Shown one piece after another: positions 1 through 64,000 of a DNA stretch of 64,000 bases. The notes under the pieces are model-generated. The model did not search any database. It was not told where the DNA came from and saw only the letters and a program-made list of their open reading frames with translations. Positions within the stretch are counted from its first letter, which is position 1; the number at the start of each line of letters is the position of its first letter. Source of the stretch: Escherichia coli (lineage in GTDB: Bacteria > Pseudomonadota > Gammaproteobacteria > Enterobacterales > Enterobacteriaceae). The translations under genes and the position numbers were made by a program. The stretch is taken from the NCBI RefSeq assembly GCF_050920415.1, contig NZ_CP169309.1. One strand, 5' to 3'.

Positions 1-287
1 GCGTCGGCCTGCGCACGCGTAAGTCGATGGCGTTCGTACTCAATAGTCCCTGGCTGGAGATCTGCCTCGCTGGCCTGCCGCAGTTCTTCAACCTCCCGGC
101 GCAGCTTTTCGTTCTCAATTTCAGCATCCCTTTCGGCATACCATTTTATAACGGCGGCAGAGTCATAAAGCACCTCATTACCCTTGCCACCGCCTCGCAG
201 AACGGGCATTCCCTGTTCCTGCCAGTTCTGAATGGTACGGATACTCGCACCGAAAATGTCAGCCAGCTGCTTTTTGTTGACTTCCAT
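1..287 (-). CDS. nu1: Terminase small subunit Nu1, N-terminal part (3' end runs off window)
   Basis: Minus-strand translation from ATG at 285-287 reads [68 protein letters not shown], recognised as the lambda Nu1 N-terminus. Confidence 0.9.
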
Positions 288-379
288 TGTTCATTCCACG
301 GCCAAAAACAGAGAAAGGAAACGACAGAGGCCCAAAAGCTCGTTTTCAGCACCTGTCGTTTCCTTTCTTTTCAGGGGGT

Positions 380-520
380 ATTTTAAATAAAAACATTAAG
401 TTACGACGAAGAAGAACGGAAATGCCTTAAACCGGAAAATTTTCATAAATAGCGAAAACCCGCGAGGTCGCCGCCCCGTAACAGGCCGGATCGCCAGAAA
501 GGACCCTAAAATGATAATAA
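380..520. other. cos site (cosB-cosN-cosQ region), lambda type
   Basis: Complement of about 465-476 is GGGCGGCGACCT, the lambda 12-nt cohesive end, immediately upstream of Nu1; flanking sequence reads like lambda cosB. Confidence 0.8.
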
Positions 521-675
521 TTATCAATTAAATAAAAGTTATCTCAACCGACAAGTTCACCATGAAAGAGGACAAATAATGAGTTCGGTCTCAATGCATT
601 AATTGATCTGCATCAAATTTAAGTAAAAACATCTTTGGACAATACAGAACACTGCCGTGAATATGGAAAAAGACA

Positions 676-888
676 ATGTCATCGAAGAACAAAACCAGCA
701 AAACAACAACCCGTAACATCCGTTTTCCCAATCACATGATTGAGCAGATCAATATCGCCCTTGAGCATAAAGGCTCCGGCAACTTTTCGGCATGGGTTAT
801 TGAAGCCTGTCGCCGGAGGCTGGCAGCAGACATAAAATGTGCCCGTCAGTTAACTGTAACAAAGAATGATACACCGTCTGCTCTGTGA
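676..888 (+). CDS. Small ribbon-helix-helix-like protein (YlcI/DUF3950-like)
   Basis: 70-aa ORF with RNIRFPNHMIEQINIALEHK...NFSAWVIEACRRRL pattern (strand-helix-helix); sits beside Nu1 as ylcI does beside nohD in DLP12. Confidence 0.5.
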   Translation: MSSKNKTSKTTTRNIRFPNHMIEQINIALEHKGSGNFSAWVIEACRRRLAADIKCARQLTVTKNDTPSAL

Positions 889-1035
889 TAACTGTTCATA
901 TAACCATTTCTTTATATTGCTGAATTTACAAAAAGTCGCAGTTATTAGTCGTATTTATTCCGAATTGAAATCATCCGTCATATAAAATAAAAAAGAATAA
1001 CAATAATAATCTTCTACCCTTATCAGTACCTTTAC

Positions 1036-1065
1036 TGCTGTGCTCCAACACAGCAGTTTTTTTGA
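1036..1065 (+). terminator. Rho-independent terminator
   Basis: CTGCTGTG-ctccaa-CACAGCAG stem followed by T7. Confidence 0.6.
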
Positions 1066-1686
1066 TTATGCTCACATATTTTTCATCCCCACCGCACTGC
1101 ACATTATAACTGTTGCTTTTCAATTCAGGCTTTGTGCAGGTATGTCTGAATCTCCTCCGGGAGAGGTCTTCATCGTTATCAGCCCCAAAACACACCAGCG
1201 ACACTGACAAAGAGCCTGCGAGTGCAGTTGCCCCGTTTTCATTTTATGATGTATTCACCCAGTCAAATAATGAGCAAATTCAATCCATGTCAGACGGCAG
1301 AGAATCATAAAATTTAACCATCGTGCTTACATAAACAATCCGATAAAGACTTAACATACTTAAAATCGCATATTGCATAAGAATAAATAATAAGTCATCA
1401 AAAAACATCGGGCAAAACTACCGCAACTCCAGTTAAAAAGACAATATATTAATCCAGCGACCTCATTTATTATTCAGAAATGCTTAATAATAAGATATTT
1501 CCTGTTATTCCTTTATGGAGATGGGTAACTGCTCCATGCCAGTCTTGTTGAATGGCTCAAAAAATAAGAGAATAATTCATAACATATATTGTAATTCAGG
1601 CTCGGTTATTTCGAATTGAATACTTGCATTAAAATCTGATAAAAAATTCGTCATAACAACAACATTCTCTTCTGCATGTGCCATAA

Positions 1687-1716
1687 CCTGCCGTAACAAC
1701 CCGGCAGGTTTTTTTA
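1687..1716 (+). terminator. Rho-independent terminator at end of AT-rich non-coding stretch
   Basis: CCTGCCG-taacaacc-CGGCAGG stem followed by T7; no ORF of 60 aa or more upstream. Confidence 0.5.
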
Positions 1717-1922
1717 TTGAATAAATTTCCGGTTTCTTCCACCATCGCACCGGCCAGGCGACTATGAGGGGACAACGCCGCGCTCCGTTAACGCAGTAAA
1801 CCCCGGTGTGTATCGTTTTTGATTATCCCCGCACACTCGCGCAGAGGAGTCTCCCTGTCGGGCTACGGTCTCTGTTAATACGGGAATACGGCGACAATAC
1901 CGCGCATGGATAATAAGGTCGC

Positions 1923-2147
1923 TCAACACACTGGCTGTAATGCAGCCGATACCATGCGGCATTTAGCGGCATTCATCGTACACTCAACGGTTAGCTCTTC
2001 ATTCGTGGCATTCACCTGAAAGATCCGGGAGTGTAATTGCGTACATTTACCACTGAACGAACCTTCAACAAGAACACGACCACGCTGCAAAATACGGAAC
2101 AGAATTGTTCCCTGAAAAGGCTTTACGGTTACCAGTAATTTCTTCAT
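1923..2147 (-). CDS. Hypothetical small protein (possibly a remnant); not Bor
   Basis: ORF with GGAGA RBS before ATG (MKKLLVTVKPFQG...); an overlapping second-frame ORF 1762-1962 hints at disruption; weak support. Confidence 0.3.
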   Translation of the reverse strand: MKKLLVTVKPFQGTILFRILQRGRVLVEGSFSGKCTQLHSRIFQVNATNEELTVECTMNAAKCRMVSAALQPVC

Positions 2148-2170
2148 GCATTCTCCGGATAACAAAAATA

Positions 2171-2638
2171 CTAGTTAATACACTGAGTGCGGATATATTC
2201 CTGCGCCCCTTCCAGCTGCTTCTGCATCATCATCAACCGCTCTCTGAGAGTGAAATAATCCCGTTCAACTGTGTCTGCCAGTCGGGGGCCGGTTGCATTA
2301 TCCACGCCGGAGGTGCCGGTGGCTTCACGCACGGTACCGGAGCAGGTGGCGTTGATCCGCAGGCGCTTACGACCAGCGGCAACATCAGCACGCAGAGTTT
2401 CATTTTCAGCTCTCGCATCGGCTAATTCCCTCGAGTATCTGGCATCAAGTGCAGCGACATCACGCTGGCGTATCTGCATATCAGTAATTGTCGCGTTCGC
2501 CAGCTCCAGCTCTCTGACTTTTTTATCGCGCTGCGCTTTGTAGGTGATGGCGTTATCGCGGTAATGATTCAGCCCCAGACCAAGCGCACCACAGGCTACC
2601 AGCAGGACAATAATCACCACACACAGAACACGGTTCAT
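2171..2638 (-). CDS. rz: Rz inner-membrane spanin (i-spanin)
   Basis: 155 aa with N-terminal TM segment and coiled-coil body ([58 protein letters not shown]); directly downstream of endolysin. Confidence 0.85.
2233..2418 (-). CDS. rz1: Rz1 outer-membrane lipoprotein spanin (o-spanin), embedded in the +1 frame of Rz
   Basis: 61 aa [61 protein letters not shown]: lipobox then proline-rich region, like lambda Rz1. Confidence 0.85.
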
Positions 2639-2778
2639 ATCCCCCTCACCCCATCATCCCCGACGAAGACAACATCATCCAGCCTAAGAGCAACCAGCAT
2701 TAGTGAAAATGAAATGCCGACGATTACACAGAGGATCTTCGCCAGCGTTATGAGCTTGTCTGACATGCTTAATCCTCT

Positions 2779-3039
2779 TCACGATTTCAACGCAATGACC
2801 AGTTTTGCCAGCCCATACAGCATCGGAGACACAGCAATACCGACCGCCACCCACTTAATAGCAAAAGCCAGCGCTCTGCTGATGTCATCAGTTACAGGCG
2901 CTTTCAGTTCAAGGCCGTTTTTCATAGTCAACCTCAACAGAATTCGTTTATACTTTTCCATGTTCTCCCTTGCCTTATCCAAGGTCAGAAACACAAAACC
3001 CCGCTTGCTGCCAACAAACGGGGTTTTACTTTTATTCAC
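2779..3039 (-). CDS. Small membrane protein of unknown function between endolysin and Rz (start uncertain)
   Basis: ORF with C-terminal hydrophobic segment (AFAIKWVAVGIAVSPMLYGLAKLVIALKS); position inside lysis cassette. Confidence 0.35.
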   Translation of the reverse strand: MNKSKTPFVGSKRGFVFLTLDKARENMEKYKRILLRLTMKNGLELKAPVTDDISRALAFAIKWVAVGIAVSPMLYGLAKLVIALKS

Positions 3040-3116
3040 TTAGGTTTTGCCAGTTCGCAGGATTTCGTGTTATCCGTCCGCGTTGGTCAACGTCATTTTT
3101 CAGCAAAATATTCTGC

Positions 3117-3650
3117 TTATCTGTCGATTCCCCAGCACGCCAGCGCGCTCTCCTGGTCACGACGGGATATCTGACCGTAACAGTTGTTTGAGCGGATACG
3201 GCAGTCTCTGCCACCGTCCTTAATCCACCAGCGAATCGCTTCACACGCTCCCCTGCGATCGCCTGCATTAATTCGTTTATAAAACGTCGACGGGAAACAC
3301 TTACCGGGGCCAATGTTATACGGGCAGAATGACGCGATCCCCGCTTTCTGGGGTTCAGTCAGTGGCACTTTGATGTTTTTCGCCACCCATGCCAGCGCCT
3401 TATCACGTTCAATGGCGTTAACCCGGTCGCATTTTTCCTTTGACAGCTTCATGCCAGGAATAACAGGCTTACCATCCACCCGGGTGGCTCCACGGCAGAT
3501 GGTCCAGATCCCCGCACCATCACGGTATGCCGTGGTGTGGTTACCTTCCTTTTCATCCAGAAACTGGTCGAGGATTTCAGGCGCAGGCGCACCTGCGGCA
3601 ATCAGCGCCAGAACGGCAGCCGACAGACCGTATTTGATTTTGGTGTTCAT
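3117..3650 (-). CDS. SAR endolysin (phage lysozyme R, GH24)
   Basis: 177 aa; N-terminal signal-anchor-release segment (LSAAVLALIAAGA) then lysozyme motif EGNHTTAYRDGAGIWTICRG. Confidence 0.9.
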   Translation of the reverse strand: MNTKIKYGLSAAVLALIAAGAPAPEILDQFLDEKEGNHTTAYRDGAGIWTICRGATRVDGKPVIPGMKLSKEKCDRVNAIERDKALAWVAKNIKVPLTEPQKAGIASFCPYNIGPGKCFPSTFYKRINAGDRRGACEAIRWWIKDGGRDCRIRSNNCYGQISRRDQESALACWGIDR

Positions 3651-3778
3651 GGATATTTATCAGGATTTATCGGTTCCGAATCCCTGGATATGTTAAGTCT
3701 TCAGCCTGCCAGTGGTGGGCACTGGTGTTTTACCTGATGGCTGAAATATATCTGACAATTCCCGTCGAGGATTTAGCA

Positions 3779-4093
3779 ATGTATAACGATGAACATAAAT
3801 ATACCGCCTGCATGCAGGCCATGAATGAACAATTTAAATCAGCATTCCTTAAACTCATTCAGCAAAACCACAAAGCAGTAAAATCCATTCAGGCTGAGCC
3901 GTATGGACACCTCACACCACCAACTCTCGACATTATGTCCAGAATATTAACACCAGCCATGCTTCTACGTCTGAAAGACAATATAAATGACTGGTTAAAC
4001 GAAGAATTAAACTACCTTGAATGTGAGTGGGATCATCATTACGCCAAATCACAAAAAGAACGCATCTTCCGTCGATTATCCGGCAACAGATAA
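3779..4093 (+). CDS. Hypothetical protein, opposite strand to lysis genes (insert in lysis cassette)
   Basis: 104-aa ORF from ATG with GAGGA RBS 7 nt upstream; converges on the 4103-4743 gene with a 9-nt gap. Confidence 0.45.
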   Translation: MYNDEHKYTACMQAMNEQFKSAFLKLIQQNHKAVKSIQAEPYGHLTPPTLDIMSRILTPAMLLRLKDNINDWLNEELNYLECEWDHHYAKSQKERIFRRLSGNR

Positions 4094-4102
4094 CGAGCCA
4101 GC

Positions 4103-4743
4103 TTATATACGTCCTTTAAGATAAGTCAGTCCTGGATGAAACCAGTAAGCAGGCACTTTTTTAAAGGGTGGATTATCAAAATCACGAAGAAGAGCCTCCC
4201 GCACAACTGCATCCTTGTCCGCACCACTGGCCAGCGCTTCAATCTCAGCAGCTACCTGCAGATATCCCATGCAACGACCAATGCGCTTCATTAGTCCCTG
4301 CTTTTTATTGTTCTTCAGGTAATCAATGGCAAATTCAATGAGCGCCTCACTGTGCTGGTGCGATGCTGGTGTTACTTTTCCATCTTCACGGATCGTGATA
4401 TTCCAGTCATCGCTTGTCACAATAAAAGATGGCCGATTCCCCCCCCATGCCTGGTCTTTATCCGGTGCAGACGCAATAAAATAACGTTTATTGCCTTCCT
4501 CTCCGGCACTTTTAACTGTAATGGAGTACTTTTCTGACAATGCGGTCGGTAAAAACTTTTCCTGCAAAATCTTCTCAAAGGTCCTGCGAGCAATTTTGAT
4601 GCAATCATCGTAAAACGCTGCTTCCTGCTCATCGCGGCGTTTTTTTCATCTTCAGAAACCATCAGCACCGACAGTTTTTTATTCAGTTCAGTGATTTCAT
4701 TTTCCAGGCAACTTATGCGCTGATTCATTTCTTCATGGTTCAT
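4103..4743 (-). pseudogene. Hypothetical protein gene between holin and endolysin, interrupted by a frameshift (ORFs 4417-4743 and 4103-4567)
   Basis: N-terminal ORF (MNHEEMNQRISCLENEITELNKKLSVLMVSEDEK) and C-terminal ORF (...QEKFLPTALSEKYSITVKSAGEE...) join into one plausible protein if the A/T run at 4640-4646 had one more base (EDEKKRRDEQEAAFYDDCIKIARRTFEKILQEKF). Confidence 0.5.
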
Positions 4744-4746
4744 CGT

Positions 4747-4962
4747 CTACTCTCCCCGCGCCGCCTTACGCCGGTCCTCTCTGATTTTGAAATACAGGTT
4801 AGTCAGGTACGTCAGCAGGCCAAACAGCAGACTCCCCAGCACACCTATCGCCACCCACTGGGACGGAGAGACTTTGTCCAGCAGCTGCAGTAACCAGTAT
4901 CCCGTCCCCACCGCTGACGTGGTGTATGACACACCTGTTGTGATTTTTTCCATCTGGTACAT
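4747..4962 (-). CDS. Holin (lambdoid EssD-like, dual-start motif)
   Basis: 71 aa [71 protein letters not shown]; matches remembered DLP12 EssD; Met-x-x-Met dual start. Confidence 0.85.
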
Positions 4963-5264
4963 ACCCCGTCTCCCGTTATCCGGAAACTGACAACAATAAA
5001 AAAGCCACCCGTTAATTACTGATGGCTCTGATGCATAAACGTCATCATTCCTGACCGTTATGATTGACAATGGTTATCATTTTTATATAAAAATACTCCC
5101 GATATGTGTTACATATCATTTCTCCACGGGGAATATCCCCACGCCAGCGTCAGACTCGTTTTCCCGTTCTCTTCTGTGCTGGCGTTTTTTTTATTATGAT
5201 GTCGGTACATTTATCTCCAGCACCAGGCTTTCAATCTCAACACCATACGCGGAATTTTTGGGCG

Positions 5265-5295
5265 TAAAAAATCCCCTCCGGTGAGGGGATTTGCT
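5265..5295. terminator. Hairpin terminator downstream of TerB-like operon (possibly bidirectional)
   Basis: CCCCTC-ACCG-GAGGGG stem with T/A runs on both sides. Confidence 0.5.
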
Positions 5296-5523
5296 TATGT
5301 AAACATTTACACTGCTTACCTGCATGGTGCCGGGTGCCTCCCGGTGAATTCAGTATCAGCACCTGAATCCGCAATTATCCCATATACCTACTTGCTGATT
5401 GCCCCTCCGCACAGGGGGATTCACCATGCGAAATTTTTTTAACAAATGCTCAGTCTGACAGGCAACTGTCAACTGGCTGAATTGTGAGACATTTAAAATT
5501 TTCGGGGCGTAACTGATACCCGG

Positions 5524-5688
5524 TTAACTACCTGGCATGTCCTTTTTCACCAAAGGAAAAAGCACCACCACAATACCGACCACCAGCACTCCATCCGCCA
5601 GCACCGACATGATCCTGCTGGTGAAATCCACCATCACCACCAGAAACAGCAGGAGTGCCACAGCGGCCAGACGCAGTTTTACCGTCAC
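5524..5688 (-). CDS. Small hydrophobic membrane protein (54 aa), translationally coupled to TerB-like gene
   Basis: GTG start overlapping the TerB-like TGA stop (GTGA); GGAGAA RBS; product VTVKLRLAAVALLLFLVVMVDFTSRIMSVLADGVLVVGIVVVLFPLVKKDMPGS is almost wholly hydrophobic; below the ORF-track length cut-off. Confidence 0.4.
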   Translation of the reverse strand: MTVKLRLAAVALLLFLVVMVDFTSRIMSVLADGVLVVGIVVVLFPLVKKDMPGS

Positions 5689-6116
5689 AGGTGGTTCTCC
5701 AGTCGCAGGCCAAGAACACCAGCAATCTCTTCCAGAACCTTACGCTCTTCCGGCTCAATTTCACCATCTGCTTCAGCAATGGCCACCGCCACATCCAGCA
5801 CATCTTCCGCTTCACGCGTATCGTGTTTCACATCTTCAATTTCACGCAACGCTGCACGACGACCAATTTTAAAATTGGTGTCAAGCTGACCTGTGATCGT
5901 GGCACTGATGGCATTAATTTCTGACGTAAACGTGGACAACGCTGGCTGGTTACGTAATACCTGTTCGATCTTCGCTTTCTCTGAAGTCTCACATTCACCA
6001 TCTGCATAGGCCACTAGGTAGGCAGCATTAATAACCGCCTGTGCCAGATCGCGTTTCTCAAACTTTTTAATTTCAGTTGCTGCTCTGCGGGTTTTCTTTT
6101 TGAAAATACCAAACAT
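5685..6116 (-). CDS. TerB-like (tellurite-resistance TerB domain) protein
   Basis: 143 aa with paired acidic helices typical of TerB (LAQAVINAAYLVAYADGECETSEKAKIEQVL ... VLDVAVAIAEADGEIEPEERKVLEEIAGVLGL). Confidence 0.7.
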   Translation of the reverse strand: MFGIFKKKTRRAATEIKKFEKRDLAQAVINAAYLVAYADGECETSEKAKIEQVLRNQPALSTFTSEINAISATITGQLDTNFKIGRRAALREIEDVKHDTREAEDVLDVAVAIAEADGEIEPEERKVLEEIAGVLGLRLENHL

Positions 6117-6289
6117 CGTGACTTTTCCTTTTAGTGGGTGAGCCTGCGCCCTGCGGGGACCAGCCCACAGAGAAAGTCACACTGACCATCCCGTAAGCTC
6201 CCCCCTGAAAAGCTCTGTGGTTTTTGATATACGCCGGGCGTGGCGCGGATACAAAAAAGGCCCGCAAAAGCGAGCCAGGAAAATAAGTA

Positions 6290-6366
6290 TGGCGCGTTGT
6301 ACTGGATTCGAACCAGTGACCGATTGCTTAGAAGGCAATTGCTCTGTCCGACTGAGCTAACAACGC
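6290..6366 (-). tRNA. tRNA-Arg (anticodon UCU), phage-encoded
   Basis: Minus strand GCGTTGTTAGCTCAGTCGGACAGAGCAATTGCCTTCTAAGCAATCGGTCACTGGTTCGAATCCAGTACAACGCGCCA folds as a canonical cloverleaf with anticodon loop CTTCTAA. Confidence 0.85.
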
Positions 6367-6379
6367 ATGATGCAGATAA

Positions 6380-6460
6380 TGGACCGCCATCGAGGACTCG
6401 AACCCCGCACCAACAACCCTGTTATCGTGTCGTCTGCTCTTCCTGATGAGCTAATGGCGG
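6380..6460 (-). tRNA. Atypical tRNA-like gene (acceptor, D and T arms present; anticodon arm does not fold canonically; possibly degenerate)
   Basis: Minus strand CCGCCATTAGCTCATCAGGAAGAGCAGACGACACGATAACAGGGTTGTTGGTGCGGGGTTCGAGTCCTCGATGGCGGTCCA: acceptor pairing, GCTC/GAGC D stem, GTTCGAGTC T arm and CCA end, but 27 nt between D and T stems. Confidence 0.45.
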
Positions 6461-6467
6461 TACGTTA

Positions 6468-6542
6468 TGGTGGCCCTGCTGGATTTGAACCAGCGACCTG
6501 GCGATTATGAGTCGCTCACTCTCACCACTGAGCTAAAGGGCC
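6468..6542 (-). tRNA. tRNA with CAU anticodon (resembles E. coli tRNA-Ile2, lysidine type; could be Met type)
   Basis: Minus strand GGCCCTTTAGCTCAGTGGTGAGAGTGAGCGACTCATAATCGCCAGGTCGCTGGTTCAAATCCAGCAGGGCCACCA; anticodon loop CTCATAA; acceptor stem one pair short of canonical. Confidence 0.8.
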
Positions 6543-6582
6543 GGGCGCAGGATAATAACGGTACGTAACTAATTCTGCAATA

Positions 6583-7641
6583 TCATCCGTTCTGACTGAC
6601 TAAATCCTGAACTTCCTTGACCGTCTGCTCAAAACGCTCAGTCTCCAGCTCAACGCCAATTGCACGACGTCCCAGCGCCATCGATGCTTTGACCGTCGAA
6701 CCCGACCCCATGAAAAAATCTGCAACCAGATCTCCCGGACGACTGCTTGCGCTGATTATCTGCTGCAACATTTCTGCCGGTTTTTCGCACGGATGTTTCC
6801 CGGGATAGTACTGCACCGGTTTATGCATCCACACATCGGTGTACGGCACCTGCACAGTCACACCGAAATACCGCCGCAAATTTTTATATTCTCTCAGCAG
6901 TTCCGTATACTGCCGGTTCAGTTCACTGTATGTGCTGACCAGCTGGTGGTGTGGCTGCTCCAGTTCACCGCGCTGATGTTTTTCTGCTGCAACACGCGCA
7001 AACAACGCCTGCAATTTGTTGTAATCAGCTTCGTTCGGTAACTGCCACTGACTGGTACCAAACCAGTGCGAAGCCATGTTTTTCTTTCCGGTGGCTTCCG
7101 CTATCTGTTTTGACGTTATTCCCAGTTCGGCACGAGCATCCCTGAAATACGATATCAGCGGTGCCATTATGTGCTGTTTGAGTTCCCTTTCTTTTGCCGC
7201 ATAGCCGTCACTTTTGCCGCGATATGGCCCCTGGTAATGTTCAGCAAACAGAACGCGCTCTGTGGCAGGAAAATATGCGCGCAGACTTTCTTTATTACAC
7301 CCATTCCAACGTCCGGACGGCTTCGCCCAGATGATATGGTTAAGCACGTTGAAACGTTCACGCATCATGATCTCAATATCAGATGCCAGGCGATGCCCAC
7401 AGAACAGGTAAAGGCTTCCGGCAGGTTTCAACACCCGCCAGAACTGGGCCAGACAGTGGTCCAGCCACTTAAGATAATCTTCGTCCCCTTTCCACTGATT
7501 GTCCCAACCGTTGGGTTTCACCTTGAAGTAAGGCGGATCGGTAACAATCAGGTCAATGGAATCATCAGGCAGGGACTGAATAAAATGCAGGCAATCAGCG
7601 TTGATTAAATCAACACTGTTTATTTTTACAGTATTTTTCAT
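6583..7641 (-). CDS. DNA methyltransferase (N6-adenine or N4-cytosine, DPPY motif), no adjacent restriction enzyme
   Basis: 352 aa with IVTDPPYF catalytic motif and C-terminal AdoMet motif DLVADFFMGSGST. Confidence 0.85.
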   Translation of the reverse strand: MKNTVKINSVDLINADCLHFIQSLPDDSIDLIVTDPPYFKVKPNGWDNQWKGDEDYLKWLDHCLAQFWRVLKPAGSLYLFCGHRLASDIEIMMRERFNVLNHIIWAKPSGRWNGCNKESLRAYFPATERVLFAEHYQGPYRGKSDGYAAKERELKQHIMAPLISYFRDARAELGITSKQIAEATGKKNMASHWFGTSQWQLPNEADYNKLQALFARVAAEKHQRGELEQPHHQLVSTYSELNRQYTELLREYKNLRRYFGVTVQVPYTDVWMHKPVQYYPGKHPCEKPAEMLQQIISASSRPGDLVADFFMGSGSTVKASMALGRRAIGVELETERFEQTVKEVQDLVSQNG

Positions 7642-7791
7642 GGATCAGTAAGCGTAACTCTGGTAGGCTCACTCTGCTTTTGCGCTAAAGCAGTGGGCCG
7701 TGGTTCGCTTGTGACCAGTAAGCATGAGCGAATGGCTGGCAGGTGCTACCAACACCCACCAGCCGCCCATTTTCACAGCAGGAAACCGCCA

Positions 7792-7998
7792 TTACTGGCA
7801 GCGTCTGAATTTATTCCCGTACCCGCCGTTATCCTTCGCCAGACCCGCCAGAACTAACTGAGTCAGTATTAACTGGCACCGGACTTCGCTTACTCCGGTA
7901 GTTCTCGTCATCATGCGTGGCGTTACCCACTTGTCAGCAGGTAAGAAATGAAGGACTGCGGCGGCGGTTTCTGTCATATCTTGCTGTTTTAGCATGTT
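7792..7998 (-). CDS. Hypothetical small protein
   Basis: ORF from ATG (MLKQQDMTETAAAVLHF...) with AAGGGA RBS; function unknown. Confidence 0.4.
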   Translation of the reverse strand, partial: NMLKQQDMTETAAAVLHFLPADKWVTPRMMTRTTGVSEVRCQLILTQLVLAGLAKDNGGYGNKFRRCQ

Positions 7999-8264
7999 TT
8001 TTCCCTTCTGGTTAACATGACATACCAATAACTCTTGTCTAAAAAGCCAGCAAGATAAAAAGTCAGTATTCACGACCACCAGCGTGTTTACTGTACTGCA
8101 CCAAGTTTACAGGTACAAAAAAACCGCTCAGCGGCGGGTTTAAGTTGTGTGGCGAAGTAACCACTCTTAACAGCATATTTGATTTTTTACGATTGTAAAC
8201 GGTTGATTATTCATCTCCAATAAAAATAATTGTGTAGGTATGCCCTTAACAATGGATAAGAAAC

Positions 8265-8711
8265 ATGAATAAAATGACTGTATTATTACTTAGCGCAACT
8301 ATCATTTCAGGTTGTACTTCTTCCGTACCATTGATAAAGAAAACTCAATCAGGAAAACCTGAGGGGGTTTATCAAAATACGACAAAAGATAAAGTCAAAG
8401 ATGCCCTTGTGAATTACTGCAATAGTAGAGGGTTGATAATTTACAACGCGGATAACAGCAGTGTTATATGTGGTAAAGAACTGGAAGGCGGGTCTGCTGT
8501 TTTTGGACAAATGTTAATCGGCAATGCCTATTCAACAACCCCGGTATCAAAAGTCAGATTTACTATCGCTCAAGTTAATAACGATACAAAAGTGTGGGCC
8601 GATATGTGGATGGAAACTCAAATGGCAATGGGGCAAGTACAACAAATGGCTATAACAGACAACGCAAGCAAAAACACTATCCAACAACGTCTTGATGAAT
8701 TAAAACCTTAA
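8265..8711 (+). CDS. Lipoprotein of unknown function (moron antisense to late transcription)
   Basis: 148 aa; signal peptide MNKMTVLLLSATIISGC with lipobox Cys; AT-rich codon usage unlike neighbours. Confidence 0.7.
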   Translation: MNKMTVLLLSATIISGCTSSVPLIKKTQSGKPEGVYQNTTKDKVKDALVNYCNSRGLIIYNADNSSVICGKELEGGSAVFGQMLIGNAYSTTPVSKVRFTIAQVNNDTKVWADMWMETQMAMGQVQQMAITDNASKNTIQQRLDELKP

Positions 8712-8731
8712 GTAAATTAATTAAATAAAAT

Positions 8732-8754
8732 GGGGAGAAATAAATCGACTCCCC
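8732..8754. terminator. Hairpin terminator between Q and lipoprotein gene (candidate tR'-like for minus strand)
   Basis: GGGGAG-11 nt-CTCCCC; on the minus strand it is followed by ATTTTATTT. Confidence 0.5.
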
Positions 8755-8796
8755 ACACATTAAACTGATTCAATTACCCCCTCAATAAGAGATCTT

Positions 8797-9162
8797 CTAA
8801 CGATCCATCTCTAGCTCAATTTCTAACATCATTAACATGCCATCAACTACACCTTCAGCCTTTTGCAATAAACGCCCAACCCAGCAATCAGAACGCCCAT
8901 GTTTACGGGCAAGCGCCATAAACGTCATACCACCTACATAATAATCCACTAATAAATCGTGCAAATCGCTGTTGTTCTTTTTCAGGCGAGCCATGCACCC
9001 ACAAATGATCATCGCGTCATCGTCACAACATTGCGGGCGGGATTTTACTTTTGAAGGGATTAGTCCTTTAAATCCTGCAGCAATAGACGACCAGGTGACA
9101 TCCTCGTGATTATTTGCCACCCATGCCCCCCAACGTTCAAGAACCATTTGAATATCACGCAT
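8797..9162 (-). CDS. Late antitermination protein Q (QuuD-like)
   Basis: [14 protein letters not shown]...[35 protein letters not shown]...ELEMDR; recognised as DLP12 QuuD-type Q with Cys cluster. Confidence 0.85.
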
Positions 9163-9179
9163 CAACTTTCTCCACAAAA

Positions 9180-10169
9180 TCAGGCCAGAACGCCAATTGC
9201 CAGCGCACGATCGATAAAACGAAATATCAGCTCCAGCTGGGAGCCATACTTCTCTTCAAATGCCACGGTATCCGCATGCAGCTCGTCGTGATGCTTTCTG
9301 CACAAAGGCAACACAAAAAGGTCATGCGCTTTTGTTCCCATTCCACCCTGACCGTGACCTATCAGGTGGTGGGGATCATCAGCAGGCTTTCCACAACATG
9401 CACACGGCTGTGTCTTAACCCAGCGCGTGTACTTTTCATTAACCCAGCGGCGACGTTTGGGGCGTAACATAAAAGACTCCGGCGACTCCGGATCCACTTT
9501 CAGCGCCAGCACCTTTTTCGCTTTATCCTGGATGATGCTGGTGGCAGGAACCGAAGGCACAAGGTCACACTCCCGGGTGACAGACGGCACAACAGGCGTC
9601 GGTAATCTCAGTGCCTTACGGGCTGCACTTTCCGGTAAGGCATCCGCCAGGTCATTACGAGCCAGCCACCAGCACAGTTCCGGCATTGTCACAACGTGAC
9701 TATCATCAAAACCGAGATCCCGACGCACGACAGATAACACCCACCGGGCACAGTTATCCGTTGCCATTGATTCCAGCCGTTCCGTGAACTGATCGCGCAG
9801 CTGGTTATCGCAGTGCCAGCACAGACGGATTGCGCCCGGAGCGTGTCGCATTGTGGTCATATTCTCGCTGTGCCAGTCGGAATGAGGCCACTGGCAGCCT
9901 TTTTCACGAAGTAACCAGCTTTCAAGACATTCCACGCCACCAGCACGACGGATTACCGCCTCATTGCGGAACATAGCCCGAACGGCAGGATCATCCGCCA
10001 GCGGTTGTGATGCCGCCGGAACGGCACCACTGGCAAAAGATGAATAACGTTCCGGCTCAGGCTCCAGCAGGACACGCCCCTGCATAAACAGGGGCATCAG
10101 CTCTGAACCGGGTCTGAACAATACGATCCCCATACGTGGGGCAATTTCAGGGGTCAGTAGTGCTCTCAA
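9180..10169 (-). CDS. DUF968 family protein (YdfU-like)
   Basis: 329 aa; C-terminal Cys/His-rich region [43 protein letters not shown] typical of lambdoid nin-region YdfU-like proteins. Confidence 0.75.
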
Positions 10170-10178
10170 CGTAGAACC

Positions 10179-10694
10179 TCACAGCACAATCTGTTTCAGT
10201 TTCTGTACCGCTTTCCCCATATCCGCCATAGCATCAACAAACTCATCAAATTTACGACTTGCCATTCCATACGCCTGGAGGATTTCCAGTTTCAGAGGAT
10301 CCAGTTGCTTTTTAATTTCCGCACGATCATTAAATTTCTTCTCTGCTTCTTCCGCAGCCCTGATCAGCTCCTCAGCATGCCTGCGTAATTCATCCGGAGT
10401 AACGGTCTTTTTAATCACAACGGGTTCCTCTGTTTTTACTGGTATTTCACTATTTACTGCCTGATGTCCAAATTTAGGATGATGTAACGTTGTAGTTCTT
10501 CCATCATTCGCAACGACCAGAAGTCCACTGTCGCGGATAATGCCAATGAGTATCTCCTTATCCCTTTTATTCAGCAGACTGTACGCCTGCACTTTCTGTG
10601 ATATCTGGGTCAGTGTTGCGCCTTCCGGCATTCGTTCAACAAAACGTTTAACCCTGGATAAAACTGGCTGCAGATGGGGTGGTGTAATTCGCAT
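10179..10694 (-). CDS. Hypothetical protein
   Basis: 171-aa ORF, well spaced in operon, no recognisable motif. Confidence 0.6.
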   Translation of the reverse strand: MRITPPHLQPVLSRVKRFVERMPEGATLTQISQKVQAYSLLNKRDKEILIGIIRDSGLLVVANDGRTTTLHHPKFGHQAVNSEIPVKTEEPVVIKKTVTPDELRRHAEELIRAAEEAEKKFNDRAEIKKQLDPLKLEILQAYGMASRKFDEFVDAMADMGKAVQKLKQIVL

Positions 10695-10709
10695 GCTCCA
10701 CGCCTCCCA

Positions 10710-11525
10710 TCAGTGAACGGTATCGAGCAGCTTTAACAGCTCAGGGAATCGGGATTCGAAGAAATGCGGCTGCGTCTCGCGCGGATTTGCAGGACTGGTG
10801 ATGTTCTTGCCGAACATGCAGCCTTTCGCCGTCAGCGACCAGAATTTTTTGATGTTGTTAATCGCGGTACGGCTGTATCGTTCGCGTTGTTCAACGATCC
10901 CCAGCTTCGCCATCTGGTGATATGCCTGATTAGCCGTCAGGCGGATACCATACTGCTTCAGCAGTGCACTCAGCGACAGCGTAGGGCGGCTTGAACCATC
11001 TGGCGCATCAGCAGGTGCATCAATGGCATAGATCGGCATAAGTTCAGGAAGACCTGCTACCTTTGATAATTTCTGGTATGCACCAAGTTTCGAGGAGTTT
11101 GACAGATTTAGAGTCTTTGCTGCTGATTCAAGCAGAATGACCCCGGATTTAATTTTGTCGGATGTGGTTTCTTCTGGTGATGAATTATGAAGCGCATCAA
11201 AAGTACGTATCACTTTTAAGCTGAATGCCGGGCTGATCCACATTGCATATGCATAGACCAGCTCTTTACAGACATACGTCCCACCATTGCGCCCCTGAAT
11301 GGTGATGACAGGAATACTACGGGAATCTCCCGTAGTTTCTTCTTCCAGTAATTCCACAAGAGCCTTCGTTTCAGGACGACGCATAAACTCGTGAACTTCC
11401 AGCGAACGGGAGGAGCGATTCTCACCAGCGGCAAGAAGAGCAGCTTTCTGAAGGTCGTTAAGACAGTAGTTAGATTCAAAGTACTGGCGCACAGAAACGC
11501 CATCAATTACAAGCAACTGATTCAT
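10710..11525 (-). CDS. KilA-N domain protein
   Basis: From MNQLLVIDGVSVRQYFESNYCLNDLQKAA...: KilA-N-like N-terminal pattern; AAGAGG-type RBS context. The longer ORF-track start at 11621 is rejected. Confidence 0.75.
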   Translation of the reverse strand: MNQLLVIDGVSVRQYFESNYCLNDLQKAALLAAGENRSSRSLEVHEFMRRPETKALVELLEEETTGDSRSIPVITIQGRNGGTYVCKELVYAYAMWISPAFSLKVIRTFDALHNSSPEETTSDKIKSGVILLESAAKTLNLSNSSKLGAYQKLSKVAGLPELMPIYAIDAPADAPDGSSRPTLSLSALLKQYGIRLTANQAYHQMAKLGIVEQRERYSRTAINNIKKFWSLTAKGCMFGKNITSPANPRETQPHFFESRFPELLKLLDTVH

Positions 11526-11676
11526 TGGTTTCTCCACAAATTTCGGGACTGCACTCCCTTTTCGTTGATGCAAGATGAACTTACTGCGATTTTTAATAGT
11601 TATCAAGGATACACTGTTCATAAATACAGTACCTTTAACGAGGTAATACCCAAATTTAGGGTGTTGCTCAATTCCG

Positions 11677-12072
11677 TTACCGAGTTGCTAATTTGCAACT
11701 CGCTTTTTCGTACTTACTGATAGTGATCTCGACCTTACCTTCCGGGATAACCGGTCCCCACTCCACCAGCATTCTTTTCACCTGACTGTCGTCTTCCCAC
11801 ACCCCCGCGTGGGTCAGGGCGTCAAACAGCGCCTTGTTATAGTTGTCCAGATCGCGGATCCGGTTATCCGGAGGAAACAACACGATCTCCACTGAAGCAG
11901 GTGCCGACGTTGGTTTCGGCAGACGACGTAACTGCTCAACTATTGCTGCGCACGCCGCGCTCTGGAATTTTCGCCCCGCCGCGCTTATCAGGCTCTTACC
12001 AGCAAACGCCCCTTTGTTGGGGTGTCGCCAGTACGTGTTCACGCTGGGCGGGAAAGGCAGTATTAGCTTCAT
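11677..12072 (-). CDS. rusA: Holliday junction resolvase RusA
   Basis: 131 aa with RusA signature DxDN (RIRDLDNYNKALFDALTHAGVWEDDSQV). Confidence 0.9.
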   Translation of the reverse strand: MKLILPFPPSVNTYWRHPNKGAFAGKSLISAAGRKFQSAACAAIVEQLRRLPKPTSAPASVEIVLFPPDNRIRDLDNYNKALFDALTHAGVWEDDSQVKRMLVEWGPVIPEGKVEITISKYEKASCKLATR

Positions 12073-12395
12073 ACTTTCAGGCCCCTCTCATGTAACCAGT
12101 GGGTTGCACGCAGCCTGGCGTTTTCCTCACCGGCAAGCAGTGAGCGGATAATCCCGACCGCCTCGCTGTCGTCGTCCTTCATCGCAGTATGAAGCGTTAT
12201 CCCCCGGGCCACGCCACGCTTTATCGTGATGACGCCTTTTTTCTCCAGTGCGCGAAGATGCTCCACCGCTGCATTCACTGAACGGTATCCCAGCATGGTT
12301 GCCACCTCCTGATTGGTTGGCGGGAAGCCACGTTCTTTCTGATAAGAAATCAGCATATCCAGCACCTGCTGCTGGCATTGAGTTAACGTCGTCAT
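12069..12395 (-). CDS. LexA N-terminal-like winged-helix DNA-binding protein (no peptidase domain)
   Basis: MTTLTQCQQQVLDMLISYQKERGFPPTNQEVATMLGYRSVNAAVEHLRALEKKGVITIKRGVARGITL parallels the LexA N-terminal domain; ATG overlaps the upstream gene stop (ATGA). Confidence 0.75.
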   Translation of the reverse strand: MTTLTQCQQQVLDMLISYQKERGFPPTNQEVATMLGYRSVNAAVEHLRALEKKGVITIKRGVARGITLHTAMKDDDSEAVGIIRSLLAGEENARLRATHWLHERGLKV

Positions 12396-13044
12396 GCCGC
12401 CATCTCCCTGACCAGTTTTTCCGCCTGCTGGCGAACCTGCGCCAGAAACGCCTCACCACATGCCTCAAGTTCATCGCGCCCGATGTAGCTGATTGCCGGT
12501 CCCTTCCAGGTCTGTCGAAAACAGCAATAGCACCAGCGAAGAAAGCGCCTGTCGGCACCTGCTTCTCATCTTTCGGGATAAACCAGGCAGGCAGTTCAAA
12601 ACCAATACGCCCGCGAATAAAAGCAATATGATCTGCATCTTCCGGCCACCACACTTCGCTGGTGGCAGCTTTGATCAGGAAAACATAGCGCCCGCCTTTA
12701 TCACGCATGGCACTGGCATGTTTCATGATGTAACGCATGCCGGTGATGTATTGCCCCTCATGCTGACTGGCGCGGCTGTATGGGGGATTACCAAAGGCAG
12801 CACCTTTAAGCTCCGCAAGACGTTCTGACCAGTCATGCGCCAGCGCGTTGTCTTCCGCCGTGTAATACGCGGTACATTTGGCGTTATCACCGTCAGTAAA
12901 CAGATCCAGGACAAACGGGCCAAACAGGGTGTTAATTCCCCAGAAAATGTTACCCGGCGTGCGCCACTGATCGCCCACTTCCTTCAGTTCATGGGCTGGT
13001 TTGTTCCGCAGTTCCACCAGCGCCCGGCAATATTTATTACTCAT
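12392..13044 (-). pseudogene. Phage Dam-family N6-adenine DNA methyltransferase with a 1-nt frameshift near 12505-12522
   Basis: N-terminal frame: MSNKYCRALVEL...GAAFGNPPYS...FFAGAIAVFD. C-terminal frame: QTWKGPAISYIGRDELEACGEAFLAQVRQQAEKLVREMAA, ending in TGA overlapping the next ATG. One extra A in the A4 run (about 12518-12521) would join them. The 316-aa ORF-track read-through has an Arg-rich junk tail. Confidence 0.7.
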
Positions 13045-13532
13045 TAAGCCCCCACGTAATTCCCTGACAGATACCACTCTTCACCCGATGCAGCGCGCTT
13101 GCTACTTTTCCGTAAGCACCGCTCACGACGCGCCAGAAAATTGTTTCGTTCTGGCAGGGAGTGGCTTTCACGGAATGCCGCCATCCACACGGTTGCAGCA
13201 CGACGAAATAAGCCCCTGGACTCCAGTTCTTCCGCCTGGCGGGTCAGGCACAAAATCACCCGTGGATCGTTAGTGCCGACATAGAAATTGCGCACAGGTC
13301 TGGTTTCACGAACTGGTTGTGGTTCCGGCTCCTGCGCTCTCTCAGTCAGGCGTGGGAAATGTCTGCGTGTATCTCCTTCACAACGGTGAGCCACACGCCC
13401 ACTCTGACGTAACTTGCTTGCTGACTGCAGAACGCGCTGTCGTGAGTAACCAGCAAAAGCATCCGCAATGTCTCCGGAAGTACACCCCGGATGGGCTTCA
13501 ATGAATTTCTGAACTTCATTCAAAAGACTCAT
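13044..13532 (-). CDS. Hypothetical protein with N-terminal HTH-like region
   Basis: 162-aa ORF; stop overlaps the methyltransferase start (TAATG); no family recognised. Confidence 0.6.
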   Translation of the reverse strand: MSLLNEVQKFIEAHPGCTSGDIADAFAGYSRQRVLQSASKLRQSGRVAHRCEGDTRRHFPRLTERAQEPEPQPVRETRPVRNFYVGTNDPRVILCLTRQAEELESRGLFRRAATVWMAAFRESHSLPERNNFLARRERCLRKSSKRAASGEEWYLSGNYVGA

Positions 13533-14353
13533 AATCCCCCCCTGAATCCTGCCGGGATCTGGCTGTAGTCCACGTTGTCGTAACTGGCTTTGAAGTACGG
13601 GTCCTCGCGTCTGGCTGCAGATACCGCAGGAACTTCCCAGGATTCTTCGAAATGACGATCCGGACCAAAGAACGTGACAGCCTGTTTCACAAATTGTGTG
13701 CCGCTGTTACCCATCGCAGATACCCAGCCCGCGTAGCGTTTCACACCTTCCAGCATGGTTTCGGGGTTTACTCCCTCATTCAAACGGGCTTTCCAGGCTT
13801 TGAAGGCTGCAGATTTTGAATTGCCACCAGCACGTTTGGGATATGCCAGCCATGCCTGCTCAAACTCCGGAGAGTATTCCGGTCGGTTTGAACGAACTCG
13901 CACGGACTCATCAACTGATGCACCAACAGCTATTGGTTCATTGACTGGTTCTTTGACTGGTTCAAAAGAGTGACTGGTTCTGGGTGAATCTCCTGCACTA
14001 CCCCCTGGTGCAACTCCTGCACTACCTGGTGAATTTGCTGCACCAGATAGTGAATTATTTGCACTACCCCCTAGTGAATCTCCTGCACCATCCAGATGAA
14101 GGAGATAGATATTACTTGAGTTACCTTTTTCACCTTTCCGGGTGACTTTTTTTACCAGCCCGGACTCACAAAGGGCCGCAATATGATTCATCACAGAACG
14201 TTTGCTAATCTCGCACTGGTCAGCAATATGCTGGTAGCTGGGCCAGCACTCACCCTGATCGCTGGCATTATCAGCCAGCTTGATCAGAACCAGTTTTCGC
14301 AATGGATTACCCACTCGAATTTTCATCGCTTTAACCATCAGCTCCATACTCAT
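13529..14353 (-). CDS. Replication initiation protein (HTH N-terminal domain, internal repeats, C-terminal helicase-loader-interaction-like tail)
   Basis: 274 aa; N-terminal HTH (WPSYQHIADQCEISKRSVMNHIAALCESGLVKK), central Gly/Ser/Ala/Pro repeats encoded by iterons, C-terminus ...SQIPAGFRGGL resembling the DnaT C-terminus in this window (SQIPPGFRG). Confidence 0.7.
   Translation of the reverse strand: MSMELMVKAMKIRVGNPLRKLVLIKLADNASDQGECWPSYQHIADQCEISKRSVMNHIAALCESGLVKKVTRKGEKGNSSNIYLLHLDGAGDSLGGSANNSLSGAANSPGSAGVAPGGSAGDSPRTSHSFEPVKEPVNEPIAVGASVDESVRVRSNRPEYSPEFEQAWLAYPKRAGGNSKSAAFKAWKARLNEGVNPETMLEGVKRYAGWVSAMGNSGTQFVKQAVTFFGPDRHFEESWEVPAVSAARREDPYFKASYDNVDYSQIPAGFRGGL
13940..14100. repeat. 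Iteron-like direct repeats (candidate origin of replication) inside the replication initiator gene
   Basis: GACTGGTTC three times, then about five imperfect 18-20 bp repeats of the TCCTGCACTACC(C)CCTGGTGAA type. Confidence 0.6.
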
Positions 14354-14574
14354 GCTGCACCTCCGAGATGCTTCATGTTTTTTCCGGAGCGAAAGGCTAT
14401 AAGCGGCATACTGACGCGGTAATTACGGCCCAGCGGTTCACAAATCACCTTCTGACATTCACGGTCAACCAGGCTAACACGTAGAACATGCCCTGCAGGC
14501 GTGGTGTACCACTGACCCGGTCGAGGACAACGGAAAGTCTGATTGGTAAACCGTTTGAAAATATTCCGGATCAT
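14350..14574 (-). CDS. Hypothetical small protein
   Basis: 74-aa ORF overlapping its neighbours' ends in operon; no motif recognised. Confidence 0.4.
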   Translation of the reverse strand: MIRNIFKRFTNQTFRCPRPGQWYTTPAGHVLRVSLVDRECQKVICEPLGRNYRVSMPLIAFRSGKNMKHLGGAA

Positions 14575-15722
14575 TTGCGCCCCCTTACCTCGGAAGAGTT
14601 CAGCGACGAATGAATAAGACGGGCAAGAAATGCCGCATCGTTAATTCGGTCATACAGACTTACAGCCAGCGGTGATTCAGCTTTTTCCAGCATGGGATAA
14701 AGCTGCTGCAACCAGACCTGATGAATTGATGAAATGTAGGAATAGAGTACGCTGGCGTTATGTGCAACGTCGCTCGGTACAGCGGGCTTTGAAAGCTGTT
14801 TCTCCATCTGGTTAAAGGCATTGATGTATGCCTCTTTGAACTGGGCAGCACGTTTACCCGTGAAACCCATAGCAAGAAACGCAAAACCGTCGCGGGTTAT
14901 TTGATAGCAAGGTAGTTTGCGGCCTGTGCAATCGGTGTAATCACTCACCGAAAAATTGCGGGCAGTGAATGATGCGGAGCATTCAAGCGTGCGGATCTTT
15001 TTCAGTACATCGTCATGACGTTTGGAGAAGAAGTTGGCAACAGCCAGGGATGAAGTAACAGCCTGACCATCAACGATGGCAATTTCAGGTTGAGTGAGGG
15101 TTGGGATCGTAGCCATGATGGCAGCCTCTTTGGTGATTTTTAATAACTCACCACCAAGGCTTTCCACGACCTTATTGGTGGTGAGACGTACAGGGGTGGA
15201 AATACCGGTCACCAAAGAACCCGGCCCAACCGAAGTTGGCCCTGCACGCCCCACCATAATTTGGGCGTAATGCTGCTCATGACACAAAAAAACCGCAAGA
15301 GCGCGGTTGTGCGCTTTGGTGAATTCCGGGTTTCCACGCCCGGCACCCGCTTTATAAGGTGCCTGAACAGTGTAACGTCCCGGAATGGCAGAATCAATGT
15401 GCTGGTGGTCCTTCACACTCAACAAAATCACGCCTGAATTTCCACAAAGGGCTAAAGCACTCATGCGGGTAGTCTTTGCGAAGATAGATAACGCGCTGTG
15501 TTTCTGGCTCCCAACGAATAACATGAACATAAAGTCCTCTTCCGTCACGAAACCAGCGGTTAAGTTCCTGCACAACTCGCCCCCCACAGTCAGGTAAAGT
15601 TCTCTGTGGTTACTTACAGCCAGGAGATTTGGTAATCTGCATTCATGCCGTAACAACAGGTGTTCAGCGACGCTGACCACCAGCTGTTGCGACAAATGGT
15701 TATTTGCCGTTAAACTGTTCAT
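14571..15722 (-). CDS. Rha-family phage regulatory protein with about 200-aa N-terminal extension of unknown function
   Basis: C-terminal half from MATIPTLTQPEIAIVDGQAVTSSLAVANFFSKRHDDVLKKIRTLEC... is Rha-like; N-terminal half is in the same frame with no stop; ATG at 15722 overlaps the upstream TGA (ATGA); an internal ATG at 15116 has an AAGAGG RBS. Confidence 0.7.
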   Translation of the reverse strand: MNSLTANNHLSQQLVVSVAEHLLLRHECRLPNLLAVSNHRELYLTVGGELCRNLTAGFVTEEDFMFMLFVGSQKHSALSIFAKTTRMSALALCGNSGVILLSVKDHQHIDSAIPGRYTVQAPYKAGAGRGNPEFTKAHNRALAVFLCHEQHYAQIMVGRAGPTSVGPGSLVTGISTPVRLTTNKVVESLGGELLKITKEAAIMATIPTLTQPEIAIVDGQAVTSSLAVANFFSKRHDDVLKKIRTLECSASFTARNFSVSDYTDCTGRKLPCYQITRDGFAFLAMGFTGKRAAQFKEAYINAFNQMEKQLSKPAVPSDVAHNASVLYSYISSIHQVWLQQLYPMLEKAESPLAVSLYDRINDAAFLARLIHSSLNSSEVRGRK

Positions 15723-16282
15723 GCGTTAGTTTCTCCACAGACACAAAACGCCACGACGCCCGGAGCTGCACACTCGCGGGCGTCACTCTTTTCTGGAGCG
15801 CAAAAGATTTTGTAGACCAGTGCTGCATGCTCCTGGAGCTTCGAAATTGACAGATACAACTCATCATTAATTGCTGTCTGCTCGTGTGGCTCCACTACCC
15901 CATCTTCGATTGCCGAACGAATCTGCTTTGAGTAACTCCCGATCTGTTCGATGACTTCCAGCAGGCGCTGGTTTATATCGGCGTTCTCTACTTCCTCAAT
16001 TTCAGGAAGCGATACAAACACCCCACCAGCAGACTGTGCGACAGCATCCGCAATGTAGTGAGTGCCAGCCGCGCGCTGTAAAATCATTGCCCATCCCAGC
16101 GGGAAAATCTGATCGCCATCTGCACGAAGGCGGTTGAATAAAGCGTTCTCTGTTACATCCAGCCACTCAGCAGCTTCAGCGTAACCCCCCGGCAACGCCG
16201 CGATAGTTTTTCTGACAGCTTTCACGTACCACTCAGGCTGTTTTTCTACTTTCCAGTGATGCTTACCCACGGTTAGCCTCAT
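15719..16282 (-). CDS. YdaT-like / CII-position regulatory protein (putative)
   Basis: 187 aa immediately downstream of the Cro-like gene, as ydaT follows ydaS in Rac; family call is by position and loose similarity. Confidence 0.5.
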   Translation of the reverse strand: MRLTVGKHHWKVEKQPEWYVKAVRKTIAALPGGYAEAAEWLDVTENALFNRLRADGDQIFPLGWAMILQRAAGTHYIADAVAQSAGGVFVSLPEIEEVENADINQRLLEVIEQIGSYSKQIRSAIEDGVVEPHEQTAINDELYLSISKLQEHAALVYKIFCAPEKSDARECAAPGVVAFCVCGETNA

Positions 16283-16313
16283 CGTTCTGTGGTTAAAAAT
16301 TAAAGGTGTTCTG

Positions 16314-16514
16314 TTAATCTTTCGGATAGATATCCGGTCTTAAGTCAGATTTCGTAATTGCACCTGACGTGCATTGCTCAAGTTTTTTAGCCAGCACAAA
16401 ACTGGCTTTTTTATAACCATTGAAAACCAGCCGTAAGTAGCCTGGTGTTGAGCCAACTTTTCCGGCCAACTCGCCCTGCTGTTCTTTGGTTAAAGAGTCC
16501 CAATACGCTTTCAT
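16314..16514 (-). CDS. Cro/YdaS-like HTH repressor
   Basis: 66 aa MKAYWDSLTKEQQGELAGKVGSTPGYLRLVFNGYKKASFVLAKKLEQCTSGAITKSDLRPDIYPKD; divergent from cI across the operator region. Confidence 0.75.
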   Translation of the reverse strand: MKAYWDSLTKEQQGELAGKVGSTPGYLRLVFNGYKKASFVLAKKLEQCTSGAITKSDLRPDIYPKD

Positions 16515-16604
16515 ACAATATGTACCTCTTATATACATATTACATGATTGAAATGAACCTTCAAGATACTTGTACCCTATCGGTACAAAGGTTTTAATTT
16601 CGTT
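16515..16604. promoter_or_regulatory. OR region: divergent pR/pRM promoters with at least two operator palindromes
   Basis: ATGTA-N9-TACAT at about 16520-16538 and TTGTA-N9-TACAA at about 16570-16588, between divergent cro and cI starts. Confidence 0.6.
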
Positions 16605-17279
16605 ATGAAAACAGTCCATGACATCCGGCGGTCTAACGCCAGAAAACTGAGAGATGGTGTTGGCGGGAATTCTTCCTTTGCCACCATGATTGATCGCGAA
16701 CCAACCCAGACCAGCAGGTTTATGGGAGATGGTGCTACTAAAAATATCGGTGACAGCATGGCACGGCACATCGAAAAATGTTTCGACCTGCCTGTCGGAT
16801 GGCTTGATCAAGAACACCAGACAACGAACATCACAAAAAAACCTGATGTTTCAATCACTAATAAACAAATAACGTTAGTCCCTGTCATATCATGGGTACA
16901 GGCCGGAGCATGGAAAGAAGTTGGCTATTCTGAGGTTGATTTGAGCACAACAGAAACATATCCCTGCCCTGTACCCTGTGGCGAAATGACTTATATATTG
17001 AGGGTGATTGGTGATTCAATGATTGATGAGTACCGTCCGGGGGACATGATTTTTGTCGATCCAGAAGTACCAGCCTGCCACGGCGATGACGTTATTGCAT
17101 TGATGCACGATACAGGTGAAACCACCTTCAAAAGGTTGATAGAAGACGGGACACAGCGTTATCTCAAAGCATTAAACCCCAACTGGCCTGAGCCTTACAT
17201 TAAGATAAACGGTAATTGCTCTATCATTGGTACAGTTATTTTCTCAGGAAAACCAAGAAGATACAAAATTAAAGCCTGA
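16605..17279 (+). CDS. cI: CI-type prophage repressor (HTH plus S24 peptidase/LexA-like autocleavage domain)
   Basis: 224 aa; C-terminal S24 domain with GDSM motif (YILRVIGDSMIDEYRPGDMIFVD). Confidence 0.9.
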   Translation: MKTVHDIRRSNARKLRDGVGGNSSFATMIDREPTQTSRFMGDGATKNIGDSMARHIEKCFDLPVGWLDQEHQTTNITKKPDVSITNKQITLVPVISWVQAGAWKEVGYSEVDLSTTETYPCPVPCGEMTYILRVIGDSMIDEYRPGDMIFVDPEVPACHGDDVIALMHDTGETTFKRLIEDGTQRYLKALNPNWPEPYIKINGNCSIIGTVIFSGKPRRYKIKA

Positions 17280-17292
17280 TCAATGTCTATGA

Positions 17293-17315
17293 ACCTGCTT
17301 CGGCAGGTTTTTTTA
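17293..17315 (+). terminator. Rho-independent terminator after cI
   Basis: CCTGC-ttcg-GCAGG followed by T7. Confidence 0.7.
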
Positions 17316-17318
17316 TAC

Positions 17319-17349
17319 TTGACAATGTACCATTAAGATACATAATGTA
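17319..17349 (+). promoter_or_regulatory. pL-like promoter overlapped by OL operators
   Basis: TTGACA (-35) at 17319-17324, CATAAT (-10) at about 17341-17346; same ATGTA-N9-TACAT operator as OR at 17325-17343 plus a half-site. Confidence 0.6.
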
Positions 17350-17474
17350 CCTGCATAAGATATCGAACAGGCAGGACGCCCACGAAGTAGCCGTCCGGGG
17401 CATACGAAGACCGGAATGGTTCGTAAATAAAAAAGCGCCCAAGTGGACGCTTCACTTTTGAACTGGATTTATAA

Positions 17475-17684
17475 TCAATTATTTTCTTCATAAATGTTTT
17501 GTAATGTATTTATGAGATTTGGTATTTCTTTTATGGGAAAAGAATATATTGGACTTTCGATAATTTTATCAGATTCAAATGGTGGTTGTTTGCAGGACAG
17601 TTGAACTATAACTGAATTATGATCTTTAACTGGCACACAGTACCAACCACATACATCAAAAACAGGAGTATTTTGATTATCCAT
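17475..17684 (-). CDS. Hypothetical small protein in AT-rich segment, convergent with pL transcription
   Basis: 69 aa from ATG with GAGGA RBS (MDNQNTPVFDVCGWYCVPVKDH...); markedly AT-rich. Confidence 0.4.
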   Translation of the reverse strand: MDNQNTPVFDVCGWYCVPVKDHNSVIVQLSCKQPPFESDKIIESPIYSFPIKEIPNLINTLQNIYEENN

Positions 17685-18528
17685 TATGTCCTCGACAACT
17701 AAAAACACTGCGTACAAACCTCAAAAGCAGGGAGTTATTTATAAAATTTCATAAAGAATAATTACTGATAGCGACAATTCATTGTTCTTGAATTTTGAAA
17801 AATAGCAAGACAAAACAATGTAAACTTATTTAAGAAAAGTTCTTATTATGTAAACAAAACAACCAATTCGTTATATAGGAAAAACAAATAGTACGCAAGA
17901 AAATATTCAACAGGGGTATTACATTCAACCATAAGAGTAATCGTCTCTTTGGTAACTAATACCGAACATTTTATTGTAACACGTCGTATGGCACATGCGT
18001 CGTTAGCGGTCTGGGGACGTTAAAGGGGACAATCCACTCCTTGCTCGGGCAAACAAACCAGGTAGCCGGAATGTGCAAGTCAATGATGATGCTGATAAGA
18101 CGCCTAACCAGCGTGGCGATCCGGTTTGACGCCTGGGAAGAGACCAGGGTGCAACGATGAGGGCATTTATGGAGCCGCGACAAAGTGTGGTGCCATAACT
18201 GGCTAAGTGCTCTCAGCGTTGTGGTAATCCGCGAAATGGCGCGGCGGTAAGTATGGCGGGGTTACTCTTTCCCCGTTGAGGACACCGGATTGTCAGGTTG
18301 ACCATACGCCTGAGTGACAACCCCACCACAACAGCCACTGCTTTGGCGGTACCAGCTTGTACCCTTGCTTCCGGCTGGTACCGTCCTTTTTACAAAACAG
18401 AGAAGAGCATCACCGGACGACGGGCTCATAACCCAATCCATCCGGGCGGCTGCCACCGCAGGTGTTCTTCTCTGTTTTGTGGAGAAACCAACCGGCCTTG
18501 CAGGGTCGATATGATGAGGAGCAGCAAA

Positions 18529-18891
18529 ATGGCTAGCGAACGCAGTACTGATGTGCAGGCATTTATCGGGGAGCTGGACGGCGGCGTATTTGAAACCAAA
18601 ATCGGCGCAGTTCTCAGTGAAGTCGCTTCCGGTGTGATGAACACGAAAACCAAAGGTAAGGTCTCACTCAACCTGGAAATCGAACCATTTGATGAGAACC
18701 GTGTGAAAATCAAACACAAACTCTCATATGTTCGCCCGACTAACCGCGGGAAAATTTCCGAAGAAGACACCACCGAAACGCCGATGTATGTCAATCGCGG
18801 TGGTCGCCTGACTATTCTGCAGGAAGACCAGGGACAATTACTGACTCTTGCCGGTGAACCTGACGGAAAACTCCGCGCAGCAGGTCATTAA
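18529..18891 (+). CDS. YfdP-like early-left-operon protein
   Basis: 120 aa from ATG with GAGGAG RBS (MASERSTDVQAFIGELDGGVFETKIGAV...); followed by YfdQ/YfdR-like genes as in CPS-53. Confidence 0.6.
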   Translation: MASERSTDVQAFIGELDGGVFETKIGAVLSEVASGVMNTKTKGKVSLNLEIEPFDENRVKIKHKLSYVRPTNRGKISEEDTTETPMYVNRGGRLTILQEDQGQLLTLAGEPDGKLRAAGH

Positions 18892-18956
18892 TATCGTTCT
18901 TAATTAACTGATTATTTATCTCATCACTGAATATCTTTATATAGTGAGGACTTATT

Positions 18957-19781
18957 ATGTCTCAGAACTTAGACGCAACCGCAATTAATCAAATCCATGC
19001 CCTTATTTCTGCTCAGGGTGTTAATGAAATTATCAGTAAGATTGGTGCCGATGCTGTGGCATTGCCTGAGAATTTCCGCATTCATGATCTGGAAAAATTT
19101 AATTTAAATCGCTTCCGTTTCCGTGGTGCGCTTTCCACTGCCAGCATCGATGACTTTACCCGTTATTCTAAAGATCTTGCAGATGAAGGCACCCGCTGCT
19201 TTATCGATGCTGATAATATGCGTGCCGTCAGTGTGCTTAACCTGGGTACTATTGATGAACCAGGTCACGCAGATAACACCGCCACTCTCAAACTGAAAAA
19301 GACAGCACCGTTCTCTGCCCTGTTGTATGTTAACGGCGAGCGTAACTCCCAGAAGTCACTGGCAGAATGGATTGAAGACTGGGCCGACTATCTTGTGGGC
19401 TTTGATGCTAATGGTGACACCATTCAGGCAACAAAAGCGGCTGCGGCGGTCCGTAAAATCACGATTGAAGCAAACCAGACCGCTGATTTTGAAGATAATG
19501 ACTTCAGCGGCAAACGCTCCCTGATGGAGTCTGTCGAAGCGAAGACCAAAGACATTATGCCAGTGGCATTTGAATTTAAATGCGTTCCGTTTGAAGGTCT
19601 GAAAGAACGTCCGTTTAAATTACGCCTCAGCATTATCACTGGCGATCGTCCTGTACTGGTTCTGCGCATTATTCAGCTGGAAGCGGTGCAGGAAGATATG
19701 GCTAACGAATTTCGTGATCTGCTTGTTGAGAAATTCAAGGACAGCAAAGTAGAAACCTTTATTGGTACTTTCACCGCCTGA
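18957..19781 (+). CDS. YfdQ-like protein (DUF2303)
   Basis: 274-aa ORF with strong RBS; recalled as CPS-53 YfdQ-like. Confidence 0.75.
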
Positions 19782-19908
19782 TTTCATTACTGCAAATGCC
19801 CCTGCGGGGGCATTTATGGAAACGTAATTTACTCAATAATCGCCGGATGGTGAGGGATTCTTTTTACCAGAATTCAGCGCGGTGCAGCGCATATACGTGG
19901 AGAACAAA

Positions 19909-20445
19909 ATGTCATTTATCAAAACTTTTTCTGGGAAGCATTTTTATTATGACAGGATAAATAAAGACGACATCGATATTAACGATATCGCGGTTTCCCT
20001 TTCAAATATCTGTCGCTTTGCCGGTCATCTTTCGCACTTCTACAGCGTCGCCCAACATGCGGTTCTTTGCAGCCAGCTGGTGCCGCAGGAATTTGCTTTT
20101 GAAGCGTTAATGCATGATGCAACAGAAGCGTATTGCCAGGACATTCCCGCACCACTGAAACGCCTTCTTCCTGACTATAAACGGATGGAAGAAAAAATAG
20201 ACGCCGTAATCCGTGAGAAATACGGGTTACCCCCGGTTATGAGTACACCCGTGAAATATGCCGATCTCATCATGCTGGCAACCGAACGCCGCGATCTCGG
20301 GCTTGATGATGGCTCTTTCTGGCCTGTACTGGAAGGCATCCCGGCAACAGAGATGTTCAACGTGATTCCACTGGCACCGGGCCATGCCTACGGGATGTTT
20401 ATGGAACGTTTTAACGATTTATCGGAGTTACGCAAATGCGCATGA
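19909..20445 (+). CDS. YfdR-like HD-domain phosphohydrolase
   Basis: 178 aa from MSFIKTFSGKHFYYDR...; HD motif region HFYSVAQHAVLCS...LMHDATEAY. Confidence 0.75.
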   Translation: MSFIKTFSGKHFYYDRINKDDIDINDIAVSLSNICRFAGHLSHFYSVAQHAVLCSQLVPQEFAFEALMHDATEAYCQDIPAPLKRLLPDYKRMEEKIDAVIREKYGLPPVMSTPVKYADLIMLATERRDLGLDDGSFWPVLEGIPATEMFNVIPLAPGHAYGMFMERFNDLSELRKCA

Positions 20446-20798
20446 ATGTTTTCGAAATGGAAGGGTTTCTTCGCGGGAAATGTGTACCGCGAGATCTGAA
20501 AGTGAACGAAACAAATGCTGAGTACCTGGTACGTAAATTCGACGCGCTTGAAGCTAAATGTGCGGCACTGGAAAACAAAATAATACCAGTGTCAACTGAA
20601 CTGCCACCAGCAAATGAAAGTGTTCTGTTATTTGATGCTAATGGAGAAGGCTGGCTGATTGGCTGGCGTTCTCTCTGGTACACCTAGGGACAAAAAGAAA
20701 CCGGAGAATGGCAGTGGACATTTCAGGTCGGGGACCTTGAAAACGTCAATATCACTCACTGGGCAGTAGTGCCAAAAGCACCGGAGGCTGGAGCATAA
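20436..20798 (+). pseudogene. YfdS-like gene interrupted by an in-frame TAG at 20685-20687
   Basis: The frame continues after the TAG as GQKETGEWQWTFQVGDLENVNITHWAVVPKAPEAGA and ends at a TAA overlapping the next ATG (TAATG at 20796-20800); total length 120 codons. Confidence 0.5.
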
Positions 20799-21577
20799 TG
20801 ACCACATTTACCAATAAAGAACTGATTAAAGAAATCAAAGAACGAATCAGCAGCCTAGAGGTTCGAGACGATATTGAGCGCCGTGCTTATGAAATTGCTC
20901 TGGCATCGCTAGAAGAGGAGCCGGTGGCGTGGCTGCATTCAGAAAATGGCTTAGGTATTCCGGCAATAACGAGGAGTAAAAACATTGCTGACAGTTGGTT
21001 ATCAAAGGGCTGGTATGTTCAGCCGCTATATATAGCCAAGCCAGTGCCGGTAGTGCCAGATGCTCGTCCGTCTTTAAATAATGGCATAGTCGGTTTTGAT
21101 GAAGGCTGGAACGCCTGCCGCGCCGCCATGCTTCATGGTGCCGAACCTGTAAACCAAACTTACAAGTCACCACACACGCAGTTTGAACAAGTTGCTGACC
21201 TCTACGAAATGCAATTTGATGACGGTCGCACTTGTGCCTTTCACACTGATGCGCAAAAGGCTGCGCAATGGCTTCAGGTGTGCGACGGAAACAGGGTTCA
21301 GGAATACGTTAAGCTGGAACGGCTGCAGAACGCGCTGTCTGGCAACTCTCCGGTAAGTCCAGGTGGTTGGATAAGCTGTAGTGAGCGAATGCCGAATGAT
21401 AAACAGTATGTTTGGTGTTGGGGGAAGTCTTACGGCTGGACTGAGTGCGATACCTTCGAAGGGTATTACGATTGGTCGAGAAACAAATGGTGGGCAGTTA
21501 CTGACAATGAGGAAGAACAGGCATCGAAAGTAACCCACTGGATGCCACTACCGGAGCCGCCGCAGGAGGTGAAGTAA
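20798..21577 (+). CDS. Hypothetical protein with DUF551-like Trp-rich C-terminal region
   Basis: 259 aa; C-terminal WISCSERMPNDKQYVWCWGKSYGWTECDTFEGYYDWSRNKWWAVTDN...HWMPLPEPP pattern. Confidence 0.6.
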   Translation: MTTFTNKELIKEIKERISSLEVRDDIERRAYEIALASLEEEPVAWLHSENGLGIPAITRSKNIADSWLSKGWYVQPLYIAKPVPVVPDARPSLNNGIVGFDEGWNACRAAMLHGAEPVNQTYKSPHTQFEQVADLYEMQFDDGRTCAFHTDAQKAAQWLQVCDGNRVQEYVKLERLQNALSGNSPVSPGGWISCSERMPNDKQYVWCWGKSYGWTECDTFEGYYDWSRNKWWAVTDNEEEQASKVTHWMPLPEPPQEVK

Positions 21578-21771
21578 TGAACAACTTAATGACAACTAAA
21601 CAAGTCGCCGATTTCTGTGGTGTTTCAGTATCGACAGTTCTTCGCTGGAACAGCGTAAACAGGAGAACTGGTCAGAAATACAGGCCTGACTTTCCAGATC
21701 CTGATATTAAATCCTGCCCAAATAAATGGGCATCACACAAGATTTACAGATTTGCGGGAGTGATTGAGTAA
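21577..21771 (+). CDS. xis: Excisionase / AlpA-family HTH protein
   Basis: 64 aa with TTKQVADFCGVSVSTVLRWN motif; last gene of the pL operon next to int. Confidence 0.7.
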   Translation: MNNLMTTKQVADFCGVSVSTVLRWNSVNRRTGQKYRPDFPDPDIKSCPNKWASHKIYRFAGVIE

Positions 21772-22053
21772 TATGTATTAGCTTAGATGTGAGCTGACAC
21801 ATCTATGCTTAGATGCCAAACCTAATCTGAGCGTCCACTCTTTACCAAGAGCGGACGTTACCAATGACCATATGACATGAATCGATAAGATCAAAACATT
21901 ATCGCCAAGAAATGTCATACCATTGATACAAATAAAATTGATTACCCCCTTACTCTTGTTGAAAAGTTAGTCGTAGAGTACCTATCGCAATGTAATCAGC
22001 TTTAATCATCTGAAAATTACTCCTTAAAAATTAGCTTTTATATACTGAACAAA

Positions 22054-22773
22054 TTAAATCTCTGTTTCTTTTCCTGCTCGGCTCAACCAATACTCCATTG
22101 TTTGAGTATGAATCTTTTCAGCGTATATTTTATCAATTAATTTATCTTGTTTTTCTTTAATGACTTCACGCAGTGAATCATATAACATAAAAAAACGTTC
22201 ATCATCTTCCTCATTATTACCGTAATTTATTTGATTGAGCTCTGAAAAAATATGATAGTACCTTTTTTTCTTGGTCCCCGGCAATATTAAAACCAAGCCA
22301 CATTGATCATATTCGAATTCACCTTTATGGGCAGCAAAGTTATGTCTAACATTCATAATAGAATCATGTAAATCTCTATATTTTTCTGGCACATGCTTTC
22401 TCTGCAATGTGAATCGACGCCCTTTCGCCTCTGTAAAACACTTACCGTAAGTAACAACTTTTGATATAAACAAAGACTTTAATATTAGATTCTTTTCTAA
22501 ATCCGGATAAATAAAGTGTTGTTCTTTATTAATGTTATTACAAATATTTTTTATTATATTCTCCCAACCAATAACATTCCGAAGATCTTTATCAAGCAAC
22601 TGTAAGGCCACATATTGTTCTACAAAGCGGCCTTTTAAAGGTATTCGTGGTAATATTACACCTTTCTGCTTATAAATTCTTTCTATCGTATTATCTGGAT
22701 ATTGGATCTTCCTTATTTCTATTCCGTCTTCTTCTGATACCCTTACTAATGGTTCATTTTTTAACTTTGACAT
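22054..22773 (-). CDS. Hypothetical protein with HEPN-like R-x5-H motif (candidate abortive-infection/defence protein)
   Basis: 239-aa ORF in a strongly AT-rich segment between xis and int; contains NVRHNFAAHKGEF (R-x5-H); no other family recognised. Confidence 0.6.
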   Translation of the reverse strand: MSKLKNEPLVRVSEEDGIEIRKIQYPDNTIERIYKQKGVILPRIPLKGRFVEQYVALQLLDKDLRNVIGWENIIKNICNNINKEQHFIYPDLEKNLILKSLFISKVVTYGKCFTEAKGRRFTLQRKHVPEKYRDLHDSIMNVRHNFAAHKGEFEYDQCGLVLILPGTKKKRYYHIFSELNQINYGNNEEDDERFFMLYDSLREVIKEKQDKLIDKIYAEKIHTQTMEYWLSRAGKETEI

Positions 22774-23012
22774 GTTAACCCTCTTAAATAAAAAACTAAC
22801 TTTATCCAGATAGTGTCCGTTAAGAAGTTTTCGTTACAACTAAGTTTCTAGGTAAATCATGAATCGACCTATAGTATCAAAAACATTTGGTGGTAAACAT
22901 CTGCATTTATCAAATGGCAGGAGCGATTTAGGGGCATAGGGATAGTGATGATATCGATACCCGCCCCCTCTTATGTCAACACAATGGCGTAAACTTAACG
23001 CTCACATCTCGC

Positions 23013-24269
23013 TCAAAGTGTGCTAGGAGATTTGGTTATGTTCAGGTGATACAAACCGTCAGTTTGACAATTAACAATCGATTCAACCCTCTTCCACCAT
23101 GCCAGGTAAGCTTTACGCTGTTCTTCTAGATAATCACTCTTATCATAAACTTGCCATACCCCTGGCAGCTTATGACCAAGCATAATTTCTGCGATATGAG
23201 GCGCAGTAAGATCAGAAAAATTTGTTCGAGCTGTACGTCTCAAGTCATGAAGAGACCAATGAGGGAATTGATATCCTAAACACCGCCATGCGTACTGCAT
23301 TAAATTGTAAGGCAGCGACTGCAATGATGTCCGACCAACGGGTTCCCTGCTTCCTTCCTTAGTAAAAAGCATATCGGAACCATTGTTCATAGAGATAGCG
23401 TACTTTATAAGCTCTTCAACCGGTTCAATAATGGGCCGCTTTAGCGGTTCGCCTGTTATCTCCCCAGTCTTATGTCGTTCTGGTGGTACAGTCCATACTT
23501 TATTAATGAAATCAAAATCGTCCACCCGGGCGGTAATTAGCTCTGAACTACGGCAACCAAAATGCAGCAATAGTTTAATGAAGGCCCGGTATTTAGGAAC
23601 CATTCGAGAACCATCGATCGCAGCATAAAGGATTTTAATTTCATCATGTGTCAGAAACCGTTTCTTCTGACCTTTACGGATATCCATATCTTTACCCGTG
23701 ATATCCGACAGCGGGCGAGTTTCAATGAGCTTTCTCTTATACGCCCAGACATGGGCCTGCTTTGCGTTAATTAGCAATCGGTCTGCTATTGCTGGAGTCT
23801 TAGTGCTAAGAGGCTCCAGGACTTCTAACCAATCATGCAATGTAGCTGCATCGTGAGGGATATTCCCGATTTTAGAGAACAGGTGCAGCTCAAACGAGCG
23901 AAGTATCTGTTCAGAACCTTTTTTATTTTTTACACAATATGCTTCATACCAAGCACGGATCACAGACTCTACCGTCATGGCTTCAGTAGCTTTTCGTTTT
24001 TCAGCCTGCTTGACCAATCGTGGATTACGGTTTGACTCGAGTTCACCACGAAGACGGATAACTTCTTCTCTGGCCTCTTTTAATCCAGTTGCCGGGTAAG
24101 TTCCGATATCAAGACGCTCACCTTTCCCTGCCCATTGATAACGATATTGGAACACTACGCGACCTTTCGGTGATACTCTGACAGACAGACCATCACGATC
24201 GGATTTAACCAAAACCTTATCACGTTCCTTTCCAACGACTGAACGCAACCACGCATCAGACAGCGCCAT
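23013..24269 (-). CDS. int: Tyrosine-type phage integrase
   Basis: 418 aa; C-terminal catalytic region with HDLRRT and LGH...Y pattern. Confidence 0.9.
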   Translation of the reverse strand: MALSDAWLRSVVGKERDKVLVKSDRDGLSVRVSPKGRVVFQYRYQWAGKGERLDIGTYPATGLKEAREEVIRLRGELESNRNPRLVKQAEKRKATEAMTVESVIRAWYEAYCVKNKKGSEQILRSFELHLFSKIGNIPHDAATLHDWLEVLEPLSTKTPAIADRLLINAKQAHVWAYKRKLIETRPLSDITGKDMDIRKGQKKRFLTHDEIKILYAAIDGSRMVPKYRAFIKLLLHFGCRSSELITARVDDFDFINKVWTVPPERHKTGEITGEPLKRPIIEPVEELIKYAISMNNGSDMLFTKEGSREPVGRTSLQSLPYNLMQYAWRCLGYQFPHWSLHDLRRTARTNFSDLTAPHIAEIMLGHKLPGVWQVYDKSDYLEEQRKAYLAWWKRVESIVNCQTDGLYHLNITKSPSTL

Positions 24270-24284
24270 TACTCACCTTGTACA

Positions 24285-24480
24285 AATCGCAAAACACCTC
24301 TGCTGTTTTGTACATTATGTACAAGCATATGTACAGATTTTTGATGAAAGCAAGCTGATCGATTTAAAGTTACATGAAAGAGTTTTCAATTAAAGAAGCT
24401 ACATAACCAAATGTATTTAAATGAGTTACATAACTCAACCTAAATTAACTGAAAGGATTTTGAAAGAGTAAAAGAGCTTT
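24285..24480. other. Probable attachment-site region (attR side) with integrase arm-type repeats
   Basis: Clustered TGTACA/TTGTACA motifs and two TACATAAC repeats between int start and host yjjG; core site not resolvable without the other prophage end. Confidence 0.4.
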
Positions 24481-24654
24481 AATTTGGGCTTAATTATTGG
24501 GGTGAGAAATAATGGCAAAAGTGCGGCGCTTCGCCACCTCTTGCAAATAAGGAGACAACGTCATAATTCTTTCTTCTTGAGTAAGCGGCATCGCGCCGCG
24601 CTTGTTGAAAACGAAAAATTGCGGCTATTTTACCCATCAACGGGGGGGAGGCAA

Positions 24655-25332
24655 TCAGTGTTTACACAGGAGCTGCTCCAGTTCGTGCAACGAAGAAACG
24701 GTCCAGGTAGGCGCGATGCCTTCTGGTTGCTCGCGATTGTGAGCATTCAGCCAGCAGGTCGCAAGCCCGGCGTTGATGCCACCGAGAATATCGGACTCGG
24801 CAGTGTCGCCAACCATCAGCACGCGTGAACGGTCAGGATTGCCCGCCTGTTCCAGCGCATAATCGAAAATTTTCTTATTCGGTTTGGCTACGCCAACTTC
24901 TTCGGAAATCACCAACAAATCGAAATAATCACGCAGGCCCGTGCGTTCCAGACGCACTTGCTGCAAGGCGCTAAAGCCGTTGGTGATGATGCCGATTTTG
25001 GCGTTGCCGCGAATGGCATTAAGCAGGGAAACCGCGCCCGGCAGCGGTGTGCAAATTTCCGCCATCGCATTAATGAAGGCCTCGTTGAGTTTACCTGGCT
25101 CGACGTTCAGCCGTTCGGCCCAGCTCTCAAAACGCCCGTGCTGAAGCTGTAATGAAGTGATCGCACCGTTTTGATAATCTACCCACAGGGGCTTGTTAAC
25201 GGCCTGATAGTCCTGAAAATCTTCAGCGGTAAAAGTGACGCTGTAATCAAGAAACATCCGCTGCAGGCCGGTGAACGAGTCAAAAGTAAACAGCGTTTCA
25301 TCGGCATCAAAGAAAATCCAGTCCCACTTCAT
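24655..25332 (-). CDS. yjjG: Pyrimidine 5'-nucleotidase YjjG (HAD family)
   Basis: 225 aa [17 protein letters not shown]... HAD motif; gene order matches K-12. Confidence 0.9.
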
Positions 25333-25346
25333 TATTCCACCTTGTC

Positions 25347-25793
25347 TTACATACTGATTGGCAACGCCATGATGATGGCGTCTTCGCGACCGTCCTTGGT
25401 GGGGTAGTAATTGCGGCGAATCGTCGCCTCGTTAAAGCCTAAACTTTCGTACAGGGCAATGGCGGCAGCGTTTGAGGCACGGACTTCCAGCCATAGTGTC
25501 GCCACGCCGCGTTTTTCCAGTTCGTCGATCAGATGTTCCAGCAGCGCCCTTCCCAGCCCCTGACGCTGATAGTCGGGATCGACCGCAATATTGAACAATG
25601 TAGCTTCATCCAGCACCACTTGCGTAATCGCAAACGCCGCCATTTTGCCGTTTTGCGTTAACTGAAAGTTGAGATAACGCTCGCCCTGGTTGCTGGCAAA
25701 GGTTTTTTCACTCCACGGAAAGGCGTGGGCGCGTTGTTCAATGTGGTAAGCCGCTGGTAAATCAGTCGTTTCGAGGGAAGAAATCGTGTTCAT
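25347..25793 (-). CDS. rimI: Ribosomal protein S18 alanine N-acetyltransferase
   Basis: 148 aa from [25 protein letters not shown]...; GNAT motif [10 protein letters not shown]. Confidence 0.9.
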
Positions 25794-26175
25794 ATGTGCA
25801 AATTTGTTGCCATAACGCGGCGCGTGCCGTTGGGTTTGCCCGTAATTCGGTGAGCGCTGGTGATGCCACCTGAGCGCCTTCCAGTGATAGCGGTTCATCA
25901 GTACCCAACCGCCAGCTGTTGCAGCGACTACCTTGCGGCAGCATCGCGATCTTTTCTGGCGTCAGTTGCAGCACCTGGTCGGGGCTGACGGTTAATGCAC
26001 GCAGAACATCGCTCACTAAAGGATCGGTCAGGGCGGGAAGATCATTTGCCACCATCACCAGACGGACGTGTGCCGGGATCGCAATGGCAATCTCCCCCTG
26101 CAACGCGCCAGGGCGACGCAGCGACCACTGGGTAATGCCCAGCTGCTGTAACTGCCAGTCTCGTCGGGATGTCAT
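25762..26175 (-). CDS. holD: DNA polymerase III psi subunit
   Basis: 137 aa MTSRRDWQLQQLGITQWSLRRP...; overlaps rimI start as in K-12. Confidence 0.9.
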   Translation of the reverse strand: MTSRRDWQLQQLGITQWSLRRPGALQGEIAIAIPAHVRLVMVANDLPALTDPLVSDVLRALTVSPDQVLQLTPEKIAMLPQGSRCNSWRLGTDEPLSLEGAQVASPALTELRANPTARAALWQQICTYEHDFFPRND

Positions 26176-26277
26176 AGCGAATCGCTCCTGTTGTCAGGGG
26201 CGCAAATATAGCAAATTCGTCGATACCGCGCCAACATATGGCTATAATCGCCGCCAGTATCAATTGAGGAGCATTCC

Positions 26278-27309
26278 ATGTCTGCATTTACCCCGGCAAG
26301 TGAAGTCTTGCTGCGTCACAGTGATGATTTCGAACAAAGCCGTATTCTGTTTGCCGGAGACTTACAGGATGACCTGCCCGCGCGTTTAGATACCGCGGCC
26401 AGCCGTGCTCATACCCAGCAATTCCACCATTGGCAGGTGTTAAGCCGCCAAATGGGTGATAACGCCCGTTTTAGCCTGGTGGCAACGGCGGATGACGTCG
26501 CAGATTGCGATACTTTGATTTACTACTGGCCGAAGAACAAACCGGAAGCCCAGTTTCAGTTAATGAATTTACTTTCTCTGCTGCCGGTGGGGACGGATAT
26601 TTTTGTTGTTGGCGAGAACCGCAGCGGCGTGCGCAGCGCCGAGCAGATGCTTGCAGATTATGCGCCGTTGAATAAAGTCGACAGCGCCCGTCGCTGTGGC
26701 CTCTATTTTGGTCGTCTGGAAAAACAGCCGGTATTTGATGCCGATAAATTCTGGGGCGAATACAGCGTCGATGGCCTGACGGTGAAAACGCTGCCTGGCG
26801 TGTTTAGCCGCGACGGTCTGGATGTCGGTAGCCAGTTGCTGCTCTCGACGTTAACTCCGCACACGAAAGGTAAAGTGCTGGATGTCGGCTGCGGTGCAGG
26901 CGTTCTTTCAGTTGCCTTTGCACGCCACTCACCGAAGATTCGTCTCACGTTGTGCGATGTTTCTGCGCCAGCAGTTGAAGCCAGCCGTGCAACACTTGCG
27001 GCCAACGGTGTTGAAGGTGAAGTCTTTGCCAGCAACGTCTTTTCTGAGGTGAAAGGTCGTTTTGATATGATCATCTCCAATCCGCCGTTCCACGATGGGA
27101 TGCAAACCAGTCTGGATGCAGCACAAACGCTGATTCGCGGCGCGGTGCGTCATCTTAACAGCGGCGGCGAGCTGAGAATTGTGGCGAACGCCTTCCTGCC
27201 TTACCCGGACGTGCTGGATGAGACATTTGGCTTCCACGAAGTGATCGCGCAAACCGGGCGCTTCAAGGTGTATCGCGCCATTATGACCCGCCAGGCGAAG
27301 AAAGGTTAA
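26278..27309 (+). CDS. rsmC: 16S rRNA (guanine1207-N2)-methyltransferase
   Basis: 343 aa; AdoMet motif [11 protein letters not shown] and NPPFH. Confidence 0.9.
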
Positions 27310-27500
<191 letters not shown>

Positions 27501-27617
27501 CCCGATGGACATTTTTCCAGCAATTACACCTCCGTCGATAATTAACTATTGACGAAAAGCTGAAAACCACTAGAATGCGCCTCCGTGGTAGCAATTCTTT
27601 TTAAGAATTGATGGTAT

Positions 27618-27704
27618 GCGAAGGTGGCGGAATTGGTAGACGCGCTAGCTTCAGGTGTTAGTGTCCTTACGGACGTGGGGGTTCAAGTCCCCCCCCTCGC
27701 ACCA
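27618..27704 (+). tRNA. leuQ: tRNA-Leu (CAG)
   Basis: GCGAAGGTGGCGGAATTGGTAGACGCGCTAGCTTCAGGTGTTAGTGTCCTTACGGACGTGGGGGTTCAAGTCCCCCCCCTCGCACCA; class II tRNA, anticodon CAG. Confidence 0.9.
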
Positions 27705-27732
27705 AAAACCACGTTGATATTGCTCGCACTGG

Positions 27733-27819
27733 GCGAAGGTGGCGGAATTGGTAGACGCGCTAGCTTCAGGTGTTAGTGTTCTTACGGACGTGGGGGTTCA
27801 AGTCCCCCCCCTCGCACCA
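27733..27819 (+). tRNA. leuP: tRNA-Leu (CAG)
   Basis: Second near-identical copy (one T/C difference in variable arm). Confidence 0.9.
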
Positions 27820-27853
27820 AACGAGGCGATATCAAAAAAAGTAAGATGACTGT

Positions 27854-27940
27854 GCGAAGGTGGCGGAATTGGTAGACGCGCTAGCTTCAGGTGTTAGTGT
27901 CCTTACGGACGTGGGGGTTCAAGTCCCCCCCCTCGCACCA
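27854..27940 (+). tRNA. leuV: tRNA-Leu (CAG)
   Basis: Third copy, identical to the first. Confidence 0.9.
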
Positions 27941-27967
27941 ATTATCTTTACTTCCTTCCTTGTTTTT

Positions 27968-28204
27968 TCATCCCTGATTCAAATTCATTATCATCAGCAT
28001 GACGCCAGCAATAAGCACCAGGCACGATGGTAGCAAAATGTAATGCCGTAACTGTTTGTGATACAACATCACCGGCGTCAACACCAATCCCATCAGAATG
28101 ACAATCCGCCACTGATCCGGCGATAAATCCGCATACGTCAGCCCTGCAATCAGCAATCCTGGCAGAAACACTCCCCAGCCACTGCCCAGCATACGTTGCA
28201 ACAT
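27968..28204 (-). CDS. yjjZ: Small inner-membrane protein YjjZ (DUF1435)
   Basis: Hydrophobic small ORF from MLQRMLGSGWGVFLPGLLIAGL...; position between leuV and fhuF as in K-12. Confidence 0.6.
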   Translation of the reverse strand: MLQRMLGSGWGVFLPGLLIAGLTYADLSPDQWRIVILMGLVLTPVMLYHKQLRHYILLPSCLVLIAGVMLMIMNLNQG

Positions 28205-28344
28205 GGTTTCATCTCTTTCATTGATAATGATAACCAATATCATATGATAATTTTTATCATTTGCAAGTCAGAGAAATCCCTTGCTATCGAATAAACCTAT
28301 CGCTAGGATTAGCAATCATTATCATTTAGATTACTATCCCGATT

Positions 28345-29133
28345 ATGGCCTATCGTTCCGCACCGCTCTATGAAGATGTTATCTGGCGAACGCATCTCCA
28401 GCCGCAGGATGCTGGGCTTGCACAAGCAGTACGTGCGACGATCGCCGAACATCGTGAACATTTGCTCGAGTTTATCCGTCTGGATGAACCCGCCCCGCTT
28501 AACGCCATGACGCTGGCGCAATGGTCATCACCGAATGCGTTAAGTTCTCTGTTAGCTGTTTATTCCGATCATATCTACCGCAATCAACCAACGATGATCC
28601 GCGAGAATAAGCCGCTGATCTCCCTGTGGGCGCAATGGTACATCGGCCTGATGGTGCCGCCATTAATGCTGGCCCTGTTAACGCAGGAAAAAGCATTAGA
28701 TGTGACGCCGGAACATTTCCTCGTTGAGTTTCACGAAACCGGACGCGCCGCCTGTTTCTGGGTCGATGTGTATGAAGATAAAAACGCAACACCACATTCA
28801 CCGCAGCAGCGAATGGAAACGTTAATCAGCCAGGCGCTTGTTCCGGTTGTGCAGGCACTAGAAGCAACGGGAGAGATTAACGGTAAACTTATCTGGAGCA
28901 ATACCGGTTATTTGATCAACTGGTACCTCACTGAGATGAAGCAGCTGCTCGGCGAGGCGACGGTTGAATCGCTGCGCCATGCCCTCTTTTTTGAGAAAAC
29001 GCTCACTACCGGTGAAGATAATCCACTCTGGCGTACCGTGGTGCTGCGCGACGGCCTGCTGGTGCGCCGCACTTGCTGCCAGCGTTATCGCTTGCCGGAT
29101 GTGCAGCAATGTGGTGACTGTACGCTGAAATAG
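28345..29133 (+). CDS. fhuF: Ferric-siderophore reductase FhuF
   Basis: 262 aa; C-terminal 2Fe-2S Cys motif CCQRYRLPDVQQCGDC. Confidence 0.85.
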   Translation: MAYRSAPLYEDVIWRTHLQPQDAGLAQAVRATIAEHREHLLEFIRLDEPAPLNAMTLAQWSSPNALSSLLAVYSDHIYRNQPTMIRENKPLISLWAQWYIGLMVPPLMLALLTQEKALDVTPEHFLVEFHETGRAACFWVDVYEDKNATPHSPQQRMETLISQALVPVVQALEATGEINGKLIWSNTGYLINWYLTEMKQLLGEATVESLRHALFFEKTLTTGEDNPLWRTVVLRDGLLVRRTCCQRYRLPDVQQCGDCTLK

Positions 29134-29171
29134 AAAAATTTGCCGGGGAAGTAAACCCGGCATTAAGCGTA

Positions 29172-29849
29172 TTAATAGGGGTGCAACACGTTACTTGCTT
29201 CGCAATGACGCATACATAACAGAATGTCTGCGGCCTCCAACAACCCTGCATCAGAACTGACGCCCAGTTTCGACATTACATTAAATTTATGCGCGCGGAT
29301 CGTTTTGATATTGCGTTTAAGCTGCTCGGCAATTTGTGTCATTGAGTAGCCACGCGACATAAAACGCAATATTTCTCTCTCCGTCGGGCTTAGCGTCCGG
29401 CTTTGGTTAATGTACCACTGATTGTTCAATCGGTCGGTCGCCTGACGCACACCATTTAATGACAAAAAGAGTTCCTGATGAAAAATCTCCAGCGTCGACG
29501 CTTTACTTAATACACCGTCCAGCGGTGATGGCGACAATGAACCAATCAGCCGAGCTTCAATATCATCATCCGCAATAACTAAACGTCGGGTACGCGGAAA
29601 CTTAATCGCCAGTTCAGTCAGGCAAGATAATCCCTCTCTGCGTTTACTTCTCATGGCAGAAAAAGAAAAAATGACCGCCGCAAATGAGATCCGCGACATG
29701 GCATCCTGAAATGACTCCTGACTGGTATAGATATGGAGCTTATAAGGGTTACCTGCAAACTTTCTGAATAAACTCTCAATACCGATACTGCTCATGACGC
29801 ATTTTTCTATGAGTGCGACATTTCTCTTCTTAATTCGGCTGTGTTCCAT
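29172..29849 (-). CDS. bglJ: LuxR-family transcriptional regulator BglJ
   Basis: 225 aa with C-terminal LuxR HTH ([25 protein letters not shown]). Confidence 0.8.
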
Positions 29850-30532
29850 TCTGCGGCATCTCCATAAACAGAAGGCAAGTTAAGTTCTCTTGCACCCTGC
29901 GCGCTATTTATCCATGCATACATTTCAGCGTTGCTGTGAATTGCCAGTCGACGCATCGCACTGTTTTTTTGGGCGCTGATAGTTTTATTACTTTTCTTAA
30001 GCAATGAAGCTATCTGGTTGATGCCCCATCCTTTACCTAATAGCCGCAGTACTTTGCGCTCTGAAAGAGTGAGAATAACGGAGCGATAGCTAAAATCATG
30101 CGTTTCAGTCATTGCCGGAGAGGTCAGCATGGCACTGATACGCTCTGCGTGCGTATTGCCAGAACGCACGGTCTTGACCAGATTCTCAATGGGTTCAACA
30201 TCAGACAATAATGTCGCCGTAGGGCACATGAGCAGTTCTACCGCCTGGGAATACCAGGAGCGTGACACCATGAAAACCCAGTGAATTTCCCGATATTGTG
30301 AGATTAAAGAATAATAATGCTCACAAACAGAACGAGGATCTTCACTTTCACCGGCTAAATCTGCAATAACTAATCCGGAACGACGTAATTGTAATAAGGT
30401 AAGGTCCTCCGCAGAGGCGCTGGATATTATTTCATATTCAGGGAAGTGAGTCCTCATGACCTCTTTTAACCCTGCTTGCATAACAGGTATTTTACTGATA
30501 ACAATTCCATTTTTGCAGCATCCTGGCAACAT
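29807..30532 (-). CDS. yjjQ: LuxR-family transcriptional regulator YjjQ
   Basis: 241 aa with C-terminal LuxR HTH ([23 protein letters not shown]); overlaps bglJ start. Confidence 0.8.
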
Positions 30533-31152
30533 ATTTCCTCCACATCCACTGTCTAAAAATCATGATGGTCTATTCAGGATATTCATTCCTTAAATGTTTC
30601 CAGCAAATTAATAGATTAAGCGAATAAATTATCCTTTGCATTCACTTTCATATCAGCATACTCCTGCTGCACAATAACTCCACTGCATGTGTCAGAAGGT
30701 TAGCATCAAATGATAACCTGGTGAAATAGCCTGGAGACATTTAAAATATCTACATTAAGTTGTTAGAAATACTTAATGAAAAACAGAATTCTCATTCATT
30801 TAATTTATAATTAAAAAATATTTCTTCTCGCAAAATAAAAAATCACACAATCAATATTTATTCAATAAAATCTGATAGTTTTATCTTTTTTAAAGCCTAA
30901 AAAAGCACTCAGTTATTGATAATCCCGATTCGTAAAAACCAGACCATACATTCATTATGCCGATAATATTCACGTTATAATTTGTTTACAGCTTGAGATT
31001 ATTCGTTTTTTACCCTCCGAGCCTCTCCCGATAACCAGGATTAATCAGCGCAATTTTGATCTTAACCTGCCGCAAAACAACCGCGCTTCATGATACAAAT
31101 GGATTCTCATAATTTGAACAATACGCAGCGCGTCTATGACAAAGGGCGAGTT

Positions 31153-32387
<1,235 letters not shown>

Positions 32388-32494
32388 AATTGCCTCACTT
32401 AAAGCACGCGGATGAGAGACAGCCTCCTCTCCTCCGTGTGTTACTATAAAAGTTATCTCCCTTCTCGTTCATCGTTCCATATTTGAGAAACAGT

Positions 32495-33034
32495 ATGTCT
32501 TCCAGAGTTTTGACCCCGGACGTCGTTGGTATTGACGCCCTGGTACACGATCACCAAACCGTTCTGGCAAAAGCTGAAGGCGGTGTGGTTGCCGTATTTG
32601 CTAACAATGCCCCGGCGTTTTATGCCGTCACGCCTGCGCGCCTGGCTGAACTGCTGGCGCTGGAAGAAAAGCTGGCGCGTCCAGGAAGCGATGTCGCTCT
32701 GGACGATCAACTCTATCAGGAACCGCAAGTCGCTCCCGTTGCTGTACCCATGGGGAAATTCGCCATGTATCCGGACTGGCAACCCGATGCCGACTTTATC
32801 CGCCTGGCGGCGCTATGGGGCGTGGCGCTAAGAGAGCCGGTGACCACCGAAGAACTGGCCTCATTCATTGCCTACTGGCAGGCGGAAGGTAAAGTCTTTC
32901 ACCATGTACAGTGGCAACAAAAACTGGCGCGCAGCCTGCAAATCGGTCGTGCCAGCAACGGCGGACTGCCGAAACGAGATGTGAACACGGTCAGCGAACC
33001 TGACAGCCAAATTCCACCAGGATTCAGAGGGTAA
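32495..33034 (+). CDS. dnaT: Primosomal protein DnaT
   Basis: 179 aa [30 protein letters not shown]...SQIPPGFRG. Confidence 0.9.
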
Positions 33035-33036
33035 CG

Positions 33037-33774
33037 ATGAAAAACGTTGGCGACCTGATGCAACGCCTGCAAAAAATGATGCCTGCCCATATCAAACCTG
33101 CGTTTAAAACGGGTGAAGAACTGCTGGCCTGGCAGAAAGAACAAGGGGCAATCCGCTCCGCCGCTCTCGAACGTGAAAACCGGGCGATGAAAATGCAGCG
33201 CACCTTTAACCGCTCCGGTATTCGTCCACTGCATCAGAACTGCTCCTTTGAGAACTATCGCGTTGAGTGTGAAGGGCAGATGAATGCGTTAAGCAAAGCA
33301 CGCCAGTATGTCGAAGAGTTTGACGGCAACATCGCCAGCTTCATCTTTTCTGGCAAGCCAGGAACCGGCAAAAACCATCTGGCGGCGGCAATCTGCAACG
33401 AGCTACTGCTACGCGGTAAATCCGTATTGATCATCACCGTGGCCGATATTATGTCGGCGATGAAAGATACCTTCAGGAATAGCGGTACCAGCGAAGAACA
33501 ACTGCTTAACGATCTGAGCAACGTTGATCTGCTGGTGATCGATGAGATCGGTGTGCAGACCGAATCGAAATACGAAAAAGTGATCATCAACCAGATCGTC
33601 GATCGCCGCTCTTCTTCCAAACGCCCAACCGGGATGCTGACCAACAGTAATATGGAAGAGATGACCAAGTTGCTGGGCGAACGCGTGATGGATCGTATGC
33701 GCCTGGGTAACAGTTTGTGGGTGATCTTCAACTGGGATAGCTACCGTAGCCGGGTAACGGGTAAAGAGTATTAA
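33037..33774 (+). CDS. dnaC: Replicative helicase loader DnaC
   Basis: 245 aa; Walker A GKPGTGKNHL, Walker B LLVIDEIG. Confidence 0.95.
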   Translation: MKNVGDLMQRLQKMMPAHIKPAFKTGEELLAWQKEQGAIRSAALERENRAMKMQRTFNRSGIRPLHQNCSFENYRVECEGQMNALSKARQYVEEFDGNIASFIFSGKPGTGKNHLAAAICNELLLRGKSVLIITVADIMSAMKDTFRNSGTSEEQLLNDLSNVDLLVIDEIGVQTESKYEKVIINQIVDRRSSSKRPTGMLTNSNMEEMTKLLGERVMDRMRLGNSLWVIFNWDSYRSRVTGKEY

Positions 33775-33819
33775 TCCCAATTTCTGGCGGTATACTGCGA
33801 CACAATTCCACCTTGAGTA

Positions 33820-34317
33820 ATGATGATGAAAACTATTAAACATCTTCTGTGCTGTGCCCTTGCTGCCAGCGCATTAATTTCCACCGGGGTGCATGCTGCA
33901 TCCTGGAAAGATGCGCTCTCCAGCGCCGCCAGCGAACTTGGCAACCAAAACAGCACGACACAAGAAGGCGGTTGGTCGCTCGCTTCATTAACTAGCTTGC
34001 TTAGCAGCGGGAACCAGGCCTTAAGCGCAGATAACATGAACAATGCCGCAGGCATACTGCAATACTGCGCCAAGCAAAAGCTAGCTTCGGTAACCGATGC
34101 CGAAAACATCAAGAACCAGGTGCTGGAAAAGCTGGGCCTGAACAGTGAAGAGCAAAAAGAAGACACCAACTATCTGGATGGCATTCAGGGTTTGCTGAAA
34201 ACCAAAGATGGTCAGCAACTCAATCTGGATAACATCGGAACGACTCCGCTGGCAGAAAAGGTGAAAACCAAAGCCTGCGATCTGGTGTTAAAGCAGGGGC
34301 TAAACTTCATTTCCTGA
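33820..34317 (+). CDS. yjjA: Periplasmic protein YjjA (DUF2501)
   Basis: Signal peptide MMKTIKHLLCCALAASALISTGVHA; position after dnaC. Confidence 0.7.
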   Translation: MMMKTIKHLLCCALAASALISTGVHAASWKDALSSAASELGNQNSTTQEGGWSLASLTSLLSSGNQALSADNMNNAAGILQYCAKQKLASVTDAENIKNQVLEKLGLNSEEQKEDTNYLDGIQGLLKTKDGQQLNLDNIGTTPLAEKVKTKACDLVLKQGLNFIS

Positions 34318-34570
34318 TCCGCGAAACGCCGCGTTTTAGCTGTTACCCGGCTGACGCGGCTCTCTCCTGCCCTTTTCCCTGCTCCTGTACGGTTTTCCCC
34401 CTGTTACACGGGAAGCGACCGTAATCAAAAAAGTCTGTTTATAAACTAATTCCTAACAACATCGCATTTTTTTGACACTAGAATTGCAGCAATATGGCGA
34501 CGCCATTACATTGTGCTTCTCAAAAAGCTTAAACGTTGGCTAAACGGCCCGGTTTAGTGAGGATCGCCCG

Positions 34571-36862
34571 TTGTCAGAACTACTCTCTTTCGCCCTTTTT
34601 CTCGCCTCTGTGCTCATTTACGCATGGAAAGCGGGACGTAATACCTGGTGGTTTGCAGCCACATTAACGGTGCTGGGGCTATTTGTCGTTTTAAATATCA
34701 CCCTGTTTGCCAGCGACTATTTTACTGGTGATGGTATTAACGACGCGGTTCTCTATACCTTAACCAACAGCCTGACCGGTGCTGGCGTCAGCAAATACAT
34801 TCTTCCGGGTATCGGCATTGTGCTGGGGCTGACGGCGGTGTTCGGTGCTCTGGGCTGGATCCTGCGCCGTCGTCGTCATCATCCGCACCATTTTGGTTAC
34901 AGCCTGCTGGCACTCTTACTGGCGCTGGGTTCAGTGGATGCCAGCCCGGCATTTCGTCAGATAACGGAACTGGTGAAATCCCAGTCACGCGACGGCGACC
35001 CGGACTTTGCGGCTTATTATAAAGAGCCGTCGAAAACTATCCCTGACCCGAAACTCAACCTGGTTTATATCTACGGCGAAAGTCTCGAGCGAACCTATTT
35101 TGATAACGAAGCTTTCCCGGATCTCACGCCTGAACTGGGCGCGTTGAAAAATGAAGGCCTGGATTTCAGCCACACGCAGCAGCTGCCAGGAACGGATTAC
35201 ACGATTGCGGGCATGGTGGCTTCTCAGTGCGGCATACCGCTGTTTGCCCCCTTTGAAGGCAACGCCTCCGCTTCTGTTTCCAGCTTCTTCCCACAGAACA
35301 TCTGCCTGGGCGATATCCTGAAGAACTCGGGTTATCAGAACTATTTCGTGCAGGGCGCGAATCTGCGTTTTGCCGGTAAAGATGTGTTCCTGAAGTCGCA
35401 CGGCTTCGACCATTTATATGGCTCAGAAGAGCTGAAAAGCGTGGTGGCAGACCCACACTATCGCAACGACTGGGGATTCTACGACGATACCGTGCTGGAT
35501 GAAGCGTGGAAAAAGTTTGAAGAGCTTTCCCGCTCTGGCCAGCGATTCTCACTGTTTACCCTGACGGTCGATACCCATCACCCGGATGGTTTTATCTCGC
35601 GCACCTGTAACCGCAAAAAATATGATTTTGACGGTAAGCCAAATCAGTCATTCAGTGCGGTAAGTTGCAGCCAGGAGAACATCGCAACGTTTATCAACAA
35701 AATCAAAGCATCACCGTGGTTTAAGGATACCGTTATCGTCGTCTCGTCTGACCATTTAGCGATGAACAACACGGCGTGGAAATACCTCAATAAGCAAGAT
35801 CGCAATAATCTGTTTTTCGTCATTCGTGGCGACAAGCCGCAGCAAGAAACGCTGGCGGTGAAGCGTAATACGATGGATAACGGCGCGACGGTGTTGGACA
35901 TTCTCGGTGGCGATAACTATCTCGGACTTGGTCGTAGCAGTTTATCCGGGCAGTCAATGTCGGAAATCTTCCTCAATATCAAAGAGAAAACGTTGGCGTG
36001 GAAGCCGGATATCATCCGCCTGTGGAAATTCCCTAAAGAGATGAAAGAGTTCACCATCGACCAGCAGAAAAACATGATTGCCTTCTCAGGTAGCCATTTC
36101 CGTTTGCCGCTGCTGTTGCGGGTTTCAGACAAACGCGTGGAACCGCTGCCGGAAAGTGAATACTCAGCACCGCTGCGTTTCCAGTTGGCCGATTTTGCTC
36201 CACGCGACAATTTCGTCTGGGTTGACCGTTGCTATAAGATGGCACAACTCTGGGCTCCGGAACTGGCACTTTCCACCGACTGGTGTGTCTCGCAAGGGCA
36301 GCTTGGCGGTCAGCAAATTGTCCAGCATGTTGATAAAACAACATGGAAGGGCAAAACGGCATTTAAAGATACGGTCATCGACATGGCGCGTTACAAAGGC
36401 AATGTCGATACGCTGAAGATTGTTGATAACGATATTCGCTACAAAGCCGACAGCTTCATTTTTAACGTCGCCGGTGCGCCGGAAGAGGTGAAACAATTTA
36501 GTGGGATTTCCCGTCCGGAGTCGTGGGGCCGCTGGTCCAACGCGCAGTTGGGCGATGAAGTCAAAATTGAGTACAAGCATCCGCTGCCGAAGAAATTTGA
36601 CCTGGTGATTACCGCCAAAGCATACGGCAATAACGCCAGCCGTCCTATTCCGGTACGCGTAGGCAATGATGAACAAACCCTTGTGCTGGGCAATGAAGTA
36701 ACCACCACCACGCTGCATTTCGATAACCCAACCGATGCTGACACGCTGGTGATTGTGCCACCTGAACCCGTCTCAACCAACGAAGGGAATATCCTCGGAC
36801 ACTCGCCGCGTAAGCTTGGTATCGGCATGGTGGAAATTAAAGTGGTGGAACGTGAAGGGTAA
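34571..36862 (+). CDS. opgB: Phosphoglycerol transferase I (OPG biosynthesis)
   Basis: 763 aa, N-terminal multi-TM plus sulfatase-like domain; matches K-12 MdoB/OpgB. Confidence 0.9.
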
Positions 36863-36996
36863 TTCCTGACTGATTTGTAGGTCGCATAAGGTGCGACCTA
36901 CACACCTTCTCCGGCACACAACACATTATTAAGAAACAAAAAAAACAGCGCCCAACACTTCCCCGGACGCTGCATGGCAACTTTAATAATCTCGCC

Positions 36997-38022
36997 TTAT
37001 AAGAAAGTAATTACACCCTTAATCAACTCACGATTGTTAATCACATCGCGCTCATAGGTTTCTGCCAGCGTGGCGAACGGATAGCGATGGGTTAACATCA
37101 TGTCGGCAGTGATTTTTCCTTCCGCCATCAGTCGACCGACTTTAGCGAAATCTTCCGGCGTGGCGTTGCGGCTGCCCATCATCGTCGTTTCTTTTTTATG
37201 GAATTCCGGATCGGAGAACTGCAACTCACCTTTAAACAGACCGACAAATACCACCGTGCCGCCGTGACGAATCAGATTTACGGTGTTATTCATCGCATGT
37301 TGATTACCTGTCGCGTCGATCACTTTCTGCGCCAGCGAACCACCAAACTGCGCCCGCAGCTGCGCGTCAAAATCTTCGGCTGACGGGTCCAGCACGGGCA
37401 ACTCCAGACGCGTTGCCACATGTTCTCGGCGTGCCGGACTGGTATCCGCCACCACCACCTGTGCGCCATCAGCTTTAGCGATTGCCGCCGCGCCCAGACC
37501 AATTGGCCCCGCCCCGACCACCAGCACCTGCTCGCCGGGAGCAATAGCCGCACGACGCACCGCATGAGCGCTAATAGCGAAAGGTTCAATCAATGCTGCC
37601 GCCTGCGGGTCAATACCGTCTGCGGGCAAAATGTTCGCCACCGGCACGCTCAAATACTCACTAAAACCACCATCCTGATGCACACCAATAACTGAAATTT
37701 TTTCACAGCAATTGGTGCGACCGCTTTTACATGCCGGGCATTGCTGACAGGCAACATAAGGGATCACCGCAACTTGCTGACCATTTTTAAGATCAGCAAT
37801 ATTTTTACCCAGCCCAACAATCTCCCCACATATTTCATGGCCTAAAACGCGTGGATAACTAAAAAATGGTTGATTTCCACCCCAGGCATGAATATCGGTA
37901 CCGCAAATCCCGACAGACTTAATTTTTATTAATACTTCATTGTCACCCGGAATAGGTATCTCGCGTTGTTTCCAGACTAATTCTTTCGGCTGCTGGCAAA
38001 TTAAAACATTCATCGTAGACAT
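36997..38022 (-). CDS. lgoD: Zn-dependent L-galactonate-5-dehydrogenase
   Basis: MDR-family alcohol dehydrogenase motifs (GHE, GxGxxG: VVGAGPIGLGAA). Confidence 0.8.
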   Translation of the reverse strand: MSTMNVLICQQPKELVWKQREIPIPGDNEVLIKIKSVGICGTDIHAWGGNQPFFSYPRVLGHEICGEIVGLGKNIADLKNGQQVAVIPYVACQQCPACKSGRTNCCEKISVIGVHQDGGFSEYLSVPVANILPADGIDPQAAALIEPFAISAHAVRRAAIAPGEQVLVVGAGPIGLGAAAIAKADGAQVVVADTSPARREHVATRLELPVLDPSAEDFDAQLRAQFGGSLAQKVIDATGNQHAMNNTVNLIRHGGTVVFVGLFKGELQFSDPEFHKKETTMMGSRNATPEDFAKVGRLMAEGKITADMMLTHRYPFATLAETYERDVINNRELIKGVITFL

Positions 38023-38160
38023 GATTCGGCTCTCCATTTTTTGTTGCCTTAGATATCAATGAAAATGAAAAATGGCAGCGGAACGGAAAATCTGTTTTGT
38101 GAAAACACACGCATAAAAATGTTTTAAATCGGGTTTTAATGGACTCACAAGGAGGAAAAT

Positions 38161-39075
38161 ATGAGTCGCTCACAAAATTTACGCCACAATGTGATTAACC
38201 AGGTCATTGATGATATGGCGCGGGGTCACATCCCTTCCCCACTTCCATCGCAAAGTGCGCTGGCGGAAATGTACAACATCAGCCGCACCACAGTGCGTCA
38301 TATTCTCAGCCACTTACGCGAATGCGGCGTCTTGACGCAGGTTGGAAACGACTATGTTATTGCGCGTAAACCTGACCATGATGACGGTTTCGCCTGTACT
38401 ACCGCTTCAATGAGTGAACAAAACAAAGTGTTTGAGCAGGCTTTTTTCACGATGATAAACCAGCGTCAGTTACGCCCTGGGGAAACTTTTTCTGAACTGC
38501 AACTGGCGCGGGCCGCGGGTGTCAGCCCGGTTGTAGTAAGAGAATATCTTTTAAAATTCGGCCGTTATAATCTTATTCAAAGCGAAAAGCGCGGCCAGTG
38601 GAGCATGAAGCAATTCGATCAATCCTACGCCGAGCAGCTGTTTGAGCTACGCGAAATGCTCGAAACTCATTCACTTCAGCACTTTCTCAACCTGCCTGAT
38701 CATGATCCCCGCTGGCTGCAGGCGAAAACCATGCTCGAACGTCATCGGCTACTGCGTGACAACATCGGCAATAGCTTTCGCATGTTCTCGCAACTTGACA
38801 GAGATTTTCACTCCTTACTGCTTTCAGCTGCCGACAATATCTTTTTTGATCAATCGCTTGAGATCATCTCAGTCATCTTTCATTTTCACTATCAATGGGA
38901 CGAAAGCGATCTTAAACAGCGCAATATCATTGCCGTCGATGAGCATATGACCATTCTCAGCGCTCTGATTTGCCGCAGTGACCTGGATGCCACCCTTGCG
39001 CTCCGTAACCATTTGAATTCAGCTAAACAATCAATGATTCGATCCATTAATGAGAACACGCGTTATGCTCATTAA
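38161..39075 (+). CDS. lgoR: GntR/FadR-type regulator LgoR
   Basis: 304 aa with N-terminal GntR-type HTH. Confidence 0.8.
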   Translation: MSRSQNLRHNVINQVIDDMARGHIPSPLPSQSALAEMYNISRTTVRHILSHLRECGVLTQVGNDYVIARKPDHDDGFACTTASMSEQNKVFEQAFFTMINQRQLRPGETFSELQLARAAGVSPVVVREYLLKFGRYNLIQSEKRGQWSMKQFDQSYAEQLFELREMLETHSLQHFLNLPDHDPRWLQAKTMLERHRLLRDNIGNSFRMFSQLDRDFHSLLLSAADNIFFDQSLEIISVIFHFHYQWDESDLKQRNIIAVDEHMTILSALICRSDLDATLALRNHLNSAKQSMIRSINENTRYAH

Positions 39076-39289
39076 GTACGGATTAAAAACAGCAAACTAT
39101 TAGCGGGTGCACGGTTTTATCAAAAGATAAATACCGGAAAATTCCCGCTTACCTATGCTCACAATCAGTCGACTAAAAATGTTTTTGTGAGCGGTAGTAA
39201 AGTCCTAAAACTTTTACCTGCCGTTAATGTCAACCTTGCGTAATGCACAATTACGTAAACAATTAAAATTATAAATACAGGAGTCCGGC

Positions 39290-40651
39290 GTGGAAAAAGA
39301 AAATATCACCCTCGATCCGCGTTCTTCATTTACTCCATCTTCGTCGGCAGATATTCCCGTGCCACCAGATGGATTAGTTCAACGCAGTACCCGAATTAAA
39401 CGCATTCAAACCACCGCCATGTTGTTATTATTTTTTGCGGCGGTAATCAATTATCTCGACCGCAGTTCACTGTCGGTAGCAAATTTAACGATTCGTGAAG
39501 AATTGGGATTAAGTGCCACCGAAATCGGCGCTTTGCTCTCCGTGTTTTCACTCGCTTACGGGATTGCGCAACTTCCTTGCGGCCCACTATTGGATCGTAA
39601 AGGCCCGCGCCTGATGCTGGGACTGGGGATGTTCTTCTGGTCACTGTTCCAGGCAATGTCTGGCATGGTGCACAGCTTTACGCAGTTCGTGTTGGTGCGT
39701 ATAGGTATGGGGATTGGTGAAGCGCCGATGAACCCATGCGGTGTAAAAGTCATTAACGACTGGTTCAACATCAAAGAGCGCGGACGCCCGATGGGCTTCT
39801 TCAACGCAGCTTCTACCATTGGCGTTGCCGTAAGCCCACCGATTCTGGCGGCGATGATGCTGGTGATGGGCTGGCGCGGGATGTTTATTACCATTGGTGT
39901 ACTGGGGATTTTTCTCGCCATCGGTTGGTATATGCTCTATCGCAACCGCGAGCACGTTGAACTGACTGCCGTTGAACAAGCCTATCTCAATGCCGGTAGC
40001 GTCAATGCCCGCCGTGATCCACTCAGTTTTGCTGAATGGCGCAGCCTGTTCCGTAACCGCACAATGTGGGGAATGATGCTCGGATTCAGTGGCATCAATT
40101 ACACTGCGTGGCTGTATCTGGCCTGGCTGCCAGGTTACCTGCAAACAGCCTATAACCTGGATTTAAAAAGCACCGGGTTGATGGCGGCTATCCCTTTCCT
40201 GTTTGGGGCTGCCGGGATGCTGGTCAATGGTTACGTTACCGACTGGCTGGTCAAAGGAGGAATGGCTCCGATTAAAAGCCGTAAGATCTGCATTATTGCC
40301 GGGATGTTCTGTTCTGCCGCCTTTACGCTGGTCGTACCGCAAGCGACAACATCCATGACAGCGGTTCTGCTGATTGGCATGGCACTGTTCTGTATTCACT
40401 TTGCCGGAACATCCTGCTGGGGCTTGATCCACGTCGCAGTTGCTTCTCGCATGACTGCGTCGGTGGGCAGTATCCAAAACTTTGCCAGCTTCATCTGCGC
40501 CTCTTTTGCGCCGATCATTACTGGTTTTATTGTTGATACCACCCACTCATTCCGTCTGGCGCTAATCATCTGCGGTTGCGTCACCGCGGCGGGTGCACTG
40601 GCATACATCTTCCTGGTCCGTCAGCCGATCAACGACCCACGTAAAGATTAA
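39290..40651 (+). CDS. lgoT: MFS L-galactonate transporter LgoT
   Basis: 453 aa, 12-TM MFS pattern. Confidence 0.8.
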   Translation: MEKENITLDPRSSFTPSSSADIPVPPDGLVQRSTRIKRIQTTAMLLLFFAAVINYLDRSSLSVANLTIREELGLSATEIGALLSVFSLAYGIAQLPCGPLLDRKGPRLMLGLGMFFWSLFQAMSGMVHSFTQFVLVRIGMGIGEAPMNPCGVKVINDWFNIKERGRPMGFFNAASTIGVAVSPPILAAMMLVMGWRGMFITIGVLGIFLAIGWYMLYRNREHVELTAVEQAYLNAGSVNARRDPLSFAEWRSLFRNRTMWGMMLGFSGINYTAWLYLAWLPGYLQTAYNLDLKSTGLMAAIPFLFGAAGMLVNGYVTDWLVKGGMAPIKSRKICIIAGMFCSAAFTLVVPQATTSMTAVLLIGMALFCIHFAGTSCWGLIHVAVASRMTASVGSIQNFASFICASFAPIITGFIVDTTHSFRLALIICGCVTAAGALAYIFLVRQPINDPRKD

Positions 40652-40699
40652 TTTCCCTATGCCCGATAACATTTTGCTTATCGGGCATTTTTATGGCGA

Positions 40700-42364
40700 T
40701 TAAAACGTTTCCCAGTTCTCTCCGCTATCTGCCACTGCCACTTTGCGCGGCGCAGATGGCGTCACAGTTTTTACTACTGCCGATGCTTCGCGCTGGCGTT
40801 GCTGCTCTTGCTGAATCCGGAACACTGCCACAGCTTCGGTCAGGCGACTGGCCTGCTCCTCCAGCGCGGCGGCGGCGGCGGCAGATTCTTCCACCAGCGC
40901 GGCGTTTTGTTGGGTTACTCGGTCCATCTCAGCTACTGCTAAGCCAACCTGATCGATACCACGGCTCTGCTCATCAGAAGCCGAAGCAATTTCGCCCATA
41001 ATGTCCGTCACGCGGGTCACAGCGCTGACAATCTCTGCCATGGTTTCCCCGGCGCTTTCGACCAGCGTAGAGCCAACATCCACTTTGCCCACCGAGTCTT
41101 CAATCAGGCTTTTAATTTCGCGAGCCGCCTGAGCGCTACGCTGGGCCAGATTACGCACTTCTCCCGCAACCACCGCAAAACCGCGCCCTTGCTCACCTGC
41201 ACGCGCTGCTTCAACCGCCGCGTTCAAAGCCAGAATATTGGTCTGGAAGGCAATGCCGTCAATTACGCTGATAATATCGGCGATTTTCTGCGAGCTGGTG
41301 GAGATATCGCGCATGGTCTGCACCACGTTATCCACCACTTTGCCGCCACGTTGCGCCGTTTCGGAAGCACTTAACGCCAGATGGCTAGCCTGACGCGCAT
41401 TCTCGGCGTTCTGTTTCACCGTTGCGGTCAGTTGTTCCATGCTGGCTGCCGTCTCTTCCAGCGAAGCGGCCTGTTGCTCGGTGCGCGAAGAGAGATCGTT
41501 ATTGCCGGTGGCGATTTCGCTGGCACCGCTATAGATAGCATTGGCCCCGTTGCGCACATCACCGACGGTACGCATCAGCTCCCCCTGCATATGGCGCAAA
41601 CTCTCTGCCAGTTGCCCCATCTCATTAGAACCATCCACCTCAATCGGTTTCACCAGATCGCCACCTGCAATATGACGAATGCTGTCAATCAGGCGATTCA
41701 TTGGCGCTACCAACGAGGCTTTAATACCGAACCAGACGGCGAAGATGACCGCCAGTACGACGATCATCACGCCCACCAGAATCCACATCGCCTGGCTGTA
41801 GGAGGCATTATTATCGCTGACGGCGATATCATAGAGCCGATCGTTTTGCTCCATGTAAGCCACATACTGCTTCTCGAAACCGTCCTGATATCCCTGAGTC
41901 GGCTGATCAAAGAATTCGTTGATTTTGCCTGCACCTAACAGTTGGATCAGTTCCGCCAGCGCATTGTGATAAATATCGTAATTACGTTTGATCTCTGCCG
42001 CTGCGGCGGTGCTCTGACGCGGGTCACGCGGCAATGCTTCGTAATCCGCCCAGTTTTTTTCCGCCTGTTTCAGCGAAATACTGGCACTCTGCATCAGCTC
42101 GGCAACGGTTGAACCGCTACCAATATTGTTCTGATCCATCATGTAGCGGATCCCCGCGCGGTTGAGGGTGTTACGCGTCTGCAACAACGCGACCCAGCTG
42201 CCATTCAGCGTGGATTGCTGCTGGCGAATGGTTTGTAAAACAGTGAAATTTTCTTTGTCATTCTTTAAGGCATTAAAGAACAGACCGCCTGATGTCAGTT
42301 GTAAAAGGCCAAAAACGGCCAAAACCAGCAGTAAGCTGGTCACGATCTTGATACGTTTTAACAT
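40700..42364 (-). CDS. tsr: Methyl-accepting chemotaxis protein I (serine sensor)
   Basis: From [27 protein letters not shown]...; HAMP and conserved MCP signalling domain; C-terminal ...NWETF. Confidence 0.9.
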
Positions 42365-42545
42365 GGTTTCTCTTTCCACTAGACAGATACACTGGTTGTC
42401 GGCCTGGTGGTGGAAAACTTTATGCTGTGGAAAAGCGTCGGCACTGCTTTTGTTGCAGCAAACTTGCGTTTTTTGTGAGGGTCACACTCTATAGCGGCAG
42501 TTTATGGTACAAAGTATCAATCTTCTTCGAACCAGTGATACTCCT

Positions 42546-43409
42546 ATGGCTTATAGCATCGATATCATCTCCTGCATTACCGAACGATTTATGGCGTTAA
42601 CAGCCACTGAAAAGCGTATCGCACAATTTATTCTTGATGACGTCTCTGCCGCAGTAGAGTTGCCAATTGCTGAGCTGGCACGGTTAACGCAAACCAGTCA
42701 GGCGTCGGTGACGCGTTTTGCCCGTGCACTGGGGTGCAAAGATGTCCGCGAGTTGAAAGTCAAACTGGCGCAGTCACTGGCTGTCGGGCAGCGGTTTATT
42801 CTCGATGTACCGGATCTTGACGGTGTTCAGGGGATCTACGAAGCGATTATTAGCGTGCTGGAAACGCATCGTCGTTCGCTGGATATGAATGCCATCAGCC
42901 AGGCTGTAAGCTGGTTAAGTCAGGCGCGGCAAATTCTTGCGTTAGGAACTGGCGGCGGTTCCACTATCTGTTCACAGGAGATTCAGTACCGTTTATTCCG
43001 TCTGGGGCTACCAGTGGTCAGTCAGAATGATGCCCTGATGATGAGAATGATGTGCTCGGCAGTGATGCCGCAGGATGTGGTGATTGTGCTGTCGCTGGGC
43101 GGTTATACACCGGAAATCATCGAAAGTGCGGCAATCGCCCGTCAGTATGGCGCGCGTGTTATTGCCATTACGCCAGCACAAACACCGCTGGCAGAACAGG
43201 TAGATCTGGTATTGCCGCTGCTGGTTCAGGAGAGTGATTACATCTTTAAACCCACGCCTTCCCGCTACGCGATGTTAGCCATGGTCGATGTACTGGCAAC
43301 GGAACTGGCAATGGCAAATAAAGCGCAGGCGAAAGATCGCCTGCGGCGGATAAAACTGGTGTTAGACAGCCACCGTGGGGGCGCTAACCGCCAGCCACTT
43401 GGCGATTAG
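42546..43409 (+). CDS. RpiR/MurR-family transcriptional regulator (HTH plus SIS domain)
   Basis: N-terminal HTH_6 (ELPIAELARLTQTSQASVTRFARALG) and SIS domain; first gene of island. Confidence 0.8.
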   Translation: MAYSIDIISCITERFMALTATEKRIAQFILDDVSAAVELPIAELARLTQTSQASVTRFARALGCKDVRELKVKLAQSLAVGQRFILDVPDLDGVQGIYEAIISVLETHRRSLDMNAISQAVSWLSQARQILALGTGGGSTICSQEIQYRLFRLGLPVVSQNDALMMRMMCSAVMPQDVVIVLSLGGYTPEIIESAAIARQYGARVIAITPAQTPLAEQVDLVLPLLVQESDYIFKPTPSRYAMLAMVDVLATELAMANKAQAKDRLRRIKLVLDSHRGGANRQPLGD

Positions 43410-43418
43410 CATTGTCGG

Positions 43419-44888
43419 TTATGCTTCTTCAGGTTTGGTGATCACGACACTCTGGTTTTCACGCTCATTGGTGATAATAGCCAAAGCTTCTTCCCGGCTG
43501 ACCTGACTTGCTGGCGTTACCAACGTCACCAGTACGCCAGCGACCAGGCTGCCCAGCACTGACGGAATACACGGGTTACCCCAGTAAGCCAGCCAGTCGG
43601 CATTCATCAGCACCACAATTGACATCACCATACCGCTCACTAACGCCGCCAGCGCGCCCTGCCAGTTAAAGCGTAGCCAGAAGCGACCGAGAATCGAGCA
43701 GATAAACAGCCCGGACATCAGCATCGAAATCATTTTGGTAATGTAGCTGATGATGTCATTAGAGGTCAGAGCAAAGACCAGCGCCAGGCCAATAACAAAG
43801 GTCAACATCCAGCGTGAGTAAGTAATGGCCTTGTCCTCCGGCGGCATTCTGCCGGTAATCATGGTGTAGACGTCGCGCATCATAATCGCCACTGCCGCAA
43901 TGGCATCAGAACTGGCAGAAGACATGGTGGCAGAAAGCCCGGCAATCAGCACCACCAGCCCAAGAATGGCAGGTAAGAAGCTGGTCGCGAACAAGAAGGC
44001 ATAGTTACTGTTTTCCAGATTCGGGTTCATGGTGAACGCCGCCATGCCGATAATGGCAGGCAGAATCGAGAAGAACAGATACAACACGCCAGTAATAACA
44101 AATGAACGCCGTACAGAGGGAACGTCTTTTCCCGAGTAAATACGCTGGCGATAAGATGGTGTGGCCAGTACGCCGACACCAATAACCAGCGCCAGCGAAA
44201 GCGCAGGCAGCACGCCCATTTTATCAATCGCAAACAGGCTCATCGCTTTTGGGTCCATCGCCTGCTCAATCGCACTCCAGCCACCAACGTGAACAACGGC
44301 AAGAATAGCCATTAATATAAAGCCAAAGAACAGAATTAGGGCCTGAATGGTATCGGTCCACACTACCGCCGAATAACCGCCGATAATAACGTAAATCGCA
44401 AAAGCTAAGGCAATAATTAATTTTGCCACCGTAAGATCAATACCTGTTGCCCAGGCAAGATACATACTTCCACCTAATATATGCGCCCCCAGCCAGCCAA
44501 TAGAGGCAATAAATATCATCATGCCGACAATGTTTTTAATTAAATGACTGCCGCCAGTATAATAAGATATTTCTTCACTCATGGTCATAAAACGTAATTT
44601 ACGTACCGGTGCAAACAGCCACGCCACCAGTAATATACCTACGGCCCCACCGACGCCATAAAGCATTCCGGCCCAGCCATTGCTGTAGCCAAAGCCCACT
44701 GCGCCCATACTGGAACCCGTGCCAACCATCGTGGCAACGGTTGACCCCAGCGTCAGAAACAGCGGCAGCGAACGCCCGCCCAGCAGAAAATCTTCTCCGC
44801 TTTTCTGATTACGAGAAACAAACCAACCAAGCCAAATCATGGCGATGGCATAAATAATAAAGCCGACTAAAAAGATATGACTGTTCAT
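43419..44888 (-). CDS. Sodium:solute symporter (SSS) family transporter
   Basis: 489 aa, about 13 TM, SSS-like N-terminal pattern (GGRSLPLFLTLGSTVATMVGTGSSMG). Confidence 0.8.
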   Translation of the reverse strand: MNSHIFLVGFIIYAIAMIWLGWFVSRNQKSGEDFLLGGRSLPLFLTLGSTVATMVGTGSSMGAVGFGYSNGWAGMLYGVGGAVGILLVAWLFAPVRKLRFMTMSEEISYYTGGSHLIKNIVGMMIFIASIGWLGAHILGGSMYLAWATGIDLTVAKLIIALAFAIYVIIGGYSAVVWTDTIQALILFFGFILMAILAVVHVGGWSAIEQAMDPKAMSLFAIDKMGVLPALSLALVIGVGVLATPSYRQRIYSGKDVPSVRRSFVITGVLYLFFSILPAIIGMAAFTMNPNLENSNYAFLFATSFLPAILGLVVLIAGLSATMSSASSDAIAAVAIMMRDVYTMITGRMPPEDKAITYSRWMLTFVIGLALVFALTSNDIISYITKMISMLMSGLFICSILGRFWLRFNWQGALAALVSGMVMSIVVLMNADWLAYWGNPCIPSVLGSLVAGVLVTLVTPASQVSREEALAIITNERENQSVVITKPEEA

Positions 44889-44990
44889 AATTCACATCCT
44901 GCCAGTAGAGAGAGAATAATGTAAGAGTTCCCGGAGTGCTGAATGTATTCAGCACTCAATTGCGGTCTGTTTTTTTAATTCTTAAATTTA

Positions 44991-45386
44991 TTAGCGGGTC
45001 GCGTTATAACAGGTCACATCGACTTCGACTTTACAATCGACAACCAGATCAGCCACACAACAAATACGTGCAGGCGGATTCTCGCCAAAAAATTCTCTGA
45101 ATACTTTATTAAATGACTGGAAATAGCGGGCGTCGGTCAGGATCACTTTCACGTGAACCACATCCGCCAGGCTATAACCGGCTTCAGTCATGATGTCGAC
45201 ACAGTTTTGGATCGCCAGTCGTGACTGTTCAACGATTCCGCCTTCTACCACTTCACCGTTTTTCATGGGTGTTTGCCCGGAGACGTACAGCCAGCCGCCC
45301 GCCTCAACCGCCCTGGCAAAAGGCAAATGCTGCCCGCCAGTGCCTGTTCCACCTTCCGTACCGTAACGTTTAATGCTCATATTCAC
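44991..45386 (-). CDS. RidA/YjgF-family protein (start uncertain)
   Basis: About 130 aa with Rid-family C-terminal pattern (ARICCVADLVVDCKVEVDV). Confidence 0.7.
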   Translation of the reverse strand: MNMSIKRYGTEGGTGTGGQHLPFARAVEAGGWLYVSGQTPMKNGEVVEGGIVEQSRLAIQNCVDIMTEAGYSLADVVHVKVILTDARYFQSFNKVFREFFGENPPARICCVADLVVDCKVEVDVTCYNATR

Positions 45387-45389
45387 TCC

Positions 45390-46841
45390 TTAATGTGAGG
45401 TCTGCCGGCGCAGGAAGCGTCCCGCACGGCCTGTAATATGTTTATCGCGACCATAGCTCATAACGCCGTTCACCATCACCGCCTCAATGCCATCTGCCGG
45501 GCGTTTGGGATCAGAAAAGCTGGCAACATCACGAATGGTTTGTGGATCGAACAACACCAGGTCCGCAAAATAGCCAACTTTCACCAGTCCACGCTGGGGC
45601 AGGCGAAAACGGCTGGCAGAAAGCCCGGTCATTTTGTGGATAGCCGTGGTCAGAGGGAATAAACCTTCATCACGGCAATAGTGACCCAGCACGCGAGGGA
45701 AGGCGCCCCATAAACGTGGATGCGGCATGGGATCATTGGGCAGGCCGTCAGAGCCAATCATACTGACTGGATAACTCAATACTCTGCGGACGTCGCGCTC
45801 GTCCATGTTGTAATAGATAGCCCCGGCAGGCATTAGCAGCTTCGCGGCCTCCAGCATACTCATCTGCCAGTCGATGGCGATTTGCGCCAGTGTTTTCCCG
45901 GCCTGCTGCGGATGTGTTTGTGACCAGGTGATCACAATATCGAATTCGTCGGTGACTTGTTTGAGATCCAGCGTTGAAGAGCTGGCTGAGTAAGGGTAGA
46001 CATCGCAGCCAATTTCCTGGTGTTGACGCATTTGGTCAAAAAAAGCCAACGTTTCTTTTGTCCGCCCCCAGTTTTTCGCCCCGGCGCATTTATGGTGGGA
46101 AACCACGACAGGCACTTTGCCATGACGCCCAATACGAAACGCCTCATCCAGGGCATCGAGAATCGGTTCAAATTCAGAACGCAGATGGGTGGTATAAACG
46201 CCCTTCTCACCGGCTAATTCTTCCGCCAGCGCCATGACTTCTTCGGTAGTCGCCTGAAATGCTGTGGCATAGGCCAGCCCGGAACTTAACCCCAGCGCCC
46301 CCTGACTCAACGCCAGACGTAAGTCGGCGCGCATGGCGGCAATTTCATCCGCCGTCGCCGGGCGAAACAGGTCGTCCATATGGTTATTACGCAGCGCCGT
46401 ATGACCAATCAGCGTGCCAACGTTCAGTGACGGCCTGGCTGCTTCCACTGCCTGGGCATAGCTTTCAACGGTAGGATAAATAAAGTGCTCCGCTTCCCCC
46501 AACAGATTCATCGGGTCAGGAACTTCGCCTTTCATTTTCGCCGACGCCGCACTGATCCCGCAGTTACCGACAATCACCGTGGTGATCCCCTGGCTGATTT
46601 TTGGCAGATATTCCGGGATGCGAATAACGTTGATATCGTCATGGGTATGAACGTCGATAAACCCTGGTGCCAGCACCCGCCCTTCCCCGTCAATGACCTG
46701 CTGCGCCGTAACGTTAAGCGCAGGGGCAATATCGACAATCCGATCACCTGTTATTGCCACGTCACCGCGAAATTCAGGGCCGCCGCTACCGTCGATAACG
46801 GTCACATTTTTGATTAACCAGTCAACCTGCATGTTCGTCAC
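45390..46841 (-). CDS. D-aminoacylase (N-acyl-D-amino-acid deacylase), amidohydrolase superfamily
   Basis: 483 aa; metal-binding HxH start (GFIDVHTHDD) and D-aminoacylase-like architecture. Confidence 0.75.
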   Translation of the reverse strand: MTNMQVDWLIKNVTVIDGSGGPEFRGDVAITGDRIVDIAPALNVTAQQVIDGEGRVLAPGFIDVHTHDDINVIRIPEYLPKISQGITTVIVGNCGISAASAKMKGEVPDPMNLLGEAEHFIYPTVESYAQAVEAARPSLNVGTLIGHTALRNNHMDDLFRPATADEIAAMRADLRLALSQGALGLSSGLAYATAFQATTEEVMALAEELAGEKGVYTTHLRSEFEPILDALDEAFRIGRHGKVPVVVSHHKCAGAKNWGRTKETLAFFDQMRQHQEIGCDVYPYSASSSTLDLKQVTDEFDIVITWSQTHPQQAGKTLAQIAIDWQMSMLEAAKLLMPAGAIYYNMDERDVRRVLSYPVSMIGSDGLPNDPMPHPRLWGAFPRVLGHYCRDEGLFPLTTAIHKMTGLSASRFRLPQRGLVKVGYFADLVLFDPQTIRDVASFSDPKRPADGIEAVMVNGVMSYGRDKHITGRAGRFLRRQTSH

Positions 46842-47032
46842 TCCATTTCTGCAATGGTGACAAGTTAACCATTTACAAGGATGAAAAACAGTGGAAAACT
46901 ACGCAAAACCCAGATGATTTTATGATACTTTTATTCATAAACTATAAGATAAATAAACTAAATATTTATATTTCATTTAGTTACAAATGATACTCACATC
47001 CGATACGGTGAAAAACTTAAAAGGTAAATGTT

Positions 47033-48253
47033 ATGAAATACCACTCAGAACCTCTGGTTCCCCATAAATCGGCCCTGATGCAAATGCCCGCAAATCTCCT
47101 TGCCGAAGATGTCTGTTTACCTGCCGCGATCATTAAAAAGCAGGCCCTGGAGAACAACATTACGTGGATGCAGCGTTATGCTGACGCGCGCGGCGTTTCG
47201 CTGGCACCGCACGGTAAAACCACCATGACGCCGTGGATTTTTCAGGCGCAGCAGGCGGCTGGTGCCTGGGCAATAGGTGTCGGTAGCGCATGGCAGGCTG
47301 GTGCGGCAATGGCGAGCGGTATTCAGCGAGTGCTGATGGTTAACCAGCTGGTCGGCAAGGCGAATATGCAGTTGATTGCCCGGTTGCAACAACATTACCC
47401 GACGGTCGATTTTATCTGCTGTATCGACAGCATTGAGAACGCCCGCGCTTTGTCTGCCTTTTTTGCCAGTCAGCAACAGACACTGAACGTGATGATTGAG
47501 CTGGGTGTTCCCGGCGGACGCTGTGGTTGCCGCTCAACGGATGCCGCACTGGCACTGGCTAAACAGGCGGCCCAATTACCAGGGCTACGTCTGCGCGGGC
47601 TTGAGTTATATGAAGGTGTTTTACACGGTGACGATCCACAACCGCAGGTAGAAGCTCTGCTGCGGGATGCCGCACAACTGGCCTGTGATATGGCAAGTCT
47701 GGTTGATGGCGAGTTTATTCTCACCGGAGCAGGCACGGTCTGGTATGACGTGGTGTGCAATATCTGGCTGGCGGCAGAAAAGCCTGATAACTGCCGCATT
47801 GTTATTCGCCCTGGCTGCTACATCACTCACGACACCGGGATCTACGACGCGGCACAACAACAGTTGCTTGCCCGCGATCCTGTGGCCTGCGATCTTGCAG
47901 GCGATCTCACATCTGCGCTGGAACTGGTCGCCATGGTGCAATCGGTGCCGGAAGCTGATCGTGCGGTGGTAAATTTTGGTAAGCGTGATTGCGCCTTCGA
48001 CGCCGGACTGCCGCAACCAGTCGCCCACTACCGCAACGGCAAATCACTGGCATTTGATCCACAGGCGATTCGCAGTACAGGTATTATGGATCAGCACTGC
48101 ATGTTGCAACTGTCAGCTAATAGCGACGTGCAAGTGGGGGATATTCTGGTGTTTGGCACATCGCATCCGTGCCTGACCTTCGACAAATGGAAAACGTTGT
48201 TATTGGCTGATGACGACTACAACGTACTGGCAGAGCTGGATACGCTGTTTTGA
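47033..48253 (+). CDS. PLP-dependent enzyme with alanine-racemase-like N-terminal domain (D-serine dehydratase-like / D-threonine aldolase-like)
   Basis: 406 aa; PLP-lysine context (APHGKTT) and fold-type III pattern. Confidence 0.65.
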   Translation: MKYHSEPLVPHKSALMQMPANLLAEDVCLPAAIIKKQALENNITWMQRYADARGVSLAPHGKTTMTPWIFQAQQAAGAWAIGVGSAWQAGAAMASGIQRVLMVNQLVGKANMQLIARLQQHYPTVDFICCIDSIENARALSAFFASQQQTLNVMIELGVPGGRCGCRSTDAALALAKQAAQLPGLRLRGLELYEGVLHGDDPQPQVEALLRDAAQLACDMASLVDGEFILTGAGTVWYDVVCNIWLAAEKPDNCRIVIRPGCYITHDTGIYDAAQQQLLARDPVACDLAGDLTSALELVAMVQSVPEADRAVVNFGKRDCAFDAGLPQPVAHYRNGKSLAFDPQAIRSTGIMDQHCMLQLSANSDVQVGDILVFGTSHPCLTFDKWKTLLLADDDYNVLAELDTLF

Positions 48254-48311
48254 TAGCGCAGATGGCGGGTTCCTTCCCGCCATTAATTGTATGTATATCC
48301 TTAAGTATCTA

Positions 48312-49322
48312 TCAGCTACTTATGGATCGAATATCATCATAGATTGACTGGCTGATCTCTACCCCCTGTTGCTCACTGCGCAATCGTGCCTGGTAGCGAC
48401 GTTCTCCCGGCAGGCGCGCGCCCTGAGCCTGCATCTGACTAAACAGCGTTTCCGCCCTTGCCAGATGCCTCCCTGCATCCTCACCAAGAAAACGCTGCGG
48501 ATCGAGTGCCAGGATCAACTCTCCACCATACGGCAAACCACCTGCACCGTTATCCCACGCAAGAGACTCAGCACTGGTCATATCGCCAATCAGTGGTCCC
48601 GCAATCAGCTCCACCATCGCTGCCAGTGCCGAACCTTTATGACCGCCGAAGGTTAACATTGCTCCGTCCAACACAGCTTGTGGATCGGTGGTGGCATTGC
48701 CATGGCTGTCGATCCCCCAACCTTCAGGAAGTGATTTCCCGGCTCGCTGATGTAACTGAATCTCCCCGCGTGCCGCCGCACTGGTCGCCATATCAAAAAT
48801 AAATGGCGGCAGCTTGTCGCGCGGCCAACCAAACGCGATTGGGTTAGTACCAAAAAGAGGTTTGCCCCCCCCTTTCGGCGCAACCCAGGCATGGCTTGGC
48901 GTGGTCGCCAGCGCCACCAGTCCGGCTTCAGTCAGCGGTTCAACATCCGCAAATAAGGCGGAGTAGTGAACACAATGATTAATTGCCAGTGCTGCAATCC
49001 CGCACTGACGCGTTTTCTCGATCAGTAACGGTAGTGCCTGCTGATAAGCCAACAGCGAATAGCCACCTTTGGCATCGGCCTTAACGATTGCCGGAGCCTG
49101 AGATTCCACTGTCGGCAGAGCATCGGCAGAGACTTTCCCTTTTCGCAGCGTGTCAACAATCCCCAGCAGTCGCCATAAACCGTGCGAGGCACAACCGTCG
49201 CGCTCCCCGGCGGTAACGTTTTTCGCGATCACCACTGCATGTTGCTCACTAAATCCGTTACTAATGAGCGCATGATAGGCTAGTGCGTAAGCCTCTGATA
49301 ACGAGAGGATTACTCTATCCAT
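48312..49322 (-). CDS. Ldh2-family (malate/L-lactate dehydrogenase 2-type) oxidoreductase; candidate pyrroline/piperideine-2-carboxylate reductase
   Basis: 336 aa with Ldh2-family pattern; function inferred from family and neighbours. Confidence 0.6.
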   Translation of the reverse strand: MDRVILSLSEAYALAYHALISNGFSEQHAVVIAKNVTAGERDGCASHGLWRLLGIVDTLRKGKVSADALPTVESQAPAIVKADAKGGYSLLAYQQALPLLIEKTRQCGIAALAINHCVHYSALFADVEPLTEAGLVALATTPSHAWVAPKGGGKPLFGTNPIAFGWPRDKLPPFIFDMATSAAARGEIQLHQRAGKSLPEGWGIDSHGNATTDPQAVLDGAMLTFGGHKGSALAAMVELIAGPLIGDMTSAESLAWDNGAGGLPYGGELILALDPQRFLGEDAGRHLARAETLFSQMQAQGARLPGERRYQARLRSEQQGVEISQSIYDDIRSISS

Positions 49323-49333
49323 TTTCTACTCCT

Positions 49334-50935
49334 TTATTCTTCTTCATCCCCGTTAAAGTTCGCCCGAGGAAGACAGGTGTATGCGCCCCAGTAATAAATT
49401 CCCAACGACATCAGCGCGACGACGATAGTATCCCACGGGTGCCCTATAATGCCGCTACCGCCAAAGCTACCCAGCCAGGAAAACAGCATAATCAGGGCAT
49501 AGAAGGCAATAAGCCACAATGAAGATTTAATCTGCTGCGCCAGGCTGACATGCTGAACAGGCACTTTCGACTTGCAACTCACGTAAACCACAAACATTAC
49601 GATTTGTAGCCCCAGCAGCCAGGAAAGCGTCCCCCAACCAGACCAAAAAACAATCAGTGCGGAAATCATAAAAGAGAGTGGGCCAAGCACCGCAAAACCA
49701 CGAACGCGGAACGGGCGCGGCATATCAGGTGCATTACGGCGCAGTCCTGCAGCTGTAACCGGCGCGATGGCGTAGCTCAGTACCAGAGCCGCAGAAACCA
49801 CGCTAATCAATTGCTCCCACGACGGGAACGGTAGCGTCCAGAAGATAGATAAACCAAACGTCAGCCACAGTGCCGGACGTGGAATACCTGACTCCTTATC
49901 GATATGAGTAAAGGTTTTAAAGAATGTCCCCGCCTTCGCCCAGCCATAGATCACACGCGGTGTCGCATTCATGTAAATATTGCCAGTGCCGCTGGGAGAC
50001 ACAATAGCATCACATACCACCATAAATGCCAGCCAGCCCATCCCGAGAGTAATGGCGATATCGCGATATGGCAGCGAATAGTTCTTACTGATCTCCGCCC
50101 AACCACCACTTAGCGATTCAGTTGGAATACTGCCCAAAAAGGCGACCTGCAACAGAACGTAGATGATGGTCGAGAGAATTACCGAGAGGATCAGCGCAAA
50201 TGGGATGGTACGTTGCGGATTTTGCGCCTCGCTGGCTACGGAGATAATCGGTGTCAGTCCAAGGTAAGCGAAGATAATCCCACCCGCGCTAATTGCCGCT
50301 TCCACTCCTGACATACCAAATGGAGCCATACCCTGTATATGCAGATTCTCCGGTTTGAAGAAGGCAAATAACGTTATTACCACCAGCAACGGCACCAGAA
50401 ACTTCAGCACGCTAATAAAATTGTTCGAGCGAGCGAAAGTTTTAACACTGTAGTAGTTCAGGGCAAAAAAGAAGCACAACAGTAAGAACTGCACCACCCA
50501 GCCTAACAGCGTCGGGTCACTACTCCCCGTCTGCGTCAGCGCAGGAAACCAGGCGGCGGCATATTGCCGTGCGGCTACAATCTCAATGGAGATCAGGCTG
50601 GAGAAGGCAATCAGGGTAATAAAACCCAGCAGATAGCCCATCAATTCGCCGTGCGAAAATACCGGGTAACGAATAATACCGCCCGCGCGGGGAAGCGCCG
50701 CCCCCAGTTCGCAGTAAATAATCCCCAGTAGCAGCACCGCAAAACCGCCAATAACCCAGGAAGCAATCCCTGCTGGGCCAGCGATCGATGCGACATGGCT
50801 GGCAGCAAACAGCCAGCCAGAACCGAAAATCGCCCCCAGACCAATAAAGGTCAAGTCGGTGAGCGTTAACTGCTTTTTAAACTTCCCCGACTCAACAACG
50901 ACGGTTTGCGTGCTTTGGGTAGAAGGAATTGTCAT
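49334..50935 (-). CDS. APC-family amino-acid permease
   Basis: From MTIPSTQSTQTVVVESG... with GAAGGG RBS; about 12 TM. Confidence 0.75.
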   Translation of the reverse strand: MTIPSTQSTQTVVVESGKFKKQLTLTDLTFIGLGAIFGSGWLFAASHVASIAGPAGIASWVIGGFAVLLLGIIYCELGAALPRAGGIIRYPVFSHGELMGYLLGFITLIAFSSLISIEIVAARQYAAAWFPALTQTGSSDPTLLGWVVQFLLLCFFFALNYYSVKTFARSNNFISVLKFLVPLLVVITLFAFFKPENLHIQGMAPFGMSGVEAAISAGGIIFAYLGLTPIISVASEAQNPQRTIPFALILSVILSTIIYVLLQVAFLGSIPTESLSGGWAEISKNYSLPYRDIAITLGMGWLAFMVVCDAIVSPSGTGNIYMNATPRVIYGWAKAGTFFKTFTHIDKESGIPRPALWLTFGLSIFWTLPFPSWEQLISVVSAALVLSYAIAPVTAAGLRRNAPDMPRPFRVRGFAVLGPLSFMISALIVFWSGWGTLSWLLGLQIVMFVVYVSCKSKVPVQHVSLAQQIKSSLWLIAFYALIMLFSWLGSFGGSGIIGHPWDTIVVALMSLGIYYWGAYTCLPRANFNGDEEE

Positions 50936-50946
50936 AGTGATGCCCT

Positions 50947-52557
50947 TCAATGAGTCAACAAGGAGGAAATGGCTTCCCGGGTCCACTGGCCGTTAACCAA
51001 GCGCAGCAGGTTTAATGGATTACTGTCCTGCAGCGCAGGCGGTAATAGTGCAGCGGGTGCATTTTGCAGGCATACCGGGCGCAGAAAACGAGTAATGGCC
51101 AGCGTGCCTACGGACGTGCCGCGCGCGTCGGTGGTTGCCGGGAACGGACCACCGTGTACCATGGCATCGCAAACCTCGACGCCGGTGGGATAGCCATTGA
51201 ACAATACGCGTCCGGCTTTATCAGCCAACAATGGCAATAAACGACCAGCCAGTTGCCGGTCATCCTCATCCGCCTGAAGTGTGGCAGTAAGTTGCCCTTG
51301 CAGAGCGTTAATTACCTGCAACAACTCCGCTTCATCAGCGGCTTCAACCACAATCGCGAGCGGCCCGAACACTTCCTCCTGCAACAGAGGATCTTTTTCA
51401 AGTATGTTTGCCGCCTGAGCCTGATAGAGACGAGTTTCTGCTCGTCCGGCTTGATGATTATCGTCCCCCGCCAAACACCGAATAGTCGGATGTTCTGCCA
51501 GTTTCTCCACGCTGTGGCGATAGTGCTCAAGCGTGGAGGCGTTTAGCATGAGTTGCGGTGTGGCGGCATTCACTTTCTCAACCAGTTGCTGTAAAAAGTC
51601 CGCGTTTTTCTCCCCTTTCAGCAACACAATCAGGCCTGGTTTAGTGCAGAACTGTCCACATCCCAACGTGAACGACGCGACTAAATCGCGGGCCAGCGTA
51701 TCGGCACGTACTGATAGCGCCTGCGGCAGAATGAAAAAGGGATTGAGAGCCGACATTTCGGCAAAAACCGGTATCGGCTGTGGACGCTGTTGGGCCAAAC
51801 GAAAGAGCGCCATGCCACCACGTAATGAGCCGGTAAAACCCACCGCCTGAATTGCGGGATGTTTCACCAGTTCAGCACCGATATCAGTACCGAAAATCAT
51901 ATTGAATACGCCTGCGGGCATGGCGCATTTAGTCACGGCACGAGCGATCGCTGATGCGATAATTTCTGCCGTTGCCATATGCCCAGGATGCGCTTTCACA
52001 ACTACCGGGCATCCTGCAGCCAGTGCCGCTGCTGTATCACCACCGGCGATAGAAAAAGCGAGTGGAAAGTTGCTGGCACCAAATACCGCCACCGGCCCGA
52101 GAGCCGTTTTATACTGGCGCAAATCCGGTCGAGGCAGAGGCTGACGCTCCGGCAACGCAGTATCAATTCTTACCTCAAACAGATCGCCCCGACGTAATAA
52201 CCCGGCAAACATGCGCATCTGCCCGCTGGTTCTTGCCCGCTCTCCCTGTAAACGCGCCAGGGGTAACGCTGTCTCCTGATGTGCCGTAGCGAACAGTTCG
52301 TCGCCTGCTGCATCAAGTTCATCGGCGATGGTTTCTAAAAAATCGGCACGTTGCCCGGCATTGGTCAGTGAATAGCACACAAAAGCCTGCTGCGCCGCAA
52401 TAGCCGCCTGCTCGGCCTCCTCCACGGAGGCCGGGTAAAAACGTTGCCCGGTAGGTTCGCCATCCTGCGCTCGCAGGCTGACCAGCGACGGTTCACCGCT
52501 GGCAACACGTTGCCCGGCGATGAACTGTTGCCCGGTGAAAGGGAAAGTTTCAGTCAT
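50947..52557 (-). CDS. NAD(P)-dependent aldehyde dehydrogenase (candidate alpha-ketoglutarate-semialdehyde dehydrogenase)
   Basis: 536 aa ALDH superfamily with catalytic Cys context (FTLGCGQFCTKPG). Confidence 0.75.
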   Translation of the reverse strand: MTETFPFTGQQFIAGQRVASGEPSLVSLRAQDGEPTGQRFYPASVEEAEQAAIAAQQAFVCYSLTNAGQRADFLETIADELDAAGDELFATAHQETALPLARLQGERARTSGQMRMFAGLLRRGDLFEVRIDTALPERQPLPRPDLRQYKTALGPVAVFGASNFPLAFSIAGGDTAAALAAGCPVVVKAHPGHMATAEIIASAIARAVTKCAMPAGVFNMIFGTDIGAELVKHPAIQAVGFTGSLRGGMALFRLAQQRPQPIPVFAEMSALNPFFILPQALSVRADTLARDLVASFTLGCGQFCTKPGLIVLLKGEKNADFLQQLVEKVNAATPQLMLNASTLEHYRHSVEKLAEHPTIRCLAGDDNHQAGRAETRLYQAQAANILEKDPLLQEEVFGPLAIVVEAADEAELLQVINALQGQLTATLQADEDDRQLAGRLLPLLADKAGRVLFNGYPTGVEVCDAMVHGGPFPATTDARGTSVGTLAITRFLRPVCLQNAPAALLPPALQDSNPLNLLRLVNGQWTREAISSLLTH

Positions 52558-52572
52558 AATCTCTCCCCCACC

Positions 52573-53493
52573 TCAAAGGCCCACGTCCGGCAGCGCAGGG
52601 CGAGTCGCCAGCGATTTCTCAACGATCGCCACAACCTGGGCACGCGTTTCGCCTTCCAGCGCCAGACGCGGCGGGCGAGTAACCTCACTGCCACGCCCCA
52701 ACAGGGCTTCACACAGCTTGATACACTGCACCAGGTCAGGGCGCGCATCGAGATGTAGCAGTGGCATAAACCAGCGATAGAGCGCCATAGCCTCGGCAAA
52801 ACGCTGTTGTTTTGCCAAACGGAACAACGTCTCACCTTCGCGTGGGAAGGCGTTTGACATCCCGGAAATCCAGCCTTCAGCGCCCACCGCAATGCTCTCA
52901 ACCACGACATCGTCCAGCCCGGCAAACAGCACAAAGCGATCGCCTACCGCATTGCGAAGATCGATAAAGCGCCGGGTATCACCAGAGGAATCTTTAAAGC
53001 AGACGATATTTTCGCAATCAGCTAGTGTTTCCAGGATATCAGGGGTGACATCGTTTTTATAAATCGGAGGGTTGTTATAGACCATGATCGGCAGGTCGGT
53101 CGCCATTGCCACACTGCGGAAGTGCGCTGCAGTTTCATGAGGCTTAGATGAGTAAACCAAAGCAGGCATCACCATAACGCCATCAACACCGACCTTCTCG
53201 GCCTCTTTTGCCATCGTCCGGGCAAAGGCAGTGGTGAACTCAGCAACCCCGGCAATCACCGGAATTTTTCCGCCAGCAGCATCTTTCGCTACTTCGATGA
53301 TTTGCAGTTTTTCCTGAGTGGTAAGTGACGTGTTTTCTCCAACGCTGCCGCACACTACCAGGCCAGAAACCCCATCTTTAACCAAGTTTTTCATCACCGC
53401 ATGTGTGGCATCCAAATCAAGTGAGTAATCACTACGGAACTGAGTGCTAACCGCCGGAAAAACGCCACTCCAGTTAATCGCTTTATTGCTCAT
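52573..53493 (-). CDS. DapA/NAL-family lyase (candidate pyrroline-4-hydroxy-2-carboxylate deaminase)
   Basis: From MSNKAINWSGVFPAVSTQF... with AGGAA RBS; class I aldolase (DHDPS-like) pattern. Confidence 0.7.
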   Translation of the reverse strand: MSNKAINWSGVFPAVSTQFRSDYSLDLDATHAVMKNLVKDGVSGLVVCGSVGENTSLTTQEKLQIIEVAKDAAGGKIPVIAGVAEFTTAFARTMAKEAEKVGVDGVMVMPALVYSSKPHETAAHFRSVAMATDLPIMVYNNPPIYKNDVTPDILETLADCENIVCFKDSSGDTRRFIDLRNAVGDRFVLFAGLDDVVVESIAVGAEGWISGMSNAFPREGETLFRLAKQQRFAEAMALYRWFMPLLHLDARPDLVQCIKLCEALLGRGSEVTRPPRLALEGETRAQVVAIVEKSLATRPALPDVGL

Positions 53494-53644
53494 CTTTGGT
53501 TTCCTTATTGTCAATCTGTTGCGTCAATGTGAATTAAAAGTGAATCTTCATTAACAGATTGACCTCTCCTTGCGCTGGCGGCTTGTCGATTTTCTTTCCC
53601 CAGGATGACGAAATTAGCACAATGCCCAGTTGTGATTTGTCGTG

Positions 53645-54472
53645 TTACCCCATCAACGTCATCCGAAAATCACGCGGAGTTGAGCCTGTCATCGCCTTAA
53701 ATTGACGGCTGAACGCACTATGGTCGGTATAACCGCACTGCAAAGCGATATCGGTAATCGGCGTAGTTCCGGCAAGTAACTCGGTGGCCTTTTCCAGTCG
53801 AACTTTGTGGATCATCTGGCGAGGCGTCAGGTGAAAAATCCGCTTACAGTAGCGTTCAATTTGCGCCACAGACATTCCGCTCATTTCAGTCAACTCTTCC
53901 ATAGAGATCGCACGGTAGTAGTGATTGCGAATGTGCTCATCGATGATCGCCAGGCGTTGCCAGGCTGGATGACGCGCATGTGCTTCCTGGAGATCATGTG
54001 AGATCCCCGCCATTCCGATCACACGCCCCTGCATATCGCGCAGTGCCAGTTTCTGCGTCAGACACCAGCCGCGTTCGCGACCGTTATAGAGATGCATCTC
54101 TAGTTGATCACGTAACGCAACCCCTTCGCGTAGCACACGCAGATCCTGTTCGGTATATCCTCGTCCCAATGCAGAAGGGAAAACATCTGCCGATGTCTTC
54201 CCCAGTAGCGATGTCACATTTTTAAACCCGCAGCGTCGCGCCAACGTCATATTGACTAACAGATAACGGGCCTGCATATCCTTAATAAAAAACACCACAT
54301 TAGGAATGGCGTTGAGAAGTGGCGCAATCAGCGCCAGTGCATTTAACAACGCCTGAATATTTTGTGGACGCTGCCGCGCCAGCCCCTCGCAAATCTGACT
54401 AAGTTCATCAACGGCCAGCGCAGTTTCTTCACAAGGGGAAAACTCAAAAGTCTGATGACATATGCTGGACAT
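53645..54472 (-). CDS. AraC-family transcriptional regulator
   Basis: C-terminal AraC HTH (TDIALQCGYTDHSAFSRQFK); divergent from the epimerase operon. Confidence 0.8.
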   Translation of the reverse strand: MSSICHQTFEFSPCEETALAVDELSQICEGLARQRPQNIQALLNALALIAPLLNAIPNVVFFIKDMQARYLLVNMTLARRCGFKNVTSLLGKTSADVFPSALGRGYTEQDLRVLREGVALRDQLEMHLYNGRERGWCLTQKLALRDMQGRVIGMAGISHDLQEAHARHPAWQRLAIIDEHIRNHYYRAISMEELTEMSGMSVAQIERYCKRIFHLTPRQMIHKVRLEKATELLAGTTPITDIALQCGYTDHSAFSRQFKAMTGSTPRDFRMTLMG

Positions 54473-54783
54473 AGTTGTTCCTCATAGCGATTGAGGATGA
54501 ATGTTTATTAACCTTTGATTAACATGACAAGTACTGAAAGTGCATTTTGCGATCCTTCCGTGTATTTCCACTTTCCGTTGCTCTCACTACTGACGAACGC
54601 TTGTTCCTGGTCTAACACATCACTAACAAAATGATTAATATTAAAAAAACATGACCACTCCTGGTGTCGCGAAATAATTCACTGTGCTGATTTCGTCATT
54701 TCCCTTGCAGAAACCCTTCAAGCGATAAAGTTGCAATTACGCCAGCATTTAGAAACATTTTGTTAACCACATGGAGCCAGAGC

Positions 54784-55731
54784 ATGCATGTTCCTCACCA
54801 AATCACTGAACTCAGGGCTATCGACTCCCATACCGGAGGCGAGCCGACCCGGTTGATTATTGATGGCTTTCCCGATCTCGGTAGCGGCAGCATGGCCGAA
54901 CGGCGCGAACGTTTTACCCGGGAATTTGACTGTTGGCGCAAAGCCATAATTCTTGAGCCACGCGGCAACGACGTGCTGGTCGGCGCGCTACTGTGTGAGC
55001 CGCTTTCCCCTCATGCCACGGCGGGTGTCATCTTTTTCAATAATGCCGGATACCTGAATATGTGTGGGCACGGCACTATCGGGCTTGTTGCCTCACTGGC
55101 CTGGTTGGGTCGTATTAAACCGGGCGTTCATCGCATTGAAACCCCTGTCGGAGATGTAAACGCCACATTGCATGATGATGGCAGTGTGTCAGTTGAAAAT
55201 GTTCCGGCCTGGCGCTGGCAAAAACAGGTAAGTGTGGAAACAGCGGTGGGTACAGTTACAGGAGATATCGCCTGGGGTGGTAACTGGTTTTTTCTTATTA
55301 ATGATCATCCATTTGATATTGTGCCGGAACAAATCCCGCAGTTAACTGAATACGCCTGGGCGGTACGGGAAGGGCTCGATAATGCGGGGATCGTCGGTGA
55401 AAACGGTGGCATTATCGATCATATCGAACTTTTTGCCGATGACGATCAGGCGGATAGCCGTAGCTTCGTCCTTTGCCCAGGTAAAGCGTGGGATCGTTCT
55501 CCCTGTGGCACAGGCACCAGCGCCAAGCTGGCCTGTCTGGCAGAAGACGGAAAACTCGCCCCCGGCGATAGCTGGCGCCAGGCCAGTATTATTGGTAGCC
55601 AGTTTACGGCTCACTATACCCGCCATGGCGAGAAGATTATCCCCACCATTCGTGGAGAAGCCTGGGTATGCGGCGACAATCGCCTGCTCCTTAATCCGGA
55701 CGATCCCTTCTGCTGGGGGATTAGCCTGTGA
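54784..55731 (+). CDS. Proline-racemase-family enzyme, Cys/Cys type (candidate 4-hydroxyproline 2-epimerase)
   Basis: Catalytic motifs MCGHGTIG and [12 protein letters not shown] (both Cys). Confidence 0.75.
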
Positions 55732-56837
55732 ACAGCACGGAGGTCATTGTCATCGGCGCAGGCATCATCGGGGCCTCCTGCGCATGGCAACTGGCAAAAC
55801 GTGGTGTGAGAGTCACGCTAATTGACAACGGCCGAGCCGGAGCGACAGCTGCAGGAATGGGGCATCTGGTCTGTATGGATGATGATCCCGCAGAACTGAC
55901 GCTCTCTGCCTGGTCGCTGGAACTGTGGCGCACGTTGACGCCTCAGTTACCGGAAAGCTGTGCCTGGTGCGGCTGTGGCACATTGTGGCTGGCGGAAACA
56001 CCAGAAGAACTGGAAATTGCCCGAGAGAAGCAGCGACGTCTGGCATCGCATGAGGTCAACAGCGAAATGCAAAGCGCTGCACAATTGGCTGAGCGGGAAG
56101 TTATGCTACGCCCGGGGTTATCCGGCGGGTTATGGGTGCCGGGCGATGGCATCGTCTACGCCCCAAACGTTGCCCGTTGGTTTATTGCCAATGCAGGCGA
56201 TAAGCTGACACATCTGGTTGATCCGGCCATTCGTCTGGAAGAACCTACAGTGACATTACAGAGCGGTCGCCAATTACGCGCCGATGCGATCGTCGTCGCC
56301 TGTGGTCTGGGGGCCAATACGTTACTGGGGGAGCCATGGCTGCGCGCGAAGAAAGGCCAACTTGCGATTACCGATCGCTATGGTCCACTAGTCAATCACC
56401 AACTGGTTGAACTTGGCTACGGCGCCAGTGCTCACGGCAGCGGCACGTCAGTGGCCTTTAATGTGCAGCCTCGTCCCACCGGACAACTGCTGATTGGCTC
56501 TTCACGTCAGTTCGATAACGAGGATCGCGAACTGGACCTTCCACTCCTGGCCGCGATGCTGTCCAGAGCGCAACACTTTCTGCCGTCTCTGGCAACGCTC
56601 AATATTATTCGTTGCTGGAGCGGTTTTCGCGCCGCCTCGCAGGATGGTAATCCCCTTCTCGGCCCGCATCCTTCCCGTGCTGGCGTCTGGCTGGCTCTTG
56701 GTCATGAAGGGCTTGGAGTGACTACTGCCCCCGCCAGCGCGTCGCTGTTAGTCGCACAGTTGCTGGGTGAACGCAGCCTCGTATCTCCTGCCCCCTGGCT
56801 ACCCGCAAGACTTATCTCCCTGGAGGCCAGCGCATGA
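55728..56837 (+). CDS. FAD-dependent oxidoreductase (DAO family; candidate D-hydroxyproline dehydrogenase subunit)
   Basis: N-terminal FAD motif [21 protein letters not shown]. Confidence 0.75.
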
Positions 56838-57097
56838 GTGGCACCATTAGAATTTTTATTGCCGGACAGCCCTGGTTTGTCCCGACGGGTATTAGCGTAG
56901 CGGCGGCACTGGCCTTAACTGATAACCCCATTACGCGCCTTTCGGTGAGCGGGCAACCACGTACGCCCTTCTGCGGCATGGGCGTTTGCCAGGAGTGTCG
57001 GGTGAGCGTTAATGGTCGTCGGGTACCCGGTTGTCAGACCCTTTGCCAGCCAGACATGCAGATTGAAAGGAGCGGATATGCAGACCTTACAGTGTGA
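56834..57097 (+). CDS. Small [2Fe-2S]-binding protein (dehydrogenase subunit)
   Basis: 87 aa with Cys motifs CGMGVCQECRV...C; overlaps both neighbours. Confidence 0.65.
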   Translation: MSGTIRIFIAGQPWFVPTGISVAAALALTDNPITRLSVSGQPRTPFCGMGVCQECRVSVNGRRVPGCQTLCQPDMQIERSGYADLTV

Positions 57098-58343
57098 CAT
57101 TTTAATTCTCGGTGCAGGCCCGGCGGGGCTATCAGCGGCTCTGGCCGCAGCAAAGTGCGATAAGCAGGTCATCATCCTTGATGATAATCCGCTTCCTGGC
57201 GGTCAAATCTGGCGCGATGGTCCACAAAGTCAGCTTCCTCCACTGGCCCGCCATTACCGTGATGCCGTTGCCAACGAATCGCGGATTCGTGTGCTCAACG
57301 GAGCGAGGTTAATCGCCCGCCGCAGCGAAAATTGTGTACTGTTCGAAACTGCAGAAGACTACGGCACAGTAAGCTGGAATAAGCTGATTCTCTGCTGCGG
57401 CGCACGTGAACTTGCATTACCGTTTCCAGGCTGGACGCTGCCCGGTGTCAGTGGCGCGGGTGGGCTACAGGCACAAATGAAACAGGGGCTGCACATGGCA
57501 AATCAAAAAGTGGTTATTGCCGGAAGTGGGCCACTATTACTGGCCGTTGCTGACACCGTTCGCCGTGCCGGAGGCGAAGTGGTGGCGATTGTGGAACAAG
57601 CCCCACGCGCAGCGCTATTGCGCTTTGGCTTCGGACTATGGCGTTGGCCGGGTAAGCTGCGCCAACTGGCGACACTATTTCCTCGTCGTTATCTCAGTGC
57701 AAGCCAGGTTATCGCTGCACACGGCGACGCCACATTGCGTGCTGTCACCCTCCGACACAATGGTAGGGAAATCACACTGCCATGCGACAAATTAGCTATT
57801 GGCTATGGTCTAGTGCCTAATCTTGAACCTGGGTTGTTCTTCAGTTGTGCCATCAGCAATGATGCCGTGCAGGTGGATGAACTGCAGCGAACCTCGGTTA
57901 AAAACATCTATGCAGCCGGTGAATGTACTGGATTTGGTGGCAGTGAACTGGCGCTGATAGAAGGTGAAATAGCCGGACTTTGTGCGGCCGATCGCGCCCA
58001 TGAAACAAAGTTTCTGCAACAAAAACGCACCAGGTGGCAGCGCTTCGCCCTCGCGCTTCATAAAACCTTTGCCCTGCCCGAAAGTCTCAAGCGCGTTGCG
58101 ACACCAGAAACGCTGCTTTGCCGCTGCGAAGACATTCGCTGTGGCGATGTAGAGCAAGCACAAAGCTGGCTGCAGGCCAAATTAACGACCCGCTGCGGCA
58201 TGGGAGCCTGTCAGGGGAGAACCTGCGCCGCTACCGCACGATGGTTGTACGGCTGGCCATTACTGGAACCGCGAGCCCCCCTTTCCCCCTCTCGCAGCGA
58301 AACGTTAATTGCCCTGGCGCAACAACCACCTTCGCCACATTAA
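57078..58343 (+). CDS. FAD/NAD(P)-binding oxidoreductase (HcnB/opine-oxidase-A-like subunit)
   Basis: From MQTLQCDILILGAGPAGLSAALAAA...; dinucleotide-binding motifs and C-terminal Cys cluster. Confidence 0.7.
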   Translation: MQTLQCDILILGAGPAGLSAALAAAKCDKQVIILDDNPLPGGQIWRDGPQSQLPPLARHYRDAVANESRIRVLNGARLIARRSENCVLFETAEDYGTVSWNKLILCCGARELALPFPGWTLPGVSGAGGLQAQMKQGLHMANQKVVIAGSGPLLLAVADTVRRAGGEVVAIVEQAPRAALLRFGFGLWRWPGKLRQLATLFPRRYLSASQVIAAHGDATLRAVTLRHNGREITLPCDKLAIGYGLVPNLEPGLFFSCAISNDAVQVDELQRTSVKNIYAAGECTGFGGSELALIEGEIAGLCAADRAHETKFLQQKRTRWQRFALALHKTFALPESLKRVATPETLLCRCEDIRCGDVEQAQSWLQAKLTTRCGMGACQGRTCAATARWLYGWPLLEPRAPLSPSRSETLIALAQQPPSPH

Positions 58344-58719
58344 ATCCCTGATAATAATTTGGCGTTAAGGGCTTATCTGGTCTGGTAAATCTTACAAATT
58401 CAATATATTGCAGAATCTATCCAGGCCAGATAAGCGTAGCGCAGCTGGCAATTATTGAGCCGTAAACGAGGAATCTACCCAGAAAAAATTTCGTGATCTC
58501 AATCACATATTAGCTCGATGAATAATTCTTGCCCAACCGCTCACCGCCATTCCTGACCGCTTACGTCCCAAATATAACCACTCAGTTATTTACCTTACTT
58601 TACGCGCGCGTAACTCTGGCAACATCACTGCAGGATAGCGGTCAATTTACCTCCTCAAACGCAACGCAAACCTAGAACGGCTTCGGCCAACTATTAATCA
58701 ATACATGCCAGGTTTTACT

Positions 58720-60870
58720 ATGGATACTAAAAAGATATTCAAGCACATACCCTGGGTGATTCTTGGAATCATCGGTGCATTCTGCCTCGCGGTAGTTGCA
58801 TTACGTCGGGGGGAGCACGTCAGCGCCCTGTGGATCGTGGTCGCCTCTGTGTCAGTGTATCTGGTGGCTTATCGCTACTACAGTCTGTACATCGCCCAGA
58901 AAGTGATGAAACTCGACCCCACGCGCGCGACGCCTGCGGTTATTAACAACGACGGTCTGAACTATGTTCCGACCAACCGTTACGTGTTGTTTGGTCACCA
59001 CTTCGCTGCTATCGCCGGTGCGGGTCCGCTGGTTGGTCCGGTTCTCGCCGCGCAGATGGGTTACCTGCCTGGCACACTGTGGCTGCTGGCGGGGGTAGTG
59101 CTGGCCGGTGCGGTACAGGACTTTATGGTGCTGTTTATCTCTTCTCGCCGTAACGGCGCATCTCTCGGTGAGATGATCAAAGAAGAGATGGGGCCAGTAC
59201 CGGGGACTATCGCGCTGTTTGGCTGTTTCTTAATCATGATCATCATCCTCGCCGTTCTGGCGCTGATTGTGGTTAAAGCCCTGGCCGAAAGTCCGTGGGG
59301 TGTCTTCACCGTTTGCTCAACCGTACCAATTGCGCTGTTTATGGGTATCTACATGCGCTTTATCCGTCCTGGGCGTGTAGGTGAAGTCTCTGTTATTGGT
59401 ATCGTGCTGCTGGTTGCCTCTATCTACTTCGGTGGCGTAATTGCTCACGATCCGTACTGGGGTCCGGCACTGACCTTTAAAGACACCACCATTACCTTCG
59501 CACTGATTGGCTATGCGTTTGTTTCCGCACTGCTGCCGGTGTGGCTGATCCTCGCACCGCGCGACTATCTGGCAACCTTCCTGAAAATCGGCGTTATCGT
59601 CGGCCTGGCGCTGGGTATCGTGGTGCTGAACCCGGAACTGAAAATGCCTGCGATGACCCAGTACATTGACGGTACTGGCCCGCTGTGGAAAGGCGCTCTG
59701 TTCCCGTTCCTGTTCATCACCATCGCCTGTGGTGCGGTATCTGGCTTCCACGCGCTGATCTCTTCCGGTACGACGCCGAAACTGCTGGCTAACGAAACCG
59801 ACGCGCGTTTCATTGGCTACGGCGCAATGCTGATGGAGTCCTTCGTGGCGATTATGGCGCTGGTTGCTGCGTCCATCATCGAACCGGGTCTTTACTTCGC
59901 GATGAATACCCCGCCTGCGGGCCTTGGCATCACCATGCCTAACCTGCATGAAATGGGTGGCGAGAACGCGCCGATCATCATGGCACAACTGAAAGACGTT
60001 ACCGCACACGCGGCAGCGACTGTCAGCTCCTGGGGCTTCGTGATTTCGCCAGAGCAGATCCTGCAAACCGCGAAAGACATTGGTGAGCCTTCTGTCCTGA
60101 ACCGTGCAGGTGGTGCGCCGACGCTGGCGGTAGGTATCGCTCACGTGTTCCACAAAGTGCTGCCGATGGCTGACATGGGCTTCTGGTATCACTTCGGCAT
60201 TCTGTTCGAAGCCCTGTTCATCCTGACCGCGCTGGATGCGGGTACCCGTTCTGGCCGCTTTATGCTGCAAGACCTGCTGGGTAACTTCATCCCGTTCCTG
60301 AAAAAAACCGACTCTCTGGTTGCCGGTATCATCGGTACTGCGGGCTGTGTGGGTCTGTGGGGCTACCTGCTGTATCAGGGCGTGGTCGATCCGCTGGGCG
60401 GCGTTAAGAGCCTGTGGCCGCTGTTCGGTATCTCCAACCAGATGCTGGCAGCCGTAGCGCTGGTACTGGGCACCGTTGTGCTGATTAAGATGAAGCGCAC
60501 CCAATACATCTGGGTGACTGTTGTTCCGGCTGTATGGCTGCTTATCTGCACCACCTGGGCGCTGGGCCTGAAACTGTTCAGCACCAACCCGCAGATGGAA
60601 GGCTTCTTCTACATGGCAAGCCAGTACAAAGAGAAGATTGCTAACGGTACTGACCTGACGGCACAGCAGATTGCCAACATGAACCACATCGTTGTGAACA
60701 ACTACACCAACGCAGGCCTGAGTATTCTGTTCCTGATTGTGGTGTACAGCATCATCTTCTACGGTTTCAAAACCTGGCTGAAGGTGCGTAACAGCGACAA
60801 ACGTACTGACAAAGAAACACCGTACGTTCCAATCCCGGAAGGCGGCGTGAAGATTTCTTCGCACCACTAA
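58720..60870 (+). CDS. btsT: Pyruvate/H+ symporter BtsT (CstA family)
   Basis: 716 aa from [24 protein letters not shown]...; CstA-family multi-TM; K-12 yjiY. Confidence 0.9.
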
Positions 60871-60879
60871 CCGGTTGCC

Positions 60880-60975
<96 letters not shown>

Positions 60976-61000
60976 GCTTTACGCATATCTGGAAGGCAAA

Positions 61001-61204
61001 ATGTTTGGTAACTTAGGACAGGCAAAAAAATATCTCGGCCAGGCGGCAAAGATGTTGATTGGCATTCCAGACTACGACAACTACGTCGAGCATATGAAGA
61101 CCAACCATCCCGACCAGCCGTACATGAGCTATGAAGAATTCTTCCGCGAACGCCAGAACGCGCGCTACGGCGGCGATGGTAAAGGCGGTATGCGCTGTTG
61201 TTAA
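61001..61204 (+). CDS. yjiX: DUF466 protein YjiX
   Basis: 67 aa [67 protein letters not shown]. Confidence 0.85.
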
Positions 61205-61214
61205 TGGAGAGAGC

Positions 61215-62171
61215 ATGAACCCGATTGCAGTTACCCTACTCACCGGTTTTTTAGGCGCAGGCAAAACCACCCTGCTGCGCCATATTCTTAATGAACAGCA
61301 CGGCTACAAAATTGCCGTGATTGAAAACGAATTCGGCGAAGTCTCCGTTGATGATCAACTGATTGGCGACCGCGCCACGCAGATCAAAACGCTGACCAAC
61401 GGCTGCATCTGTTGTTCGCGCTCCAACGAGCTGGAGGACGCGCTACTCGACCTGCTGGACAATCTCGACAAGGGCAATATTCAGTTCGATCGTCTGGTTA
61501 TTGAATGCACCGGCATGGCCGATCCCGGCCCGATTATTCAGACCTTTTTCTCCCATGAGATTTTATGCCAGCGCTACCTGCTGGACGGCGTGATTGCGCT
61601 GGTGGATGCGGTACATGCCGATGAGCAGATGAACCAGTTCACCATCGCCCAGTCACAGGTTGGCTACGCCGACCGTATTCTGCTGACCAAAACCGACGTC
61701 GCAGGCGAAGCAGAAAAACTGCGTGAACGCCTGGCGCGCATCAACGCCCGCGCACCGGTCTACACCGTCACCCACGGCAACATCGATCTGGGCCTGCTGT
61801 TCAACACCAACGGTTTTATGCTGGAAGAAAACGTTGTCAGCACCAAACCGCGTTTCCACTTTATCGCGGATAAACAAAACGATATTTCGTCGATTGTGGT
61901 AGAACTGGATTATCCGGTAGATATCAGCGAAGTTTCCCGCGTGATGGAAAACCTGCTGCTGGAATCGGCAGATAAACTGCTGCGTTACAAAGGGATGCTG
62001 TGGATTGACGGCGAACCTAATCGCCTGCTGTTCCAGGGCGTCCAGCGCCTCTACAGCGCCGACTGGGACCGCCCGTGGGGCGATGAAAAACCGCATAGCA
62101 CAATGGTGTTTATCGGGATTCAGCTGCCGGAGGATGAGATTCGGGCAGCGTTTGCGGGGTTGAGGAAGTAA
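61215..62171 (+). CDS. yjiA: CobW/P47K-family GTPase YjiA
   Basis: 318 aa from MNPIAVTLLTGFLGAGKTTLLRHIL...; GTPase P-loop and CxCC motif (GCICCS). Confidence 0.9.
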   Translation: MNPIAVTLLTGFLGAGKTTLLRHILNEQHGYKIAVIENEFGEVSVDDQLIGDRATQIKTLTNGCICCSRSNELEDALLDLLDNLDKGNIQFDRLVIECTGMADPGPIIQTFFSHEILCQRYLLDGVIALVDAVHADEQMNQFTIAQSQVGYADRILLTKTDVAGEAEKLRERLARINARAPVYTVTHGNIDLGLLFNTNGFMLEENVVSTKPRFHFIADKQNDISSIVVELDYPVDISEVSRVMENLLLESADKLLRYKGMLWIDGEPNRLLFQGVQRLYSADWDRPWGDEKPHSTMVFIGIQLPEDEIRAAFAGLRK

Positions 62172-62204
62172 TTTTAGATGATGGCCGCCATGTGGCGGCC
62201 TGAA

Positions 62205-62507
62205 TTATTTTTTATTCTGATCGCGCAGCATCGCTTCACGTAAAATTGCGTTCAGGCGAGTTTGATAGCCTTTACCTGGTCGCTTCAACCATTCCATCAC
62301 ATCAGCATCAATACGCACCGAAGCCTGAGTTTTCAATGGCCGATAAAACTTACCGCGTTCTGCGTTAGACCATTGCTCATCGCTGGAAGGTGGGATATCA
62401 CTGTAATCAATATCTTCGTCGGATTTATTCGCCAGCGCCTTCAGTTCGGCCTCATGCTGCACATCGAGTGAAGAGGAGGTCCCTCGTTTATGTTTAACCA
62501 TGCTCAT
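62205..62507 (-). CDS. BrnA-like antitoxin (type II TA)
   Basis: 100 aa; C-terminal ...VMEWLKRPGKGYQTRLNAILREAML pattern of BrnA. Confidence 0.6.
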   Translation of the reverse strand: MSMVKHKRGTSSSLDVQHEAELKALANKSDEDIDYSDIPPSSDEQWSNAERGKFYRPLKTQASVRIDADVMEWLKRPGKGYQTRLNAILREAMLRDQNKK

Positions 62508-62632
62508 AGCGGCTCCGTTCGTTGTGGCTCATCAAACACTAACACCGCATCTTCAAAGCGGATGCCATGTTTCACCCGATTACTTTTGGCCTTGTTTGCA
62601 TCCCATTCAAACTCCATTGGCATAGTTGCCAT
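62504..62632 (-). pseudogene. Truncated BrnT-like toxin gene (N-terminal 42 codons only)
   Basis: MATMPMEFEWDANKAKSNRVKHGIRFEDAVLVFDEPQRTEPL then stop overlapping the brnA ATG (ATGA); full-length BrnT is about twice this length. Confidence 0.45.
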
Positions 62633-62819
62633 CCCCAATTGTATATACAAAAATGTATCTACAATCATTCTGCAATTATAGCGTTGATGTTGGAAATAGC
62701 ATCACGTTTTGGATAATCAACCATGAAATTGACAATGAGTGAGTTGGACTTGATTCATCCAATAGAATTTCTCGCCTGACATGGCACACTAAACACCTCG
62801 CTGTCGTTAAGGGATTACC

Positions 62820-63986
62820 GTGAAAAACTACAAAGTTATTACTCCGCTTTTTCCTACCTATGCGCAAGTTAAGGCTATGATGAAAGCCGTCTCAGGCTAT
62901 TCCCTGAAAGCGGTACGCAATATGATTACCGCCATTCACGAGCAAACCGGTACGCCGCAAAAACCCGTTGACTGGTCGGAACCTGACCTGTGGATCAGCG
63001 AACGCTTAACGGGTGAAGATGCCGACATCGCCCGTCGTATTTGGGATACCGATAATCACATATTGAACCCGCGCCACAGCTACGGCTGCTACTTATTTCT
63101 CAACTATCCTCAGTTTGAGCTGATGGAAAGCACGCCAGATGATACCTGGCAGCCCACCTCGCGCGGGCAAAAATTCCTGCAAGATGACGAAAAAACGCTG
63201 CGTTCACTGGACGACCAGGAAGGCATTCTGCAACTGCTTGAGCTGCTGGCTGGCCGGGAAATGTCGCGCCGCGCCGATTTATTGCCGGAATGGCAGGCCT
63301 TTTTGCATCAGCATTCGAAATTCGCGTCAGCAAGTTCAGTGAAAAGCACGCTCTACTCCCGTCTCTATAACCTTATCGACCGTGACATGGTTAACCGTGA
63401 AGGCATGAGCTATCGCATCACCGATACCGGGCGCGCCTGGCTTGGAAAAGCGTTGCCTGCACGAAAAAGCGATCCGCGTAAAGAGCTGTTGGAAGCGGTA
63501 AAACGCTATAACGAACAGCAAAAAGAGCTGCTGCGCGAACAAATCAGCACGATGAACCCGTACAAATTTGAGCAACTGGTTGGTCAATTACTGGAAGCAA
63601 TGGGCTACGAACAGGTTGAAGTGACCAAAGCCTCAGGCGACAAAGGTGTGGACGTGATTGGTCAGGTGCAGGTCGGCATCACCACTATTACCGAAGTGGT
63701 GCAGGTCAAAAGAATGCTGAACACTATCACTCGCCCGTATATCGACCAGTTGCGTGGGGCGTTGCCTTACCACAAAGCCATTCGCGGTACGCTCATCACC
63801 ACCGGGAAATTTGCGGCGAAATGTGCAGAAGCGGCGCTCTTTCCGGGTGCCGCGCCCATTACGCTTATCGACGGCGATCGTTTACTGGAACTGTTAATCG
63901 AAAATAACGTCGGCATTCGCCGCAGCAATGCAGTGGAATTGCTGGATGTAGATTTGCAGTTGTTTGATGAGCTGGAGATGGATTAA
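62820..63986 (+). CDS. Mrr-type (type IV) restriction endonuclease-like protein with extended N-terminal domain
   Basis: 388 aa; C-terminal Mrr catalytic-like region (FEQLVGQLLEAMGYEQVEVTKASGDKGVDVIGQVQVGITTITEVVQVKR); coordinates from the ORF track. Confidence 0.6.
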   Translation: MKNYKVITPLFPTYAQVKAMMKAVSGYSLKAVRNMITAIHEQTGTPQKPVDWSEPDLWISERLTGEDADIARRIWDTDNHILNPRHSYGCYLFLNYPQFELMESTPDDTWQPTSRGQKFLQDDEKTLRSLDDQEGILQLLELLAGREMSRRADLLPEWQAFLHQHSKFASASSVKSTLYSRLYNLIDRDMVNREGMSYRITDTGRAWLGKALPARKSDPRKELLEAVKRYNEQQKELLREQISTMNPYKFEQLVGQLLEAMGYEQVEVTKASGDKGVDVIGQVQVGITTITEVVQVKRMLNTITRPYIDQLRGALPYHKAIRGTLITTGKFAAKCAEAALFPGAAPITLIDGDRLLELLIENNVGIRRSNAVELLDVDLQLFDELEMD

Positions 63987-64000
63987 AGGGCGAAATCCGC

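Follow-up and report, generated by a model that had tools for sequence, protein, structure and literature searches.

A derived amber codon very probably inactivates the yfdS gene of an Escherichia coli prophage and may have arisen at a Dcm methylation site

We analyzed a stretch of Escherichia coli DNA of 64,000 nucleotides (hereafter, the window) in which the prophage gene yfdS is interrupted by an in-frame TAG. The account that we favor, at a probability of roughly 0.85, is that a derived change of Trp84 to TAG inactivates the prophage yfdS gene, and that this change likely came about through a deamination hotspot at a Dcm site. The original prediction had offered three readings of the TAG: a nonsense pseudogene, a sequencing error, or a gene that depends on amber suppression. 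The first of these is supported by the data presented below, whereas the second is unlikely and the third found no support.

Results

The reading frame of yfdS is interrupted at codon 84

The features of the yfdS locus in the window are as follows.

19909..20445, plus strand: yfdR, the upstream gene, a homologue of HD-domain 5'-deoxynucleotidases
20436..20798, plus strand: yfdS pseudogene, a 120-codon frame with an internal amber codon that ends at TAA 20796-20798 (from translation and identity to the TUM9975 gene)
20436-20438, plus strand: ATG start of yfdS, in a 10-nt overlap with the end of yfdR (TGA 20443-20445)
20436..20687, plus strand: still-translatable yfdS open reading frame, 83 codons and TAG (from the ORF listing)
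20685..20687, plus strand: amber codon W84*, in which the changed base, 20686, is A here and G in intact alleles
20688..20798, plus strand: 3' remainder of yfdS, cut off by the TAG, with 36 sense codons and TAA
20783..20793, plus strand: Shine-Dalgarno-like GGAGG (20783-20787) and GGAG (20790-20793), with a function presumed from sequence
20798..21577, plus strand: downstream 259-aa open reading frame with a C-terminal DUF551, whose ATG overlaps the natural yfdS stop

The sequence, the ORF listing and the translation all agreed that the open reading frame ends at the TAG at 20685-20687, as had been predicted. The same frame was also said to run on to a TAA overlapping the next ATG and to reach 120 codons, and this proved correct: the last A of the natural stop is the first base of the downstream ATG at 20798-20800 (TAATG), and the full frame of 120 codons plus stop equals intact yfdS in other strains (363 nt, 120 aa). 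The distance between the stops, originally given as 110 nt, was close enough; counted between the first letters of TAG and TAA, the exact spacing is 111 nt, and the intervening sequence measures 108 nt. An open run of 36 codons has a chance of about 0.18 ((61/64)^36), which by itself is not beyond chance. We therefore counted the frame past the TAG as real because of homology and not because of its openness, as the 363 nt match the intact yfdS of TUM9975 at every base but 20686. No in-frame ATG, GTG or TTG follows the TAG before codon 112 in the 3' part of yfdS, and the ATG at 20708 lies in another frame. Rescue of yfdS by a restart or a frameshift was rejected on these grounds, and the lack of an in-frame restart before codon 112 supports the assignment of yfdS as a pseudogene.

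The prophage and its annotation

From position 1 to about 24,300, the window is a lambdoid prophage that adjoins yjjG, and core chromosome lies beyond it, as judged from the annotation of MFDS1022581 (NZ_CP169399.1). According to the same annotation, the prophage carries genes for packaging, lysis, the Q antiterminator, replication, ymfL/ymfT/ymfK immunity, yfdP-yfdQ-yfdR-yfdS and an integrase; yfdS is placed in the early-left accessory operon yfdP-yfdQ-yfdR-yfdS. The region 19800-21600 is common, being present in 3,842 of the 5,426 complete E. coli genomes searched by megablast, where it is annotated as yfdR, yfdS and a DUF551 protein.

MFDS1022581 matched the window base for base across 4.8 kb around yfdS, and over 50 kb the two differed by five SNPs and two 1-bp indels, indicating that they are very close yet distinct assemblies. 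On the identical DNA of MFDS1022581, PGAP annotated 20436-20798 as a pseudogene ('hypothetical protein, internal stop'). The nonsense pseudogene is thus an ordinary one, already flagged by public annotation of identical DNA.

PGAP also flagged frameshifts in the identical sister DNA of two other prophage genes, a hypothetical protein at 4103-4743 (minus strand) and a phage N6-adenine methyltransferase at 12392-13044 (minus strand). Having several inactivated genes, the prophage is probably decaying. The two 1-bp indels that separate the window from MFDS1022581 lie at about 1522 and at 2519-2525, one of them within a T-run. The T-run indel leaves a 155-aa spanin-like lysis open reading frame (2171-2638, minus strand) intact in the window and frameshifted in MFDS1022581; it could be a homopolymer assembly error in either genome or a true difference.

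yfdS of the window belongs to the YfdS family

The window gene is 1 nt away from the allele that encodes WP_063815049.1, the 'YfdS family phage-associated protein' of TUM9975. The restored 120-aa protein was 93-98% identical to three aligned 120-aa homologues. Against the Pfam DUF551 model (PF04448), restored YfdS scored 20 bits, below the cut-off of 22, with E = 0.0013 over residues 50-117, and a search of NCBIfam with the restored protein gave no match. The neighborhood yfdP-yfdQ-yfdR-yfdS is kept, including the overlap of the yfdR stop with the yfdS start. The uninterrupted frame of about 120 codons that a functional member of the family needs is absent here, owing to the TAG at codon 84.

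The closest known counterpart is found in CPS-53 (KpLE1), a cryptic prophage of E. coli K-12, whose yfdS encodes a 120-aa DUF551 protein of the same family and lies in the same neighborhood, yfdP-yfdQ-yfdR-yfdS. Unlike that gene, the window copy is broken at codon 84. The prophages differ as well: the element in the window is a different lambdoid element, located beside yjjG and not at the site of CPS-53 in K-12, and the gene downstream of yfdS is the 259-aa DUF551 open reading frame in the window but yfdT in CPS-53.

Predicted consequences of the truncation

Translation of the window allele would end after 83 residues, within the C-terminal DUF551-like module. A structure model of restored YfdS had a mean pLDDT of 53.6, too low for a fold search, and we accordingly used only its outline of secondary structure, and that weakly. 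In this outline, residues 25-46 form a helix and six strands come after it, residue 84 being in the third, which suggests that the stop removes about half of the C-terminal module. In this model, the remaining 83-codon product would still contain the N-terminal helix and, of the DUF551-like module, about the first half, and background read-through would supply at most a trace of full-length YfdS.

The downstream 259-aa open reading frame would lose its translational coupling to yfdS, but it has a ribosome-binding sequence of its own: the GGAGG and GGAG motifs sit 4-10 nt 5' of its ATG, so it can probably start without translation of yfdS. This open reading frame, a paralogue of yfdS, is intact at 20798-21577 (plus strand) and has a strong C-terminal match to DUF551 (E = 4.6e-17, 63 bits), although PGAP annotates two 'partial' pseudogene fragments on the identical DNA. 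The 206-aa homologues in other prophages lack about 160 bp of this open reading frame (21168-21327), suggesting that it is a variant produced by mosaicism or insertion and no obvious pseudogene.

In K-12, deletion of yfdS reduced survival of H2O2 (PMC3105296). Multicopy yfdQ-yfdR together with yfdS or yfdT inhibited DnaA-dependent initiation of replication, whereas deletion of yfdQRST left initiation unchanged (PMC4776307). From these published phenotypes, loss of yfdS is expected to be tolerated.

The TAG is a rare, derived state

Alignment showed that base 251 of yfdS (window 20686) is A in the window and G in TUM9975, changing TGG (Trp84) to TAG. This was the sole difference from TUM9975 between window positions 19698 and 23067, a span of 3.4 kb; the two prophages are 99.9% identical. 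The original prediction had proposed a comparison with homologues in other prophages, and this comparison bore it out. A 71-mer centered on codon 84 had exact matches to the TGG form in 1,091 records and to the TAG form in 5, among 5,426 complete E. coli genomes, and the alignment of diverse homologues had Trp, Phe or Met at position 84 in every sequence and never a stop. With TGG as the population norm and a sense residue in the homologues, the TAG is a rare derived nonsense mutation. It is therefore very probable that yfdS is here a real nonsense pseudogene.

The changed base lies at a predicted Dcm-methylated position

Two Dcm sites of yfdS enter into the argument.

20683..20687, both strands: former Dcm site, CCTGG in intact alleles and CCTAG here (from sequence context)
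20525..20529, both strands: second yfdS Dcm site, an intact CCTGG, where a transition at a methylated position would leave the amino acid unchanged

Base 20686 pairs with the bottom-strand inner cytosine of CCTGG, which is the target of Dcm, and the change is a G:C-to-A:T transition. Among the 51 single-base nonsense changes possible in yfdS, only that at base 251 falls at a Dcm-methylated position. In CCWGG, the methylated base is a recognized hotspot of G:C-to-A:T change, and Vsr repair is active chiefly in stationary phase (PMC13250602; PMC3527292). Both dcm and vsr are annotated as intact in MFDS1022581, at a locus outside the window, and 5,358 of the 5,426 genomes have both genes. In the mechanism that we propose, Dcm would methylate the inner C of CCTGG, and the 5-methylcytosine would deaminate to thymine. 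The resulting T:G mismatch would be missed by very-short-patch (Vsr) repair, and replication would fix CCTGG as CCTAG. At such a hotspot position, the amber allele would have arisen repeatedly across prophages that carry yfdS.

The distribution of the allele agrees with this expectation. The five complete genomes with the TAG represent three prophage contexts.

Context 1: window type
Context 2: ymfK-yfdR-yfdS type with another integrase, in three strains
Context 3: yfdT type, integrated at a tRNA-Thr gene beside proA

For context 2 and likewise for context 3, there is a TGG sister with only 3 differences in about 7,100 bases, base 251 of yfdS being one of them. In a larger collection the TAG was found on at least five yfdS haplotypes. 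From its presence on at least five yfdS backgrounds, recurrent mutation at a hotspot is a likely origin, with modest statistical support. The hotspot model also predicts C-to-T change at the methylated position of the top strand, and for this reason we searched for the 71-mer with the synonymous change of ACC to ACT. An exact match was found in 4 records, on at least two backgrounds. Control G:C-to-A:T variants within 10 nt (W81 TAG, W84 TGA, Q86 TAA and Y82 TAT) had no full-length exact match each.

The classical precedent is lacI, in which Coulondre and Miller in 1978 reportedly found amber hotspots at the CCAGG sequences of Dcm sites. As in lacI, a G:C-to-A:T change at the methylated C of CCWGG gives TAG in yfdS, and it recurs on independent backgrounds. 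In the classical lacI cases, it is the methylated strand itself that shows CAG turned into TAG; in yfdS, unlike lacI, the methylated C is on the template strand, so that the coding strand reads TGG to TAG. Furthermore, the lacI hotspots came from a selection experiment, whereas yfdS was observed in natural isolates and with modest enrichment.

Other nonsense alleles of yfdS limit the hotspot model

An exact look-up of truncated proteins returned many matches that were 'partial', cut by contig ends, and DNA was fetched to sort out true internal stops. A search of 5.8 billion proteins returned a mixture of mosaic and partial proteins and yielded no clean spectrum of truncation lengths. On the common A54 haplotype, true internal nonsense alleles at W73, W77, W81, Q86, W92 and Q93 each occurred on about one background, and the W84 TAG on 2-3. 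In the larger collection, the W84 TAG was thus only about 2- to 3-fold above other nonsense sites, on one haplotype and with nanopore artefacts possible. Because nanopore basecallers make errors at Dcm motifs, some of the TAG or ACT calls in complete genomes could be artefacts, and on the PRO_A-1462 background the TAG is supported by its own assembly alone. In the loci fetched, the methylated positions of the second Dcm site, at 20525-20529, were without variants.

Stops other than TAG also occur at codon 84 in other prophages (loci L015, L016, L076 and L077), TGA being on two backgrounds. The TGA and TAA alleles need a G-to-A change at position 252, which is paired with the unmethylated outer cytosine; the TAA allele (L016) carries the change at 251 too. 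These alleles are not explained by the Dcm model alone. One metagenome scaffold had TAA at codon 84 with three G-to-A changes in a TGGGGA run.

Some apparent truncations were of another kind. The 'truncated' yfdS of L031 and L108 ends at recombination or deletion junctions, with full divergence after the stop, and is not the product of point mutation; these junctions show the mosaic nature of the yfdS module. L077, a gut-metagenome MEGAHIT contig that had been considered as short-read support for the S47/A54 TAG allele, was rejected because its DNA reads TGA.

In view of the other nonsense sites, the TGA and TAA alleles, the unvaried second Dcm site and the possible artefacts, we consider an origin of the TAG by deamination at the Dcm site, with methylation predicted from the motif, to be somewhat better than an even bet.

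Discussion

The recurrence of the TAG could have another cause than a mutational hotspot. If the TAG arose once and spread among prophages by short-tract homologous recombination, the count of haplotypes would be uninformative on the hotspot. Prophages are mosaic, with clear recombination junctions near yfdS, and one haplotype (L023), which is identical to the window before nt 310 but not after it, looks recombinant. However, haplotype-specific SNPs flank the TAG within 112 nt or less on several backgrounds, for example at nt 222 and at nt 292 or 334, so that transfer would need very short tracts. Furthermore, for each of three backgrounds a TGG sister exists with almost no other difference in 3.4-7 kb. 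We consider spread by recombination to be unlikely.

Repeated stops at codon 84 might also reflect selection, alone or together with a hotspot, because loss of the gene is beneficial or because the 83-residue fragment is active. TAG, TGA and TAA alleles at this codon are found across several backgrounds, the TAG lineage of the window type is present in many assemblies, and the inhibition of initiation by multicopy yfdQRS or yfdQRT (PMC4776307) offers a conceivable advantage. Against this, the nonsense and the synonymous product of the same Dcm site were about equally frequent (5 vs 4 records), which fits near-neutral loss, and nonsense alleles are spread over many other yfdS codons. Moreover, the lowered H2O2 survival of the yfdS deletion (PMC3105296) is no obvious benefit, and initiation was unchanged in the yfdQRST deletion (PMC4776307). 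The 5 vs 4 records suggest that loss of yfdS is near neutral and, together with the scattered stops, argue against strong selection for truncation. We regard an origin by selection as quite improbable. A specific version, in which codon 84 is repeatedly truncated because loss of half of DUF551 or the 83-residue fragment benefits the lysogen, with the Dcm site serving as a high-rate off switch, is more doubtful still. If it were true, the possible gain would be relief from a YfdQRS-type restraint on DnaA-dependent replication initiation.

There is very little chance that the true base at 20686 is G and that the A is a consensus error, possibly a systematic nanopore miscall at a methylated CCWGG. 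Positions 20683-20687 form a Dcm motif, a context in which nanopore basecallers make systematic errors and consensus errors cluster (Wick et al. 2019, PMC6591954). The change resembles those errors in being a substitution within CCTGG and in occurring in genomes that are often nanopore-assembled, and the homopolymer-type indels between the window and MFDS1022581 indicate long-read noise in at least one of the two. Unlike such errors, however, the TAG allele recurs in fragmented drafts and in Logan assemblies. MFDS1022581, a distinct complete genome, has it, and four NCBI drafts and three Logan assemblies of public runs contain the same prophage with the same TAG, at 0-1 SNP over 2.9-6.3 kb; the draft assemblies with the TAG are fragmented as short-read data are. 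The five SNPs that separate the window from MFDS1022581 all fall outside Dcm motifs, and 20686 is the only Dcm-site difference between the window and TUM9975. Exact protein look-up found the 83-aa product recorded on more than 20 contigs, complete genomes among them, as well as for E. coli M863 (EGB60835.1), an entry whose accession series is older than nanopore sequencing. A sequencing error is therefore unlikely.

The weakest alternative is that yfdS remains functional through amber suppression or programmed UAG read-through, giving regulated low-level expression or full expression in a suppressor host, and we consider it very unlikely. Beyond the TAG, the frame has kept all 36 sense codons and its natural coupled stop, but a young mutation predicts the same equally well. 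The TAG is moreover a rare derived state in a population whose norm is TGG, and the stop is not conserved, the homologues having a sense codon at position 84. The lone in-frame UAG with an intact frame beyond recalls laboratory phage amber mutants on supE or supF hosts. Those mutants were made and kept in suppressor strains, whereas no suppressor was found here among the loci examined, and yfdS, unlike the genes concerned there, is a dispensable accessory gene of a resident prophage.

ARAGORN found no CUA anticodon among the tRNAs of the window, which number five: Arg-UCU, one with a CAU anticodon and three Leu-CAG. The classical suppressor loci of MFDS1022581 are wild type (glnV/glnX CUG, tyrT/tyrV GUA and serU CGA), and its prfA is annotated as intact. 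The supE allele had 155 exact records, and all among the 60 matches listed appear, judging by strain names, to be K-12 laboratory strains or derivatives. As the supE search lists 60 of the 155 records, the strain was judged through glnV/X, tyrT/V and serU of MFDS1022581. Amber suppression, as it had been proposed for this gene, is left without support by these loci.

None of the 60 supE (glnV CUA) records listed has an annotated feature where the suppressor tRNA gene lies, and RefSeq apparently omits this tRNA there. A PGAP 'tRNA-OTHER' feature at 6380-6460 (minus strand), which lies between tRNA-Arg(UCU) and the CAU-anticodon tRNA in the late region of the prophage, was considered as a phage-borne suppressor and rejected, for it has no 7-nt anticodon loop and no CTA. 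Neither ARAGORN nor the Rfam tRNA model detected it. Acceptor, D and T arms are present in its fold, whereas the place of the anticodon arm is taken by a 7-bp stem with a 3-nt loop; it is probably a degenerate tRNA gene.

Taken alone, the inactivation of yfdS has little importance, being a correctly spotted pseudogene in a decaying prophage. For annotation, yfdS of this prophage should be marked as a pseudogene, with neither a recoding nor a suppression note, and substitutions at CCWGG in long-read assemblies need short-read confirmation. The finding has modest value as a natural illustration, in which the same amber allele is seen at the Dcm-methylated position in unrelated prophages. Its recurrence fits the textbook hotspot of 5-methylcytosine deamination and suggests that yfdS is under weak selection in lysogens.

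Follow-up and report, generated by a model that had tools for sequence, protein, structure and literature searches.

What kind of protein is encoded by a single AT-rich gene located between the integrase and excisionase genes of an Escherichia coli prophage, and might it protect the lysogen against other phages? The gene lies in a 64,000-nt stretch of E. coli DNA (contig NZ_CP169309.1; hereafter the window), occupies positions 22054..22773 on the minus strand and codes for a solo HEPN-like protein of 239 aa (WP_000040218.1, phrog_8440). The original prediction had proposed it as an uncharacterized anti-phage or abortive-infection (Abi) gene, based on its composition, its position and an R-x5-H spacing in its product.

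The open reading frame (ORF) begins with an ATG codon, preceded at a distance of 6 nt by an AAGAGGG Shine-Dalgarno sequence. Its GC content is 0.312 vs. 0.498 for the window, and just 0.5% of all 720-nt windows go as low. The next gene upstream, 239 nt away and transcribed in the same direction, is that for a tyrosine integrase of 418 aa (23013..24269, minus strand; phrog_1, 4.5e-74; PGAP ‘tyrosine-type recombinase/integrase’), beyond which follow the host genes yjjG, rimI and holD. On the opposite side, the convergent early-left operon yfdP-yfdQ-yfdR-DUF551-xis ends with the gene for a 64-aa excisionase (21577..21771, plus strand; phrog_1553, 4.1e-36; annotated as excisionase in phage 2H10). 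These neighbors have ordinary GC contents (integrase, 0.444; xis, 0.415; DUF551 gene, 0.494). Both the placement of an AT-rich gene at the xis/int junction and its orientation, which is that of the integrase gene and converges with the early-left operon, had thus been read correctly. As int and xis flank the gene and host genes follow past int, the gene lies where a lambdoid prophage, a relative of phage 2H10, has its left edge; the window is here 100% identical to the chromosome of E. coli MFDS1022581. A spurious ORF was excluded, since the corresponding protein family is large and conserved (see below).

Two further AT-rich stretches were noticed in the window. One (17201-17970; GC content ≤0.34 over 720 nt) adjoins the gene for the LexA/cI-like repressor of the prophage (ymfK-type, 16605-17279), another typical moron position, and holds an 80-aa ORF annotated as hypothetical (17475-17717, minus strand). 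The other (30251-31170) lies outside the prophage and corresponds to yjjQ and the yjjQ-yjjP intergenic region, as judged by offset from the annotated identical genome. Besides, an inner 160-nt segment (21168-21327) of the DUF551-family gene (20798-21577, 259 aa) is absent from phage 2H10 and the sibling prophages, and PGAP annotates fragments or pseudogenes for this region in the identical genome.

Searches of the protein sequence against Pfam, NCBIfam, PADLOC and PDB sequences returned no credible match, with 0 families at E ≤ 10 in PADLOC-DB v2.0.0; weak matches to DUF677, Tcp10_C, NF005251 (0.071) and Fic proteins (E about 0.5) were judged to reflect chance. The sole match was full-length and to phrog_8440, itself labeled ‘unknown function’, in line with the initial statement that the protein belongs to no recognized family. 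All annotated copies are named ‘hypothetical protein’, and our literature search found no paper mentioning WP_000040218, YP_009909736 or phrog_8440, the papers on phage 2H10 dealing with other topics. The gene is no orphan, as a word-indexed search retrieved 25 enterobacterial relatives (down to 37% identity) and an exhaustive profile search at least 924 cluster representatives (50% identity) at E ≤ 1e-3, 397 of them at E ≤ 1e-10. Among the matches listed, most family members measure 220–260 aa.

From these relatives, an alignment of 127 diverse members, 19–86% identical to the query, was used to assess conservation. A word-indexed search with this alignment yielded no further relatives and no Pfam-labeled bridge, and the family profile matched, among PDB sequences, only spurious uteroglobin fusions, which were discarded. 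Running PADLOC and NCBIfam on 20 distant members gave nothing beyond one weak LmuA match (P0028, one of ten members searched with PADLOC; E 0.0017, 15.8 bits), again judged to be due to chance. The sole Pfam family to recur among the 127 members was HEPN_AbiU2, matched by three of them at E ≤ 0.1 (best, 5.6e-3) and by none at ≤0.001; the Cthe_2314 and Apea models matched 0 of the 127 at E ≤ 0.1.

The motif on which the HEPN proposal had rested lies in NVRHNFAAHKGEF, which spans residues 141–153, with R143 encoded by nt 22347-22345 and H149 by nt 22329-22327 (predicted catalytic motif, codons R143-H-N-F-A-A-H149; 22327..22347, minus strand). HEPN active sites carry Rx4-6H, the residue next to the arginine being ‘typically polar (mostly N, D or H)’ (PMC3710099). 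Taken as a bare pattern, the spacing proved statistically empty, with at least one Rx4-6H present in 74% of shuffles of the protein (mean 1.3); a second instance in the protein itself, at R120, is not conserved. The part of the claim that held concerns this particular Rx5H, which is significant because of its family-wide conservation and not because of the pattern itself: R143 was retained in 127/127 members, H149 in 126/127 and the x5 spacing likewise in 126/127. Position 144 was polar in every member, namely H in 72, N in 53 and D in two, and nothing else. Also invariant were Y109, R119 and H136, with K111 essentially so and D63 present in 126/127. The latter residue belongs to an E-K-D-L-R block in the first bundle helix, not in helix 2, flanked by E/D61 (80/127) and K/R65 (84/127); an upstream acidic residue of Ex3[KR] type close to the motif is a usual HEPN feature (PMC3710099).

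The AF2 model of the protein (mean pLDDT 86.5, pTM 0.75), which superimposes on the AFDB model of an identical protein with a TM of 0.96, consists of an N-terminal three-stranded β unit (residues 9–36) and a bundle of four helices (49–79, 92–111, 130–148 and 188–221). A conserved non-helical insert (112–129; CFTEAKGRRF, with the invariant R119) separates helices 2 and 3, and a β-hairpin (157–180) the third and fourth helices. Rx5H maps to the C-terminal end of the third bundle helix (130–148), the position that the motif holds in the definition of the HEPN superfamily (PMC3710099). Predicted structure and sequence thus combine several features of that superfamily: the Rx5H motif, a polar residue after the arginine, a four-helix up-down bundle of two α-hairpins and the insert between helices 2 and 3.

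Foldseek returned 226 matches against AFDB50 at E ≤ 1e-3, and the named proteins in the best 50 of these all belonged to HEPN families. They included a Cthe_2314-like HEPN protein (E 2.5e-18, TM 0.82), an Apea-like HEPN protein (8e-11), six AbiU2-like HEPN proteins (about 1e-8 to 6e-7), one AbiV-family protein and entries named ‘HEPN domain-containing’; against PDB, Foldseek found nothing at E ≤ 1e-3. Similarity to HEPN proteins was significant by structure plus sequence (Foldseek against AFDB50) and non-significant by sequence HMM alone. Structure prediction therefore bore out the expected four-helix HEPN fold, with a confident bundle whose third helix ends in the motif and exclusively HEPN families among the named neighbors in the best 50. 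Given the conserved Rx5H with its polar follower, the four-helix model and the Foldseek matches to HEPN families, we consider it very probable that the protein adopts a HEPN fold with a catalytic-type site.

The closest AFDB neighbors, the AbiU2-like, Cthe_2314-like and short Apea-like proteins (PF18734, PF18730 and PF18739), match over their full length of ~190–260 aa, with TM values of 0.55–0.84 and E-values of about 1e-18 to 1e-7. These HEPN families bear the motif and have been linked to Abi systems as well as restriction-modification (R-M) islands (PMC3710099). The 239-aa query matched none of the three Pfam models at E ≤ 10, and while AbiU2 was described from operons that also encode R-M or Sel1-repeat proteins (PMC3710099), the family described here is solo. 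We conclude that it is a new, unmodeled family within the HEPN superfamily, closest to the AbiU2/Apea/Cthe_2314 group but outside those Pfam families by their own models, with its catalytic signature intact.

If fold and motif point to a ribonuclease, the question arises what such a protein does in a prophage. Alignments with six sibling prophages (L019–L024) break at positions 21807-21865 on the xis side and, on the int side, at 23067 in five and at 23072 in one (L020). These breaks delimit a variable cargo module of ~1.2 kb (21866..23066, GC content 0.33), whose int-side boundary falls inside the last 18–20 codons of int. In many more E. coli genomes, megablast found same-site (yjjG) integrases, 95–97% identical over the int region, with other DNA between int and xis. 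At least six unrelated alternative cargos occupy the int-xis slot of the siblings, for instance a 566-aa AIPR-family protein with an end-to-end match to PADLOC AbiU (2.6e-111) and a DUF6602 protein of 451 aa that contains a nuclease domain of the NucC/PD-(D/E)xK-like type (2.6e-24). Four uncharacterized sets (160 + 150 aa, 460 aa, 436 + 81 aa and 413 aa), for which neither PADLOC nor NCBIfam gave a match, are further defense candidates. The sharp boundaries of the module, its six or more replacements in siblings and the one full-length AbiU among these support the proposal of a horizontally acquired moron.

Since AbiU occupies the slot in a sibling, the slot does carry abortive-infection genes. 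The AbiU cargo shares with our gene the int-xis slot by yjjG, the strand and its single-gene nature; as it encodes an unrelated 566-aa protein, the analogy is one of position and not of homology. Integrase-adjacent hotspots with AIPR and HEPN cargo have been described for P4 satellites and P2-related phages (PMC9122126). Between the xis stop codon and the cargo module (21790-21850), we noticed by eye the inverted repeats AGATGTG-n6-CACATCT and GTCCGCTCTT-GGTA-AAGAGTGGAC, neither of them followed by a T-run, which may represent terminators or a recombination boundary.

The gene itself was present in 70 of 5426 complete E. coli genomes (1.3%) and always chromosomal. In 69 of the 70 carriers, a single place covered ≥80% of the int-gene-xis query, and the gene was intact in 69 of the 70. 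In E. coli bR_120_Kylling (L031), it is split by an IS3-family element, and in two other strains (including CUVET16-321, L030) an IS1 copy sits just downstream of an intact gene. An IMG/VR provirus copy of 63% identity (L046) is broken into two ORFs.

We surveyed the gene context of ~30 loci in all, 21 of which, harboring diverged homologs, were used for clustering of neighboring ORFs; the resulting figures are descriptive counts rather than an enrichment statistic. The recurring neighbors were integrase (9/21) and umuC (7/21) genes, both upstream and on the same strand, and no downstream partner gene recurred across the 21 loci. In P2/186-like prophages (Yersinia, Enterobacter, Citrobacter and several IMG/VR proviruses; 38–42% identity), the homolog is the final gene of the prophage and directly follows int in the same orientation; its overlap with the int stop codon amounts to 17–20 nt in Yersinia and Enterobacter, where a cI-type repressor gene lies upstream. 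In Cronobacter (86% identity) and six other loci (31–77%), the gene is located at the opposite end of the prophage, behind a umuDC-like pair of prophage genes; among the umuD/umuC-linked loci, L025, L042, L044, L047 and L048 are intact, and L014 and L053 are remnants. This linkage may imply SOS-linked expression. Just past the Cronobacter HEPN gene (L026/L027, 6984-7055), a 23-aa C-terminal (DUF4113) fragment of umuC is found, which suggests that the module had been inserted into the umuC 3′ end, much as the module in the window ends within the int 3′ end.

Other homologs occur beside an S24 repressor gene in a lambdoid prophage of a 6.8-Mb genome and on a conjugative element, adjoining a Schlafen/AlbA-like gene. 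The filamentous (Tubulavirales) Vibrio phage 10N.286.54.E4_PE002 (L003, 5902-6639) encodes a family member with the motif RHNFAAHSG (hhalign probability 100%, E 2e-62); downstream of it lies an uncharacterized 368-aa gene, and a depositor's note names the member ‘endonuclease’. A 27%-identical member resides in a lambdoid prophage region of a 101-kb non-mobilizable E. coli plasmid (L054, NZ_CP104632.1, 81711-82469). Unlike the int-adjacent copies, it has a late-operon moron position, flanked by the lysis cassette (holin, endolysin, Rz-like) on one side and HNH/terminase genes on the other.

A HEPN protein at the edge of a prophage could also be the toxin of a toxin-antitoxin (TA) or addiction module that stabilizes the element, its antitoxin having escaped recognition; this might be a small RNA, a very short ORF or a factor supplied by another part of the prophage or by the host. 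TA toxins are often HEPN proteins, e.g. HepT/MntA, RnlA/RnlB and AbiF with its RNA antitoxin, and a position next to int/att suits element maintenance. The IS3 disruption in one E. coli strain and the split provirus copy may hint at a cost of carriage, against which stands the intact gene in 69 of 70 carrier genomes. Two-gene HEPN systems such as HEPN-MNT (HepT/MntA) would entail a conserved adjacent antitoxin gene, and no conserved neighboring ORF was found in the 21 diverged loci. A 19-codon ORF downstream of the gene (22010-21951), with a good Shine-Dalgarno sequence, is absent from the Cronobacter and Leclercia copies. As for a tandem-repeat RNA antitoxin of the type III TA or AbiF-like kind, no tandem repeats were detected in 21700-24600 at a score ≥30, and Rfam gave no relevant match in 21000-25000.

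The extent of the conserved unit bears on the same point. Between E. coli and Cronobacter, nucleotide similarity runs from 22930 to 22046 and hence comprises only the ORF and 157 nt upstream, despite the different prophage positions; between E. coli and Leclercia, merely the ORF and about 20 nt on each side are conserved. With conservation so limited, and in line with the lack of a conserved ORF, repeats or an Rfam match, the mobile unit consists of one gene and a short upstream region of at most 157 nt, and we regard a TA toxin as unlikely. Three other kinds of ORF were considered and set aside: a 46-aa ORF (21778-21918) as hidden partner, as it lies partly outside the cargo module; a second, 227-aa gene in locus L017 as paralog, as it is unrelated; and antisense ORFs overlapping the gene in 10 loci, which were treated as a by-product of the conserved coding sequence. 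The upstream region traveling with the gene, delimited by its similarity to the Cronobacter copy (22774..22930, minus strand), putatively supplies its own promoter and ribosome binding site. A simple scan of this region revealed no consensus σ70 site; TGATACTAT within it is, judging by its letters, a possible extended –10 element.

Alternatively, the ribonuclease might serve the phage itself, through counter-defense (degradation of cyclic-oligonucleotide signals), takeover of host RNA, or control of lysis-lysogeny or excision. Some HEPN domains indeed degrade cyclic oligoadenylates, the linkage to int is tight in many phages, and the distant relative between lysis cassette and terminase is part of a lambdoid late operon. 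A function in the phage cycle is hard to reconcile with a gene that is dispensable and swapped for unrelated cargo in close prophages, that is carried by only 1.3% of complete E. coli genomes and that has homologs on a conjugative element and a filamentous phage, whose lifestyles are quite different. With the defense gene AbiU in the same slot as well, such a role appears improbable. Least probable is a non-catalytic helical bundle, acting as a ligand- or protein-binding regulator in which the conserved arginine and histidine would serve binding, given that non-catalytic HEPN domains typically lose Rx4-6H (PMC3710099), that hardly any family member departs from the motif, its polar follower or Y109, K111, R119, H136 and D63, and that the AFDB neighbors are motif-bearing Abi-type HEPN families.

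An anti-phage function is a credible reading of fold and context, and the best functional template for it is HepS, encoded by the Gifsy-1 prophage of Salmonella. HepS is a ‘HEPN solo’ abortive-infection protein that is produced constitutively and has no partner gene; its catalytic residues are misaligned in a tetramer until the siphovirus tail-tip protein J opens it, whereupon it cuts tRNA anticodon loops (PMC13043305). The 239-aa protein resembles it as a single HEPN protein carried as accessory cargo by a lambdoid prophage, with no conserved partner. Whereas HepS has an Rx4H at about residue 100, the present protein has its Rx5H at 143–149, an N-terminal β unit and an H3-H4 β-hairpin, and is encoded next to int. 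Our family profile matched no HepS sequence in PDB at E ≤ 10, a copy of the database that may not include the HepS entry.

ApeA is likewise a single-protein HEPN anticodon nuclease, of about 580 aa, in which N-terminal and Mid domains form a dinucleotide-binding pocket and which assembles into decamers or dodecamers (bioRxiv 10.64898/2026.01.26.701840). Its HEPN domain, too, contains an H3-H4 insertion (bioRxiv 10.64898/2026.01.26.701840). In contrast to ApeA, the 239-aa protein lacks N-terminal and Mid domains, having only a short β N-terminus, and gave no PADLOC ApeA match. DARNA/PD-T7-3 was considered as well and is a different protein. On the best reading, by analogy, the protein would be of the functional type of the single-protein HEPN Abi systems HepS, AbiV and ApeA, while matching no system catalogued in PADLOC and, by the spacing and position of its motif, probably not being a HepS.

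We therefore return to abortive infection as the preferred reading. [quoted passage not shown] That the protein is an anti-phage Abi effector, and that the following explanation of a lysogen-expressed solo HEPN RNase holds as a whole, we each put at a probability of roughly 0.55. The gene would be an exchangeable cargo of the integrase-proximal slot in a lambdoid prophage next to yjjG and would code for a single-protein HEPN ribonuclease. Low levels of the protein would be made in the lysogen, from the short upstream region of the gene or by read-through from int. Such expression is plausible by analogy, because the P2/186-like homolog overlaps the int stop codon in a cI-int-gene array. The lysogenic transcript of 186 and P2 covers repressor and int.

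Once made, the protein would presumably rest as an inactive oligomer, probably with the two Rx5H motifs of a dimer not productively aligned. A product of an infecting phage might then activate it, speculatively by being sensed through the N-terminal β unit and/or the H3-H4 hairpin. Judging from the motif, the activated enzyme would cleave RNA through R143 and H149, most likely in tRNA anticodon loops; translation would stop, and the ensuing abortive infection would protect the lysogen population together with the prophage.

A broader version of this proposal is possible, though we hold it only tentatively. The protein might be the founding member of a widespread one-protein Abi family (at least 924 clusters, in Gammaproteobacteria and beyond), a minimal HEPN RNase that brings its own sensor (the β unit and the H3-H4 hairpin) and responds to a trigger unlike those of HepS, Tha, ApeA and DARNA. 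Its genes would then regularly close the operons at prophage edges (cI-int, umuDC) as the terminal cistron, having perhaps entered by recombination within the 3′ ends of the genes concerned.

With HepS, a prophage-borne solo HEPN Abi gene is already known, and as this concept is established, a specialist would not be surprised by another; new are the unannotated HEPN family and the delimited int-xis hotspot. If the preferred reading is true, a compact one-gene defense family would be added to the catalogues, and its 239-aa combination of sensor and RNase would offer a handy system for studying how solo HEPN enzymes are silenced and activated. The int-xis slot of yjjG-integrated lambdoid prophages would be a cargo hotspot, most of whose alternative cargos are uncharacterized and worth screening. 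Because the family is large, named ‘hypothetical protein’ throughout and devoid of a Pfam, NCBIfam or PADLOC model, prophage-encoded immunity would be undercounted wherever it occurs.

Follow-up and report, generated by a model that had tools for sequence, protein, structure and literature searches.

Attachment junction of a lambda-like prophage within the 5′ end of prfC in Escherichia coli

Introduction

In a stretch of 64,000 nucleotides of the Escherichia coli contig NZ_CP169309.1 (hereafter the window), the integrase gene of a prophage is found close to yjjG, at the place where E. coli K-12 has prfC, the gene of release factor 3 (RF3). This raises the question of which DNA the phage recombined with and of what became of prfC. 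A preliminary description, made from the window, had placed the prophage immediately downstream of yjjG, in place of prfC, and held that the attachment core could not be defined from one end. By comparing both prophage ends with K-12, we conclude, with a probability of about 0.92, that the attR of a 47.65-kb lambda-like prophage, inserted inside prfC, occupies positions 24270–24655. None of the tests run contradicts this anatomy of the junction.

Toxin-converting phages (Stx1a, Stx2c and CDT-I) and SXT/R391 resistance elements integrate at prfC, and with the junction and its 14-bp core known, prophages are easier to delimit and competition between phages and integrative and conjugative elements (ICEs) for the site is easier to predict. 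Recognising the junction also avoids miscalling prfC as disrupted; its importance goes little beyond such correct annotation.

The attachment core and the split prfC gene

The junction is composed of the following features (window positions):

1–24513: right-hand 24.5 kb of a lambdoid prophage, which continues past the left window edge (RefSeq annotation, core positions)
24270–24499: P arm of attR, phage DNA (30% GC; contiguous with the P′ arm in phages 2H10, cdtI and Ayreon)
24490–24564, minus strand: stranded native 5′ end of prfC (K-12 alignment; an ORF of 24 residues that stops in phage DNA)
24500–24513: attR core GGGTGAGAAATAAT (three-way identity; annotation of LC727876)
24565–24654, minus strand: native yjjG–prfC spacer, identical to K-12
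24655–25332, minus strand: yjjG, encoding pyrimidine 5′-nucleotidase, the intact chromosomal neighbour (ORF and RefSeq annotation)

The far junction was read in NZ_CP169399.1 (strain MFDS1022581), which is 100% identical over window positions 23000–25400 and in which window position x corresponds to position x + 4451831. According to its RefSeq annotation, the far prophage end abuts prfC, beyond which come osmY and then genes in the same order as in K-12. In a three-way alignment of K-12 attB, the window attR and the far-end attL, the 14-bp core GGGTGAGAAATAAT is identical at window positions 24500–24513, at positions 13681–13694 of the attL locus (L002) and in K-12, and the flanks swap reciprocally. 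The direct repeat that was to be looked for at the left prophage end of the full genome is thus present, the core is defined through that other end, and the prophage-free yjjG–prfC region of K-12 provides the corresponding 14-bp attB. From core to core the prophage measures 47,651 bp (NZ_CP169399.1, 4428680 to 4476344).

On the prfC strand the core reads ATTATTTCTCACCC and comprises codons I18, I19, S20 and H21 and the first two bases of P22 (prfC nucleotides 52–65), at the start of the segment encoding AIISHPDAGKT, where the GTPase P-loop of RF3 begins. The insertion point lies inside prfC, 145 bp from the yjjG stop. On the yjjG side, the native start codon is retained at 24564–24562 and the native start sequence (24514–24564) runs up to the core; RefSeq calls this fragment a partial pseudogene (the equivalent of 24496–24564). 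The gene is split and not missing; its body is separated from this fragment by 47.65 kb and is found beyond the window, where the prophage has its opposite end.

Within the window alone, the integrase sits where K-12 has prfC, and one could suppose that the phage targets intergenic DNA just 3′ of yjjG and that the whole of prfC was displaced or lost. We regard this as extremely improbable, and the comparison of attB, attL and attR refutes it: the first 65 nucleotides of prfC and the upstream spacer persist at 24500–24654, the switch to phage DNA falls inside the coding sequence, and the remainder of prfC continues from the identical core on the far side of the prophage. Since the native prfC fragment and the K-12-identical spacer still lie beside yjjG, the prophage is inside prfC and not immediately downstream of yjjG. 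The preliminary description was therefore right in recognising a prophage end, and its boundary does fall within the interval 24270–24655 that it had proposed, but the target is codons 18–22 of prfC. It had overlooked the 65-nucleotide prfC fragment at 24500–24564 and had the AT-rich phage stretch followed by the 3′ end of yjjG, whereas 155 bp of native chromosome, namely these 65 nucleotides and the 90-bp yjjG–prfC spacer, lie between the P arm and yjjG.

That this is not a tRNA locus, as had also been remarked, agrees with our analysis: there is no tRNA gene at the junction, the nearest chromosomal one being at 27618, and no Rfam family was identified in 23900–24900, where a single chance-level match was obtained (lin-4, E = 0.99). 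With no tRNA or tmRNA 3′ end at the core and no Rfam match, the class of tRNA-targeting, P4-like integrases was rejected.

The junction is a common one, the attR side being present in 699 of 5426 complete E. coli genomes (about 13%) and the attL side in 691. Database entries of Stx1a and Stx2c phages bear the annotation 'duplication due to insertion' on these 14 bp, LC727876 being one of them.

Integrase, candidate excisionase and neighbouring gene

Three genes of the prophage lie closest to the junction:

23013–24269, minus strand: tyrosine integrase (Int), 418 amino acid residues, assigned to the IntSXT subgroup, prfC-targeting cluster (Pfam domains, identity)
22054–22773, minus strand: gene of 239 amino acid residues between xis and int, in a stretch of 32% GC (phrog_8440, unknown function, E = 1e-142)
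21577–21771, plus strand: candidate excisionase, 64 amino acid residues, HTH_17-like (phrog_1553 'excisionase', E = 4e-36, full length)

Transcription of the integrase ORF (minus strand) leads away from the junction, as the preliminary description had it. Its product contains the Pfam domains Arm-DNA-bind_3, Phage_int_M and Phage_integrase, of which the arm domain (DUF4102/Arm-DNA-bind_3, PF13356) is matched at residues 3–90 with E = 2.2e-16 and the catalytic domain (PF00589) with E = 3.7e-17. In an alignment of 14 homologous sequences, Arg240, Lys267, Arg344, His366 and Tyr375 are invariant and His341 is nearly so; by likeness to lambda Int, these R-K-H-R-H-Y residues would be the catalytic ones. 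Sequence identity of the integrase amounts to 98% with the Int of phage cdtI and to 39%, across the full length (E = 1e-89), with the Int of an SXT/R391-type element, with intermediate values in relatives from Salmonella (84%), Serratia (60%), Vibrio (52%) and Shewanella (51%). In all four of these relatives the native prfC fragment ends at the same codon. Judging by its domains, pairwise identities and target site, the integrase appears to belong to the IntSXT subgroup and to its prfC-targeting (SXT/cdtI) cluster; the integrases of the cdt1 phage and of SXT were previously placed in one prfC-targeting cluster (Smyshlyaev et al., 2021; PMC8138268).

The candidate excisionase is matched weakly by Pfam HTH_17 (E = 1.4e-4), and the RefSeq annotation of the 100%-identical genome has no CDS at 21577–21771. 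The product of the 239-residue gene has no match in Pfam, NCBIfam or PADLOC. Phage 2H10 carries a 720-nucleotide CDS beside int at the corresponding position, a likeness of length and position. We consider that this is probably an accessory ('moron') gene.

Repeated motifs in the P arm and the free-phage attP

Two groups of repeats were identified between the integrase start and the core:

24279–24335: cluster of four TGTACA, proposed arm-type Int sites (clustering, conservation, mirrored on the P′ arm)
24390–24434, plus strand: 18-nucleotide direct repeats TTAAAGAAGCTACATAAC and TTAAATGAGTTACATAAC, 83% identical, which hold TACATAAC (repeat search)

The preliminary description had noted that the integrase start abuts an AT-rich stretch with repeated TGTACA and TACATAAC, which is what we observe: the GC content of 24270–24499 is 30%, against 50% for the whole window, with four copies of the former motif and two of the latter. 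It took both for arm-type sites, which we can follow for TGTACA, conserved and present on both arms, and not for TACATAAC, found in near-identical phages only.

The TGTACA copies start at 24279, 24309, 24318 and 24330, so that four of the eight copies in the 64-kb window fall within 57 bp (Poisson P ~2e-10 per 70-bp window). A 22-nucleotide unit within the cluster, ATTATGTACAAGCATATGTACA at 24314–24335, recurs on the P′ arm; in the attP of phage 2H10 the two copies of this unit, ATTATGTACAA(G/T)CATATGTACA, have the same orientation and lie on either side of the core at a distance of 264 bp. The attP reconstructed from the phage sides of both junctions is 511 nucleotides long and contains eight TGTACA, four per arm. 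It is present in one piece, with 95–97% identity, in the free phages 2H10, cdtI and Ayreon, in all of which it adjoins the integrase gene directly; the contiguity of attP is accordingly an observation on these relatives and not on this prophage itself. No IHF consensus site (WATCAANNNNTTR, at most one mismatch) was found in the reconstructed attP.

TGTACA is also present within about 90 bp upstream of int in all four relatives from Salmonella, Serratia, Shewanella and Vibrio. In the alignment of these relatives, whose integrases are 51–84% identical to that of the window, three TGTACA blocks beside int are invariant, while the flanking and core-to-motif sequences have diverged. The conservation in these relatives, the arm-binding domain of the integrase and the presence of the motif on both arms of attP support the reading of the TGTACA repeats as arm-type sites, to which Int would bind.

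The positions of some copies could be read otherwise. The copy nearest int is 10 nucleotides from the start codon, beside the ribosome-binding site, and two copies are 21–38 nucleotides upstream of the surrogate prfC start at the far end, positions that are typical of operators; the motif might then be an operator or promoter element for some other regulator of int or prfC, such as an excisionase or a repressor. We find this unlikely, as TGTACA accompanies the integrase in elements that otherwise differ in their genes (lambdoid phages, genomic islands and SXT/R391 ICEs), it occurs on both arms as direct repeats, in the fashion of arm sites, and the integrase has a domain dedicated to arm binding. 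The two roles are not exclusive, since bound Int could also autoregulate, and with a TGTACA copy 10 nucleotides from the int start codon such autoregulation is possible.

Copies of TACATAAC are located at 24400 and 24427, two of the three in the window (both strands). Phage cdtI preserves these repeats only in part, the relatives from Salmonella, Serratia, Shewanella and Vibrio lack them, and the alignment led us to reject TACATAAC as a conserved site. Since it is conserved only in near-identical phages, we assign no function to it; the 18-nucleotide repeats might conceivably be bound by an accessory protein, such as Xis or a factor of the host.

The surrogate prfC start and transcription across the junction

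At the far end of the prophage, phage DNA provides the 5′ end to which the body of prfC is joined, so that 16 residues replace the native 17 and the hybrid RF3 has 528 residues, compared with 529 in K-12. The 13 codons shared by the surrogate and native starts (from E to H) show six synonymous and no non-synonymous differences. Differences that are exclusively synonymous indicate that the surrogate coding sequence has been under selection on the encoded peptide. In the listed genomes with the complete attL junction, the annotation gives prfC as an intact gene. A consensus scan of the prfC strand revealed no sigma-70-like site upstream of the surrogate start codon, and our case for expression of the hybrid prfC therefore comes solely from sequence conservation.

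We read the course of events as follows. Int recombined the phage attP at the 14-bp core inside prfC codons 18–22, and this integration has stranded the native promoter region, the start codon and the first 17 codons of prfC beside yjjG. The N-terminal domain of Int would bind TGTACA, at four copies on the P arm and four on the P′ arm, for assembly of the intasome, and the 64-residue excisionase candidate would direct excision. The hybrid prfC would be driven by a promoter in the phage DNA that precedes the surrogate start codon, and transcripts that begin in the native prfC promoter region or come from yjjG would run into int.

In the native spacer we identified a promoter-like site on the minus strand, TTGCCT-16-TAAAAT (24654 to 24627), which is a consensus match only and which, since the insertion, is directed across the prfC fragment and the P arm towards int. 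Consensus scans showed no terminator-like site in 24100–24800 and no int promoter inside the P arm. Host transcription would reach int, as no terminator-like site lies in between. One can go further and imagine a promoter swap, in which the host prfC promoter and read-through from yjjG drive int and the level of RF3 is tied to the state of the prophage; this is a speculative suggestion that we hold to be rather improbable. The same low confidence applies to its counterpart at the far end, where the only candidate prfC promoter would overlap two Int arm sites, beside a SOS-controlled dinI-like gene. Should the promoter swap be true, RF3 levels, and hence the fidelity of translation termination, would depend on the prophage state.

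Two LexA-box-like sequences, CTGTTTATTCATACAG and CTGTATACAAATACAG, at positions 13897–13950 of the attL locus, overlap a promoter-like site of the DinI-like gene. As this gene is divergent from the hybrid prfC, a gene apparently under SOS control is placed beside the new upstream region of prfC.

Gene content and state of the prophage

In the RefSeq annotation of the 100%-identical genome, the prophage comprises terminase, head, tail, lysis cassette, Q antiterminator, replication and immunity modules. By these gene modules and by the contiguous attP of its relatives, the element is classified as a lambdoid temperate phage, an assignment made from sequence features. The annotation of the whole prophage includes no stx or cdt gene and, being without toxin genes, does not place the element in the class of Stx- or CDT-converting phages. 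The class of SXT/R391 ICEs does not fit either, since the element consists of phage genes and its int is oriented differently.

PGAP flags frameshifts in the genes for the portal protein (outside the window), an Rz-like lysis protein and a methyltransferase. Frameshifted, interrupted or partial genes are annotated within the window at 2172–2638, 4103–4743, 12392–13044, 20436–20923 and 21338–21577, the flagged genes being an Rz-like lysis gene, a hypothetical gene, an adenine methyltransferase gene and genes left of xis. These flags reflect either real decay or assembly errors. In view of the frameshifts in the portal, Rz-like and methyltransferase genes, virion production may be lost, and this copy of the prophage would then be unable to make virions.

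It is conceivable, in consequence, that the junction is a fossil, in which the prophage is defective and fixed and the att sites are no longer functional. The portal, lysis and methyltransferase genes and two small genes marked by PGAP as frameshifted or interrupted, together with the partial genes between yfdR and int, speak for this. The integration module itself points the other way: both cores are identical at 14 of 14 positions, the int ORF is intact with its catalytic residues conserved, the candidate xis ORF is of full length, and near-identical integration modules occur in phages that were isolated as virions. Moreover, the frameshifts could be assembly errors, and a defect in virion production would not block excision. 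We give the fossil junction a lower, although appreciable, likelihood.

A tRNA cluster is located on the minus strand at 5500–7650, where ARAGORN identified Arg-tct and Met/Ile-cat and PGAP adds a third tRNA. It lies downstream of a DNA methyltransferase gene and the Q antiterminator gene, and is followed by TerB-family and DUF3927 genes. This tRNA-linked position, occupied here by the TerB-family and DUF3927 genes, is the one where Stx phages carry stx. The prophage looks like a toxin-free relative of the Stx phages that use the prfC site.

Relation to other elements that use prfC

Integration at prfC is real here but ordinary, and the case adds nothing new in kind: publications or sequence records already contain the site, the altered N-terminus of RF3 and the duplication of 14 bp. 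What we add is small: the prfC-targeting group as a whole shares a conserved TGTACA arm motif, and the surrogate start has diverged by synonymous changes only.

The closest known elements are phage cdtI (AB285204), the Escherichia phages 2H10 and Ayreon, and the Stx1a and Stx2c phages at prfC in EHEC O103 and CC119 (Ogura et al., 2007; LC727876–LC727899 of Nakamura et al., 2023). The likeness to the cdtI and Stx phages extends to the integrase (98% identity with cdtI), to attP (95–97% over 511 nucleotides) and to the same 14-bp duplication and, for the Stx phages at prfC, to the changed RF3 N-terminus with removal of the native ribosome-binding site and promoter (PMC2323221). It differs from the Stx and CDT phages in having no annotated stx or cdt, and from cdtI also in the C-terminal tail of Int, which diverges after residue 401, and in the accessory gene beside int, which is not the same one. 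An Stx1 phage in prfC was described to alter a short N-terminal region of RF3 and to remove the native ribosome-binding site and promoter, the expression of prfC being reported as unknown (Ogura et al., 2007; PMC2323221). Stx1a and Stx2c phages were later mapped at prfC (Nakamura et al., 2023; PMC10132054), and prfC is among the genes scored as disrupted by phage integration (Bobay et al.; PMC3603311).

In phage 21 and e14, which integrate at icd, and in others that insert into a protein-coding gene and bring a substitute gene end, the phage likewise carries a near-copy of the gene end that it displaces, and such a copy leaves the host ORF intact, a principle of phage-carried substitute gene ends that has been cited previously (PMC3603311). 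In those phages it is the 3′ end that is replaced, whereas at prfC it is the 5′ end, so that the promoter and the translation start are exchanged too.

The SXT/R391 family provides a more distant comparison. A published attL primer site (PMC8386438) allowed us to recover 38 SXT-type loci from many bacterial species, most of which carry a native prfC fragment with a shared 12-residue end. At these 38 junctions, the sequence varies between hosts up to the end of the CAYCCN codons and, directly beyond them, is the constant sequence of the element; the switch point in the prfC 5′ end overlaps or abuts the phage core. The two systems also share a homologous three-domain integrase (39% identity), arms with GTGTACAAA motifs and, in the case of the SXT Xis, a protein of the HTH_17 type. 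SXT is moreover reported to supply a replacement 5′ end for prfC (Hochhut and Waldor, 1999). Nevertheless, SXT/R391 elements are conjugative, whereas the present element is a phage; SXT int is convergent with xis and reads towards the junction, whereas int starts at the junction and reads away from it here; and the stranded prfC fragment of SXT is two codons longer (…HPDA compared with …HP).

In three of the 38 SXT-type loci (L022, L033 and L042) there is no prfC-like fragment upstream of the element arm, and these look like secondary-site integrations. Two others (L018 and L046) failed the remnant pattern yet show prfC-like codons.

Chromosomal surroundings

Beyond the junction, about 16 kb between tsr and btsT (window positions about 42500–58400) contain genes for a MurR-family regulator, for catabolic enzymes of D-amino acids and hydroxyproline, and for transporters. 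This block, which we take to be absent from K-12 at that position, is probably a variable metabolic island. Towards the right-hand end of the window (62200–64000), a BrnA antitoxin gene adjoins a truncated BrnT toxin gene; next come a gene for a restriction endonuclease and the beginning of a type I restriction-modification system.

Follow-up and report, generated by a model that had tools for sequence, protein, structure and literature searches.

Two probable self-regulated catabolic modules in a variable slot between tsr and btsT of Escherichia coli

Relation to described clusters

The ong cluster of Pseudoalteromonas prydzensis ACAM 620 is responsible for the catabolism of oxidised chitin, the monomer of which is N-acetyl-D-glucosaminate (GlcNAc1A) (Jiang et al. 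2022, PMC9537276), and the structure of its deacetylase, OngB, has been determined (PMC12017989). The lhp cluster, involved in the degradation of trans-4-hydroxy-L-proline (T4LHyp), is known from Pseudomonas aeruginosa, Azospirillum brasilense and Burkholderia lata (Watanabe et al., PMC3958920). In the E. coli window analysed here (the whole stretch of 64,000 nucleotides), counterparts of both occupy the interval between tsr and btsT as module A (42425-48234) and module B (48235-58492). Both nutrient-use pathways, for an oxidised chitin sugar and for collagen-derived hydroxyproline, have already been described, and the finding is an ordinary one of modest interest.

Similar to the P. prydzensis cluster, module A unites the five protein families of ongR, ongIT, ongD, ongB and ongC (PMC9537276), and the substrate-contact residues of OngB are kept. 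Unlike that cluster, module A contains no OngA hexosaminidase, TonB-dependent receptor or kinase, so that only the free monomer should be usable; it would be a free-monomer scavenger version, dependent on core kdgK and eda. The gene order also differs, and the identity to P. prydzensis OngB (PpOngB) is only 54%. Module B shares with the known lhp clusters LhpA, the heteromeric LhpB/E/F, LhpC, LhpG, LhpD, an amino-acid transporter and an AraC-type regulator, and with Pseudomonas loci the lhpA-B-F-E order, at 48-68% protein identity. In place of ABC-transporter genes, module B has a single APC permease, and the LhpH/LhpI genes for 3-hydroxyproline are missing.

The closest array outside Escherichia is found in Klebsiella pneumoniae, in which ong-lhp-hpa-btsT fills the orthologous slot, flanked by lgoT and, at the opposite end, by btsT-yjiX-yjiA. 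Klebsiella, for which ong clusters have been listed (PMC9537276), has the same gene order inside both modules; the sequences are 69-81% identical in nucleotides, and the encoded proteins 84-95% identical in module A and 65-93% in module B. The main differences from E. coli are that Klebsiella lacks tsr, has genes for a kinase and a KDPG-type aldolase in addition within module A, and has hpa directly 3' of lhpE.

The hpa cluster for 4-hydroxyphenylacetate, of the E. coli B, C and W type, resembles the present cargo in its slot, its CRP-like right junction at btsT and its lack of mobility genes, although its substrate and enzymes are unrelated. That hpa sits here in some other lineages had been noted in a sequence-only reading of the locus, and it does so in 2020 of 5426 complete E. 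coli genomes (37%; scored as present when 80% or more of the hpa query is covered), compared with 194 (3.6%) for module A and 34 (0.6%) for module B. Salmonella dga, a D-glucosaminate system comprising a PTS plus DgaE/DgaF, is similar to module A in feeding an aminated gluconate into the Entner-Doudoroff branch; unlike module A, it relies on PTS uptake, acts on the 6-phosphate, has no deacetylase and uses unrelated enzymes.

Boundaries and composition of the slot

Its exact limits are the predicted sigma-28-type promoter of tsr on the left and the promoter of btsT, presumably under CRP/BtsR control, on the right (Table 1). The interval of 16,068 bp (42425-58492) corresponds to a K-12 spacer of only 377 bp, in agreement with the roughly 16 kb, at a position empty in K-12, of the sequence-only reading. 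In alignments with K-12 (XL1-Blue), homology ends at 42424 and restarts at about 58537; in alignments with the other cargo states it restarts at 58493, which places the junctions at 42424/42425 and at 58492/58493, the latter common to all cargo states. The left junction lies 2 bp upstream of the tsr promoter, TAAAGTTT (42422-42415), 11 nt and GCCGACAA (42403-42396) on the minus strand, which from its consensus we take to be of the sigma-28 type. The tsr allele itself is divergent (554 aa, 95.7% nucleotide identity to K-12). Downstream of the right junction, the direct repeats ACCGCTCA and ACCGCTTA, presumably the BtsR-binding motif, are intact. Between lhpE and this junction, GCTTATCTGG (58371-58380) can pair with CCAGATAAGC (58426-58435), and a second palindrome, GCCAG...CTGGC, spans 58425-58449; this REP-like spacer (58370-58449) is found solely in the state with both modules.

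Gene content was computed here along with synteny, frequencies and SNP patterns, with genes taken from the 100%-identical RefSeq record NZ_CP169399.1. Its annotation bears out what had been read from the letters: an RpiR and an AraC regulator, a pair of transporters and two sets of enzymes. It contains 14 intact genes rather than the 13 first counted, the 87-aa 2Fe-2S subunit gene (56834-57097) having been missed.

Table 1. Features of the tsr-btsT interval and its flanks (window coordinates)
Feature	Position	Strand	Basis or context
tsr	40700-42364	-	left flanking core gene
Sigma-28-type promoter of tsr	42396-42422	-	sequence read
ongR-like MurR/RpiR regulator (HTH_6 + SIS)	42546-43409	+	domains, context
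ongIT-like sodium:solute symporter (SSS)	43419-44888	-	family, context
ongD-like RidA imine/enamine deaminase	44991-45380	-	family, context
ongB-like deacetylase, D-aminoacylase fold	45390-46832	-	comparison with PpOngB
ongC-like fold-type III PLP deaminase (Ala_racemase_N + D-ser_dehydrat)	47033-48253	+	domains
G+C-rich stem-loop between convergent ongC and lhpD	48261-48284		sequence
lhpD-like Ldh_2-family reductase (DpkA-type Pyr2C/Pip2C reductase)	48312-49322	-	domains; PMC3958920
APC-family amino-acid permease, presumed hydroxyproline importer	49334-50935	-	family
lhpG-like NADP+ aldehyde dehydrogenase, presumed alpha-ketoglutarate semialdehyde dehydrogenase	50947-52557	-	family
lhpC-like DHDPS-family protein, presumed pyrroline-4-hydroxy-2-carboxylate deaminase	52573-53493	-	family
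20-bp motif CATTGTGCTAATTTCGTCAT	53605-53624	-	112-131 bp upstream of lhpC operon
AraC-family regulator with PAS_4 domain (LhpR-like)	53645-54472	-	domains
Second motif copy CACTGTGCTGATTTCGTCAT	54680-54699	+	85-104 bp upstream of lhpA
lhpA 4-hydroxyproline 2-epimerase	54784-55731	+	NCBIfam equivalog
lhpB-like FAD (DAO family) beta subunit, D-hydroxyproline dehydrogenase	55728-56837	+	domains
lhpF-like 2Fe-2S (Fer2_4) gamma subunit, 87 aa	56834-57097	+	domains
lhpE-like FAD/NAD(P) oxidoreductase alpha subunit	57078-58343	+	domains
REP-like palindromes 3' of lhpE	58370-58449		sequence read
CRP-like palindrome CGTGATCTCAATCACA, btsT promoter	58492-58507	+	sequence, alignments
Direct repeats ACCGCTCA and ACCGCTTA, btsT promoter	58536-58563	+	sequence read
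btsT	58720-60870	+	right flanking core gene

The cargo is composite. In a strain with module A alone, the match to the window ends at 48234 and resumes at 58493, a 59-bp terminator standing where module B is found here; by this alignment and the differing frequencies, the modules are separable and do not form one unit. The junction between them (48234/48235) falls within ongC, approximately 20 bp before its 3' end. Module B always lies next to module A, and the remaining 160 of the 194 genomes carry the A-only junction. All copies of module B are chromosomal and at least 99.6% identical. Modules A and hpa never occur together among the 5426 E. coli genomes; none, hpa, ong and ong plus lhp segregate as alternative haplotypes, each excluding the others. 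On comparison, the spacers at the junctions show no clear homology from one cargo state to the next, and no state can therefore be derived from another at the sequence level.

Predicted functions of the two modules

Module A is predicted to be a minimal ong cluster that converts N-acetyl-D-glucosaminate to 2-keto-3-deoxygluconate; here and for module B, we infer substrates, enzyme activities and regulation. The sodium symporter would import GlcNAc1A, the C1-oxidised chitin monomer, which the OngB-like deacetylase would split into D-glucosaminate and acetate. Aided by RidA, the OngC-like PLP enzyme would deaminate D-glucosaminate to 2-keto-3-deoxygluconate, from which core KdgK and Eda would give pyruvate and glyceraldehyde-3-phosphate. 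The RpiR repressor would control the module; its gene has an alternative ATG at 42504 that would yield 301 aa, as in Klebsiella. The OngC-, OngD-, OngIT- and OngR-like names are assigned provisionally from protein family and gene context.

The residues of the deacetylase were also computed. It is 84.5% identical to the K. pneumoniae orthologue and keeps 14 of the 15 active-site residues of PpOngB, including Ser286 and Gln292. Conserved with respect to PpOngB, for which residue roles have been assigned (PMC12017989), are Leu116, Ala193, Tyr194, Glu226, Lys254, Ala256, Tyr285, Ser290-292, Gln298, Asp368, Leu370 and Arg379; the sole change is Gly348 to Asn.

An alternative, which we regard as unlikely, is that module A serves the use of N-acyl-D-amino acids, with symporter uptake, a D-aminoacylase, and a deaminase and RidA that would take D-Ser/D-Thr-like products to keto acids. 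In the PGAP annotation the protein is called an N-acyl-D-amino-acid deacylase, and PpOngC, too, deaminates D-Ser and D-Thr. In addition, the K. pneumoniae orthologue KleDacyl (PDB 9G5M) deacylates N-acetyl-D-amino acids in vitro, being active on N-acetyl-D-Met and related substrates (PMC12149444). The protein scores 460 bits against the Alcaligenes D-aminoacylase, yet it is closer to PpOngB (561 bits) than to any D-aminoacylase. The two specificity-switching residues are Ser and Gln, as in OngB; in D-aminoacylases the first position is Thr and the second either Leu or Arg. The RpiR/SIS regulator, and the keto-deoxy-sugar-acid kinase and aldolase within the Klebsiella operon, likewise point to a sugar acid.

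That kinase belongs to the DgoK family (PF05035) rather than the PfkB family of KdgK, a hint of a galacto-configured product instead of 2-keto-3-deoxygluconate. Module A might then act on a galacto relative, for example N-acetyl-D-galactosaminate to 2-keto-3-deoxygalactonate, followed by core DgoK and DgoA. This reading seems quite improbable: every hydroxyl-contacting residue of PpOngB is kept, among them Glu226 with its contact to the C4 hydroxyl, a Pfam family alone cannot settle the substrate of a kinase, and a galacto-configured pathway of this kind was not found in the literature searched.

Module B appears to be a complete lhp cluster of the P. aeruginosa type, converting trans-4-hydroxy-L-proline to alpha-ketoglutarate by the described roles (PMC3958920). 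Following import by the permease, LhpA would epimerise trans-4-hydroxy-L-proline to cis-4-hydroxy-D-proline, and the three-subunit flavoenzyme LhpBEF would oxidise it to pyrroline-4-hydroxy-2-carboxylate. LhpC would deaminate this product to alpha-ketoglutarate semialdehyde, LhpG would oxidise the semialdehyde to alpha-ketoglutarate, and LhpD may be an imine reductase on a side route. LhpA exceeds its NCBIfam equivalog cut-off (487.7 vs 442), contains the Cys94/Cys241 pair and scores 465 bits to PA1268. LhpC and LhpG match at the family level only: the former scores under the DapA cut-off, and the latter scores 92.5 against the NCBIfam alpha-ketoglutarate semialdehyde model, with a cut-off of 770. 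Klebsiella and four Serratia species have these nine genes in identical order, and most of the Pseudomonas loci fetched contain lhpA-B-F-E as a block.

The 20-bp motif that precedes both operons is a candidate site for the AraC-type regulator, and the AraC/PAS protein probably acts there. With at most 4 mismatches allowed, each of the 13 loci examined, from Klebsiella, Citrobacter, Escherichia clade II, Serratia, Photorhabdus, Burkholderia, Pseudomonas and Stutzerimonas, has the motif upstream of the epimerase gene, at a distance of approximately 77-126 bp.

Origin and spread of the cargo

Taken as a whole, the locus is probably best explained as two self-regulated catabolic modules in one variable slot, a remnant of an array spread by recombination. 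The cargo appears to be old, left over from an ong-lhp-hpa array that precedes btsT in Enterobacteriaceae, and subsets of this array would have spread in E. coli through homologous recombination in the conserved sequence next to the slot. This view follows from the orthologous slots, the host-like composition, a SNP-poor tract and the lack of mobility features. The slot holds ong-lhp-btsT at about 97% identity in Escherichia clade II and tsr-ong-hpa in E. fergusonii. G+C content is 51.7% in module A and 53.8% in module B, within or close to the 52-56% of neighbouring genes. The "old or recombination-delivered" origin suggested earlier holds in both halves, and the single inserted island in part: there are two nested modules, and the empty K-12 site is just as plausibly a loss from the ancestral array.

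A classical island from outside Escherichia, site-specifically integrated and with decayed mobility genes, would account for the sharp junctions and for the absence of the cargo from 96% of E. coli genomes. It is nevertheless highly improbable and already largely refuted. As the sequence-only reading had noted, no integrase or transposase is annotated among the interval genes; no tRNA gene lies in 38000-64000, and searches found neither direct repeats pairing the two interval ends nor plasmid copies of the cargo. Its G+C content is host-like, the Klebsiella version occupies the same slot at only 69-81% identity, and clade II has the cargo at the same place.

Purely vertical descent, in which the E. 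coli ancestor had ong-lhp-hpa and lost parts by repeated independent deletions with no lateral movement, fits the shared slot in Klebsiella, E. fergusonii and clade II and the host-like composition. It would require many independent, precise losses and is very unlikely. The module A genes of E. fergusonii are 96-100% identical in nucleotides to those of E. coli, despite a tsr of just 81%. Between strains with both modules, module B forms a 10.6-kb SNP-poor stretch, resembling a recombination tract, within diverged surroundings, 99.5-100% identical where module A and the core flanks differ by 1-1.8%. Compared with LR-58-1, the window has 5 SNPs over 48195-58823 and approximately 1 SNP per 50-70 bp outside, and the switch in divergence, at 48194 and 58824, is abrupt.

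Boundaries and cargo states of the tsr-btsT slot

The interval between tsr and btsT, which carries long ORFs on both strands, had been described in a sequence-only reading as a catabolic island of about 16 kb at a position that is empty in K-12 and holds hpa in other E. coli lineages. Pairwise BLAST against K-12, hpa strains and A-only strains (those with module A, the ong-like genes, and without module B, the lhp genes) recovers both the junctions and the cargo, and the observation is therefore correct. Shared sequence ends on the left at 42424, and homology on the right restarts at 58493 against hpa and A-only strains and at ~58537 against K-12, defining a variable cargo of 16,068 bp (42425-58492). 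The gap between tsr and btsT is 377 bp in K-12 (XL1-Blue). In other strains, the slot is occupied by an 11-gene hpa cluster, in O157 by a single 543-bp hypothetical gene, and in one B2 strain it is empty. The count of 13 genes in that reading is amended to 14, all intact in the annotation of NZ_CP169399.1, the gene of a small 2Fe-2S protein having been overlooked; with this correction, both observation and interpretation hold. NZ_CP169399.1 (strain MFDS1022581, animal-source food, Korea) is the one 100%-identical record obtained when 40000-61000 was searched by megablast against 5426 complete E. coli genomes, just 34 of which give a query coverage of at least 80%.

As the earlier reading had stated, no integrase or transposase is annotated between tsr and btsT (NZ_CP169399.1). 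There is no tRNA gene in 38000-64000, no direct repeat was found that matches one end of the island to the other, and none of 72,556 plasmids carries a copy. An integrase-mobilised genomic island is made very unlikely by this lack of integrase or transposase, tRNA/att target, flanking repeats and plasmid copies. The GC content of the modules (A, 51.7%; B, 53.8%), which that reading had proposed to compare with the core, lies inside the 52-56% of the adjoining core genes.

The two modules are nested in their distribution. In strain DETEC-S792, the cargo stops after the first five genes: its sequence follows the window as far as 48234 and rejoins it at 58493, and a 59-bp terminator-like spacer stands where the window has 10,258 bp. 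Module A is present in 194 of the 5426 genomes, module B in 34 (all chromosomal, all at least 99.6% identical) and hpa in 2020; a 600-bp probe spanning the A-only junction finds coverage in 160 genomes, exactly the difference between 194 and 34. The slot states of E. coli are thus none or other (~59%), hpa (37%), ong (2.9%) and ong+lhp (0.6%), and they are mutually exclusive, as seen from the A-only count and from hpa being counted in its 2020 genomes. Most of the 34 carriers may belong to phylogroup A, as their genome sizes (4.5-4.9 Mb) and the typing of O6:H16 ETEC suggest. In A-only (DETEC-S792 locus L002, 10234-10254) and A+B (48233-48253) sequences alike, ongC ends with seven codons for the peptide AELDTLF, with 7 of 21 sense-codon bases different and a TAA versus a TGA stop; therefore, the A/B breakpoint lies within ongC, whose two 3' ends represent old alleles.

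Signs of decay are visible among carriers: btsT is frameshifted in ETEC O6:H16 M9682-C1 (locus L099, 19485-21634), an internal stop codon interrupts lgoT of LR-58-1 (locus L098, 56-1417), an IS3 element breaks module A in EC21Z-137, and lgoD, adjoining lgoT, is truncated by IS1 in DETEC-S792 (L002 598-1295).

The left junction is located 2 bp upstream of a sigma-28-type tsr promoter, assigned by the general consensus. At the right junction, a TGTGA-N6-TCACA palindrome is found at the equivalent position in K-12, O157, hpa, A-only and Klebsiella sequences, followed in the window by two repeats that we take to be the BtsR site. The CRP-like site and the tsr promoter are kept across states, and therefore both neighbouring promoters are intact in every cargo state. 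Alignment of the junction spacers of ong-hpa, hpa-only, A-only and A+B strains reveals no clear homology, and no state is derivable from another; the sole common feature is a terminator-like hairpin at the A-only and hpa right junctions. A consensus scan for promoters and terminators gave counts not above those of shuffled sequence.

Three further differences surround the junctions. A repeat of ~125 bp (TTACTCTATGAATTTTGGTTTGCAGGAAGGCAGCAAGTGAGTGAATCCCCGGGAGC...), which looks to us like an ERIC/IRU element, lies directly 5' of the btsT start in the hpa strain (L004 ~14955-15080) and in Escherichia clade II (L093 ~11625-11750) and is missing from the window (58690-58720), K-12 and A-only strains. 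The tsr allele is unusually divergent for a core gene: K-12, O157, hpa, B2 and A-only strains match it at 95.7-96.7% of nucleotides, and its product has 554 residues versus 551 in K-12. The tsr 5' untranslated region of ong-bearing strains differs from that of others.

Features of the slot in window coordinates, and gene order of the K. pneumoniae array
Feature	Position	Strand	Sequence or remark
tsr	40700-42364	-	left flank
sigma-28-type tsr promoter	42422-42396	-	TAAAGTTT, 11 nt, GCCGACAA; from sequence reading
module A	42425-48234		ong-like
module B	48235-58492		lhp
stem-loop	48261-48284		only item kept from the consensus scan
20-bp motif, lhpC operon	53605-53624	-	CATTGTGCTAATTTCGTCAT; upstream of operon
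20-bp motif, lhpA operon	54680-54699	+	CACTGTGCTGATTTCGTCAT; upstream of operon
2Fe-2S protein gene	56834-57097		87 aa
CRP-like palindrome	58492-58507		CGTGATCTCAATCACA; right junction
two ACCGCT(C/T)A repeats	58536-58563		downstream of the CRP-like palindrome
btsT	58720-60870	+	right flank
K. pneumoniae array, left part			lgoT, two acetyltransferases, ongR, aldolase, kinase, ongIT, ongD, ongB, ongC
K. pneumoniae array, right part (after ongC)			nine lhp genes, hpaR through hpaC, two small genes, btsT, yjiX, yjiA

Predicted hydroxyproline pathway of module B

Module B would encode a complete pathway of known type from trans-4-hydroxy-L-proline to alpha-ketoglutarate, because the families of an epimerase, a dehydrogenase, LhpC-, LhpG- and LhpD-like enzymes, a permease and a regulator are all present, LhpC and LhpG being assigned by family and conserved position. 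The epimerase LhpA scores 487.7 against the 4-hydroxyproline epimerase equivalog NF010577 of NCBIfam (cut-off 442), contains the Cys/Cys pair in MCGHG (Cys94) and SPCGT (Cys241), and matches P. aeruginosa PA1268 with 465 bits and 4J9W with 472 bits. It is followed by three overlapping genes for a DAO-type FAD protein, an 87-aa Fer2_4 protein and a Pyr_redox_2 flavoprotein, in an lhpB-F-E order common to Pseudomonas, Serratia and Klebsiella loci (46-77% identity). This three-gene layout is that of the alpha-beta-gamma D-hydroxyproline dehydrogenase LhpB/F/E (PMC3958920), and an enzyme of that type, with LhpE, LhpB and LhpF all found, is predicted for module B.

The LhpC-like protein belongs to the DHDPS family, scores 175.8 against DapA, below the cut-off of 206.15, and is 82-93% identical to the orthologues encoded within the clusters of Serratia, Klebsiella and P. 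protegens. The LhpG-like protein, a 536-aa NADP+ aldehyde dehydrogenase of the Aldedh family with 3V4C as best PDB match (467 bits), reaches 92.5 with the NCBIfam alpha-KGSA models, far under the cut-off of 770, and has a conserved place in the cluster in the tblastn loci. The LhpD-like Ldh_2 reductase matches the delta1-piperideine-2-carboxylate reductase of P. syringae (DpkA, 1WTJ) with 251 bits, far over other Ldh_2 proteins. The divergent operon holds the genes of these three enzymes and of an APC permease, and the gene of a PAS_4-containing AraC regulator lies between the two lhp operons.

When module B was searched by tblastn across 80 loci, four Serratia species had all nine genes in identical order (55-86% amino acid identity), Photorhabdus had eight of the nine lhp genes, and most of the Pseudomonas loci fetched had the lhpA-B-F-E block. 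A 20-bp motif lies upstream of both operons, and 13 of 13 loci (from Klebsiella, Citrobacter, clade II, Serratia, Photorhabdus, Burkholderia, Pseudomonas and Stutzerimonas) have a match to it, with at most four mismatches, ~77-126 bp 5' of the epimerase gene. The motif makes a good operator candidate for the AraC/PAS regulator and, conserved from Pseudomonas to Escherichia, may control the hydroxyproline genes.

Module A and the ong cluster

NCBIfam gives family-level matches only for module A (RpiR/HexR-like, SSS, Rid, amidohydrolase), including a weak match of its annotated amino acid deaminase to BhcC. The ong cluster of the oxidative chitin pathway, in which PpOngB of Pseudoalteromonas prydzensis is the deacetylase of N-acetyl-D-glucosaminate (GlcNAc1A), comprises an RpiR repressor, an SSS importer, RidA, the deacetylase and a fold-type III PLP deaminase yielding 2-keto-3-deoxygluconate (KDG) (PMC9537276); these five families are exactly the five of module A. 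The deacylase of module A is 54% identical to PpOngB in an ungapped alignment and keeps 14 of the 15 residues that contact GlcNAc1A in PpOngB (PMC12017989), the single change being Gly348 to the polar Asn. An OngB-type deacetylase combines the D-aminoacylase fold and the GlcNAc1A-specific Ser292 and Gln298 with a small or polar cavity (Ala193, Ala256, Gly348). In the module A protein, Ser286, Gln292, Ala187 and Ala250 are conserved at the OngB-type positions Ser292, Gln298, Ala193 and Ala256; in true D-aminoacylases, the first two are Thr and Leu/Arg, and mutating Ser292 or Gln298 cripples activity (PMC12017989). By family, an OngC-like deaminase (Ala_racemase_N and D-ser_dehydrat; best PDB match 3gwq, 361 bits) divergently adjoins ongB, and RidA (OngD), SSS (OngIT) and RpiR (OngR) proteins are encoded contiguously.

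Unlike the ong cluster, which has OngA, outer-membrane receptors and a kinase, module A lacks all three, with no OngA hexosaminidase, TonB-dependent receptor or KDG kinase among the 14 genes of the island, and is therefore read as a reduced variant and not a full cluster. The PpOngB score (9KB1, 561 bits) from the PDB search, which was decisive here, the five matching families and the contact residues together suggest such a reduced ong cluster, which would scavenge free GlcNAc1A, with core KdgK and Eda completing the pathway. The annotated function on N-acyl-D-amino acids is a live rival. In the PDB search, the deacylase scores 938 bits to 9G5M, the K. pneumoniae 'D-acylase' KleDacyl, assayed on N-acetyl-amino acids only (PMC12149444); the scores to Alcaligenes D-aminoacylase (460 bits) and N-acyl-D-glutamate deacylase (391 bits) are both below that to PpOngB. 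A galacto-configured sugar acid is also a possible substrate, because the kinase encoded within the ong operon of Klebsiella belongs to the DgoK family (PF05035) and is not a PfkB-type KDG kinase (K. pneumoniae locus L091, 15894-17352). In the same stretch, a KDPG/KHG-type aldolase gene follows the kinase, and ong clusters with an added aldolase gene are listed for Klebsiella and Serratia (PMC9537276).

Origin of the array and probable exchange among E. coli

The K. pneumoniae gene order, assembled by chaining contig look-ups, runs ong, lhp, hpa, btsT, so that all three E. coli cargo types sit in one array in the orthologous slot. Amino acid identities to the window are 89-94% for the flanks, 84-95% for module A and 65-93% for module B. 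In a second K. pneumoniae contig (L092 562-2500), lhpD is kept, the rest of lhp is lost, and two short ORFs precede hpaR, so that the presence of the hydroxyproline module varies within Klebsiella as well. The lhp genes of C. rodentium CP082833 (63-93% amino acid identity) are located elsewhere, between aroF-tyrA and pheA, without lhpD and with only a partial match to the permease. Outside the 99% E. coli cluster, the closest LhpE homologues are 67-72% identical (Klebsiella, Raoultella, Citrobacter, [Enterobacter] lignolyticus). A scan of LhpA in one genome per species gave no identity above 71% among the matches listed; this negative is unreliable, as the values for Klebsiella (83%) and C. 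rodentium (84.5%) come from later look-ups outside that listing.

Within Escherichia, the module A cluster includes E. fergusonii, and the module B cluster includes 'Escherichia sp.' E4385, E4930, E13S3, E2593, E2748 and E14S1, of which E4385, E4930, E2593 and E2748 are named in clade II reports and E13S3 and E14S1 are not (PMC6639607, PMC7716201). E4385, E4930 and E13S3 contain ongC, the nine lhp genes and then btsT-yjiX-yjiA, with nucleotide identities to the window of 96-99% in module B and 98% in btsT. E. fergusonii CP079891 has the order tsr, ong, hpa. Its identity to the window is 96-100% in the ong genes yet only 81% in tsr, which implies a recent exchange of module A between E. coli and E. 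fergusonii.

Three A+B genomes (LR-58-1, ETEC O6:H16 M9682-C1 and TUM9803) diverge from the window by 0-0.5% in module B, versus 1-1.6% in module A, 1.4% in lgoT, 1.3% in btsT and 1.8% in yjiX-yjiA. Against LR-58-1, SNPs occur each 50-70 bp up to 48194, number five in 48195-58823 and are dense again from 58824. This SNP-poor tract, module B plus the btsT promoter, bears the signature of import by homologous recombination, with probable crossovers in the ongC 3' end and the btsT 5' end. The tract and the array common with the Klebsiella slot agree with the sequence-only view of the island as old or delivered by recombination.

Taken as a whole, the following reading is given slightly less than an even chance. 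The tsr/lgoT-btsT interval would be an ancient three-module ong-lhp-hpa catabolic array of Enterobacteriaceae, persisting in E. coli in the form of 'allelic' cargo states that exclude one another and are swapped by homologous recombination. The hydroxyproline module would be a recent, sweep-like import into ong-bearing backgrounds, ETEC O6:H16 included, under the 20-bp operator, and a few lineages would respire collagen-derived hydroxyproline and scavenge LPMO-oxidised chitin sugar. The substrates and activities of both modules are predicted from sequence throughout.

Both pathways, the RefSeq annotation of the genes and the Klebsiella ong cluster are already known. New here are the proposed function of module A, the nesting of the two modules with their frequencies, the shared ong-lhp-hpa slot, the promoter-to-promoter junctions, the recombination tract and the conserved operator candidate. 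The literature searched (the island in E. coli, hydroxyproline use by E. coli, tsr/yjiY/hpa) yielded no description of either module and no report of hydroxyproline or LPMO-oxidised chitin sugar as E. coli substrates. If the predicted functions are true, ~0.6% of the E. coli sequenced, including O6:H16 ETEC as well as isolates from poultry and food, can use hydroxyproline from the collagen of host tissue, meat or gelatin, and ~3.6% could use GlcNAc1A from chitin oxidised by other microbes; these would be niche-defining traits absent from K-12-based metabolic models. The locus also provides a clean, integrase-free case of accessory metabolic cassettes as alternative alleles of one slot, with not a base lost from either neighbouring promoter and the array itself still intact in Klebsiella.

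Two other regions of the window are of note. After yjiA, 62205-63986 contains a BrnA antitoxin gene, a truncated BrnT and a restriction endonuclease gene, and other A+B strains have Fic+hsdR or mrr+hsdR at this spot; this hypervariable restriction-gene region may be the reason why alleles are so diverse throughout the neighbourhood. At the opposite end, 1-24600 is a lambdoid prophage (packaging, lysis, antiterminator Q, Rha, LexA-like repressors) integrated beside yjjG, with a tyrosine integrase (23013-24269), three tRNA genes at 6290-6542 (Arg, one 'tRNA-OTHER', Ile) and several frameshifted genes.

Follow-up and report, generated by a model that had tools for sequence, protein, structure and literature searches.

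The ong cluster of Pseudoalteromonas prydzensis ACAM 620 comprises OngIT, KdgK, OngA, OngOT-1, OngC, OngR, OngB, and OngD (Jiang et al. 2022, PMC9537276; Wang et al. 2025, PMC12017989) and represents the oxidative chitin pathway of chitin-degrading marine bacteria, which breaks down N-acetyl-D-glucosaminic acid (GlcNAc1A). OngC, OngR, OngB, OngD, and OngIT are each needed for growth on GlcNAc1A, OngIT is genetically required for its use, and OngB deacetylates GlcNAc1A before OngC converts the product to KDG and NH3 (PMC9537276). The pocket residues that separate OngB from D-aminoacylases have been described (PMC12017989). The Klebsiella pneumoniae "D-acylase" KleDacyl (PDB 9G5M/9GV8) acts poorly on N-acetyl-D-Met, N-acetyl-D-Phe, and N-acetyl-D,L-Trp, with a Km of 19-32 mM and a kcat of 29-90 per min, and also cleaves N-acetyl-D,L-aminobutyrate; PpOngB has no activity on the N-acetyl-D-amino acids of KleDacyl (PMC12149444). 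The Alcaligenes faecalis D-aminoacylase AfDam (PDB 1M7J) reportedly does not act on GlcNAc1A, and the Bordetella N-acyl-D-glutamate deacylase (PDB 3GIP) was grouped with it as a comparison system. LhpD is an NADPH-dependent pyrroline-2-carboxylate/piperideine-2-carboxylate reductase of hydroxyproline gene clusters (PMC3958920, Watanabe et al. 2014).

The locus studied here lies in the window, a 64,000-nucleotide stretch of E. coli DNA, at a chromosomal site with tsr on one side and btsT on the other. A first-pass annotation had flagged five genes, and all five proved real: their open reading frames are present at the limits it had assigned, each has a Pfam match, and RefSeq annotates the same five in E. 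coli strain MFDS1022581, which is 100% identical. Their order, however, is SSS, RidA, amidohydrolase, PLP enzyme, and Ldh2, not the one it had given, and it had overlooked an adjoining RpiR regulator. The features are as follows:

42546-43409, plus strand: RpiR/MurR-family regulator (OngR-like), Pfam HTH_6 and SIS
43419-44888, minus strand: SSS symporter (OngIT-like), PF00474, E 4e-43
44991-45386 (RefSeq start 45380), minus strand: RidA (OngD-like), PF01042, E 1e-23
45390-46841 (RefSeq start 46832), minus strand: Amidohydro_3/D-aminoacylase family (OngB-like), PF07969, E 1e-42
46833-47032, no strand: AT-rich, divergent intergenic control region with conserved blocks
47033-48253, plus strand: fold-type-III PLP enzyme (OngC-like), PF01168 and PF14031
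48261-48284, no strand: GC-rich hairpin, terminator-like site GATGGCGGGTTCCTTCCCGCCATT
48312-49322, minus strand: Ldh_2 reductase (LhpD/DpkA-like), PF02615, E 1.5e-95

The functional unit is formed by the regulator, SSS symporter, RidA, amidohydrolase, and PLP enzyme (42546-48253). The amidohydrolase, RidA, and SSS genes form an operon in which SSS is last; the PLP gene diverges from it, and 9 bp separate the end of the regulator gene from SSS. Among 5426 complete E. coli genomes, 194 carry this module; AR13438 is one carrier strain. Of 13 Enterobacterales loci, 10 had the five-gene block intact, as did 3 Vibrio loci; in the remaining 3 Enterobacterales loci the SSS transporter was the sole missing gene, and the five genes also occur together in five more enteric contexts; regulator and amidohydrolase co-occur in 66 of 80 related loci. 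Strong purifying selection acts on the module genes, with a pN/pS of 0.027 (104 synonymous and 9 non-synonymous changes) for the first four flagged genes plus the regulator between two E. coli haplotypes. When the control region of E. coli was aligned with those of 13 Enterobacterales loci, the blocks TGAATAAAAGTATCA, CCACTGTTTT, and CTTGTAAATGGTTAAC were invariant or nearly so across all 14. It holds one promoter-like site, at 47014-46987, but the promoter scan showed no enrichment over shuffles.

The first-pass annotation had placed the Ldh2 gene in the same grouping; the other four genes do belong together, but Ldh2 is the last gene of a hydroxyproline operon (DHDPS, ALDH, APC permease, Ldh2) and lies outside the ong-like module. 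It sits 11 bp downstream of the permease gene on the same strand, and its neighbors include a hydroxyproline epimerase, a three-subunit D-Hyp dehydrogenase, a DHDPS-family deaminase, and an aldehyde dehydrogenase. As the annotation had recognized, its family includes pyrroline- and piperideine-2-carboxylate reductases: the closest solved relative is the Pip2C/Pyr2C reductase DpkA (1wtj/2cwh, E 1e-73), and we predict an LhpD/DpkA-type pyrroline-2-carboxylate reductase. Could all five flagged genes nevertheless form one pathway for a hydroxyproline isomer or imino acid, tied to the hydroxyproline module? Relatives of Ldh2 do reduce cyclic imino acids, and the module and the Hyp block adjoin in 34 E. 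coli genomes, an unclassified Escherichia, and Raoultella. We consider this very improbable, as presence and absence data already contradict it. Ldh2 was found in those 34 E. coli genomes only, and each of them also has the nine-gene hydroxyproline block. Another 160 E. coli genomes have the other genes but no Ldh2, and 17 of the 18 related enterobacterial contexts lack it, with Citrobacter freundii, Leclercia, Serratia odorifera, and Klebsiella-like contexts having the module without it. In Raoultella, Pseudomonas, and Enterobacter it accompanies Hyp genes, and in Enterobacter the Hyp block, Ldh2 included, occurs without the ong-like module. Moreover, Ldh2 is co-oriented with the Hyp permease and set apart from the convergent PLP gene by the hairpin at 48261-48284, which is likely a bidirectional terminator between the two and marks the module boundary. 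The E. coli haplotype that has the ong-like module but no Hyp block departs from the window sequence at about 48235.

All five module proteins have full-length matches in a Pseudoalteromonas ong locus, at 44-84% identity; the figure for the amidohydrolase is 54% (to OngB). Among solved structures the amidohydrolase matches KleDacyl (9g5m) at 84% identity, and PpOngB (9kb1, E 1e-167) ranks ahead of the Alcaligenes D-aminoacylase (E 9e-137). No variation was seen in its metal ligands C94/H219/H249 or in catalytic D365. The pocket signature reads LAYEKAYSSSQNDLR in E. coli, LAYEKAYSSSQGDLR in PpOngB, and LFYEKMYGSTRMDLR in AfDam; residues A190, A253, S289, and Q295 of E. coli are the same in PpOngB, and N345 is polar where AfDam has Met. 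Judged by these residues, the enzyme carries the OngB substrate-pocket signature rather than that of D-aminoacylases, and we predict a subtype-V N-acetyl-hexosaminate deacetylase with a D-aminoacylase fold.

The PLP enzyme (45% identical to OngC, 81% to its Citrobacter and Raoultella counterparts) has its PLP lysine within PHGKT and a His-x-Cys metal motif, SHPC, that aligns with the His-x-Asp of D-threonine aldolase (PMC4401734); it is a predicted OngC-like dehydratase/deaminase converting hexosaminate to 2-keto-3-deoxy-hexonate and NH3. RidA (84% to OngD, 86% to Vibrio) retains the catalytic Arg, within ppARicc, which lines up with P-A-R in RidA proteins of solved structure, and is a predicted OngD-like enamine/imine deaminase. 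The SSS symporter (58% to OngIT, 69% to Vibrio) is the predicted importer of N-acetyl-hexosaminate. The regulator is 44% identical to OngR, 55% to its Vibrio counterpart, and 85-91% to enteric ones, and it scored under every NCBIfam equivalog cut-off.

The coherent chemistry that had been proposed for the flagged genes survives in part: the D-aminoacylase-family enzyme, RidA, and PLP enzyme fit deacylation, PLP-dependent beta-elimination, and imine hydrolysis of an N-acyl-D-alpha-amino acid, but Ldh2 has no place in it. An N-acetyl-hexosaminic acid, in which C1 of the amino sugar is oxidised, can formally be counted as an N-acetyl-D-alpha-amino acid. On homology and pocket residues it is a likelier substrate than the ordinary D-amino acid or hydroxyproline isomer suggested before, and sequence together with context narrows the substrate class, which had been called unreadable. 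An unlikely alternative, which keeps the core of the first-pass proposal but leaves out Ldh2, is salvage of ordinary beta-hydroxyl N-acyl-D-amino acids, such as N-acetyl-D-serine or N-acetyl-D-threonine: deacylation would lead to D-serine-dehydratase-type elimination, and RidA would quench 2-aminoacrylate. KleDacyl indeed has measurable and strictly D-specific acylase activity, and the PLP enzyme shares its His/Cys site with Zn-dependent D-serine dehydratase. However, KleDacyl is a very inefficient catalyst here, with kcat/Km about 1.5-2.8 per min per mM, and the hydrophobic F191, M254, T290, and M346 of AfDam give way to the small or polar residues typical of OngB (A, A, S, and N in E. coli). 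A sugar-acid kinase and aldolase, which relatives carry in the operon, would make no sense for a three- or four-carbon amino acid, and a sugar-type RpiR/SIS regulator would be similarly out of place.

We favor, with roughly even confidence, the reading that 42546-48253 encodes an enterobacterial ong-type pathway for an N-acetyl-hexosaminic acid, most likely N-acetyl-D-galactosaminate. The acid would be taken up by the SSS transporter and its acetyl group cleaved off by the OngB-like zinc amidohydrolase. The OngC-like PLP enzyme would then remove water from the D-hexosaminate, its His/Cys metal site activating the 3-hydroxyl, to give an enamine/imine whose hydrolysis to 2-keto-3-deoxy-hexonate and ammonia RidA would accelerate. 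The RpiR-type protein may repress the divergent operons until relieved by the substrate or a downstream intermediate. Two points weigh against this reading: the PLP enzyme shares only 45% identity with the marine OngC, and KleDacyl, the nearest homolog with published biochemistry, does act, if poorly, on ordinary N-acetyl-D-amino acids.

The choice between galacto and gluco forms rests on relatives because the E. coli cluster has no kinase or aldolase gene. In-operon DGOK (PF05035) and KDPGal aldolase genes were present in 13 of 18 non-Escherichia enteric contexts; the aldolase scored 302 bits against NF006600 (cut-off 207), and the Citrobacter copies are 55% (DgoK) and 70% (DgoA) identical to those of E. 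coli K-12. Since most enteric relatives carry these paralogs within the operon, 2-keto-3-deoxy-D-galactonate is the most likely product, and the enteric pathway probably ends in this compound with N-acetyl-D-galactosaminate as substrate. On this reading E. coli has lost the kinase and aldolase of the cluster and would use the chromosomal dgoK/dgoA (or kdgK/eda) instead. The literature searched yielded no described pathway for N-acetyl-D-galactosaminate and no natural source of it.

The same enzymes could alternatively act on GlcNAc1A, as in Pseudoalteromonas, a possible but weaker candidate. E. coli might then scavenge monomer freed by the LPMOs and hexosaminidases of others and pass KDG to its own KdgK/Eda. 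GlcNAc1A is the sole experimentally shown substrate of OngB-type enzymes (PMC9537276, PMC12017989), and the E. coli amidohydrolase retains every residue that contacts it in the PpOngB complex, including E226, which binds the 4-OH. DgoK/DgoA genes are missing from the Franconibacter and Shimwellia clusters as they are from E. coli, and a published survey already classes Klebsiella and Serratia clusters as ong clusters. This substrate would, however, leave the galactonate-type kinase and aldolase unexplained, whereas Vibrio clusters have KdgK and Eda in their place, and the enteric clusters have no GH20 and no TonB receptor for oxidised chito-oligosaccharides. There is also a systematic difference in the pocket: OngB position 348 is Asn in 24 of 24 Enterobacterales and Burkholderiales loci, few independent lineages, which an unbootstrapped NJ tree does not place as sisters, and Gly or Cys in Pseudomonas, Pseudoalteromonas, and Vibrio. 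DgoK/DgoA contexts occur in both Asn348 groups. The Paraburkholderia dgoK/dgoA genes lie within a neighboring IclR operon, and their adjacency may be coincidental.

Compared with known systems, the Ldh2 gene resembles LhpD/DpkA in its Ldh_2 family, best solved relative, and hydroxyproline-cluster setting. It differs in that a 76%-identical Ldh2 gene stands alone in C. amalonaticus. AfDam differs from the amidohydrolase in its loop-2 motif, GSTMLKQDR, which is SSSTLDLKQ in E. coli. KleDacyl shares the 15-residue pocket signature, and a 92.5%-identical protein is found within the same seven-gene cluster; its published characterization covers N-acetyl-D-amino acids only, on which it is a poor catalyst, and its name probably reflects a side activity. 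A PTS-based hexosaminate route likewise runs from hexosaminate through a keto-deoxy sugar acid to pyruvate and glyceraldehyde-3-phosphate, but phosphorylation comes first, the lyase is of another family, the substrate is the non-acetylated acid, and deacetylase, RidA, and SSS are absent. The lyase of that route is named in PMC9529869. Unlike the P. prydzensis cluster, the E. coli module has no GH20 hexosaminidase, TonB-dependent receptor, or PfkB KdgK, has Asn rather than Gly at pocket residue 348, and is ordered differently, with the PLP gene divergent and, at the far end, a regulator gene on the other strand. Its enteric relatives have DgoK/DgoA paralogs, which suggests the C4 epimer. Both systems share an SSS importer, a D-aminoacylase-fold deacetylase with the OngB pocket, a fold-type-III PLP deaminase, RidA, and an RpiR repressor.

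The region is chromosomal Escherichia coli sequence, 100% identical to strain MFDS1022581, and carries a 16-kb accessory segment between tsr (40700-42379) and btsT (58705-60870). K-12-like strains have only non-coding sequence in this interval. The genes of the segment are as follows.

42546-43409, plus strand: RpiR/MurR regulator
43419-44888, minus strand: SSS symporter
44991-45380, minus strand: RidA
45390-46832, minus strand: OngB-like amidohydrolase, compared below with the Klebsiella pneumoniae "D-acylase" KleDacyl
47033-48253, plus strand: fold-type-III PLP enzyme ("amino acid deaminase")
48312-49322, minus strand: Ldh_2 oxidoreductase (Ldh2)
hydroxyproline side, minus strand: three genes, for an APC permease, an aldehyde dehydrogenase and a DHDPS-family protein
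hydroxyproline side, minus strand: AraC regulator
hydroxyproline side, plus strand: 4-hydroxyproline epimerase and three D-hydroxyproline-dehydrogenase-like subunits

The five genes that the first-pass annotation had grouped together (D-aminoacylase, RidA, SSS transporter, PLP enzyme and Ldh2-family reductase) were indeed found between 43419 and 49322, with strong Pfam matches. None of them has a curated function, since none of the E. coli proteins scanned scored above any NCBIfam equivalog cut-off. In what follows, "module" refers to the regulator, SSS, RidA, amidohydrolase and PLP genes (42546-48253), the counterparts of OngR, OngIT, OngD, OngB and OngC in the Pseudoalteromonas prydzensis ong cluster for N-acetyl-D-glucosaminic acid (GlcNAc1A). 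Between two E. coli haplotypes of these five genes there are 104 synonymous and 9 non-synonymous substitutions (pN/pS 0.027), and the five are real, maintained genes. An Rfam search of 42000-59000 returned no RNA families. On the hydroxyproline side, the longest open reading frame of the APC permease (49334-50986) runs 40 bp into the end of the aldehyde dehydrogenase gene (50947-52557). With the later RefSeq start, the permease gene ends at 50935 and an 11-bp gap is left, so the mechanical start is probably too far upstream.

The boundaries of the module were defined by comparing gene content across genomes. Of 5426 complete E. coli genomes, 194 contain the stretch from the regulator to the PLP gene (42450-48280), 193 of them over at least 80% of its length, while the stretch from Ldh2 to the last dehydrogenase subunit (48300-58400) occurs in exactly 34, always whole and at 99% identity or more. 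Strain AR13438, for example, carries tsr, the five module genes and btsT without Ldh2. An alignment search with OngB recovered 13 Enterobacterales loci in which the PLP, amidohydrolase, RidA and regulator genes keep the E. coli order. Ten of these and three Vibrio loci keep all five module genes; the SSS gene is missing from the remaining three Enterobacterales loci. No Ldh2 or hydroxyproline gene was found within 10 kb of any of the 13, and the module also occurs free of both in Citrobacter freundii, Serratia odorifera, a Klebsiella-like contig and a JGI contig. Conversely, in Enterobacter the hydroxyproline block, ending in Ldh2, adjoins tsr directly and the module is absent; both blocks are present in Raoultella and an unclassified Escherichia, and in Citrobacter amalonaticus Ldh2 stands by itself between btsT and tsr. 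The module includes the regulator at 42546-43409.

Ldh2 lies on the same strand as the APC permease, 11 bp downstream of it, and is convergent with the PLP gene. A GC-rich hairpin (48261-48284) separates the two and serves here as a positional marker only; promoter and terminator consensus scans showed no enrichment over shuffled sequences. The Ldh2 protein matches PF02615 (E 1.5e-95), and its top PDB match is DpkA (1wtj/2cwh, E 1e-73), with other Ldh_2 enzymes at 2e-34 or weaker. LhpD, a DpkA homolog found in trans-4-hydroxy-L-proline clusters, reduces Pyr2C and Pip2C with NADPH (PMC3958920). In Pseudomonas lalucatii, a 67%-identical Ldh2 sits in a hydroxyproline cluster beside ALDH, DctPQM, DHDPS, proline-racemase-family and AcnX genes. 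With its Ldh_2 fold, its closeness to DpkA and its location in a trans-4-hydroxy-L-proline cluster, Ldh2 is predicted to be an enzyme of the LhpD/DpkA type. Taken together, the presence/absence data, the likeness to DpkA and the LhpD precedent therefore place Ldh2 with the hydroxyproline genes. The earlier inclusion of Ldh2 in the module does not hold, given that only 34 E. coli genomes carry the Ldh2 block and 194 carry the module. Nor does the proposed link of the module to hydroxyproline, as the two blocks occur independently.

Across Enterobacteriaceae the tsr-btsT interval is a hot spot that occurs in at least five arrangements. K-12-like strains have it empty; 160 E. coli genomes and C. 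freundii have just the ong-like module; Enterobacter, seen from the tsr side at a locus without btsT, has just the hydroxyproline block with Ldh2; 34 E. coli genomes, Escherichia sp. and Raoultella (the last on a contig without visible tsr or btsT) have both blocks; and C. amalonaticus has only Ldh2. Independent catabolic modules are mixed here at a single chromosomal hot spot. The ong-only and ong-plus-hydroxyproline haplotypes of E. coli diverge in the last six codons of the PLP gene (48235-48253), which read GAGCTGGATACGCTGTTTTGA and GAATTAGACACTCTCTTCTAA, respectively; the differences are all synonymous. This junction suggests homologous recombination with a donor in which both blocks were already adjacent. 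A mobile island was considered and rejected: no integrase or IS element flanks the tsr-btsT segment in the window, the Citrobacter module occupies the same btsT-tsr site, and Leclercia shares the tsr-lgoT side. Separately, an IS3-family element interrupts the module in E. coli NZ_CP101233.1 and NZ_CP032073.1, where the match to 43000-49800 is split in two with a transposase annotated beneath the break.

All module enzymes have close solved homologs. The amidohydrolase is 84% identical to KleDacyl (9g5m) and 54% identical to PpOngB, the P. prydzensis deacetylase (9kb1, E 1e-167); the match to AfDam, the Alcaligenes faecalis D-aminoacylase (1m7j), is weaker (E 9e-137). In the alignment, the subtype-V metal site (C94, H219, H249) and the catalytic D365 are invariant. 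The structure of PpOngB with substrate, together with mutagenesis, showed that the residues holding the acetamido and carboxylate groups are common to D-aminoacylases, and that specificity is set by A193, A256, S292, Q298 and G348 in OngB as against F191, M254, Thr, L298 and M346 in AfDam (PMC12017989). At the first four of these positions E. coli has A190, A253, S289 and Q295, identical to PpOngB, and at the fifth an Asn, which is neither the Gly of PpOngB nor the Met of D-aminoacylases. The E. coli enzyme has the small, polar OngB-type pocket; the hydrophobic D-aminoacylase pocket (F191, M254, T290, L298, M346) is replaced by A, A, S, an OngB-type loop with Q, and N. Summarized over 15 positions, the signature is LAYEKAYSSSQGDLR in PpOngB, LFYEKMYGSTRMDLR in AfDam and LAYEKAYSSSQNDLR in E. 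coli, KleDacyl, 13/13 Enterobacterales loci and 11/11 Burkholderiales loci.

KleDacyl shares this signature, yet it was published as a D-acylase, strictly D-specific on N-acetyl-D-Met, N-acetyl-D-Phe and N-acetyl-D,L-Trp (PMC12149444). Its kinetics are weak, with a Km of 19-32 mM for N-acetyl-D-Met and N-acetyl-D-Phe and a kcat of 29-90 per min (PMC12149444); for PpOngB, by contrast, no activity on N-acetyl-D-amino acids could be detected. Looking up the exact KleDacyl sequence gave no match, but by way of cluster representatives (P0009 and P0006) a 92.5%-identical protein was located in a seven-gene SSS/RidA/PLP/DGOK/aldolase cluster. Judged from pocket residues and gene context, the acylase activity of KleDacyl (PDB 9G5M/9GV8) is probably a side reaction of a wider pocket, and PDB 9G5M is probably an amino-sugar-acid deacetylase.

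The PLP enzyme keeps its PLP lysine, the K of 'PHGKT', which aligns with the PLP lysines of D-threonine aldolase and D-threo-3-hydroxyaspartate dehydratase. Its 'SHPC' motif aligns with 'SHVD' of AxDTA and has the His-x-Cys of the dehydratase type, not the His-x-Asp of the D-threonine aldolase type. In Zn-dependent D-serine dehydratase, His and Cys form the metal site, and the metal activates the substrate hydroxyl (PMC4401734). These residues indicate a metal-dependent enzyme of the D-serine-dehydratase-like group (fold type III, PF14031). The catalytic arginine of RidA is also kept, in the P-A-R motif, where 'enppARicc' lines up with 'kpARvav' and 'ppARvtv' in solved members of the RidA family; this residue corresponds to Arg105 of Salmonella RidA, the conserved catalytic arginine of the subfamily. 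Between the amidohydrolase and PLP genes, a divergent intergenic region (46833-47032) contains the blocks TGAATAAAAGTATCA, TTCCACTGTTTT and CTTGTAAATGGTTAAC, which are invariant or nearly so in E. coli and 13 other Enterobacterales and are candidate binding sites for the RpiR regulator. The last of these resembles a half-palindromic HexR-type operator.

To narrow the substrate, we compared the lower-pathway genes that accompany the module in other bacteria. In Vibrio, the five genes are followed by a PfkB-type KdgK (NF052444, 396 bits) and an Eda-type KDPG aldolase, with a GH20 enzyme and a lactonase further downstream in Vibrio europaeus. Leclercia instead has a DGOK-family kinase (PF05035, E 4e-90) and an aldolase between the SSS gene and the regulator; this aldolase passes NF006600 (2-dehydro-3-deoxy-6-phosphogalactonate aldolase) with 302 bits against a cut-off of 207 and fails the Eda models. 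Eight of the 13 Enterobacterales loci carry the pair inside the operon, as do all five further enteric contexts (13/18). One of these clusters, that of C. freundii, sits at the btsT-tsr site just as the E. coli module does, and its kinase and aldolase share 55% and 70% identity with the characterised DgoK and DgoA of E. coli K-12. The in-operon pair is a feature of enteric relatives and not of E. coli itself, where the stop codons of the SSS and regulator genes are 9 bp apart at the position of the two extra genes of Citrobacter. The dgo operon of E. coli K-12 includes dgoK and dgoA, and these chromosomal genes could stand in for the missing pair.

Beta-elimination by the PLP enzyme removes the stereocentres at C2 and C3 and keeps those at C4 and C5. 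A pathway ending in DgoK and DgoA therefore implies, on established stereochemistry, a galacto-configured hexosaminate, and combined with a D-specific deacetylase fold this points to N-acetyl-D-galactosaminate. The residue at OngB position 348 may follow the same division: every Enterobacterales and Burkholderiales locus, from the two groups with Dgo contexts, has Asn there, and the sequences from Pseudoalteromonas, Pseudomonas and Vibrio have Gly or Cys. The correlation is no more than suggestive because the dgo genes of Paraburkholderia sit in a neighbouring IclR operon and the Asn lineages are not sister groups. That Asn348 marks a single galacto clade was rejected, as monophyly was unsupported in a simple neighbour-joining tree. 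A literature search found nothing on the catabolism of galactosaminate or N-acetyl-D-galactosaminic acid (GalNAc1A). The glucosamine route in the GapMind paper runs via NagX and is unrelated, and the "D-glucosaminate degradation" of an ExPEC paper is a MetaCyc label (PWY-7310) tied to lineage STc95, with the module genes unmentioned.

We tentatively propose, at somewhat less than even confidence, that the enterobacterial seven-gene cluster, of which the five-gene E. coli module would be a trimmed copy, is a previously undescribed pathway for N-acetyl-D-galactosaminic acid catabolism. The substrate had been called unreadable from sequence; the OngB-type pocket, the ong gene set and the DgoK/DgoA of relatives narrow it. 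If the proposal is true, the ong family would have diverged into a gluco-specific and a galacto-specific branch, distinguished by the type of kinase and aldolase and by deacetylase residue 348. GalNAc1A could then come from oxidised mucin- or glycan-derived GalNAc in gut or soil, and for enterobacteria of the gut or associated with plants, oxidised GalNAc would be a new nutrient that helps to determine their niche.

The mechanism that we propose would begin with uptake by the SSS transporter, by analogy with OngIT. Zn-dependent deacetylation by the amidohydrolase, for which homology and the pocket residues argue strongly, would yield a D-hexosaminate. The PLP enzyme would then catalyze a PLP- and metal-assisted 2,3-elimination of water to an enamine/imine, as its homology to OngC and its His/Cys site suggest, and RidA may speed imine hydrolysis to a 2-keto-3-deoxy-hexonate and ammonia. 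Phosphorylation by DgoK and aldol cleavage by DgoA would follow, with enzymes encoded in the cluster in relatives and on the chromosome in E. coli. The RpiR protein would repress through the 200-bp divergent region, a role consistent with the conservation of its blocks across 14 enteric loci and with the precedent of OngR, a repressor in P. prydzensis (PMC9537276). The sequence of deacylase, PLP dehydratase and RidA suggested by the first-pass annotation is sound; Ldh2 has no part in this chemistry.

Related gene sets vary in their completeness. A four-gene form (PLP, deacetylase, RidA and regulator) without SSS transporter, kinase or aldolase occurs in Enterobacter sp. Ag1 (locus L010), Cedecea neteri (L012) and Enterobacteriaceae RIT693 (L032), where another carrier must be needed for uptake. 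About 50 Pseudomonas species (loci L014-L073; e.g., L024, 7642-11464) have an OngB-like deacetylase gene, 63% identical and with Gly348, that forms a unit of three with the genes for a GntP permease and an RpiR regulator. Neither a PLP deaminase nor RidA was found near this unit, and the later steps in Pseudomonas must be encoded elsewhere or be different.

The published ong cluster comprises the SSS importer OngIT, KdgK, the GH20 enzyme OngA, a TonB receptor, the PLP deaminase OngC, the RpiR repressor OngR, OngB and the RidA protein OngD (PMC9537276). Deletion of ongB, ongC, ongD, kdgK or ongIT each abolishes growth on GlcNAc1A; OngB yields D-glucosaminate, which OngC converts to 2-keto-3-deoxygluconate and ammonia, and OngD is essential in vivo with a role that could not be assigned (PMC9537276). 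We compared E. coli with a Pseudoalteromonas ong locus (L093) whose OngB is 92% identical to PpOngB. Full-length identities are 44% for OngR, 58% for OngIT, 84% for OngD, 54% for OngB and 45% for OngC. The 84% between the RidA proteins (E. coli 44991-45380, L093 11463-11846), against only 44-58% for the surrounding enzymes, is unusually strong conservation for a protein without an assigned role in the published pathway.

The E. coli module differs from the full published cluster in three respects. It has no kinase corresponding to the PfkB-type KdgK, and the GH20 OngA and TonB-dependent receptor are absent from the E. coli island and from every enteric context examined; the V. europaeus and Pseudoalteromonas loci do have a GH20 gene, and the Pseudoalteromonas locus has a TonB-dependent receptor as well. 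The lower pathway of enteric relatives also differs from that of the ong cluster. The module nevertheless contains exactly the OngR, OngIT, OngD, OngB and OngC set, and on the likeness of these five shared components it appears to work like the ong pathway. Its enzymology is an extension of the pathway described in 2022-2025, to which a likely new substrate and a probable PDB re-assignment are useful additions.
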